A stretch of 39,313 nucleotides of DNA from Rhynchopus sp. YZ270_cl-10 (taxonomy: Eukaryota): assembly GCA_964035575.1 (NCBI GenBank), contig OZ037840.1, positions 1,860,001 through 1,899,313 of the forward strand. The letters run 5' to 3'. The notes under the pieces were generated by a model. That model ran no database searches. It was not told the origin of the DNA and saw only the letters and a list, made by a program, of their open reading frames with translations. Below, piece by piece: positions 1 to 39,313 of this stretch. Positions within the stretch are counted from its first letter, which is position 1. Each line of letters starts with the position of its first letter. The translations under genes were made by a program, and so were the position numbers.

Positions 1-349
1 GGCCGTCGTCACGTTGTACACCACCATACGAGACAATCAGGTTGGGCTGGTTCTCTTTGTGGCGTGCACATTTGCTGGATTTACCCTCTGTTTCGGAAGA
101 GACTCCAAAGATGTCTGCGCACTGTCCTCTCTCTCACGCAGTGTCACCCACGTACTCTTCAAGGTCTTTAAACCCTTGGGTTTTGCAGCATCAACTCTGC
201 AGTTTTCAATACGGAGTTGCAACCGCGTGTGGTCACGTTTCTGCGTTCGTACGACCTTCCCACCATGATTGCCTCCTTCAGTGTTCTGATGTCCTCTCCT
301 ACTCCCACAACCCCACCACACAACAGAGCGACACAAAAAATAAGACAAA

Positions 350-1459
350 ATGGACGTAACCATCAAGGGGTACGACGACAACTTGTTCATGATCGAGGTG
401 GGTGTGGATGACACAACGGAGACGATGCGGCAGAAGGTGGCATCTGCAGTGGGGTTGTGCGAAGACAGCTTCCACATGGGCTTCGGAGGGAAGGACGAAG
501 GAGACGACATCACGCAGCTGAGTGTTGGAGACACAATCATCCTGACGAAAAATATGAAGTACGCAGCCCGAGCAGAGCTTCACGCGTTGGGTGAGACGGA
601 CATCACTGCAGAGCGGTTGGAGGAGGTGGAGGATCCTGAGGTGGCGTGTTTGCTTCTGCAGGCGGAGGTTGTGACTGTCATTCCGAAAGGATTCTTGTCT
701 GGTTCATCATTAACGAGACTTGATCTGAGCTCTGTGTCGTGTGTGATGGAAGTTGGTGATAGGTTTCTGAACGGTTGTACAACGTTGACAAGCATCGACC
801 TGTCAGGGTTGAGCCATGTGACGCGCATCGGTAGCTGCTTTCTCTCCGACTGCAAAGGTTTAACCACTCTGGATCTTTCGCCACTCAGCAACTTGACAGA
901 CGTCGGTGAAAGCTTTCTCAGCAGCTGCAAAGGCTTAACCACTCTGGATCTTTCAGCACTCAGCAACTTGACGCGCATCGGTAGCTGCTTTCTCTCCGAC
1001 TGCAAAGGTTTAACCACTCTGGATCTTTCGCCACTCAGCAACTTGACAGACGTCGGTGAAAGCTTTCTCAGCAGCTGCAAAGGCTTAACCACTCTGGATC
1101 TTTCGCCACTCAGCAACTTGACAGTAATCGATGGCTGCTTTCTCTACGGCTGCGAAGGCTTAACCACTCTGGATCTTTCAGCACTCAGCAACATGACCGA
1201 AAGCGGTGGTTACTTTCTTTACGACTGCAAAGGATTAACCACTCTGGATCTTTCACCACTCAGCAGGGTTAAGGTTGTTGAGTGCCCATTTCTTCCGAAC
1301 TGCACTTCGTTGAAGAGTATTTACCTTACCGGCTGCAGCAGTGCTGTGTCCAAAGCAGTAGTGAAGTGCGATCTGAGGCATCTTGTGGTTGAAGCACATC
1401 CGAAACGCAGCAGAGACGAATACCCCCAGCAAGCACACAAACGGCAGAGAGCACAATGA
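350..1459 (+). CDS. Ubiquitin-like N-terminal domain plus 25-aa BspA-like leucine-rich repeat protein (369 aa)
   Basis: Intact ATG-TGA ORF with an A-rich start context (CAAAATG). The N-terminus resembles ubiquitin (IEVGVDDTTETMRQKV...FGGK vs LEVEPSDTIENVKAKI...FAGK). About 8-9 repeats of LTTLDLSPLSNLTxxGxxFLxxCKG with a 75-bp period. Basic NLS-like C-terminus (PKRSR...KRQR). Confidence 0.9.
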   Translation: MDVTIKGYDDNLFMIEVGVDDTTETMRQKVASAVGLCEDSFHMGFGGKDEGDDITQLSVGDTIILTKNMKYAARAELHALGETDITAERLEEVEDPEVACLLLQAEVVTVIPKGFLSGSSLTRLDLSSVSCVMEVGDRFLNGCTTLTSIDLSGLSHVTRIGSCFLSDCKGLTTLDLSPLSNLTDVGESFLSSCKGLTTLDLSALSNLTRIGSCFLSDCKGLTTLDLSPLSNLTDVGESFLSSCKGLTTLDLSPLSNLTVIDGCFLYGCEGLTTLDLSALSNMTESGGYFLYDCKGLTTLDLSPLSRVKVVECPFLPNCTSLKSIYLTGCSSAVSKAVVKCDLRHLVVEAHPKRSRDEYPQQAHKRQRAQ

Positions 1460-2356
1460 CGATGAGGTGTGCTGGGGTTTCAGCCTCAGAATTAGCGAGG
1501 TTCGCGGTACCAAGTGGTGGCTCACGTGCCATTTGTGTTTGAGGAAGCCCGCTATGTAGCACAGCACCAAAAGCAAAGCAGCTGTGCCGCGGTCAACGAA
1601 AGCAGACATGGTAGCAGTTTAGTGAGGACACATCAGTTGGCAAATGTTTGTTAAACTTTAAAATGTTTTCGGGAAAAAAAAGTGTGATCTGGGTGAGGAA
1701 GCGTTCCAACTTTTTCAATATCTCACCCATTTTTTCTATTCGCGATTTTTTCCCCACCCCGTTTTTAGAATCAACAGTACATTAGATTTCATGAGGGTAG
1801 CATCGGTTTGTAATGTGGTCCACGTTTTTGTGGGAATTGTCTAGATCTTGATCACAAAGATGAAGATTTGGGCTGTGTACAATGTTTGTCTTCTTTGCCT
1901 TGTCGGGTGTGTTCACTGTATGTGAAACAACTGTGGATCTGCCGGTACGTGCTCTGATGTTTATTCAGTGTGGTGTGTTGTGGTTTTGTTACGCTTTTTA
2001 CGTTAGTTGAAGAAGGGACCTTGCGAATATTCTTTCGCAGGTGGGTACAAGCTGTCACCGTGGCAGAAAAGGCAGTAGGGCAGACAAACTACCAAAGGTG
2101 GGTCTGTGCTAGAGGGAAGGGGTTATGTTTTCAGGGTGGAACAATGTTACGCGTGTTGATAAGTGCGGACCACTTTGCTATTCGCCCCGCAAACCTCATC
2201 GCGCCTCTTTTCGAGATAAATTATGGTTTTTTCTCCCCTTTCCCTTTCCCCTTTGTTCACAGCCCGGGTCTTTCCAGGAGTGTTCTCCTCTCAGGGCCCT
2301 CAGGGTGTTTTTTTTCCTTTTTTATTTCTCCTCCCCCATTTTTTCAGACAACAAGG

Positions 2357-2393
<37 letters not shown>

Positions 2394-2517
2394 CGTCGAG
2401 CAAGGTTTTGGGGAAGCTCAGGGGCCCGCAAAGGGCGACTGCCCCGGCGCAAGCCGGGGTTGTCCCCACAGGAGCGGGTGCAGGAGCGTCCCCCTTTTTT
2501 ACTTTTTACTTTTCCGT

Positions 2518-3044
2518 TTTCAACTTACCTTCCTTCACCCCCCCTGTAAGGGCAACCGTAGGTGAAGTAAGGTATAGTATTGAAATCGATGTGGGGGGGG
2601 AGTAAAGGGTCAATTTTACAAAACCAGATTTTGAGGAAAATTTTAGCTGAAAATGGGCCCCACGTATAAGCAACCGGGCTCATATTTCTCAAAATTTAAG
2701 TGGTCAAAAAATTGTCCAATTTTCGAGATTGACCCCACCACTGCACGGGCGGAGCCCAAAAATGCAAATAAGGACCCTTTTTCAACTTACCTTCCTTCAC
2801 CCCCCCTGTAAGGGCAACCGTAGGTGAAGTAAGGTATAGTATTGAAATCGATGTGGGGGGGGAGTAAAGGGTCAATTTTACAAAACCAGATTTTGAGGAA
2901 AATTTTAGCCGAAAATGGGCCCCACGTATAAGCAACCGGGCTCATATTTCTCAAAATTTAAGTGGTCAAAAAATTGTCCAATTTTCGAGATTGACCCCAC
3001 CACTGCACGGGCGGAGCCCAAAAATGCAAATAAGGACCCTTTTT
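2518..3044. repeat. Near-perfect 262-bp tandem duplication
   Basis: CAACTTACCTTCCTTCACC starts at 2521 and 2783. I saw only one substitution between the copies (TTAGCTGAA vs TTAGCCGAA). Confidence 0.95.
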
Positions 3045-3148
3045 AATTTGTTCTCTTGAAATGTGTTATTTCATGTTTTCGCGAAAAAATAACGACTGAT
3101 CCCACAAGGGTTGAAGGAAGGTGGTTGAAAACAACAATAACAACAAGG

Positions 3149-3586
3149 ACAAGTAATTGCTAAGAAAAAAACGGGGTGTGCTGTGGAAAACCCCGCGCGA
3201 TTTTCGAAACCACCGTAGCATCCTGGCGATTTGCTGGAGGTGCTGATGTGCCTGGTGTGATCGATGTGTTGTAGTCGGTGCATTCTGTGCTTCTTCCGCA
3301 CTCCAACGACGACGACAATGTGGGGAGCCTGTGGACAAAAACGAGCTGGAACACGCCGAGCCTGCCGAGCCGACGTCCAACAACGCTATCGAGCAGATGG
3401 TGCTGGACGGAGAGGACAGCCCCCCTTCTTGAACGTTTCAGATGCTGGCGTCCCAGTGGATCTGGCAGCGTACGAAGAGCGTTAACATACCTGCAGAAGA
3501 GCAGAATGCTGGACGTGCTGTAGATTATTTCTACAGGATGGAGTTCCACATCACACCCCGTTTTTTTTCCGATAGCAATTACTTGT
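3149..3586. mobile_element. MITE-like element with ~40-bp imperfect terminal inverted repeats
   Basis: The left end ACAAGTAATTGCTA-AGAAAAAAACGGGGTGTGCTGTGGAA (3149-3188) matches the reverse complement of 3544-3586 (ACAAGTAATTGCTATCGGAAAAAAAACGGGGTGTGATGTGGAA). No clear TSD. Confidence 0.6.
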
Positions 3587-3920
3587 TTTTTTTTGTGCTG
3601 TACAGTTTTTTCTAGAAGGTAGAATGTAAATAAATTTTTTGTGAATGATTAGATGTACAGAAAACAATTTCTCTTGTCCTTTGTTTGTTTCCCACAATTT
3701 CCCACCCCCCTCACAGTTTTCTGGAGTAGCCCTGCGATTTCAGCGAATTTCACAGTGTCTCACACACCCTGTGGTGCCGGTGTTCCTTCTGCCCCGTTTG
3801 TGTTATTGTTGTTCCATTTGTTTTTCTTTTCAGTTTCTTTTCAGTGGATGATAATGTCTGTAGTCGCCCCAGTGCCTCTTAGTCATTTTCTACCCCTTAC
3901 CCTCACTTTCATCTGGAAAG

Positions 3921-3957
<37 letters not shown>

Positions 3958-3960
<3 letters not shown>

Positions 3961-4819
3961 AGGGAGACAGGGGGAATTGCTCACGTGCGAAAACTGCGCA
4001 CTCATCACCGAATGTAGTGTCCCCCACTGGTTTTGTAGTTCCTGCGAGCGCACATGGTGTGAGGGATGTGGGAGCGCCAACGCAAAGTGTGTGCTGAGGG
4101 CAAAGCCAGTTCAGCCAGTTCAGCCAGTTCAGCCGACAACATCGCAGACAGTGGGAGGTAGCTACTACAACAGCAACCCAGCTCCCCCACAGGACGCGGC
4201 AACGGAGGTGAAGGAGGAGGTTATGGATGAGGAGGATTCCGCCGACTGCGCCGACCACGACACCACCATGGACAACAACACCGCAACCGCAGCAGAATCC
4301 TTCGTCTGGGGGCCATCAGAGCAGAGCTACAACACCACACCAACAGCTCTGACTGGTGACCACCACTTGGGTTCAGCGAAGACTGGTGGATGGACGGCTA
4401 AGTCCCACGCGGAAAGAAGGACGAAGCTGACCACCCTTGGGACTTCGCGGCGGGCGCAGGGGAACCACACTCGTCGCTCCGGTGTAGTGGAGGACAGGTC
4501 TGCGGAGACCACAGCAAGGCGGCCTTCTCCCCCTATCTCGCGAGGGTCGGATGTGGAGGCGAAAGGGTTAGTCCCACACAGCCAGAAGGAAGGGGACAGG
4601 GTGCCGAGAAATGTCGAAGAGTGGGCGGACTGCTTCTTCCCCAGGGGAGGGACCAGGCGAGAGGGAATGACTCCCTTGGCACCGGAGGTGGCGTACGAGG
4701 CGCTGGACGCGTGGTGGGATCAGCGGGAGGAGCTGGGGCGCGTCGGAGGACGGCAGACGAGTCAGTACGGGGCGCTTAGGGCGGTCCTGGTGCTGATGAT
4801 GGAGGCGACCTTCAAATAG
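3958..4819 (+). CDS. Putative exon or fragment of a Cys-rich zinc-finger, low-complexity protein (possibly TE-derived)
   Basis: GC-rich open frame after a 33-nt poly-A, containing CENC..C..HWFCSSCERTWCEGC, PVQ repeats and an acidic stretch. No family recognised and the start is not defined. Confidence 0.4.
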
Positions 4820-5625
4820 AAGGGCCTCGCGATTGGTTGTGATTGTGGTTTATGTGGGCACTGTTGCCCTTCCCTTCTCTGTTATTTTCCCCCACCCCAA
4901 CTTTTGTGTGTAGCAACACCTGTTTAGTTCCCTGTTTCCTTTTTACCCCCAACCCCTCCCATTAGATACATGTGTGTAATCCCCCATCCCCCAGTGGTGT
5001 CAAGCCCCTTGTATGTAAATTCCAAATCTTCCCCCTCACAGAAAACGTCAGGAGTAAGCCAAGGAGGCGGTTTGTCTGTGGGCGTCGGCCTAGGAGTAAG
5101 CGACGGAGATTTTTTCCCCCACCCCATCCCCTACGAGTTCCATGGGGGGTCGCTACTGGCGTTAATCATCCAAACAAAAAAGACTACAAGAGACAAAACA
5201 AAAGTAACAAGAAAGGAACTTCGTATTGTAAAAAGAAAGCCCCATCCCGCCCCTTCCTCCCCTCCAGAACCAGCTGGGCACCAATACTGGAAATACAGCA
5301 AAACCACACAGACTGGACAGTCTATATTCACCCCTGCCTCTCCCGTGTTAATGTTCACCCCTCCTTTATCCCAAATTGTCATAGAGCTAAATATAGTTGT
5401 ATGCCTCGCTTCGCTCGGCAAACAACGATACATAATAGGGCGACATGCTGATGACAAATATCTCCCTCGTTAAATTCACTTTTGTGCCTCGTTCTAACTA
5501 AACCGGCACATGTACTGATTGTAAGACTTTTGGCCCTCGCTTCGCTCGGACCAAGCGCCTTTCATGTGCATTATAAACGTACCCCCCTTGCCCTGTCCAG
5601 TTTGATGTGGAACAAAAAAAAGTCG

Positions 5626-5663
<38 letters not shown>

Positions 5664-5701
5664 GAGATAAAAACTATCCCCCTCCCGTGTTATCATTCAA
5701 A

Positions 5702-5822
5702 AGCTCCACAGCTCCACAGCTCCACAGCTCCACAGCTCCACAGCTCCACAGCTCCACAGCTCCACAGCTCCACAGCTCCACAGCTCCACAGCTCCACAGC
5801 TCCACAGCTCCACAGCTCCACA
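5702..5822. repeat. (AGCTCCAC)n octamer microsatellite, ~15 copies
   Basis: Perfect tandem 8-mer read directly from the sequence. Confidence 0.97.
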
Positions 5823-5907
5823 AAGGTATCTAAGGTGCACAGGGTGCCTGAAAACCCACTGCACGAAACTCTCCCGAAACCCCCCGGAACTGGATTTTGA
5901 AGGTATC

Positions 5908-6830
5908 GGGGTTCATTTTTTTTTTAAAAAGGGGTTCATTTTTTTTTTAAAAATCCTAAAAAACCTTAGTTTTTTAGTCTTTACTATAGAGATGTGCGCC
6001 ACCCACACCACACACACTACACACCCACACACAGCACACCCACACACACCCACACACACACACACACACACCCCCTCACCACCAGAGGGGATTTGACCAA
6101 AAAATCGATTTTTTTAAATAAATAGTTGCTCATCAGAAAGTGAATTTTTTGGGCTTAACGTGTTGTTTGGGGGTATTGAGGCCCAAAAAAAAATTTTTTT
6201 TCAGTCGTGTTCAGAAATTGGACTGCCAAATGACATGTGGCATTCGGCCAAAAATCAGCTTTTTTGGTCATTTTTACCTTGTAAAACATGACACTTGTGG
6301 CATGCTTCCCAGCACAGGAAAGTGCATTGAAAAACCTGAAAAAACACATCTAATATGTGATGGTCAAAAGTGCAAGATTCCTTCGTTAATGAACTTTTTG
6401 AGTACCAGTTATACCTGGGGAATATGGTCAGATCACTCTTTTGACCATCTGTCATGTACCACAAAAACACCACTTTTTAACAGGGCACATTTCACCTGAA
6501 AAGCCAGTTCATGAAGGCATGAGTGAGGTTTTTTTGTGATGCGTTACCGTGAGCGGGCGCGCGAAGCGCGTACGCGAACGCCCCGCGGGAAGCGAATAGC
6601 TGACCGCCTGCCCAGTGCGTGAGGTGCTTACAAAAAAAACCACCTGTAAAAAAAGTGTGGTCCTCATCACGTTTCCATGGAAGTGTCACACAAGAACGAC
6701 AGGTTTTTTAGCCCGTCACCAAATGGGGTTCATTTTTTTTTTAAAAAGGGGTTCATTTTTTTTTTAAAAATGGGGTTCATTTTTTTTTTAGGGGTTCATT
6801 TTTTTTTTACAGGGGTTCATTTTTTTTTTA
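5908..6830. repeat. GGGGTTCA(T)nA minisatellite split into 5908-5954 and 6725-6830 by an inserted element
   Basis: Two units lie left and five units right of the 5955-6720 element. Confidence 0.8.
5955..6720. mobile_element. 766-bp non-autonomous element (copy A) with asymmetric inverted repeats, flanked by AAAT
   Basis: Terminal hairpin CTAAAAAAC-CTTA-GTTTTTTAG (5956-5977), a C1-3A tract, a CCCCTC/GAGGGG hairpin, and subterminal GGTTTTTTAG (6702-6711). AAAT at 5951-5954 and 6721-6724. Repeated at 7506 and 7771. Confidence 0.65.
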
Positions 6831-7505
6831 CACAAAAAACTATGTTAAGACGAAATCCTACCGATGTGCCTACATGGGGCGTCCCCCGTCAGTAGTGCGC
6901 CAGATGAGGGGCATGAAGCGAAATGCGGTGAAAGGTGCAGGCCTGTTCGCAGCAGGTCTGGAGAGTTGTGGCAACTCGTCTGCTGAGCGTGTGAAGTATC
7001 AAGGCAGAGGTTCGCTGTCCAAGTAAAACCTACCCTGGTCATCCTCTGCCTGTCTTGTCTCTGTTGTGATTGTTTGTGTTTGTGGGCGGGATCAGATGGG
7101 TGGAGGGTGTTTACTTTGTGTTTAGCTCGGAGAAGTGGCTTACCCGCCCACTCTCTGTTATTTATTCAGTGTCATTTTTTCATTCATCCCCAAAGTTTGT
7201 AGACAGAGTCAAGGCCACCTTGGCCAAAAGGGTTTTTTCACCACACTTTTCTTTTGCTTCCATTCGTGGAAGTCTTGTTTTTCTTCTGTTCCTGGCCTGA
7301 CGTGTGTTCAACAGGTGTGCTATTTTTACCAAGTGGAATCCATTTTTCTTTTTCCAGGGGAGGCACTAAAACAAACCATTCTACAGACAACAAAGCAAAG
7401 GCAATGTGTTTTTTATTCTCCCTTCCCTTCTTTTAAGTAAGGAGGATTAGGTCTTCTTTTTTTTCCTTTTTTTGCCCCAGAAGTGTGACGCCTGTGTATT
7501 CAAAT

Positions 7506-7770
7506 CCTAAAAAACCTTAGTTTTTTAGTCTTTACTATAGAGATGTGCGCCACCCACACCACACACACTACACACCCACACACAGCACACCCACACACAC
7601 ACACACACACCCCCTCACCACCAGAGGGGATTTGACCAAAAAATCGATTTTTTTAAATAAATAGTTGCTCATCCAAAAGTGAATTTTTTGGGCTTAACGT
7701 GTTGTTTGGGGGTATTGAGGCCCAAAAAAAAAATTTAAGACAGTCCTGTTCAAAAAATGGACTGCCAAAT
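7506..7770. mobile_element. Truncated copy B of the 766-bp element
   Basis: Same left end as copy A; it stops at the internal GACTGCCAAAT where copy C begins. Confidence 0.7.
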
Positions 7771-8515
7771 CCTAAAAAACCTTAGTTTTTTAGTCTTTAC
7801 TATAGAGATGTGCGCCACCCACACCACACACACTACACACCCACACACAGCACACCCACACACACCCACACACACACACACACACACCCCCTCACCACCA
7901 GAGGGGATTTGACCAAAAAATCGATTTTTTTAAATAAATAGTTGCTCATCAGAAAGTGAATTTTTTGGGCTTAACGTGTTGTTTGGGGGCATTGAGGCCC
8001 AAAAAAAAATTTTTTTTCAGTCGTGTTCAGAAAATGGACTGCCAAATGACATGTGGCATTCGGCCAAAAATCAGCTTTTTTGGTCATTTTTACCTTGTAA
8101 AACATGACACTTGTGGCATGCTTCCCAGCACAGGAAAGTGCATTGAAAAACCTGAAAAAACACATCTAATATGTGATGGTCAAAAGTGCAAGATTCCTTC
8201 GTTAATGAACTTTTTGAGTACCAGTTATACCTGGAGAATATGGTCAGATCACTCTTTTGACCATCTGGCGTTTACGACAAAAACACCACTTTTTAACAGG
8301 CCACTTTACAGGCACAAGTGAGGTTTTTTTGTACACGTTACCGTGAGCGGGCGCGCGAAGCGCGCACGCGAACGCCCCGCGGGAAGCGAATAGCTGACCG
8401 CCTGCCCAGTGTGTGAGGTGCTTACAAAAAAAACCACCTGTAAAAAAAAGTGAGGTCCTCATCACGTTTCCATGGAAGTGTCACACAAGAACGACAGGTT
8501 TTTTAGCCCGTCACC
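7771..8515. mobile_element. Near-full copy C of the 766-bp element
   Basis: High identity to 5955-6720 with a small internal deletion. AAAT at 7767-7770 and 8516-8519. Confidence 0.7.
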
Positions 8516-8520
8516 AAATG

Positions 8521-8671
8521 ACCCGCAAACCCGCAAACCCGCAAACCCGCAAACCCGCAAACCCGCAAACCCGCAAACCCGCAAACCCGCAAACCCGCAA
8601 ACCCGCAAACCCGCAAACCCGCAAACCCGCAAACCCGCAAACCCGCAAACCCGCAAACCCGCAAACCCGCA
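8521..8671 (-). repeat. (ACCCGCAA)n, i.e. the (TTGCGGGT)n array in inverted orientation, ~19 copies, truncated by the gap
   Basis: Perfect 8-mer tandem running into the N run. Confidence 0.97.
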
Positions 8672-8871
8672 NNNNNNNNNNNNNNNNNNNNNNNNNNNNN
8701 NNNNNNNNNNNNNNNNNNNNNNNNNNNNNNNNNNNNNNNNNNNNNNNNNNNNNNNNNNNNNNNNNNNNNNNNNNNNNNNNNNNNNNNNNNNNNNNNNNNN
8801 NNNNNNNNNNNNNNNNNNNNNNNNNNNNNNNNNNNNNNNNNNNNNNNNNNNNNNNNNNNNNNNNNNNNNNN
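8672..8871. other. Assembly gap (200 N)
   Basis: Run of exactly 200 N. Adjacency across it is not demonstrated. Confidence 0.99.
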
Positions 8872-9797
8872 GCAACACTAGCAGACAGTGCAGGTGTTAT
8901 AGCACTCACATTCTCCTTTTGTAACTCTCTCTCATCCTGTCCAAGCAAAATGTATGAAAGATAGTCCATTTTGCAATTGAGAGTTTTGAACCTCAGGCAG
9001 TATTGTGTGATGTGTTTCAGTAGAATATTTACCTCTGCAAACTGTGCATAGCAGTACGGACATGTTTTTTCGCAGGTTGCTGCATGTGATTTCATGTTTT
9101 TAACCTCGGTGAATTCTTCCCCACAGTGCTCACAGCAAAGTTTTCCTAAGCACGCATGATTTTCCTTCTGTGCCTGCAGAGGTGATGAAAAACTGCGCCT
9201 ACAAAGAGTACAGGCAGGTTGACATTTTTTCAGATGCTCCGTCAATTTGTGAATACGTTTGTATGTAGCATCGCAATTAGGACATTTGAAACGGCCGTCT
9301 GAAGTCTTATCCAGTTTTTGCTTCTTGGGGGGTGGCACATCAGGAGTAGAAGGTGCTTCCTGAGGAGAAGGAGTAGAAGGTGCTTCCTGAAACCCACCTG
9401 TGCAGCCCTTCTGATGATTGTGCCTCTCAAGGAAATTAGAAAACGTAATTCTGCACTTTGGACACGTTTTTTTGCATTTTTTTGAGCCTTTTTTGTGTGC
9501 TTTGAGCTGTTTATCTACTGCAAAGCTGGCACCACAGTTTTCACAAATGAAAGGTTTCTGCTCCTGCGCACTTCTTGGTTCATCATCTCCCCTCTTCCGT
9601 TTTGTACTGCATTCTACTGTTGTAGGTTCATTGCGCTCATCTTCTGTTTTTTCCTTTTCTTCATCATCCTCTCCAGTCTGTTTTTGAAAAGCTTCTGTAT
9701 CATCTTCTTCTGCCTCCTGTGTTGCTTCTTTTGTTGTCTTAGGCTTTTTGTCAGCACGCCCATCCGCAGACCCGCTCTCACTACGTTGCCTTTTCAT
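8872..9797 (-). CDS. N-terminal zinc-finger region of a second, diverged Helitron RepHel paralog (cut by the gap)
   Basis: MKRQRSESGS starts at 9797. CENCGASF..KAHKKGSKKCKKTCPKCR, FKCPNCDATYK..KLTEHLKKC and CLGKLCCEHCGEEF align motif by motif with the N-terminus of the 21240-27932 ORF. Confidence 0.85.
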
Positions 9798-9885
9798 ATT
9801 ATTTATGCCATGTGTTCCTATGCTAATGTATGTGAAGAAAGAAGGAATCTGGGAAACAATGTGAATAGAAATATTAATTCTCATT

Positions 9886-10001
9886 AAACTCTCTTTCGTT
9901 TTGGGGAAGTGTTTCCCTCTTCAGCTTATGTTGTCTTTGTATTAGCCTTCTTATTAGTGTGCCCATCATCAGATCTTTCCTCGCTTTCGTTGTCTTTTCA
10001 T
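9886..10001 (-). pseudogene. Decayed ~115-bp copy of the RepHel 5' coding start
   Basis: ATGAAAAGACAACG...TCTGATGATGGGCACAC...AAGAAGGCTAATACAAA...CCAAAACGAAAGAGAG matches 27932-27820, with frameshifts and stops. Confidence 0.75.
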
Positions 10002-10329
10002 TTTTTTTTTTGCAAAAAGTAAAGTACCCAGACCACTGTTATGTTAGTTTTGAATAGTTGTGATAAATTGCTAGAAATTGTATTGTAGAAAATATAAAAT
10101 GGTGGGTGGGAGAAAGTTTTGAGTTTTCAAGAAGGAAAATAAAAAAGTCTCACAACTAAGTTTTCAAAAAAAAATAATTAAAAAATGATCTTGAAAATTT
10201 TGACAAAAATTAAAACCAATCTGCATGTGCATTAAAAAAAGGGGAACCCATATTTTTGCGCAGGAAGAAGTAATTTGCACATTCTCTGCGATAAGAAATA
10301 CCCCCAAACGAAAAAAAAAAAATTATTCT

Positions 10330-10890
10330 CTAATGATGTGCTTTATTGTGCTGGAAAAGAGCACCTTTGTGTTGAAATTCCCTTCCCCTCCAAGTACTAG
10401 AGCATTCGTGAGCATAACACGTCTTTGCTATTTTTTCGTCTTCTGCTGCTTCGCGCTTTCTCTTTCTGTCTAGCTCCTGTTGAGTTTGAGTTGTTGAAAG
10501 TGATACTTGAAAAGTTGATACATACCTTTTTCATGTCCTGACACAGAAGGAACACTTCGTTCAGCTGTTTCTTGAGATCTGAGACAGTCTGTTTCACCTC
10601 TTTCAGCTCTTCAGTCACGCCAAGCTTTCTGCAGAAACAGGAATTTCCAATGCTGCGGCCTGTTCTGACGGAAGCACAGAGTCCTTCTGAGTTTGCTCCT
10701 CTGTTTTAACGCCTTGCTCCTGTACCTTCGTTAGTACTGTCTCCTTCTTCTGGGAGCACACTGGAATTGGTGGCAATTCCTCATTCTCATGAGGAGCTTG
10801 ATCCTGCACATTGAACACCGCCAACATGCTTGGTGCATCTTTCTTCTGCACAAAGGGCACTGGCTTCCGCTTAATCTTCATGGTGTTCAT
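10330..10890 (-). pseudogene. Frameshifted copy of the coiled-coil/C2H2 zinc-finger gene
   Basis: Near-identical to 28461-29025, with the same 49-nt intron (10477-10525). A net 4-nt deletion near 10619-10621 breaks the frame; a sequencing error is possible. Confidence 0.75.
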
Positions 10891-11100
10891 AGTTTTTTGA
10901 GAAATAGTTCACCTGTTTTTGGTGTGTGAGTACAAAAGTGCTATGAAAAGAGAAATGAGGGGTGAGCCAAGTTTAATTCATTTTTCTATTCAATTTTTTC
11001 GGCATTCACATTTGTAAAAATGCAAAACCTTCAGACAATAAAAAATAAGTTCTGTTCACAACCACACCAGCCTCCTACATTTTAGCGAGCTTTCTTCTTG

Positions 11101-14100
11101 TGCGGGTTTGCGGGTTTGCGGGTTTGCGGGTTTGCGGGTTTGCGGGTTTGCGGGTTTGCGGGTTTGCGGGTTTCTAGTTATTACCGTATAGAGCACTTGT
11201 AAAGTGGCACCAGGTCTTTTATGGAAGCCTGCATCCTCCGAGCAATTCTGAGGTGATATTCCTATAGTATGGGGCCTGGAAACGACAGCCCCGACTGGGG
11301 GTGCCAGTTTGTCCTATCTGGCAATATCCAAAATGGGTGCGGCATTTCACGGCTATTTTTGTGAAGGAATTTGCGATTTTTTGTGTTTCTGAGGTGCTGG
11401 GTGTATTTGTTTTGAAAATTTCAAAATGTGAGATAACCATGATTTATGGCCAGTATCCTCATAAAATGAAGCAATTGCGACCCTGGAGGTCCATATTTGA
11501 CATGTTAGGCCAAAATTAGGTGTGTAAGAGTATCGGCTTGAAAATATTTTTTTTCGTGATTTTTGGGGTCATTTTTTGGCTGGGAAAATTGGGCCACATT
11601 TAACCACAACTGCTCAAAAGGTCAAATCTGTGGCTTTAATGGACTCATTGGGAGTTTTTATGACCTGGACATGGGGGTCAGATTCCATTTTTAACATGTT
11701 GAAAATTGGTCACAAGACCCTGAGAGAAAACCCAAGGTCAAATTGACCTTGAGTACCAGGTCAAATTTGTGTGGGAAAAATTTCCAGTACATAATGTCTG
11801 ATGCTCAAAAGTACAAAATTCCTTCGGCAATGGCTTCATATGACATTTCCATAACCTGGACATGGGGATCAGACTCCACTTTTGACGACCTAAAATTTGG
11901 TCGTACACATGTGTGAGACCCCAAAAACCAGGATTTTGACCAAAAAATTTTTCCCAGCAATTTTTGCCTACAAAAAATCGGAAAAAAAAAATTTTGATTT
12001 TGGCTCTCCGGAGTCTGTGTGTGCTGTGATGGGGTCAATTTGCGCTGAGAAATGAGTATTTTTGACCTAAAATGCGTGTATCAGTTTTTACATGATTTTT
12101 GGGTTTTTTTGGGTTTTGTGTGGGTTTTTTGGTCAGTACATAATGTCTGATGCTCAAAAATACAAAATTCCTTCGGCAATGGCTTCATATGACATTTCCA
12201 TAACCTGGACATGGGGGTCAGACTCCACTTTTGACCACCTAAAATTTGGTCATACGCATGTGTGAGACCCCAAAAACCAGGATTTTGACCAAAAAATTTT
12301 TCAAGCAATTTTTGCCTGCAAAAAATCGAAAAAAAAATTTTTTGATTTTGGCTCTCCGGAGTCTGTGTGTGCTGTGATGGGGTCAATTTGCGCTGAGAAA
12401 TGGGTATTTTTGACCTAAAATGCGTGTATCAGTTTTTACATGATTTTAGAAAACAGAAAACCACCATATTTTTGACATTGATGACTAGCTTCCCAGGACA
12501 AGTCAGTACTTAGAACACTGCCGTTGTACTTCATTGGAAGCACAACGATTATCGCTTGCACACAACTTTGTCAAACATGGGAAGTCTCAAAATAAACATG
12601 CCTTCCTTAGGTTAAGATGTGTGGAAAATAGCCAAGCACACACAAGTACCATTATTTTGACACTGGTAGCAGTCTTCCCCTGAGCTGATAGTACATAACA
12701 CTGTGCAAACTATCTTATAGTCATGCAAACCTGAAAAATTAATAGCGGCGGAGCAACCACACCACAACCAGACGAGCTTGCTACATGTTGGCGAGCTTTC
12801 TTATCCCTGTGAGTAATTTTGCGGCGGATCCAAACAGCTTAACCACAAACAAATAACAACCACAGTCTCTAATATTAGCGGCGGAGCAAAATATCCTTAA
12901 ACACACTAACCCTGATAAATTTAGCAGTTTTTGTCTAATTATTTAGTGGGTAAATCCTGCTACATTTCAGTGAGCTTTTCTGATAATCTATAACTGTATC
13001 AGTCATGTCAGCAGCATGCATCAATAATTCGCGGCGTAGCAACGTGCCTCATAACTATATCCTCCCTCATTTTTTCGACTTTTCCGTGGCAATTCAGGTT
13101 TCCTATGAATGAATAGGCACATCATTTCTGAATTTGCTGAATAATACTAATCTTTTCAACACTAATTCGAGGCGGAGCCATATACCTCACAACCACACCA
13201 TCCTGCCACATTTTAGCGAGCTTTCTTCTAGTGCGGGTTTGCGGGTTTACGGGTTTGCGGGTTTGCGGGTTTGCGGGTTTGCGGGTTTGCGGGTTTCTAG
13301 TTATTACCGTATAGAGCACTTGTAAAGTGGCACCAGGTCTTTTATGGAAGCCTGCATCCTCCGAGCAATTCTGAGGTGATATTCCTATAGTATGGGGCCT
13401 GGAAACGACAGCCCCGACTGGGGGTGCCAGTTTGTCCTATCTGGCAATATCCAAAATGGGTGCGGCATTTCACGGCTATTTTTGTGAAGGAATTTGCGAT
13501 TTTTTGTGTTTCTGAGGTGCTGGGTGTATTTGTTTTGAAAATTTCAAAATGTGAGATAACCATGATTTATGGCCAGTATCCTCATAAAATGAAGCAATTG
13601 CGACCCTGGAGGTCCATATTTGACATGTTAGGCCAAAATTAGGTGTGTAAGAGTATCGGCTTGAAAATATTTTTTTTCGTGATTTTTGGGGTCATTTTTT
13701 GGCTGGGAAAATTGGGCCACATTTAACCACAACTGCTCAAAAGGTCAAATCTGTGGCTTTAATGGACTCATTGGGAGTTTTTATGACCTGGACATGGGGG
13801 TCAGATTCCATTTTTAACATGTTGAAAATTGGTCACAAGACCCTGAGAGAAAACCCAAGGTCAAATTGACCTTGAGTACCAGGTCAAATTTGTGTGGGAA
13901 AAATTTCCAGTACATAATGTCTGATGCTCAAAAGTACAAAATTCCTTCGGCAATGGCTTCATATGACATTTCCATAACCTGGACATGGGGATCAGACTCC
14001 ACTTTTGACGACCTAAAATTTGGTCGTACACATGTGTGAGACCCCAAAAACCAGGATTTTGACCAAAAAATTTTTCCCAGCAATTTTTGCCTACAAAAAA

Positions 14101-17100
14101 TCGGAAAAAAAAAATTTTGATTTTGGCTCTCCGGAGTCTGTGTGTGCTGTGATGGGGTCAATTTGCGCTGAGAAATGAGTATTTTTGACCTAAAATGCGT
14201 GTATCAGTTTTTACATGATTTTTGGGTTTTTTTGGGTTTTGTGTGGGTTTTTTGGTCAGTACATAATGTCTGATGCTCAAAAATACAAAATTCCTTCGGC
14301 AATGGCTTCATATGACATTTCCATAACCTGGACATGGGGGTCAGACTCCACTTTTGACCACCTAAAATTTGGTCATACGCATGTGTGAGACCCCAAAAAC
14401 CAGGATTTTGACCAAAAAATTTTTCAAGCAATTTTTGCCTGCAAAAAATCGAAAAAAAAATTTTTTGATTTTGGCTCTCCGGAGTCTGTGTGTGCTGTGA
14501 TGGGGTCAATTTGCGCTGAGAAATGGGTATTTTTGACCTAAAATGCGTGTATCAGTTTTTACATGATTTTAGAAAACAGAAAACCACCATATTTTTGACA
14601 TTGATGACTAGCTTCCCAGGACAAGTCAGTACTTAGAACACTGCCGTTGTACTTCATTGGAAGCACAACGATTATCGCTTGCACACAACTTTGTCAAACA
14701 TGGGAAGTCTCAAAATAAACATGCCTTCCTTAGGTTAAGATGTGTGGAAAATAGCCAAGCACACACAAGTACCATTATTTTGACACTGGTAGCAGTCTTC
14801 CCCTGAGCTGATAGTACATAACACTGTGCAAACTATCTTATAGTCATGCAAACCTGAAAAATTAATAGCGGCGGAGCAACCACACCACAACCAGACGAGC
14901 TTGCTACATGTTGGCGAGCTTTCTTATCCCTGTGAGTAATTTTGCGGCGGATCCAAACAGCTTAACCACAAACAAATAACAACCACAGTCTCTAATATTA
15001 GCGGCGGAGCAAAATATCCTTAAACACACTAACCCTGATAAATTTAGCAGTTTTTGTCTAATTATTTAGTGGGTAAATCCTGCTACATTTCAGTGAGCTT
15101 TTCTGATAATCTATAACTGTATCAGTCATGTCAGCAGCATGCATCAATAATTCGCGGCGTAGCAACGTGCCTCATAACTATATCCTCCCTCATTTTTTCG
15201 ACTTTTCCGTGGCAATTCAGGTTTCCTATGAATGAATAGGCACATCATTTCTGAATTTGCTGAATAATACTAATCTTTTCAACACTAATTCGAGGCGGAG
15301 CCATATACCTCACAACCACACCATCCTGCCACATTTTAGCGAGCTTTCTTCTAGTGCGGGTTTGCGGGTTTGCGGGTTTACGGGTTTGCGGGTTTGCGGG
15401 TTTGCGGGTTTGCGGGTTTGCGGGTTTGCGGGTTTGCGGGTTTGCGGGTTTGCGGGTTTACGGGTTTGCGGGTTTGCGGGTTTACGGGTTTGCGGGTTTG
15501 CGGGTTTACGGGTTTGCGGGTTTGCGGGTTTACGGGTTTGCGGGTTTGCGGGTTTGCGGGTTTGCGGGTTTGCGGGTTTGCGGGTTTGCGGGTTTGCGGG
15601 TTTGCGGGTTTGCGGGTTTGCGGGTTTCTAGTTATTACCGTATAGAGCACTTGTAAAGTGGCACCAGGTCTTTTATGGAAGCCTGCATCCTCCGAGCAAT
15701 TCTGAGGTGATATTCCTATAGTATGGGGCCTGGAAACGACAGCCCCGACTGGGGGCGCCAGTTTGTCCTATCTGGCAATATCCAAAATGGGTGCGGCATT
15801 TCACGGCTATTTTTGTGAAGGAATTTGCGATTTTTTGTGTTTCTGAGGTGCTGGGTGTATTTGTTATGAAAATTTCAAAATGTGAGATAACCATGATTTA
15901 TGGCCAGTATCCTCATAAAATGAAGCAATAGCGACCCTGGAGGTCCATATTTGACATGTTAGGCCAAAATTAGGTGTGTAAGAGTATCGGCTTGAAAATA
16001 TTTTTTTTCGTGATTTTTGGGGTCATTTTTTGGCTGGGAAAATTGGGCCACATTTAAGGACAACTGCTCAAAAGGTCAAATCAGTGGCTTTAATGGACTC
16101 ATTGGGCGTTTGTATGACCTGGACATGGGGGTCAGATTCCATTTTTAACATGTTGAAAATTGGTCACAAGACCCTGAGAGAAAACCCAAGGTCAAATTGA
16201 CCTTGAGTACCAGGTCAAATTTGTGTGGAAAAAATTTCCAGTACCTAATTTCTGATGCTCAAAAGTACAAATTTCCCTCGACAATCGCTTCATATGACAT
16301 TTCCATAACCTGGACATGGGGGTCAGACTCCACTTTTGACCACCTGAAATTTGGTCATACACATGTATGAGACCCCAAAAACCAGGATTTTGACCAAAAA
16401 ATTTTCCAAGCAATTTTTGCCTACAAAAAATCGAAAAAAAAAATTTTTGATTTTGGCTCTCCGGAGTCTGTGCGTGCTGTGATGGGGTCAATTTGCGCTG
16501 AGAAATGGGTATTTTTGACCTAAAATGCATGTATCAGTTTTTACATGATTTTTGGTGTTTTTGGGGTTTTTTGGTCAGTACCTAATTTCTGATGCTCAAA
16601 AGTGCAAAATTCCTTCGACAATCGCTTCATATGACATTTCCATAACCTGGACATGGGGGTCAGACTCCACTTTTGACCACCTGAAATTTGGTCATACACA
16701 TGTATGAGACCCCAAAAACCAGGATTTTGACCAAAAAATTTTCCAAGCAATTTTTGCCTACAAAAAATCGAAAAAAAAAATTTTTGATTTTGGCTCTCCG
16801 GAGTCTGTGCGTGCTGTGGTGGGGTCAATTTGCGCTGAGAAATGGGTATTTTTGACCTAAAATGCATGTACCAGTTTTTACATGATTTTTGGTGTTTTGG
16901 GAGTTTTAGGTGGGTTTTTTGGTCAGTACCTAATTTCTGATGCTCAAAAGTACAAAATTCCTTCGGCAATGGCTTCATAGGACATTTCCATAACCTGGAC
17001 ATGGGGGTCAGACACCACTTTTGACCACCTGAAAATTGGTCATACACATGTATGAGACCCCAAAAACCAGGATTTTGACCAAAAAATTTTCCCAGCAATT

Positions 17101-19945
17101 TTTGCCTACAAAAAATCGAAAAAAAAAATTTTTGATTTTGGCTCTCCGGAGTCTGTGCGTGCTGTGGTGGGGTCAATTTGCGCTGAGAAATGGGTATTTT
17201 TGACCTAAAATGCATGTACCAGTTTTTACATGATTTTTGGTGTTTTGGGAGTTTTAGGTGGGTTTTTTGGTCAGTACCTAATTTCTGATGCTCAAAAGTA
17301 CAAAATTCCTTCGGCAATGGCTTCATAGGACATTTCCATAACCTGGACATGGGGGTCAGACACCACTTTTGACCACCTGAAAATTGGTCATACACATGTA
17401 TGAGACCCCAAAAACCAGGATTTTGACCAAAAAATTTTCCCAGCAATTTTTGCCTGCAAAAAATCGAAAAAAAATTTTTTTGATTTTGGCTCTCCGGAGT
17501 CTGTGCGTGCTGTGATGGGGTCAATTTGCGCTGAGAAATGAGTATTTTTGACCTAAAATGCATGTATCAGTTTTTACATGTTTTTTGGTGTTTTCGGGGT
17601 TTTAGGTGGGTTTTTTGGTCAGTACATAATGTGCAATGCTCAAAAGTACAGAATTCCTTCGGGAATGGCTTCATAGGACATTTCCATAACCTGGACATGG
17701 GGGTCAGACTCCACTTTTGACCACCTAAAATTTGGTCATACACATGTGTGAGACCCCAAAAACCAGGATTTTGACCAAAAAATTTTCCAAGCAATTTTTG
17801 CCTACAAAAAATCGAAAAAAAAAATTTTGATTTTGGCTCTCCGGAGTCTGTGCGCGCTGTGATGACACTGGTAGCAGTCTTCCCCTGAGATGATAGTACA
17901 TAACACTGTGCAAACTATCTTATAGTCATGCAAACCTGAAAAATTAATAGCAGCGGAGCAACCACACCACAACCAGACGAGCTTGCTACATGTTGGCGAG
18001 CTTTCTTATCACAGGTGAGTAATTTTGCGGCGGAGCCAAACAGCTTAACAACTACAGTCTCTTATGTGTAAATATTAGCGGCGGAGAAAAATATCCTTAA
18101 ACACACGAACCTGCTAAATTTAGCAGTTTTTGTCTAAATCCTGCTACATTTCAGTGAGCTTTTCTGATAATCTATAACTGTATCAGTCATGTCAGCAGCA
18201 TGCATCAATAATTCGCGGCGTAGCAACGTGCCTCATAACTATATCCTCCCTCATTTTTTCGACTTTTCCGTGGCATGTCAGGATTCCTATGAATGAATAG
18301 GTCATTTCTGAATTTGCTGAATAATACTAATCTTTTCAACACTAATTCTCGGCGGAGCCATATACCTCACAACCACACCATCCTGCCACATTTTAGCGAG
18401 CTTTCTTCTAGTGCGGGTTTGCGGGTTTGCGGGTTTGCGGGTTTGCGGGTTTGCGGGTTTGCGGGTTTGCGGGTTTGCGGGTTTGCGGGTTTGCGGGTTT
18501 GCGGGTTTGCGGGTTTGCGGGTTTGCGGGTTTGCGGGTTTGCGGGTTTGCGGGTTTGCGGGTTTGCGGGTTTGCGGGTTTGCGGGTTTGCGGGTTTGCGG
18601 GTTTGCGGGTTTGCGGGTTTGCGGGTTTGCGGGTTTCTAGTTATTACCGTATAGAGCACTTGTAAAGTGGCACCAGGTCTTTTATGGAAGCCTGCATCCT
18701 CCGAGCAATTCTGAGGTGATATTCCTATAGTGTGGGGCCTGGAAACGACAGCCCCGACTGGGGGTGCCAGTTTGTCCTATCTGGCAATATCCAAAATGGG
18801 TGCGGCATTTCACGGCTATTTTTGCGAAGGAATTTGCGATTTTTTGTGTTTCTGAGGTGCTGGGTGTATTTGTTATGAAAATTTCAAAATGTGAGATAAC
18901 CATGATTTATGGCCAGTATCCTCATAAAATGAGGCAATTGCGACCCTGGAGGTCCATATTTGACATGTTAGGTCAAAATTAGGTGTGTAAGAGTATCGGC
19001 TTGAAAATATTTTTTTTTGTGATTTTTGGGGTCTTTTTTTGGCTGGGAAAATTGGGCTACATTGAACCACAACTGCTCAAAAGGTCAAATCTGAGGCTTT
19101 AATGGACTCATTGGGCGTTTTTATGACCTGGACATGGGGGTCAGATTCCATTTTTAACATGTTGAAAATTGGTCACAAGACCCTGAGAGAAAACCCAAGG
19201 TCAAATTGACCTTGAGTACCAGGTCAAATTTGTGTGGGAAAAATTTCCAGTACCTAATTTCTGATGCTCAAAAGTACAAAATTCCTTCGGCAATGGCTTC
19301 ATAGGACATTTCCATAACCTGGACATGGGGGTCAGACTCCACTTTTGACCACCTGAAATTTGGTCATACACATGTATGAGACCCAAAAACCAGGATTTTT
19401 GACCAAAATTTTTCCCAGCAATTTTTGCCCACAAAAAATCGAAAAAAAAAAATTTTGATTTTGGCTCTCCGGAGTCTGTGCGTGCTGTGGTGGGGTCAAT
19501 TTGCGCTGAGAAATGGGTATTTTTGACCTAAAATGCATGTATCAGTTTTTACATGATTTTTGGTGTTTTTGGGGTATTGCTTTTGGGGTTTTAGGTGGGT
19601 TTTTTGGTCAGTACCTAATTTCTGATGCTCAAAAGTGCAAAATTCCTTCGACAATCGCTTCATATGACATTTCCATAACCTGGACATGGGGGTCAGACTC
19701 CACACTAGAGCAGCTAAAATTTGGTCATACACATGTATGAGACCCCAAAAACCAGGATTTTGCAGCAAAAATTTTTCCCAGCAATTTTTGCCTACAAAAA
19801 ATCGGAAAAAAAAATTTTTGATTTTGGCTCTCCTGAATCTGTGTGTGCTGTGCTGGAGTCAATTTGCGCTGAGAAATGAGGAGTTTTGACCTGAAATGCA
19901 TGTACCAGTTTTAACATGATTTTTGGTGTTTTTGGTATTTTGTGT
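11101..19945. repeat. Four tandem macro-repeat units, each starting with a (TGCGGGTT)n array
   Basis: Arrays at 11101-11172 (9x), 13232-13295 (8x), 15355-15626 (34x) and 18412-18635 (28x), each followed by TCTAGTTATTACCG. Unit 1 to unit 2 offset is 2123 bp. The fourth unit is truncated near 19945. Confidence 0.95.
16241..17865. repeat. ~348-bp satellite (almost 5 copies here; two copies each at ~11787-12450, ~13910-14570 and ~19250-19940)
   Basis: The GTAC(C/A)TAAT..ATGCTCAAAA landmark recurs at 16241, 16578, 16926, 17274 and 17622. Confidence 0.93.
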
Positions 19946-20560
19946 AAGTTCCTGTAGGGCAGTTGGATAGATGGGTAACTAAATTTCAACTGGAAAACTA
20001 GGTGGATCGATTCTTTTGTGTGTTTTTACTACAGTAATTTTAGTTTTTTCTTTTTTTTTTCTTCTTTTTTTGATCTTTATTTTTGTGGCATGACAATACT
20101 CTCACCCGCCAAAGTGAGCGCCTTCTTCAAGGTGTAGTCTTTCTTTTGTTTAACCTATGTTTTAACCTATTTCTTTTTTTTTTTAATCCAAGACAAAAAA
20201 ATTTTCTTCATCACAAGAGATTATCTCCGGCTGGGAAGAAAAAAAACAACAAAAACTGCTGATCGGTCAAAAAATCTCTGTAAAAATCTTTCTTACTATA
20301 TTTTCCTCTCCAAAACTAATTTGTGCTTCCTATTCCCTCTCTAAAACAATAAAAACCGCTACCTGTGTGAGATAGTAAAAACTACAATTCAAATTATGGT
20401 AACCATTTTTATTCTTTTTTTATGCAATCAACAACAAACTCCCCAAAAAGGTGTTTTCTTCATCACAAGAGATTTCTCTCCGGCTGGGAAGAATAATACA
20501 AACCCAAACAAAAAACAATTTAAACCAAAAAAAGCAACACAAACAAAATATTCACAGTTT

Positions 20561-21211
20561 TTAAATCATTTGAAAGTCAGAAAAAATCTTTGATGGAAAT
20601 GTTGGGGACAATAGGGCTTTTTCGTGTGCTTTCAATACATTTTCATCAGTTCCCGTACCAATGTTAAAATGGTCAGGATTAAAAGTTTGCACCAACAGCA
20701 GTCTATTTTGTGATGGTATTTTTTCGAGAATCTCTTCAGGAGAAAGATCTTTTGGCAAAAAATGAAAACAAGAGTAGCCATCATTTTCAAATGTTCTAGA
20801 AGATACAACAGTGATGAGAACATGATGCATAACTGACATTAATGCTATCTCAGTGTCCTGTGCATATTTGTCTGCTGATTTTATCTGAACACGGCTGAGT
20901 ATGGTATCAAAGCTTCTGTTGTTTTATGATAGTGGGTAGTATGAAGTCAAACAGTTACAAGAAGTACATACGTATTTTTGTCTCCAATTATAAGGGGATG
21001 CTCCCTGAACAGAATCTCATTCTCTTCTAAGAATGCTCCGAAGGTGCGACGAAGACTGAACCCATCATCTACTTTCCCAGTGAGAAGCTGCTGCACTGCG
21101 TGATAGAAACAAGTTCCATCACCTCGAACCATTATTGGTTTCTTCAGGTTACACATCGACAGAACATCCTGCAGATTGTAATATCCCTCTGGGATGGAAT
21201 TTGATCTTTCC
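20561..21211 (-). CDS. OTU-like cysteine protease/deubiquitinase domain (last two exons of the RepHel gene)
   Basis: VRGDGTCFYHAV (catalytic D/C), SLRRTF, YAQDTEIALMS (WG..E motif equivalent) and DHF (catalytic H). Joined in frame by the 56-nt intron 20916-20971. Confidence 0.85.
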
Positions 21212-24200
21212 CTGTTGTTTAATTATGATAATAGTTTCATTAAATCATAGACAAATGATCATACATATTTTTTTCAGAAACTGTTGTTGACCTTTGCAAA
21301 GCTTCTGAACGTTTCTTGCTGTTCTGGATTGTCTTCTCCCTGTACATTATTTTTATGTAAATTATACACCAATATTTTTCAACATACCTGTCCTCCTCTG
21401 GATACTTAAACGGATGGTAATCTTCTCTGAAGTTTTCATTTTCATAGGTTACTTCTGCAAGAAGCCTCCCACAAGCAGGATTGCAGGCTTCATGTTCATC
21501 ATCATCAATAGGGCTCTCTCCATCAGCAGATGGTTGCAGGTTTTTGGGTTTGCGTATCACAGACGGGTCTTCTGTTGGGTTTGCTGCAAGATCATGTAGG
21601 CTTTTTGCATAGTCTGCTTCTGTGAGCCTCAGGTCACGCTTAAGCTGCTTCCTCCTTTCTGCACTGATCTTCATTTTTATTCCCCCAACAGATTCCTCAA
21701 CTGCAGATATGACCTCCTGGTGGACACAGTTGTAGAGATATGTGTCACCTCTAGGTGGAAGACAAATCTTTATGTCGGTCCTGCTGCACACCCTTGACAT
21801 TGCAACGTACAGATGGCCATGAGAGAAGCAGGGCGACTGTGATACATCAAGACCCACCCTCCGGAGCGTTTGTCCCTGCGACTTATTAATAGTCATTGCA
21901 AAGGAGAGTCTGACAGGAAACTGCTGACGTGTGAAATCAATCGTTAAATCCTTTGCATCACCGTCGCAGGGAAGCCGAGGGATGGCGACTGGCTGTGGTC
22001 TCTCTGACCCGTTATTCTTCTTCCATTCGCATTCTTCCGTCAGGTTGGTGCAGACAAGAATGTTCTTCTTCACCTCCTTCACAACAAGGCGCGTCCCATT
22101 GCAGAGTCCGCCTGCTGGGTCCAGGTTCTTTAGAAGCATCACTATGCAGTTCACCTTCAGGTTTAGAGCGTGTGGAGGAAGACGCGGATGGTCCATTTTA
22201 TTTAGGGCCTCTGTGGAGAAGAACTCGGCTGCGGTGGGATCCTTGCACGTGTCCTCTGACAGGCTGGTGATTGTATTCCCTGGGAATCTGCCGAGAATTT
22301 TTTCGTTCATAAACACCTGGCGTTCGTTTGTTGGGCACAGCAGCGCACAATTCTCATAATGTCCCTCACTGATGCCTGGAAAGGTAAAAGAAATCAGACT
22401 CTCCTCCGTCACCTTTTGGTTGTTTCTGTCGTAGATAAGAGCGCGTGGAACCTGCAGAACTGCTGTTGTATCTCCTCCATCTTCAGTAGCACCTCCTTCA
22501 ACGCACCCATCTTCATTAATGGATCCGTCTCCCACCTTCATCAAATACTCCCTGAAAGCATCATCATTCTTCACCCTCATGACCTGTGTGAGGGACATTT
22601 TCAGCAGGTCATTCCAAAGGTACGAGTTGTTTAGGGAAATAGCAATACTCTCATAGCTGGCTTTGTTTTTTCCTGGTACAGGAAGAATCTGTCGGAAGTC
22701 TCCTCCAAGCAAAACAGTAACACCTCCAAAAGGTTGCTGACATTCCCTCACCTTCCGCAGTGTTCTGTCAACTACCTCGATCACAGACTTCTGCGCCATA
22801 ACAACCTCATCCCAGACAATGAGGTCTGTGCGCTTAAGAAGTTCTACGTGATCAGCATCAAGTGGGCAAAGCTTCTTTGCGTTTGATTCAAGATCTATGG
22901 GTATCTTGAACCGGCTGTGGGCGGTCCTGCCTCCTGGGAGAAGTGTCGCTGCTATCCCTGACGTTGCCACAGCAATCGCAAATCTGTCCTCCAGTTGTTG
23001 TGGAAGCGGCTTCTGTTGTAGTTGTGCCCTTGCCCTTCTGCTTCTGGCCCAGTACAGACATGCCTGGTACAGGAAGGTCTTTCCTGTCCCTGCAGCGCCC
23101 TGTAAAAAAATTATCTTTCCCTGGCTGCCTTCCACAGAGGCCTTCACAGTGTTGAAGACCCTGTTTTGTCCGTCGTTGAGGTTGGGTGCAATGGTGTCAA
23201 ACATTTTCAGCATCTTCTCCTCATTGTACCTCTCAGTGTCAAGTACAAACTCGGTTCTCTGCCCTGCAGTGCTTTCAGGAGGAGTAGGAAGCCCAAGCTC
23301 TGCCATTGTTGCCTTGACGTTTGCTTCCTTCAGCAGCCGCTCCAGGTCCTTCAGGGCGTCGCACTTCTCCTTGGGGTAGAGGTATCTTTCTCCCATTGTC
23401 TGCACCCGTTGAAGCCTTTCCCCTCTCTCCAGTGCTGGCACACACAGCTCATACTCATATTGGTCCCATGCTTTTTTCACGTCAGCTGCAGAAGCCATGT
23501 AATGAATAATGACCATGGCAAAGGTAAAACGTATCGCCCGTGAAGACAACGTCGTCTGTTTGCACTCCTCCATCGAGTTCATGAGGATCTGCCCATCGTG
23601 GATCAACCCCAATTCGGCTGCAGCTTCAAAAAACGTGTCGTGAACCAAGCCTGAAGATTGTGATGTTCTCAGCTCTGCAAAGCTCACAGGCCCACACTTG
23701 CGCAGAAGAAGGAGGCGAAGGCAGTGGAGTTCCTTATCCTTCACAGGAACCCAGTACATTCTCCCAATAGACAGATGTTCTCCTTCATTTCTCTGTGAGT
23801 AAGTTCCGGCGGTGTATGTACATTCGTCCTGATTCCACACAAAGCCCGGCCTCAGCTTCCACTCCTTCTCTCTGGTGTAAGAAAAAAACTCAGGAACGTC
23901 GTTGTAGAGCAGACTGTCAAATCCTTTGTAAGCGTCATGTCCTGGAATTCCTTCGTGGTATTTCCTGCATCTTTCATTTGCTTCAAAAAAAGCAAGAAGG
24001 GTACTTTTAGATGTTGCAGCCGCATCCCTTCTCTTTGATTCAGCACCAGCGTTCTTTAGAGGGAAATACACCCTCTGTTCGTCCTCAAGATGAATATGAA
24101 GCCTGGTCACACCTGGGTATATCCTCACCATTTTTGTGGAAATGAGGTACCCACAGGCATCGGCAGCAGTCATGCAGTGCGCCTTCAGCCACCTGTGGAT

Positions 24201-27200
24201 GTCGGGAGCCTTTTTTTTGGATGTTGGTGGTGAGGTGTCTTTAGGTGTTTCACCTGCAGTTGTCTTCTTTGTCTCCTTATCTTCCTTGATCTCACCCTCA
24301 ACCTCCTTCTCCCCCTTGAACAAATATTTGAAAAGGTATTTCGCAGCTAGAATCCCGCGCACTGCCTCAACATTGATGTGGCATTGGTATCTCAGGAGAA
24401 GATAGGCGTTGTATGGAACCACCCACCTGTTGCTCCTCTGATTTGGATGTGTGGTTTCCCCTTTGTGTTTGTCCTTCCACCTCTTCACAACGTCTGGATC
24501 CACGTATGACAGTCTTCCATCATCCCTTCTTCGGACGTCTGCATAGCCATCGCGTTGAATTCCTGTACTATGGCTGAAGTCCTTTGGGAAGTTGGATTTG
24601 CAGTGGCATTTTCCATCCTTCCCCCTCTGGAGGCAGGGTGAGGCTCTGTTCCTGAGGCAGTCAGTGTGCATGACGTACTCACTGACGGCTCTGTACAGGT
24701 TGGGGTGGGTTTCATGGTTCGGAATCTCAGCATGCACCACGTGGTCCACATTGAAAGGGTCCTTTGGTGAAGTTTTTTTGTTGTTCCACAATATCGCATG
24801 GCAATGAGGGAGCCCCCTCTTCTGGTACTCTGTTACCATCACCATTGCAATGTTCTCACCAAGAACATTTTTTTTGCGTATGTCATTCACAAGCTCCTTC
24901 ACCTTAAGGTCAAATACTCTGTGAACCAGATCCGGTCTGTCAAGTGCTGTTTCATTTTGCAGAAGGTTTGACTGGATCTCCTCCCACATTGGGTTGCAGG
25001 TCATTGTTAAGAAGTAGTCGGCCTTGCCATACTTTGCGTAGATAGAAAGGGTATCATTCAGCAGCTGCGCACGCGCTGGCATTCCTCTTTCAAATGATGT
25101 CGGCATTGAGATCTCATTTGTTGGCGGAATCTGCTTCCCAGACACAATATCCTTTTTTTGTGCATAACCCATCCCCCTTCCAACAATGTGGTACTTCAGA
25201 CGCTGATATATGCTGCGCATTGCCAAGTCTATGAAAAATTGTTGTGTGAGAGTTCCTTGCATGAGAAGAGGGTTGTAGGAGAGCTCATCTTTGTCTTCGT
25301 TCGGGCGGTGATGCATCTGGTATGCGGCATACTGCTTTGCGGAAACGAATGTTGCAGAGGGTGTTGTATCTTCAAGGTTATTAGCGTTTCTTAGAACCTC
25401 ATGCATTGCGTCCACAGCGTTGTCTGCTTCTGCACCATCATCACATTCCTCTACAGTTTCTTCGTGCACGTCTTCGTCCATCTTTTCATCGTTGGCAGGT
25501 AGGTTTCTATCGTCTGAATCTTCTTGCTTCATGCCATCATCCCGCATGTTGTCATTCTCTTCACCATTTTGTTCATTTTCATTGCTGTTTTGTGTTGTAG
25601 AATCTGAATCTTCACTGTCAGCAGTTGCGGCAACTGGAACTACAATTCTGTGAGGAATTTTGAGGCGGAATCCATCATGCTCTGTGGGATACAGAAATTG
25701 CAATGGGTATGCCAATAGCTCATAGAGCTGGTTAAAGTCATCGATGATGACTGGTGAGTTCCACTTGGCATCCTTCCCCCTGTTATTATCAGAAGACGTA
25801 AATAAGGGGTAGACCGTGAATCTGCGCTCCTGAGGTGCGTCTTCATTTATGGTGTAGAAAAGCTTCACAGCCCCCTTTGCCTCATCGGTGGTGTACTCTG
25901 ATCCTGTCTTGCTTTTCAGCACTTCATTGAAGTCGATCTTCAGCTTTTTCAGCTCCTCCTCCTTCCCTTTATACTGCTGGGCAATCGTTTTAAATTGGGA
26001 AGCAAATGCATTGTTTCCCAGAAGAATATGACATATTTCAGCAAGCTGCCTCAGGTTTTCTGGGAGAATTTCACCATTCATGCTTTTGTGGTTATTAGGA
26101 TCAGCAAACCATGACTCTGCTACATCAGTGTCTGAAAAAGTGTACTTCTTCATTCCCCTCCCTTCTACTGACACTGCGGCTATGCCCGTGTTTGGCACAC
26201 GGCTGTCACGGCGCATTTTTCCCTCCACCATGGCGAAGTGTGCATTGAGAATCATGGCGAACTTTTTGTACTGTTTGTTCTTGAGAAGGGACAGATGCTC
26301 TTGGTTGAGGATTTTGACCTGAGGCAGCGACACCTTCCCACCAGTGCAGCATATTCGAGATGTCTCTCCAGGAAACAGCAACGCAGCACAATGCTTACAC
26401 CGCCGATCCATCCTTCCACAGGAGTGTTTCTCTGTTTTGTCATCAACCTCCTCCGGAAGGGCCGCCCCTTTGTGCCGATAGGTGAAAATCTTCCTGACTC
26501 CCTTGCTTTGTAGCTTTTTGGACAGCTCAGTTATTTTCTGTTCCAGGATGCTGGGGAAGTTTTCCAAAAGGAAGCGTGATTCTTCAAACAAAGTACCGGA
26601 AAGCTCTTCGACCTCAAGAGCAAGATCCCTCTCAAAATCACTATCAGACTTCTCAAGATCCTCCATCAGGCCATGCTCTTTTTTTGTGAGATCCTTCATG
26701 TTTCTAATTTGGCGTGCACTCCATACGGATCGTGCCTCCTCCGGACAACTTGGGTCAAACATCATATTCGAGCGTGGGTCCACGTCTCTCAGTGCAGTAA
26801 AGCTGGCATCATTCTGAAGTAAATTCAGCTTCACCCGAACCTCCTCAAGCTCATCAAGACTGGTGTAGATTGGTTCTCTATCTGTTCTTAGTGCCTTATA
26901 CTTCCTGATGTCCCATCTTTTCTTCATGATATCCACAAAGCAGTCGTTGAAGGTATGTGATTTGTCCTGTGGTGGTTCTGATCGTAGTAACGGCACGTTC
27001 CTATGACACCATAGTAGAACAATTTGGAACTTTGTCAGATTTTGCTGTGTGGCATAGTGAGGCCTTGCAGAAGTCTTCTGCCCAGAAACGCGGAACATTT
27101 CTTCTGTATGAAACGTCCAGGAGGATAATGGGCTGTCTCCCATGTGAAGAGCTCTTGGCAGCTCTGCTGCTGTCAAACACAATGCTGCTGCAATAAACGC

Positions 27201-27932
27201 GGACTCTGCAGGTGTAGAAGAATTCGTTTTGTGGTGCGGAAGTGCTAATGGAGACTCATCTGCTTGGAGAAATATGTTAGACCTATAGCGGGACCTTCCG
27301 TTCAGTACTCTGTATCGGATGCATAATGGTACATGATTATGCAGTGAATGCACATCTGTAAATTGATAATAACAATACTGACATTGTGTTTTGCATGTTG
27401 CCTCATGTGCAGTAAGGTTTTTGACGTCATCAAACTCTTCTCCGCAATGCTGACAGCATATCTTTCCTAGGCACATGTGGTTTTCTTCGTGCGCCTGTTC
27501 ACACAGTGCACACACCTTCGCACATTTTTGAAGGTGCTCATTGAGTTTCCATACATTTTTGTAAGAAGCATGACATTGTGAACATGAAAATCGGTCATCT
27601 GTAACCTTGGGCTTCTTCTGGGGTGGGGCCTGCTGAAATTGTCCTGCGCAGTTCTTTTGGTGTTTGTACCTCGCATCCCGAGAGGGAAACCTCACTCGGC
27701 ACTTTGCACAAGTTGCTTTGCACTTCTTTGAGTTTTTGTGAGCCTTTATACCCTTCCCAACTAAGGACGCACCACAGTTGTCGCACAAGAATCCCTTCTG
27801 GTCCTCTTCTTCATCATCCTCTCTCTTTCGTTTTGGAGAAACTCCTTCATCATGTTCTTCTGTTGTATTTGTATTTGCCTTCTTCTGAGTGTGTCCATCA
27901 TCAGATCCTGTCCCGCTCCGTTGTCTTTTCAT
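20561..27932 (-). CDS. Helitron RepHel transposase (ZnF - HUH Rep - PIF1-family SF1B helicase) with a spliced C-terminal OTU domain; exons 27932-21388, 21339-21265, 21211-20972, 20915-20561
   Basis: Rep motifs: YFLTMTCNPMWEEI, EYQKRGLPHCHAILW, NRWVVPYN, KYLFKYLFKG. Helicase motifs: GAAGTGKT, GGRTAHSRFKIP, IVWDEVVM, FGGVTVLLGGDFRQILPV, QFPVRLSFAMTINKSQGQTL, LYVAMSRV. RepHel identity is high confidence; the 3' exons are inferred from GTATG..CAG introns. Confidence 0.95.
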
Positions 27933-28460
27933 TTTTTTATGAAAGGTAAAGTCTCCCCCAGACCACTGTTATGTGAGTTTTGAATAGTTGTGATAAATTG
28001 CTAGAAATTGAAATTAAAAAGAAAAATGGTTACTGGGAGAAAAATTTGCGTTTTCAAGAAGGAAAATAGAAATTGAAACCGCACCATACTTTTCCTATTT
28101 ATGTTTTTCCCCCACCCCCGAAAACAATAAAGCAATAAAAACAATAAAGACAAAAGGGAGAGGTTGTTGTGAAACGCACACACCTCGACCTGTCGGTGAA
28201 ATGTGGCTCTACTCCAACCCGCCACGGATTAGAAAAATGGAAAAAAGGATAGGAGTAGGGAGCGGTGTTCAATTTCCTTTTAGCATTGCATGTAATCATA
28301 AAAAATAAAATGAAAAATAAATTTTGAACTTTGAACAAAAGGTAAAACCAATCTGCATGTGCATAGAAAAAAGGGGAACCCATATTTTTGCGCAGGAAGA
28401 AGTAATTTGCACATTCTCTGCGATAAGAAATACCCCCAAACAAAAAATAAAAATTATTCT

Positions 28461-29025
28461 CTAATGATGTGCTTTATTGTGCTGGAAAAGAGCACCTTTG
28501 TGTTGAAATTCCCTTCCCCTCCAAGTACTAGAGCATTCGTGAGCATAACACGTCTTTGCTATTTTTTCGTCTTCTGCTGCTTCGCGCTTTCTCTTTCTCT
28601 CTAGCTCCTGTTGAGTTTGAGTTGTTGAAAGTGATACTTGAAAAGTTGATACATACCTTTTTCATGTCCTGACACAGAAGGAACACTTCGTTCAGCTGTT
28701 CCTTGAGATCTGAGACAGTCTGTTTCACCTCTTTCAGCTCTTCAGTCACTGAGGAAAAGCTTTCTGCAGAAACAGGAATTTCCAATGCAGCGCCCTCTTC
28801 TGACGGAAGCACAGAGTACTTCTGAGTTTGCTCTTCTGTTTTAACGCCTTGCTCCTGTACCTTAGTTAGTACTGTCTCATTCTTCTGGGAGCACACTGGA
28901 ATTGGTGGCAATTCCTCATTCTCATGAGGAGCTTGATCCTGCACATTGAACACAGGCAACATGCTTGGTGCATCTTTCTTCTGCACAAAGGGCACTGGCT
29001 TCCGCTTAATCTTCATGGTGTTCAT
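28461..29025 (-). CDS. Coiled-coil plus C-terminal C2H2 zinc-finger protein, 171 aa; exons 29025-28657 and 28607-28461
   Basis: Removing the 49-nt GTATGT..CAACAG intron (28656-28608) gives ...CQDMKK|ELERKRKREAAEDEKIAKTCYAHECSSTWRGREFQHKGALFQHNKAHH*. Heptad-like stretch EELKEVKQTVSDLKEQLNEV. Confidence 0.8.
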
Positions 29026-29232
29026 AGTTTTTGAGAAATAGTTCACCTGTTTTTGGTGTGTGAGTACAAAAATGCTATGAAAAGAGAAGTGAGGGGTGAG
29101 CCAAGGTCAATCATTTTTCTATTCAATTTTTTCGGCTTTCACATTTGTAAAAATGCAAAACCTTCAGACAATAAAAAAAGGTTCTCTTCACAACCACACC
29201 AGCCTCCTACATTTTAGCGAGCTTTCTTCTAG

Positions 29233-29384
29233 TGCGGGTTTGCGGGTTTGCGGGTTTGCGGGTTTGCGGGTTTGCGGGTTTGCGGGTTTGCGGGTTTGCG
29301 GGTTTGCGGGTTTGCGGGTTTGCGGGTTTGCGGGTTTGCGGGTTTGCGGGTTTGCGGGTTTGCGGGTTTGCGGGTTTGCGGGTT
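29233..29384 (+). repeat. (TGCGGGTT)19 telomere-like array
   Basis: Perfect octamer tandem after the conserved leader. Confidence 0.97.
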
Positions 29385-29429
29385 ACTCTCTGTATATTAC
29401 CGCGTTTCAGGTAGCTGAGCCGGCATCTA

Positions 29430-32400
29430 GTTGCGGGTGTGGCGGGTCTGCGGGTCTGCGGGTCTGCGGGTCTGCGGGTCTGCGGGTGTGGTGTGTGTGG
29501 GTGTGGCGGGTCTGCGGGTCTGCGGGTCTGCGGGTCTGCGGGTCTGCGGGTGTGGTGTGTGTGGGTGTGGCGGGTCTGCGGGTCTGCGGGTCTGCGGGTC
29601 TGCGGGTGTGGTGTGTGTGGGTGTGGCGGGTCTGCGGGTCTGCGGGTCTGCGGGTCTGCGGGTCTGCGGGTGTGGTGTGTGTGGGTGTGGCGGGTCTGCG
29701 GGTCTGCGGGTCGGCGGGTCTGCGGGTCTGCGGGTCTGCGGGTCTGCGGGTGTGGTGTGTGTGGGTGTGGCGGGTCTGCGGGTCTGCGGGTCTGCGGGTC
29801 TGCGGGTGTGGTGTGTGTGGGTGTGGCGGGTCTGCGGGTCTGCGGGTCTGCGGGTCTGCGGGTCTGCGGGTGTGGTGTGTGTGGGTGTGGCGGGTCTGCG
29901 GGTCTGCGGGTCTGCGGGTCTGCGGGTCTGCGGGTGTGGTGTGTGTGGGTGTGGCGGGTCTGCGGGTCTGCGGGTCGGCGGGTCTGCGGGTGTGGTGTGT
30001 GTGGGTGTGGCGGGTCTGCGGGTCTGCGGGTCTGCGGGTCTGCGGGTGTGGTGTGTGTGGGTGTGGCGGGTCTGCGGGTCTGCGGGTCGGCGGGTCTGCG
30101 GGTCTGCGGGTCTGCGGGTCGGCGGGTCTGCGGGTGTGGTGTGTGTGGGTGTGGCGGGTCTGCGGGTCTGCGGGTCTGCGGGTCTGCGGGTCTGCGGGTC
30201 TGCGGGTGTGGTGTGTGTGGGTGTGGCGGGTCTGCGGGTCTGCGGGTCGGCGGGTCTGCGGGTGTGGTGTGTGTGGGTGTGGCGGGTCTGCGGGTCTGCG
30301 GGTCTGCGGGTGTGGTGTGTGTGGGTGTGGCGGGTCTGCGGGTCTGCGGGTCGGCGGGTCTGCGGGTGTGGTGTGTGTGGGTGTGGCGGGTCTGCGGGTC
30401 TGCGGGTCGGCGGGTCTGCGGGTGTGGTGTGTGTGGGTGTGGCGGGTCTGCGGGTCTGCGGGTCTGCGGGTCTGCGGGTCTGCGGGTCTGCGGGTCTGCG
30501 GGTCTGCGGGTCTGCGGGTCTGCGGGTCTGCGGGTCTGCGGGTCTGCGGGTCTGCGGGTCTGCGGGTCTGCGGGTCTGCGGGTCTGCGGGTCTGCGGGTC
30601 TGCGGGTCTGCGGGTCTGCGGGTCTGCGGGTCTGCGGGTCTGCGGGTCTGCGGGTCTGCGGGTCTGCGGGTCTGCGGGTGTGGTGTGTGTGGGTGTGGCG
30701 GGTCTGCGGGTCTGCGGGTCGGCGGATCTGCGGGTGTGGTGTGTGTGGGTGTGGCGGGTCTGCGGGTCTGCGGGTCGGCGGGTCTGCGGGTGTGGTGTGT
30801 GTGGGTGTGGCGGGTCTGCGGGTCTGCGGGTCTGCGGGTCTGCGGGTCTGCGGGTCTGCGGGTGTGGTGTGTGTGGGTGTGGCGGGTCTGCGGGTCTGCG
30901 GGTCGGCGGGTCTGCGGGTGTGGTGTGTGTGGGTGTGGCGGGTCTGCGGGTCTGCGGGTCTGCGGGTCTGCGGGTGTGGTGTGTGTGGGTGTGGCGGGTC
31001 TGCGGGTCTGCGGGTCGGCGGGTCTGCGGGTGTGGTGTGTGTGGGTGTGGCGGGTCTGCGGGTCTGCGGGTCTGCGGGTCTGCGGGTGTGGTGTGTGTGG
31101 GTGTGGCGGGTCTGCGGGTCTGCGGGTCGGCGGGTCTGCGGGTCTGCGGGTGTGGTGTGTGTGGGTGTGGCGGGTCTGCGGGTCTGCGGGTCTGCGGGTC
31201 TGCGGGTCTGCGGGTCTGCGGGTCTGCGGGTGTGGTGTGTGTGGGTGTGGCGGGTCTGCGGGTCGGCGGGTCTGCGGGTCTGCGGGTCTGCGGGTCTGCG
31301 GGTCTGCGGGTCTGCGGGTCTGCGGGTGTGGTGTGTGTGGGTGTGGCGGGTCTGCGGGTCTGCGGGTCGGCGGGTCTGCGGGTCTGCGGGTGTGGTGTGT
31401 GTGGGTGTGGCGGGTCTGCGGGTCTGCGGGTCTGCGGGTCTGCGGGTGTGGTGTGTGTGGGTGTGGCGGGTCTGCGGGTCTGCGGGTCTGCGGGTCTGCG
31501 GGTCTGCGGGTCTGCGGGTGTGGTGTGTGTGGGTGTGGCGGGTCTGCGGGTCTGCGGGTCGGCGGGTCTGCGGGTGTGGTGTGTGTGGGTGTGGCGGGTC
31601 TGCGGGTCTGCGGGTCGGCGGGTCTGCGGGTCTGCGGGTCTGCGGGTCTGCGGGTCTGCGGGTCTGCGGGTCTGCGGGTCTGCGGGTCTGCGGGTCTGCG
31701 GGTCTGCGGGTCTGCGGGTCTGCGGGTCTGCGGGTCTGCGGGTCTGCGGGTCTGCGGGCCTGCGGGTCTGCGGGTCTGCGGGTCTGCGGGTCTGCGGGTG
31801 TGGTGTGTGTGGGTGTGGCGGGTCTGCGGGTCTGCGGGTCGGCGGATCTGCGGGTATGGTGTGTGTGGGTGTGGCGGGTCTGCGGGTCTGCGGGTCGGCG
31901 GGTCTGCGGGTGTGGTGTGTGTGGGTGTGGCGGGTCTGCGGGTCTGCGGGTCTGCGGGTCTGCGGGTCTGCGGGTCTGCGGGTGTGGTGTGTGTGGGTGT
32001 GGCGGGTCTGCGGGTCTGCGGGTCGGCGGGTCTGCGGGTGTGGTGTGTGTGGGTGTGGCGGGTCTGCGGGTCTGCGGGTCTGCGGGTCTGCGGGTGTGGT
32101 GTGTGTGGGTGTGGCGGGTCTGCGGGTCTGCGGGTCGGCGGGTCTGCGGGTGTGGTGTGTGTGGGTGTGGCGGGTCTGCGGGTCTGCGGGTCTGCGGGTC
32201 TGCGGGTGTGGTGTGTGTGGGTGTGGCGGGTCTGCGGGTCTGCGGGTCGGCGGGTCTGCGGGTCTGCGGGTGTGGTGTGTGTGGGTGTGGCGGGTCTGCG
32301 GGTCTGCGGGTCTGCGGGTCTGCGGGTCTGCGGGTCTGCGGGTCTGCGGGTCTGCGGGTGTGGTGTGTGTGGGTGTGGCGGGTCTGCGGGTCGGCGGGTC

Positions 32401-35100
32401 TGCGGGTCTGCGGGTCTGCGGGTCTGCGGGTCTGCGGGTCTGCGGGTCTGCGGGTGTGGTGTGTGTGGGTGTGGCGGGTCTGCGGGTCTGCGGGTCGGCG
32501 GGTCTGCGGGTCTGCGGGTGTGGTGTGTGTGGGTGTGGCGGGTCTGCGGGTCTGCGGGTCTGCGGGTCTGCGGGTGTGGTGTGTGTGGGTGTGGCGGGTC
32601 TGCGGGTCTGCGGGTCTGCGGGTCTGCGGGTCTGCGGGTCTGCGGGTGTGGTGTGTGTGGGTGTGGCGGGTCTGCGGGTCTGCGGGTCTGCGGGTGTGGT
32701 GTGTGTGGGTGTGGCGGGTCTGCGGGTCTGCGGGTCGGCGGGTCTGCGGGTGTGGTGTGTGTGGGTGTGGCGGGTCTGCGGGTCTGCGGGTCGGCGGGTC
32801 TGCGGGTCTGCGGGTCTGCGGGTCTGCGGGTCTGCGGGTCTGCGGGTCTGCGGGTCTGCGGGTCTGCGGGTCTGCGGGTCTGCGGGTCTGCGGGTCTGCG
32901 GGTCTGCGGGTCTGCGGGTCTGCGGGTCTGCGGGCCTGCGGGTCTGCGGGTCTGCGGGTCTGCGGGTCTGCGGGTGTGGTGTGTGTGGGTGTGGCGGGTC
33001 TGCGGGTCTGCGGGTCGGCGGATCTGCGGGTATGGTGTGTGTGGGTGTGGCGGGTCTGCGGGTCTGCGGGTCGGCGGGTCTGCGGGTGTGGTGTGTGTGG
33101 GTGTGGCGGGTCTGCGGGTCTGCGGGTCTGCGGGTCTGCGGGTCTGCGGGTCTGCGGGTGTGGTGTGTGTGGGTGTGGCGGGTCTGCGGGTCTGCGGGTC
33201 GGCGGGTCTGCGGGTGTGGTGTGTGTGGGTGTGGCGGGTCTGCGGGTCTGCGGGTCTGCGGGTCTGCGGGTGTGGTGTGTGTGGGTGTGGCGGGTCTGCG
33301 GGTCTGCGGGTCGGCGGGTCTGCGGGTGTGGTGTGTGTGGGTGTGGCGGGTCTGCGGGTCTGCGGGTGTGGTGTGTGTGGGTGTGGCGGGTCTGCGGGTC
33401 TGCGGGTCGGCGGGTCTGCGGGTCTGCGGGTGTGGTGTGTGTGGGTGTGGCGGGTCTGCGGGTCTGCGGGTCTGCGGGTCGGCGGGTCTGCGGGTCTGCG
33501 GGTCTGCGGGTCTGCGGGTCTGCGGGTCTGCGGGTCTGCGGGTCTGCGGGTCTGCGGGTCTGCGGGTCTGCGGGTCTGCGGGTCTGCGGGTCTGCGGGTC
33601 TGCGGGTCTGCGGGTCTGCGGGCCTGCGGGTCTGCGGGTCTGCGGGTCTGCGGGTCTGCGGGTGTGGTGTGTGTGGGTGTGGCGGGTCTGCGGGTCTGCG
33701 GGTCGGCGGATCTGCGGGTATGGTGTGTGTGGGTGTGGCGGGTCTGCGGGTCTGCGGGTCGGCGGGTCTGCGGGTGTGGTGTGTGTGGGTGTGGCGGGTC
33801 TGCGGGTCTGCGGGTCTGCGGGTCTGCGGGTGTGGTGTGTGTGGGTGTGGCGGGTCTGCGGGTCTGCGGGTCGGCGGGTCTGCGGGTGTGGTGTGTGTGG
33901 GTGTGGCGGGTCTGCGGGTCTGCGGGTCTGCGGGTCTGCGGGTGTGGTGTGTGTGGGTGTGGCGGGTCTGCGGGTCTGCGGGTCGGCGGGTCTGCGGGTG
34001 TGGTGTGTGTGGGTGTGGCGGGTCTGCGGGTCTGCGGGTGTGGTGTGTGTGGGTGTGGCGGGTCTGCGGGTCTGCGGGTCGGCGGGTCTGCGGGTCTGCG
34101 GGTGTGGTGTGTGTGGGTGTGGCGGGTCTGCGGGTCTGCGGGTCTGCGGGTCTGCGGGTCTGCGGGTCTGCGGGTCTGCGGGTGTGGTGTGTGTGGGTGT
34201 GGCGGGTCTGCGGGTCGGCGGGTCTGCGGGTCTGCGGGTCTGCGGGTCTGCGGGTCTGCGGGTCTGCGGGTCTGCGGGTGTGGTGTGTGTGGGTGTGGCG
34301 GGTCTGCGGGTCTGCGGGTCGGCGGGTCTGCGGGTCTGCGGGTGTGGTGTGTGTGGGTGTGGCGGGTCTGCGGGTCTGCGGGTCTGCGGGTCTGCGGGTG
34401 TGGTGTGTGTGGGTGTGGCGGGTCTGCGGGTCTGCGGGTCTGCGGGTCTGCGGGTCTGCGGGTCTGCGGGTGTGGTGTGTGTGGGTGTGGCGGGTCTGCG
34501 GGTCGGCGGGTCTGCGGGTCTGCGGGTCTGCGGGTGTGGTGTGTGTGGGTGTAGCGGGTCTGCGGGTCTGCGGGTCTGCGGGTCTGCGGGTGTGGTGTGT
34601 GTGGGTGTGGCGGGTCTGCGGGTCTGCGGGTGTGGTGTGTGTGGGTGTGGCGGGTCTGCGGGTCTGCGGGTCTGCGGGTCTGCGGGTCTGCGGGTCGGCG
34701 GGTCTGCGGGTGTGGTGTGTGTGGGTGTGGCGGGTCTGCGGGTCTGCGGGTCTGCGGGTCTGCGGGTCTGCGGGTCTGCGGGTAGGCGGGTCTGCGGGTG
34801 TGGTGTGTGTGGGTGTGGCGGGTCTGCGGGTCTGCGGGTCTGCGGGTCTGCGGGTCGGCGGGTCTGCGGGTGTGGTGTGTGTGGGTGTGGCGGGTCTGCG
34901 GGTCTGCGGGTCTGCGGGTCTGCGGGTCTGCGGGTCTGCGGGTCTGCGGGTCTGCGGGTCTGCGGGTCTGCGGGTCTGCGGGTGTGGTGTGTGTGGGTGT
35001 GGCGGGTCTGCGGGTCTGCGGGTCTGCGGGTCTGCGGGTCTGCGGGTGTGGTGTGTGTGGGTGTGGCGGGTCTGTGGCGGGTTTGCGGGTTTGCGGGTTT
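29430..35100 (+). repeat. Composite satellite: (CTGCGGGT)n interrupted by the 24-mer GTGGTGTGTGTGGGTGTGGCGGGT
   Basis: Read directly. CGGCGGGT variants and recurrent rare variants show higher-order duplication. Confidence 0.97.
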
Positions 35101-35101
35101 G

Positions 35102-36543
35102 TGGCAAATGATGGCAAATGATGGCAAATCATGGCAAATTATGGCAAATGATGGCAAATGATGGCAAATGATGCCAATGATGGCAAATCATGGCAAATGA
35201 TGGCAAATCATGGCAAATCTTGGCAAATTATGGCAAATGATGGCAAATGATGGCAAATGATGGCAAATCATGGCAAATGATGGCAAATCATGGCAAATCA
35301 TGGCAAATCATGGCAAATGATGGCAAATCATGGCAAATGATGGCAAATCATGGCAAATCATGGCAAATCATGGCAAATGATGGCAAATCATGGCAAATGA
35401 TGGCAAATGATGGCAAATGATGGCAAATGATGGCAAATCATGGCAAATCTTGGCAAATTATGGCAAATGATGGCAAATGATGGCAAATGATGGCAAATGA
35501 TGGCAAATCATGGCAAATCATGGCAAATTATGGCAAATGATGGCAAATGATGGCAAATGATGGCAAATGATGGCAAATGATGGCAAATGATGGCAAATCA
35601 TGGCAAATCATGGCAAATCATGGCAAATTATGGCAAATGATGGCAAATCATGGCAAATGATGGCAAATGATGGCAAATGATGGCAAATGATGGCAAATCA
35701 TGGCAAATCATGGCAAATCATGGCAAATTATGGCAAATGATGGCAAATCATGGCAAATGATGGCAAATCATGGTAAATCCCAAGTTAGCCATAAAACTGA
35801 TATCCAAAAAAAATTTACAATGTTCGGAAATTTTGAACAGTATTTATGTGGGGTGGTTTTTGGGCCCAAAATATCAACACAGTGTCTCCACTGGGGAAAT
35901 TGCGTCAATTTAAGTGGGATAAGTGCTATGTGGCGAAAAAGATCGAAAATTTTGAAATTTGTTCACTACAGTGGGAAAATAGTGCAAATCATGGCAAAGC
36001 ATGGCAAATCATGGCAAATCATGGCAAATGATGGCAAATGATGGCAAATGATGGCAAATGATGGCAAATGATGGCAAATGATGGCAAATGATGGCAAATG
36101 ATGGCAAATCATGGCAAATCATGGCAAATCATGGTAAATCCCAAGTTAGCCATAAAACTGATATCCAAAAAATATTTACAATGTTCGGAAATTTTGAACA
36201 GTATTTATGTGGGGTGGTTTTTGGGCCCAAAATTTCAACACAGTGTCTCCACTGGGGAAATTGCGTCAATTTAAGTGGGATAAGTGCTATGTGGCGAAAA
36301 AAATCGAAAATTTTGAAATTTGTTCACTACAGTGGGAAAATAGTGCAAATCATGGCAAATCATGGCAAAGCATGGCAAATCATGGCAAATGATGGCAAAT
36401 GATGGCAAATCATGGCAAATCATGGCAAATTATGGCAAATGATGGCAAATCATGGCAAATGATGGGAAATCATGGCAAATGATGGCAAATCATGGCAAAG
36501 CATGGCAAATGATGGCAAATCCTGGCAAATGATGGGAAATCAT
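35102..36543. repeat. (ATGGCAAAT[G/C/T])n 10-bp minisatellite with a duplicated ~210-bp spacer (361-bp offset)
   Basis: Arrays at about 35102-35774, 35984-36135 and 36345-36543. The spacer GGTAAATCCCAAGTTAGCC occurs twice. Confidence 0.96.
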
Positions 36544-37004
36544 TGACACTCCGTGACACTTTTCAGAACACTTCTGATACTGATGCCCCTGAAGTTGTAG
36601 AGACCTCAGTCGCTGGAGTGAATACGCTTCTACCCGATGTGAGCAGCTTGCAGGCTACTCACAAAAATATTCTTGGGGATCACATTGCAATGGTGGTGGT
36701 GATGGAGTACCAGAAGAGGGGTCTGCCTCATGCTAATGCAATTCTTTGGAACAACAACAGAACATCACCGAAGAATCCTTTAAATGTGGGTCACATCGTA
36801 CAACTCCCTGGACCAGCACACCCAAACCTCTACAAAGCTTTCAGTCAGTATCTGATGAACAACAGGTGGATGGTTCATTACAATCTTCTCCTGAAATATC
36901 GGCGCCACAGAAACAATGAGGAAGTGCGCGGGGTCCTTGTTGTTAAGTATTTGTTTAAATACTTATTCAAGGGTGAGCCTGTGACAGGTCTATTGATGCA
37001 ATGA
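36543..37004 (+). pseudogene. Internally deleted Helitron Rep fragment (HUH changed to H-A-N), opposite orientation to the main gene
   Basis: KNILGDHIAMVVVMEYQKRGLPHANAILWNNNRTSPKNP...HPNLYKAFSQY|NRWMVHYN...KYLFKYLFKGE aligns to the main Rep. First in-frame ATG at 36690. Confidence 0.85.
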
Positions 37005-37328
37005 TTTGTGTGGTAGAGTTGTGAACATTAAGGATAAAATAAGAAAACAAATAAAAAATAGCGATAAGTGGGGAGATGTCTTTGTGGGCTTGCGGGTTTG
37101 CGGGTTTTTTTGTCTCAGTTAATTTTTGTTTTTGCAAAGGAAATCTCTTGTGATGAAGAAAACATTATTTTTGGGGAGTTTGTTGTTAATTGCATAAAAA
37201 GAAAAGAAAAAAAGAAAAAGAAAAAGATAAAAGTTGAAGTGAAGTTACAATTACTGGCAGTAAAGCAAATAAAAAACTTCAACACCAAAACACAGTTCAA
37301 ATGATCTAAGAAGTGTTTATTTTTCTAT

Positions 37329-37445
37329 TTTAAATTGTTTTTTGTTTGGGTTTGTATTGGATACTTCTTCCCAGCCGGAGAGAAATCTCTTGTGATGAAG
37401 AAAACATTGTTTTTGGGGAGTTTGTTGTTAATTGCATAAAAAAAA
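37329..37445. repeat. Inverted copy of the RepHel 3' flank (20415-20525); partial second copy at ~37138-37200
   Basis: TTCTTCCCAGCCGGAGAGAAATCTCTTGTGATGAAGAAAAC..TTTTTGGGGAGTTTGTTGTT.ATTGCATAAAA is the reverse complement of the 20415-20525 segment. Confidence 0.9.
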
Positions 37446-37716
37446 AGGGAAAAAAAGAAAAAGAGAAAAGGTGTATCTACATTTATCAGAGCAAACCCGC
37501 AAACAAAATAACATATGGGGTGTCACAGTTTTTGTTTTTTTTTATTCATTGTTTTTAGTGCCTGCTTCCGTCAGAGGTGTTTGTCAAAAATGAAATATGT
37601 CAACAAAAACAAAGAACACTTTAAATTTCATTTTTTACTACTAGTAAAGTAATTTTACGCTTCCAAAACACACACACTACCTCAGTCAATCATACACATA
37701 TTCATACACAAAAAAA

Positions 37717-38190
37717 ATGCCCAAAACCCAAAGGCAACAGCTGAAGCACGACATTGACACGTTTTTGGACCTTCCTGTCACAGCTGGCCCTATAGAGCTA
37801 GCCCTGCACAAGGCAGTGGTGGCTGTCCTCTACTGCGGAGGAATTAATGAATCCGTGTGTGCAACACTGCAATCCACTGCAATGACAAGTGACGATTATG
37901 GTGCCACATTCGAGTACAAGATCGGCGGGAAGCAAAAAAGATTCTCAATTCCAGTGGGAACTCCGGCTTACGATGCCGTTCACAACTATGTGAGCGTGCG
38001 TACCGGGTTCAAAAGCCCCTACTTCTTCCTGGAATGTGACGCCACAAAATGCTTTCTGAGAGACAGGAGGATGCCAGTGAAAGCAGTGCGCATGATCCTG
38101 CAAAGAATGGCTGTTACCGTAGGAACTAATCCTGCAGGGTACCGTCTAAGCGACCTCCGCATGATGAGCATGACGCGCAGGCCGTACTAA
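37717..38190 (+). CDS. Degenerate tyrosine-recombinase (Crypton-like) catalytic-domain protein, 157 aa
   Basis: Intact ORF with AAAAAAAATG context. KAVVAVLYCGGINES (Box I-like), KQKRFSIP, NYVSVR..SPYFFL, AVRMILQRMAVTVG and NPAGYRLSDLR (Box II HxxR-like) occur in the right order and spacing, but catalytic residues are altered. Confidence 0.6.
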   Translation: MPKTQRQQLKHDIDTFLDLPVTAGPIELALHKAVVAVLYCGGINESVCATLQSTAMTSDDYGATFEYKIGGKQKRFSIPVGTPAYDAVHNYVSVRTGFKSPYFFLECDATKCFLRDRRMPVKAVRMILQRMAVTVGTNPAGYRLSDLRMMSMTRRPY

Positions 38191-38673
38191 ATATTTTTTT
38201 CTACCATGTCATCTCTCTCTTTAAATAAAAGAAATAACAATACGTTTGTGGGGTGTGGGTTTCTAGGGTTTCGGGTTTTTTCGTAGTAGTAGTATTTTAA
38301 AGTGTCTTCAATATTTTGGTAGTAGTAGTATTTTAAATCGTCTTGAATTTTTTGGTAGTGGTAGTATGCAGGTATTTTAAAACATCTTCAATCCGAAAAA
38401 AAAGAGCAATAAAAACAAAACAAAAAAAAAGAGAAAAATGTCACAACAAAAACAAAGAAAAGAATCTATATATTTTTTTCCTTTTTTACAAAACATTTTA
38501 CCCCTCCCAAATGACACACATCACAACAGAGTAGTAACAATATGTTAGAGTAAAATGAAATGGAAAAGGTGAGACAGCATATTAGATAGTTGTAATCTAA
38601 CATAATTACGCTTCAGGCACACCAGCCTGCTATCACACACACCAGCTAGATAACGATGGTTGCTCACTTCTCG

Positions 38674-39313
38674 TGCGGGTTTGCGGGTTTGCGGGTTTGC
38701 GGGTTTGCGGGTTTGCGGGTTTGCGGGTTTGCGGGTTTGCGGGTTTGCGGGTTTGCGGGTTTGCGGGTTTGCGGGTTTGCGGGTTTGCGGGTTTGCGGGT
38801 TTGCGGGTTTGCGGGTTTGCGGGTTTGCGGGTTTGCGGGTTTGCGGGTTTGCGGGTTTGCGGGTTTGCGGGTTTGCGGGTTTGCGGGTTTGCGGGTTTGC
38901 GGGTCTGCGGGTTTGCGGGTTTGCGGGTTTGCGGGTTTGCGGGTTTGCGGGTTTGCGGGTTTGCGGGTTTGCGGGTTTGCGGGTTTGCGGGTTTGCGGGT
39001 TTGCGGGTTTGCGGGTTTACGGGTTTGCGGGTTTGCGGGTTTACGGGTTTGCGGGTTTGCGGGTTTGCGGGTTTGCGGGTTTGCGGGTTTGCGGGTTTGC
39101 GGGTTTGCGGGTTTGCGGGTTTGCGGGTTTGCGGGTTTGCGGGTTTACGGGTTTGCGGGTTTGCGGGTTTGCGGGTTTGCGGGTTTGCGGGTTTGCGGGT
39201 TTGCGGGTTTGCGGGTTTGCGGGTTTGCGGGTTTGCGGGTTTGCGGGTTTGCGGGTTTGCGGGTTTGCGGGTTTGCGGGTTTGCGGGTTTGCGGGTTTGC
39301 GGGTTTGCGGGTT
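38674..39313 (+). repeat. (TGCGGGTT)80 array running off the window end; candidate telomere
   Basis: The G-rich strand runs 5'->3' toward the end, with rare TACGGGTT and CTGCGGGT variants. The repeat is certain; telomere function is inferred. Confidence 0.9.

What the first reader, a model, noticed from the sequence alone, without database searches (positions are those of the whole stretch)
8872..39313. Candidate telomere-associated Helitron system: tandem RepHel cassettes docked on telomere-like G-rich arrays
Seen: two co-oriented [ZnF gene + RepHel] cassettes about 18.1 kb apart both begin at the same leader-(TGCGGGTT)n junction (11100 and 29232). The region between them consists of leader/array macro-repeats, and the window ends in 80 copies of the octamer. 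Established: PIF1 helicases unwind G-quadruplexes, HUH Reps drive rolling-circle amplification, and yeast Y' and Drosophila HeT-A/TART form tandem arrays at chromosome ends. Canonical Helitrons are usually dispersed at AT dinucleotides. Inference: a Helitron family that targets, carries or amplifies telomere-like repeats, possibly contributing to end maintenance.
Basis: partly seen in the sequence, partly recalled or inferred. Interest (0 to 1): 0.85.

Follow-up and report, generated by a model that had tools for sequence, protein, structure and literature searches.

The report
Helitron chain nested in telomere-like repeats
A chain of rolling-circle transposons (one with an intact gene, three gene-less copies, one cut by an assembly gap) sits end to end between runs of a G-rich 8-letter repeat that is likely this organism's telomere repeat, which would make it a second, likely independent case of such transposons targeting chromosome tips.

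Summary
The anatomy is real, with corrections. Right of a 200-N gap lie five co-oriented units, each bounded by (TGCGGGTT)n tracts of 9, 8, 34, 28 and 19 units, and an 80-unit tract ends the window. Unit D (18636-29232) carries an intact 2,230-aa RepHel. A, B and C are ORF-less relatives. The first 'cassette' is only the first 337 aa of a sister RepHel (66% identical), cut by the gap. The zinc fingers belong to RepHel; the small upstream gene is not a ZnF. Units read TC...CT(A/T/C)G|T at a T|T site of the octamer, in one phase. In two runs the left end is seen only behind the octamer. Family genes recur on tens of contigs. Best reading (0.6): Helitrons inserting into the telomeric repeat, as published for Paramecium (PMC13085455), but from an HLE1-like lineage. 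Not shown: that the octamer is the telomere, that copies are confined to ends, or any role in end maintenance. An opposite-polarity tract also ends a contig (8520-8671), and no terminal hairpin beats shuffles.

The parts
8872..11100 (.). Unit Z: right arm of an element of the sister subfamily (P0005 type), cut by the assembly gap; right end CTTG|T
8872..9884 (-). N-terminal ~337 aa (C2H2 fingers) of RepHel P0005 type; rest lost in the N gap
   Evidence: 100% to P0005 1-337; zf-C2H2
10397..10890 (-). Small accessory ORF, frameshifted by a 4-bp loss in this copy
11101..11172 (+). (TGCGGGTT)9 tract
11173..13231 (+). Unit A: ORF-less element, TC...CTAG, with ~2.5 copies of a 348-bp satellite
13232..13295 (+). 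(TGCGGGTT)8 tract
13296..15354 (+). Unit B: identical to A
15355..15626 (+). (TGCGGGTT)34 tract, 5 variant units
15627..18411 (+). Unit C: ORF-less element with 4.7 satellite copies
18412..18635 (+). (TGCGGGTT)28 tract
18636..29232 (.). Unit D: complete 10.6-kb putative autonomous Helitron, TC...CTAG on + strand, genes on - strand
   Evidence: joints linking its two arms in other runs
20561..21222 (-). Broken OTU protease remnant behind RepHel, 38-44% identical to the fused C-terminal domain of P0013
   Evidence: OTU at the same place in P0008 and P0011
21240..27932 (-). Intact RepHel, 2,230 aa: C2H2 fingers, HUH-Y2 Rep, PIF1 helicase
28528..29025 (-). 165-aa accessory ORF of unknown function (not a zinc finger); one variant identical on 32 contigs
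29233..29384 (+). (TGCGGGTT)19 tract
29431..35100 (+). 5.7-kb variant array: (GCGGGTCT)n mixed with a 19-bp GT-rich unit
35101..38673 (.). Mosaic unit E: (TGGCAAATGA)n, 361-bp repeat, decayed Rep fragment on + (36513-37004), inverted pieces of D, a 157-aa recombinase-like ORF (37717-38190), and a right end homologous to D's (CTCG|T)
38674..39313 (+). Terminal (TGCGGGTT)80, G-rich strand running 5'->3' to the window end; candidate telomere
8520..8671 (-). Octamer tract of opposite polarity ending the contig left of the gap

Best explanation
This is a head-to-tail chain of Helitrons, one with an intact RepHel gene and several gene-less relatives, each bounded by tracts of the octamer TGCGGGTT, which is likely the host's telomere repeat and likely the insertion target of this family. 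Shown: unit boundaries, phase, intact RepHel, ORF-less derivatives, many copies on other contigs. Inferred mechanism: RepHel nicks 5' of the T of the TC end and of a T at GGGTT|TGCGGG on the G-rich strand (favoured about 60:40 over the mirror reading, AC...CTAG at C|A on the C-rich strand). Its PIF1 domain would unwind the G-rich DNA. Each insertion would split a telomeric tract, leaving an internal tract of variable length while a new tract is extended beyond it. Weak terminators would allow read-through and, together with unequal exchange between tracts, duplicate neighbours such as A = B. On this reading the RepHel gene of D and Z is antisense to the element. The family would be a tenant of a safe niche, with telomerase (not examined) still making the repeat.
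For: All 6 tracts right of the gap have the G-rich strand on +. The four tracts bounded by A-D ends are whole multiples of GCGGGTTT (9, 8, 34, 28), so removing a unit restores a perfect tract with no duplication. Tract length varies while the flanking units are 90-100% alike, the argument used for Paramecium (PMC13085455 section 18). Unitigs across the left end start 8 nt (X1) and 17 nt (X4) inside the octamer with no other letters, and A-type right-end unitigs run 22 nt into it at similar depth (3,610 vs 3,597; 2,048 vs 1,873). Other, different element ends also abut the octamer among the 12 of 40 loose ends shown. Deletion joints link D's two arms: 20627->29004 in 2 of 4 runs and 21580->28684 in 1 of 4. 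RepHel family: 41 member sequences in 3 clusters, one identical on 11 contigs; small ORF identical on 32 and 14 contigs. Octamer runs are joined to internal breakpoints of RepHel ORFs on other contigs in 3 of 323 proteins held, the window's own aside (P0132, P0138, P0167), as telomerase healing or read-through would give. The window's RepHel and small ORF are on record on one 569,661-bp contig, so the short window is probably the end of a longer scaffold. There are no TTAGGG dimers in the window. Helraiser needs its TC end, tolerates loss of the 3' end, and uses TT as a prominent alternative target (PMC4778049 passages).
Against: No genome was held, so no copy was mapped to a chromosome end and the terminal position of the window is inferred. 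A 19-unit tract of opposite polarity also ends a contig at 8520-8671, so contigs break at these tracts whatever their polarity. Co-polarity of the six tracts follows from co-oriented elements and is not independent. The octamer occurs as an ordinary repeat in 78 unrelated metagenome stretches with no homology to the window, and none of six spellings of it is in the paper library. None of 7 candidate terminal 45-mers folds better than shuffles (135-500 of 500 shuffles as stable). Right ends are CTAG in 4 of 6, CTTG and CTCG in the others. E's left boundary does not match the A-D end. P0132 and P0138 have the octamer in opposite orientations relative to the same RepHel gene. Logan contigs drop rare variants, and 28 of 40 loose ends were not shown.
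Confidence: 0.6

Rival explanations
1. The octamer is a microsatellite carried by or amplified with the elements (HINE/DINE-1 style); the chain is an internal or merely subtelomeric satellite-like array, and the window end is an assembly break.
For: Non-autonomous Helentrons carry microsatellites of 3-8 nt and satellite arrays (PMC7492417 passages). A-D carry a 348-bp satellite. An opposite-polarity tract ends a contig. The octamer is a plain repeat elsewhere. P0167 shows a unit end plus ~21 octamers joined into another RepHel gene, which fits co-movement.
Against: HINE microsatellites lie inside the element behind a subTIR/IR. The HINE-like element at 7767-8520 has that layout with (CA)n inside, whereas A-D have no terminal inverted repeat (longest end-to-end match 6 nt) and the octamer lies outside TC...CTAG. 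Several unrelated ends abut the same octamer. The terminal tract is the longest pure one.
Confidence: 0.22
2. The Helitrons maintain chromosome ends: RepHel-driven insertion or rolling-circle read-through adds elements plus octamer to the tips, supplementing or replacing telomerase.
For: Intact, recently multiplied RepHel (identical on 11 contigs); head-to-tail polarity; octamer joined to internal breakpoints. The same possibility is raised, untested, for Paramecium (PMC13085455 section 18).
Against: A long pure tract, not an element, forms the end. Junctions are never direct CTAG-TC joins as in Helraiser circles. TERT presence could not be examined. In Drosophila biarmipes telomeric Helitrons are dead fragments (PMC6581046 passages).
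Confidence: 0.1
3. The order of units is partly an assembly artefact: a small repeat-rich contig attached at a gap, with A = B falsely duplicated.
For: 200-N gap beside the chain; A and B identical over 2,059 bp; no laid contig spans the whole stretch.
Against: Tract lengths and variant units differ between junctions; C and D differ from A/B by 4-10%; both junction types exist in runs of two studies.
Confidence: 0.08

Closest known systems
Paramecium aurelia telomere-inserting Helitrons (Arnaiz et al. 2026, PMC13085455; abstract, sections 10, 13, 14, 15, 18 and passages read)
   Different: That clade is reported as more divergent from HLE1/HLE2 than they are from each other, with 9-10-kb ORFs, CCAA ends and proposed C-strand insertion. 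This RepHel is 6.7 kb, aligns along its core with canonical Helitrons (33-37%; Helraiser E 2e-143), keeps TC/CTAG-type ends, probably inserts on the G strand, and has a downstream OTU. No Paramecium sequence could be placed in my tree.
Canonical Helitrons, HLE1 (Helraiser, PMC4778049; HELIANO, PMC11417382; passages read)
   Same: ZnF-Rep-PIF1 transposase, Rep motif 2 with GLPH, 5' TC and 3' CTAG in A-D, T at the 3' flank, no target duplication.
   Different: Target T|T in a fixed octamer rather than dispersed A|T; no significant 3' hairpin; CTTG/CTCG ends in Z and E; OTU downstream of RepHel where HELIANO reports it upstream; a separate clade with EYQ and QGAAGTGKT motifs.
Subtelomeric Helitron-derived repeats of Hydractinia (PMC11934779, abstract only) and Drosophila biarmipes (PMC6581046, passages)
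   Same: Helitron material and satellites near chromosome ends.
   Different: Those are degenerate fragments or tandem satellites, randomly oriented in D. biarmipes; here an intact gene and phase-exact junctions in a short repeat.
Telomere-targeting retrotransposons SART1/TRAS (PMC7265360, search listing and abstract start only), HeT-A/TART and yeast Y' (recalled)
   Same: Polarised chains of elements within or in place of telomeric repeats.
   Different: Reverse-transcriptase or recombination based; this uses an HUH-Y2/PIF1 transposase.

Membership tests
Helitron (RepHel transposon) | HUH Rep with two tyrosines fused to a PIF1 helicase | tested here: met
   Helitron_like_N E 2e-33, PIF1 E 2e-55; motifs FLTMTCNP, EYQKRGLPHCH, KYLFKY, Walker A/B intact
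Helitron (RepHel transposon) | No target-site duplication; non-autonomous copies share the ends | tested here: met
   Removing a unit leaves a perfect tract; A-C share 1.3 kb of the left end and about 45 bp of the right end with D
HLE1 (canonical) | 5' TC | tested here: met
   A-D begin TCTAG on +; rests on the G-strand reading, since the T could belong to the tract
HLE1 (canonical) | 3' CTRR | tested here: inconclusive
   CTAG in 4 of 6 right ends, CTTG and CTCG in 2
HLE1 (canonical) | Stable hairpin just before the 3' end | tested here: not met
   0 of 7 terminal 45-mers beat dinucleotide shuffles, in either reading
HLE1 (canonical) | Insertion at A|T | tested here: not met
   Site is T|T in the octamer on the G strand, or C|A on the C strand
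HLE1 (canonical) | Transposase falls inside the HLE1 clade | tested here: inconclusive
   Best named hits are plant and animal Helitrons; in a quick tree of 22 rows the 12 clade members separate from 10 canonical-type rows at 100% SH-aLRT, with no HLE2 or Paramecium row and no outgroup
HLE2 (Helitron2/Helentron) | Short asymmetric terminal inverted repeats | tested here: not met
   Longest match between the first and last 100 nt of D is 6 nt; none at the ends among the 25 longest pairs listed
HLE2 (Helitron2/Helentron) | AP endonuclease or DUF6570 domain | tested here: not met
   Neither among the Pfam matches of P0001 or 8 relatives
Paramecium-type telomeric Helitrons | Flanked on both sides by a G/T-rich short repeat of one polarity and variable length | tested here: met
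Paramecium-type telomeric Helitrons | The repeat is the host telomere and copies are confined to chromosome ends | not testable with these tools
   No genome held; contig look-up closed
Paramecium-type telomeric Helitrons | Transposase belongs to the 'HLE Paramecium' clade | not testable with these tools
   No such sequence was available as a tool result; supplements 5 and 9 (terminal alignments) could not be read. Likeness to HLE1 argues against.

The most novel reading that the evidence does not exclude
An HLE1-derived Helitron clade has independently learned to nick the single-stranded G-rich overhang of a so far unreported telomere repeat (TTTGCGGG) and, by read-through of weak terminators, moves element plus repeat onto chromosome tips, so that a rolling-circle transposase lengthens and heals ends alongside or instead of telomerase.
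Probability: 0.12. Interest if true: 0.85.

Novelty: new variant of a known kind. Interest (0 to 1): 0.55.

Why it matters
Site-specific Helitrons at telomeres were found in my searches only for Paramecium. A second case with a conventional, intact HLE1-like transposase, near-canonical ends and a simple 8-bp target would show convergence. It would also give a tractable system for asking how an HUH transposase picks a target and whether Helitrons can extend chromosome ends. The octamer itself may be an unreported telomere motif (0 papers for six spellings; tables and supplements of telomere databases were not searched).

Tried and rejected
Whole genome: none held. Junction pattern in metagenome contigs: 0 hits; octamer x4 in viral contigs: 0; octamer x3 in metagenome contigs: 78 stretches, none with tblastn or blastn similarity to the window. 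Earlier scan findings: nothing in 3 look-ups. No RNA holder listed, so expression is open. Summed read depths were not used as copy numbers. Host lineage: all top hits of the LRR gene are unnamed ENA proteins and the atlas did not answer, so the host is not identified; 'diplonemid' was only a recalled lead. A term search of one diplonemid genome note found no telomere or Helitron passage; a D. papillatum paper mentions Helitron and TATE ORFs but no telomere motif; diplonemid+telomere+TTAGGG gave 0 papers. Terminal hairpins: not significant. I first favoured the C-strand reading and moved to the G-strand one, because CT.G|T is what all six right ends conserve and Helraiser nicks before T; the question stays open. 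Paramecium supplements: no LTS/RTS text found in 7 files; files 5 and 9 unreadable and may bear on the comparison of ends. The 157-aa ORF: single-sequence model too poor (pLDDT 50), fold search uninformative, representative search still queued at submission. The careful tree did not finish; the quick tree is cited. Rejected: 'separate ZnF gene', 'two copies of one cassette', HLE2 membership for A-D, plain rolling-circle concatemer.
Full report
Observation. The window has one 200-N gap (8672-8871). Right of it, tracts of TGCGGGTT stand at 11101 (9 units), 13232 (8), 15355 (34), 18412 (28), 29233 (19) and 38674 (80, to the last base), all G-rich on +. The DNA between tracts forms units. Z (8872-11100) is cut by the gap. 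A and B (2,059 bp) are identical, C is 2,785 bp, and D is 10,597 bp. A mosaic region E follows a 5.7-kb variant array. D carries an uninterrupted 2,230-aa ORF on the minus strand with C2H2-type fingers, Helitron Rep and PIF1 domains and intact catalytic motifs. It also has a 165-aa upstream ORF of no known family and a broken OTU remnant behind RepHel that matches the fused C-terminal domain of the relative P0013.

There is no separate ZnF gene. The ZnF ORF in Z is the first 337 aa of a sister RepHel, identical to P0005; D and P0005 are 66% identical. Only their outer 0.9 kb is near-identical (95%). The 'leader' is one end of a unit and TCTAGTTATTACC is the other, so the tracts lie between elements.

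Unit definition. A-C share 1.3 kb of D's left arm and its last 45 bp. In other sequencing runs D's arms are joined across deletions (20627->29004 in 2 of 4 runs; 21580->28684 in 1 of 4), so both ends belong to one element and ORF-less derivatives exist elsewhere. The four tracts between A-D ends are whole multiples of the octamer. Removing a unit leaves a perfect tract, so there is no target duplication.

Which end is which. On the G strand A-D read TC...CTAG|T at T|T, with Z and E ending CTTG|T and CTCG|T; the gene is then antisense. On the C strand they read AC...CTAG|A at C|A with a sense gene. No candidate 3' end has a hairpin better than shuffles (0 of 7). I favour the G strand about 60:40. 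All six right ends keep CT.G|T; degenerate copies of the right-end motif lie upstream in A-C like abandoned terminators; and Helraiser needs its TC end, tolerates 3' loss and uses TT as an alternative target (PMC4778049, passages). Against it, CTAG is also invariant at the left end of A-D and of another end seen in reads. Gene direction does not decide the point: a second RepHel family in the same contig set appears to run on the G strand (P0167, P0320), and reversed ORFs are known in Paramecium.

Is the octamer a target? In two runs from two studies the left-end unitig begins 8 and 17 nt inside the octamer with no other letters, and right-end unitigs run 22 nt into it. No alternative flank appears among the 12 of 40 loose ends shown, while ends of other elements do abut the same octamer. 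Such contigs drop rare variants. Tract length varies between near-identical units. A HINE-like element in the same window (7767-8520; 11-bp asymmetric inverted repeat) keeps its (CA)n microsatellite inside, as described for oyster HINEs (PMC7492417, passages); the octamer lies outside the RepHel-family ends.

Is it the telomere? For: the longest pure tract ends the window with the G strand outward and has a degenerate variant array inside it. The window's proteins are recorded on one 569,661-bp contig, so this short window is probably a scaffold end (inference). There is no TTAGGG dimer. Octamer runs are joined to internal breakpoints of RepHel genes on other contigs (3 of 323 proteins held; junctions read from protein only). 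Against: an opposite-polarity tract also ends a contig at 8520-8671. The octamer is an ordinary repeat in 78 unrelated metagenome stretches, and no paper in the library spells it. No genome was available. I put this at about 0.7.

Spread. The RepHel family has 41 member sequences in three clusters, one identical on 11 contigs. The small ORF is identical on 32 and, in a shorter form, 14 contigs. This shows recent multiplication over many scaffolds, but not where on them.

Relatives. The best named hits are canonical plant and animal Helitrons at 31-33% and Helraiser at E 2e-143. In a quick, unrooted tree of 22 rows, the window's family and 8 unnamed relatives form a clade apart from 10 canonical-type rows; no HLE2 or Paramecium row was available. 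HELIANO reports OTU upstream of RepHel (PMC11417382, passages); here it is downstream.

Comparison and verdict. It works like the Paramecium telomeric Helitrons (PMC13085455; sections read): repeats on both sides, internal satellites, ORF-less copies, reversible ORF. It is probably not of that clade, which is described as more distant from HLE1 than HLE2 is. It is a Helitron, but fails two HLE1 tests (hairpin, A|T target) and the HLE2 tests, so I file it as an HLE1-like variant. Searches for other Helitrons targeting telomeric repeats listed only Paramecium plus degenerate subtelomeric cases (Hydractinia, abstract; D. biarmipes, passages). A role in end maintenance is untested and given about 0.1. 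Interest 0.55: a real, testable and likely convergent case of a recently published phenomenon, whose key premise needs the full assembly.

Noticed in passing
window 37717-38190 (+): 157-aa ORF, identical on 16 contigs, with weak likeness to XerC-type tyrosine recombinases (E 8e-5, far under the cut-off) and no catalytic Arg at the aligned place. One cluster member is fused to a segment of the second RepHel family, so it may be a passenger of that family.
   Followed up: partly
window 5951-6725, 7502-7770, 7767-8520: HINE/HLE2-like non-autonomous element with a terminal hairpin, an 11-bp asymmetric inverted repeat and internal (CA)n. One copy abuts the opposite-polarity octamer tract, another lies in a 23-bp minisatellite.
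   Followed up: partly
window 28684-28687: Apparent breakage hotspot in the small ORF: a diverging C-rich/G-rich octamer insert (joint in X1; protein P0293), a deletion joint and a truncated variant (P0294) all fall here.
   Followed up: no
window 29385-29430: A 46-bp piece between the pure tract and the variant array ends in CTAG and shares TATTACCG with the A-D left end; possibly a minimal element.
   Followed up: no
window 29431-35100: Higher-order variant array: 421 GCGGGTCT units, 41 GCGGGTCG and 77 copies of a 19-bp GT-rich unit.
   Followed up: partly
window 344-1459 (+): BspA-type leucine-rich-repeat gene of a very large in-genome family (668 hits at E<=1e-20, the 120 listed all unnamed).
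   Followed up: partly
window 5702-5822 and 2517-3044: A second octamer tract, (AGCTCCAC)15, and a 262-bp tandem duplication.
   Followed up: no

Follow-up and report, generated by a model that had tools for sequence, protein, structure and literature searches.

The window, i.e. the whole stretch of 39,313 nt that was analysed, contains a Helitron whose transposase gene lies on the minus strand. An ORF at 21240-27968 (2242 aa) encodes a 2230-aa Helitron RepHel from its first ATG at 27932. When three predicted introns are removed, this ORF and two orphan ORFs are joined into one frame of 7215 nt and 2404 aa; the joined frame is stop-free and has a single terminal stop at 20563-20561. All three introns are in phase 2 and of the GTATG..CAG type (48, 53 and 56 nt). 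The predicted introns, the frame, the RepHel and the OTU sequence are real features of the locus, which are listed below.

18636..29232, no strand assigned: tentative extent of the element; its ends resemble the ends of short units arrayed in tandem at 11173-18636, and (TGCGGGTT)n flanks each unit
28608..28656, minus strand: predicted fourth intron of like style (phase 0, 49 nt), located upstream of RepHel within an ORF predicted to start at 29025 and encode 171 aa
21388..27932, minus strand: exon 1 of RepHel-OTU (codons 1-2182), with an N-terminal zinc-finger region, HUH Rep, Pif1 helicase and a post-helicase extension shared by the clade (from the ORF and Pfam)
24798..24830, minus strand: motif 2 of Rep (EYQKRGLPHCH), whose Leu is diagnostic of Helitrons
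24315..24341, minus strand: Rep motif 3, KYLFKYLFK, with two Tyr that are presumably catalytic
23076..23102, minus strand: helicase motif QGAAGTGKT, which we take to be the Walker A motif
21340..21387, minus strand: predicted intron 1, 48 nt, phase 2, GTATGT..TACAG; in frame in this copy, interrupted by a stop in the sister family
21265..21339, minus strand: exon 2, 75 nt, linker
21212..21264, minus strand: predicted intron 2, 53 nt, phase 2, GTATGA..AACAG, at the RepHel-to-OTU junction; 44 or 55 nt in other copies
20972..21211, minus strand: exon 3, with the OTU Cys loop GDGTCF (Asp2238 at 21120-21118, Cys2241 at 21111-21109), from PDB sequence matches
20916..20971, minus strand: predicted intron 3, 56 nt, phase 2, GTATGT..AACAG, within the OTU domain; donor signature repeated in P0177 and P0196
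20561..20915, minus strand: exon 4, with the OTU His loop NPDHFN (His2369 at 20671-20669, Asn2371 at 20665-20663) and the stop

The candidate ends of the element (TCTAG.. at 18636 and ..CTTCTAG, followed by T, at 29232) are read on the strand opposite RepHel and are flanked by microsatellites. The element seems to have its ends in common with the short tandem units, and the end with CTAG is located upstream of RepHel, on the other strand. Canonical Helitrons have 5' TC and 3' CTRR ends with a subterminal hairpin and an A/T target; none of seven candidate hairpins exceeds shuffled sequences. A deletion derivative joining 20627 to 29004 is present in three of four read runs. The sister family is also found in the window, where 8872-9887 matches the start of P0002 with 100% identity. 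Going by titles and the starts of abstracts, none of the 15 papers listed out of 43 treats TTTGCGGG as a telomere repeat.

A preliminary description of this DNA had placed three phase-2 GTATG..CAG introns at 21387-21340, 21264-21212 and 20971-20916 and linked them into one frame of about 2404 aa. All of these coordinates are exact, the frame is confirmed at 2404 aa and the quoted junction peptides are right. The introns have the properties of spliceosomal introns: GT-AG ends, restoration of the frame and tolerance of indels that are not multiples of three. Three GTATG..CAG candidates of 42-65 nt are found in only one of 2000 mononucleotide shuffles of the region. Across both strands of the window there are five such AT-rich GTATG..CAG candidates, and every one is on the strand that encodes the Helitron: introns 1-3, the intron at 28656-28608 in the upstream ORF and an identical copy of the latter at 10525-10477. 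The GC contents of introns 1, 2 and 3 are 0.21, 0.23 and 0.34, and those of the flanking exons 0.46, 0.37, 0.44 and 0.35; intron 3 is therefore not GC-poorer than exon 4.

If intron 1 is retained in the window copy, the frame remains open and encodes 2420 aa. In this copy, the fusion therefore depends on introns 2 and 3 but can do without removal of intron 1. For intron 2, 16 donor/acceptor pairs leave the frame open, two of them with a GTATG donor; the donor in the window copy is GTATGA and not GTATGT, and other copies have the consensus donor. For intron 3, nine pairs leave the frame open; the best two by comparison with intronless relatives use the donor at 20971 with an acceptor at either 20916 or 20913, which are 3 nt apart. 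No exact splice joint was seen in four read runs, whose kind is unrecorded, which contain the intron sequences and which have no bearing on expression. A joint of 21339 to 21385, present in all four runs, was rejected as an intron 1 splice; it leaves 4 nt of the intron and is not clean. The one host gene that was read, an LRR gene at about 350-1459, has no intron.

The RepHel matches the Pfam families Helitron_like_N (PF14214, 1.9e-33), PIF1 (PF05970, 2.3e-55) and Pif1_2B (2e-15). An HUH Rep and a Pif1 helicase are found in one ORF, as in canonical Helitrons (HLE1). In Rep motif 2, Leu marks Helitrons and Ser marks Helentrons (PMC4067079). The window Rep has Leu at this position and not the Ser of Helentrons (HLE2); for the other Helentron characters, a C-terminal AP endonuclease and DUF6570, neither the 2242-aa ORF nor either of the tail ORFs has a Pfam match. 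The Rep region scores 191-273 bits against 26 HLE1-type proteins outside its own family, compared to 45 bits against the HLE2 protein P0274. In a tree with P0274 as the single HLE2 outgroup, the window clade is sister to the other sampled HLE1 elements with support of 91/89; the depth of this branching is uncertain because the one outgroup is a long branch. Judged by these comparisons, the Rep is that of a canonical Helitron. The preliminary description had reached the same assignment from the Rep motifs TCNP and RGLPH, and the Rep phylogeny agrees, grouping the Rep with HLE1 and not with HLE2.

OTU proteases are recognised by a Cys loop (DGxC) and a His loop, with a Cys-His-Asn/Asp triad. The joined tail has both family loops (GDGTCF and PDHFN); Asp2238, Cys2241, His2369 and Asn2371, which we take to be the catalytic residues, are all intact. 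Exon 3 has 24 PDB matches at E<=10, all of them OTU-family by name (best E 0.011). On the unspliced exons, Pfam OTU (PF02338) gives E 0.15 for exon 3 alone (13 bits against a cut-off of 23.3) and no match for exon 4; the relatives P0006, P0015 and P0175 pass this cut-off, and P0011 and P0169 fail it. A profile of 117 other OTU domains, which include the near subfamily member P0308, scores 64.6 bits on the joined tail, 34.7 on the exon-3 ORF and 26.8 on the exon-4 ORF; it leans in favour of a match, as the query of the search that supplied its members included the window exons. The same profile scores -0.4 bits on the unspliced tail, 3.6 on the best of 300 shuffles and at most 41.8 on exon 3 followed by shuffled exon 4 (100 shuffles), and its alignment to the joined tail runs through junction 3. 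A small profile of six other clade OTUs matches the Cys loop only and scores 14.2 bits on the joined tail against 16.1 on exon 3 alone. The OTU identity proposed for the tail is upheld.

The OTU alignment A2, in which most rows are other OTUs, matches OTUD5, OTUD3 and Otu1 (best E 7e-25). For the intronless relative P0169, which is 40% identical to the window OTU, the predicted model (pLDDT 81.7, pTM 0.81) has OTU structures only among the 35 Foldseek matches listed (best E 2.9e-6). The fold prediction is that of this relative and not of the window protein itself. The tail is likely to be a complete OTU domain and an active deubiquitinase.

Relatives of the element point to the same joined product. 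The intronless P0011 shares 40% identity (E 1e-35) with the spliced OTU in an alignment that spans intron 3, and it has a similar end point; near intron 3, P0011 has about 12 residues more than the spliced window OTU. In the sister family, which is 66% identical, the protein reads ..WYV at intron 1, as from a donor, and then stops; at intron 3, the corresponding signature is ..RYV in P0196, which shares 61% identity with exon 3 (both signatures are read from protein and not from DNA). Four read runs contain related copies in which intron 2 is the place of the major frame-breaking indels (-11, +2 and +2), whereas in the exons the major indel is -3. In the major related variant, intron 2 is 44 nt long and its donor is GTATGT; judged from 36 of 38 differences, this variant lacks any Met from the upstream stop to the Cys loop. 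Its OTU would therefore acquire the catalytic Cys only via splicing. From these sequences, a RepHel-OTU fusion by splicing is likely.

Among 1408 RepHel relatives, the best 120 were examined; trees cover the first 60, with P0003 dropped from the initial one for its short length. The window family falls in a single clade with P0005-P0012 and P0015 (FastTree 1.0, IQ-TREE 100/100). Seven of these nine members (P0005-P0009, P0011 and P0015) have a C-terminal OTU within one ORF. In P0012 the OTU is N-terminal, and the C-terminal place is taken by a USP domain (UCH match, 1.4e-13). P0010 has a C-terminal domain containing Cys, His and Asp. This domain, in P0010 and P0168, has no Pfam match and no PDB sequence match; with its model (pLDDT 41.5), Foldseek finds nothing at E<=0.001, apart from weaker rows to USP above that limit, and the best structure comparison (VIA, Z 6.0) is to unrelated folds.

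Outside the clade, an OTU-like tail is found in one of 108 other hits (P0014), and six maize models have Ulp1. Among the other HLE1 RepHels, most stop 25-50 residues beyond the helicase; the tail would therefore not be needed for catalysis. A metagenome scan of 77 loci found none that best matches the window clade and none with an OTU match, but many loci are short and the scan is a weak control. When shorter members of the clade were sought, P0171 and P0172 alone came up, both already known. The preliminary description had considered the architecture unusual. Within the clade it is not, since a C-terminal OTU fusion is the norm there, mostly in intronless form; intronless relatives are, however, over-counted because database ORFs ignore introns. 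The C-terminal in-frame position is common to this HLE1 lineage, which is probably deep.

The OTU and RepHel trees are in conflict. Grouping the RepHel of the window with that of P0011 is rejected (AU p 2e-41, for a grouping chosen after a first tree), while the OTUs of the two group at 99/95 (with the bootstrap incompletely settled and many long branches). The window OTU scores 123 bits against the P0011 OTU and at most 25 against the OTUs of other full-length clade members. Conversely, P0010 and P0011 have close RepHels and unrelated tails. The conflict suggests cassette exchange between families, and the data suggest that the window and P0011 families reside in one genome. On sequence comparison, recombination between families would explain this most simply; possible alternatives are that the families captured one host gene independently, or that sharing a host slowed the change. 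Introns may have been gained in the window family or lost in P0011, either direction being possible, and databases favour intronless forms. A broader picture would be a deep HLE1 lineage with a near-obligatory, exchangeable C-terminal deubiquitinase slot (OTU, USP or the third Cys-His-Asp domain), in which distant families in one genome swap the cassette and the window family attaches it by splicing, with introns gained only in the tail. We regard this picture as tentative, with the balance slightly against it.

In the proposed mechanism, the host would splice the three short introns in the last 220 codons to give a single 2404-residue protein. The tethered OTU may then remove ubiquitin from the transposase itself or, alternatively, deubiquitinate chromatin or repair proteins at the site of nicking and replication. 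Either would prolong the life of the transposition complex. The C-terminal slot would be exchangeable, and the window OTU would share its origin with the OTU of a distant RepHel family in the same genome. An anti-degradation role has already been proposed for Helitron deubiquitinases (PMC9741609); by analogy, a counter-degradation role of the window OTU is plausible.

Other readings of the locus differ in what becomes of the OTU exons. They could form a separate small gene with one intron, starting at Met2226 or Met2234, downstream of a RepHel that ends at 21240. Both of these Mets precede the Cys loop in frame in the window copy, P0177 has one, and most captured Helitron domains sit in separate ORFs (PMC11417382). 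Yet the major variant in the four runs has neither Met (two of 38 differences unseen), only about 85 nt separate the RepHel stop from the first Met, and the domains are fused in one ORF in the seven clade members noted above; this reading is quite improbable. The tail could also be a captured fragment in decay, with frameshifts and stops that look like introns and without an OTU protein as its product. Transposon copies do decay; in the runs, exon 3 of one minor copy is frameshifted by 2 nt, and a second minor variant is missing 44 nt from intron 1. Across copies, the OTU exons have 11 synonymous and 19 replacement changes with no new stop (p 0.045, from 40 of 59 rows and uncorrected for transitions), compared to 3/27 and 5/25 in the shifted frames, with three and four stops. 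This synonymous excess is marginal. Against decay stand the three exact GTATG..CAG units with their rarity in shuffles, donor signatures retained in families that are 61-66% identical, intact catalytic residues and the lack of new stops among 30 differences; we consider decay the most improbable of these readings.

A further reading accepts the fusion but treats retention of intron 1 or 2 as a regulated switch to a functional OTU-less transposase. An OTU-less isoform from retained intron 2 had been put forward in the preliminary description. Arithmetically it is possible: when intron 2 is kept, a stop follows 8 codons later with Rep and helicase intact, and the short tails of most other HLE1 RepHels agree with a tail that is dispensable for catalysis. 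The departure of the window copy's intron-2 donor from GTATGT also fits. There is no sign of selection for such an isoform, however. The read-through tails differ in near-identical copies (..MYDHLSMI-stop in the window, ..MYVIICL-stop in P0124 and a longer out-of-frame tail in P0001), the 66%-identical sister family would stop within intron 1 instead, other copies have the consensus donor and the intronless P0011 family is unable to make the isoform. A regulated switch is therefore unlikely. The explanation that we favour, with good though incomplete confidence, is an HLE1 RepHel gene onto which a tail is spliced to give a 2404-residue RepHel-OTU, likely a deubiquitinase that protects the transposition complex and occupies an exchangeable slot.

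The closest analogue is found in Ginger1 DNA transposases, which also have an in-frame C-terminal OTU and a coding region split by GT-AG introns (PMC2836005). Their slot holds OTU or Ulp1 depending on the family, like the presumably exchangeable isopeptidase slot of the window clade; however, Ginger1 is an animal DDE cut-and-paste transposon, whereas the window element is of the HUH/Pif1 rolling-circle type (PMC2836005). HeliSC1218 and HeliUD547 are HLE1 Helitrons and, like the window element, combine a canonical Helitron with an OTU (PMC11417382). In elements of this type the OTU is upstream of RepHel, among domains in separate ORFs, while the window OTU is downstream and in frame; rare downstream cases in that paper are possible. 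An OTU upstream of RepHel is reported there for both HLE1 and HLE2 (PMC11417382). The preliminary view that OTU domains occur mainly in Helentron-type elements needs to be amended accordingly, as OTU in HLE1 is already published; the C-terminal in-frame position is what is new relative to that account.

Helentrons with OTU or VTD domains also combine a rolling-circle transposase with a deubiquitinase (PMC4067079, PMC9741609). They differ from the window element in having the motif-2 Ser and a C-terminal AP endonuclease, in place of Leu and no AP endonuclease match (PMC4067079). P0274, an HLE2 piece, has its OTU on the N-terminal side of Rep. Helentron VTD domains cleave K48 and K63 chains, and as of 2022 the activity of transposon OTUs was stated as still to be assayed (PMC9741609). 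The six maize HLE1 gene models among the 120 best matches have Ulp1 (PF02902) and a canonical RepHel in one predicted protein with a long post-helicase tail; unlike the window element, they carry a SUMO-type protease, belong to a plant lineage and are automated gene models. The available part of PMC12130899 holds nothing bearing on the window introns. No description of an in-frame C-terminal OTU on a canonical Helitron was found in the literature searched (Repbase Reports and subscription reviews lie outside it), and none of an apparent cassette exchange between Helitron families. Transposon-borne deubiquitinases are an established theme; the C-terminal fusion in a distinct HLE1 lineage was not found in the literature searched and appears to be new.

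ORF-based annotation misses RepHel-OTU fusions that are split by short introns. The intronless P0011 and P0169 are compact domains suited to assaying a transposon OTU. Unrelated transposons (Ginger1, Mutator and Helentrons) have repeatedly acquired ubiquitin or SUMO isopeptidases. Nearly every member of the present lineage keeps an isopeptidase at the same place, although these differ in family or origin; this argues that ubiquitin removal is selected during transposition.

Arrays of (TGCGGGTT)n set the Helitron-related units of the window apart from one another. One such array reaches the end of the window with its G-rich strand pointing outward, as would also be expected of a telomere repeat. 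The repeats, units and neighbouring genes are as follows.

Sequence features in the window
about 350-1459, plus strand: intronless gene with BspA-type leucine-rich repeats of 25 aa
8521, 11101, 13232, 15355 and 18412: shorter (TGCGGGTT)n arrays
8872-11173, minus strand: beginning of a gene from a second RepHel family; 337 aa match P0002, a protein of the sister RepHel family, at 100% identity
11173-18636: head-to-tail units of 2.1-3.0 kb each, with internal 348-bp repeats
29025 to about 28461, minus strand: predicted single-intron ORF of 171 aa that precedes RepHel
29212-29232, with 18636, strand opposite to RepHel: Helitron 3'-like end (degenerate hairpin, CTAG|T)
29233-35098 and 38674-39313: (TGCGGGTT)n arrays
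36513-37468, plus strand: internally deleted Helitron relic with pieces of Rep motifs 2 and 3
37648-38190, plus strand: 180-aa ORF

The tandem units share both ends with the RepHel element (tentatively 18636-29232) and are likely to be its non-autonomous derivatives. The Helitron 3'-like end precedes RepHel but is on the other strand, and the same holds for the copy at 11080-11100; gene orientation is possibly inverted relative to the Helitron ends. Only this first part of the second RepHel is present, cut by an assembly gap. The relic is located after (TGGCAAATGA)n arrays, and its 3' region resembles 20406-20540.

The predicted 171-aa ORF occurs in both RepHel families and has no significant match in Pfam. 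The 180-aa ORF also has no Pfam match; on visual inspection, it may be similar to part of a recombinase. The N-terminus of the leucine-rich repeat gene is possibly ubiquitin-like (Atlas scores <0.9).

Predicted introns 2 (21264-21212) and 3 (20971-20916) of the RepHel-OTU gene have a common 3' end, TATCATAA..AACAACAG, which may be a branch-point consensus or else reflect shared ancestry of the two introns. A minority variant of intron 1 lacking 44 nt (21339-21385) is present in each of the four runs, the read sets with related copies, at about 8% of depth; its joint is not a clean splice.

OTU or OTU-like domains also occur in other proteins. P0308 (1072 aa) combines an OTU belonging to the window's subfamily with a domain resembling that of P0010, a clade member; by eye, this latter domain apparently lacks the Cys of its P0010 counterpart. 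P0185, a MULE transposase (9.5e-11), has an OTU-like C-terminus similar to the OTU of the window's clade. The C-terminus of P0014, a RepHel of the canonical HLE1 type outside the clade, is OTU-like (E 1.9e-6 with an OTU profile built for this analysis); this tail is possibly an independent fusion.
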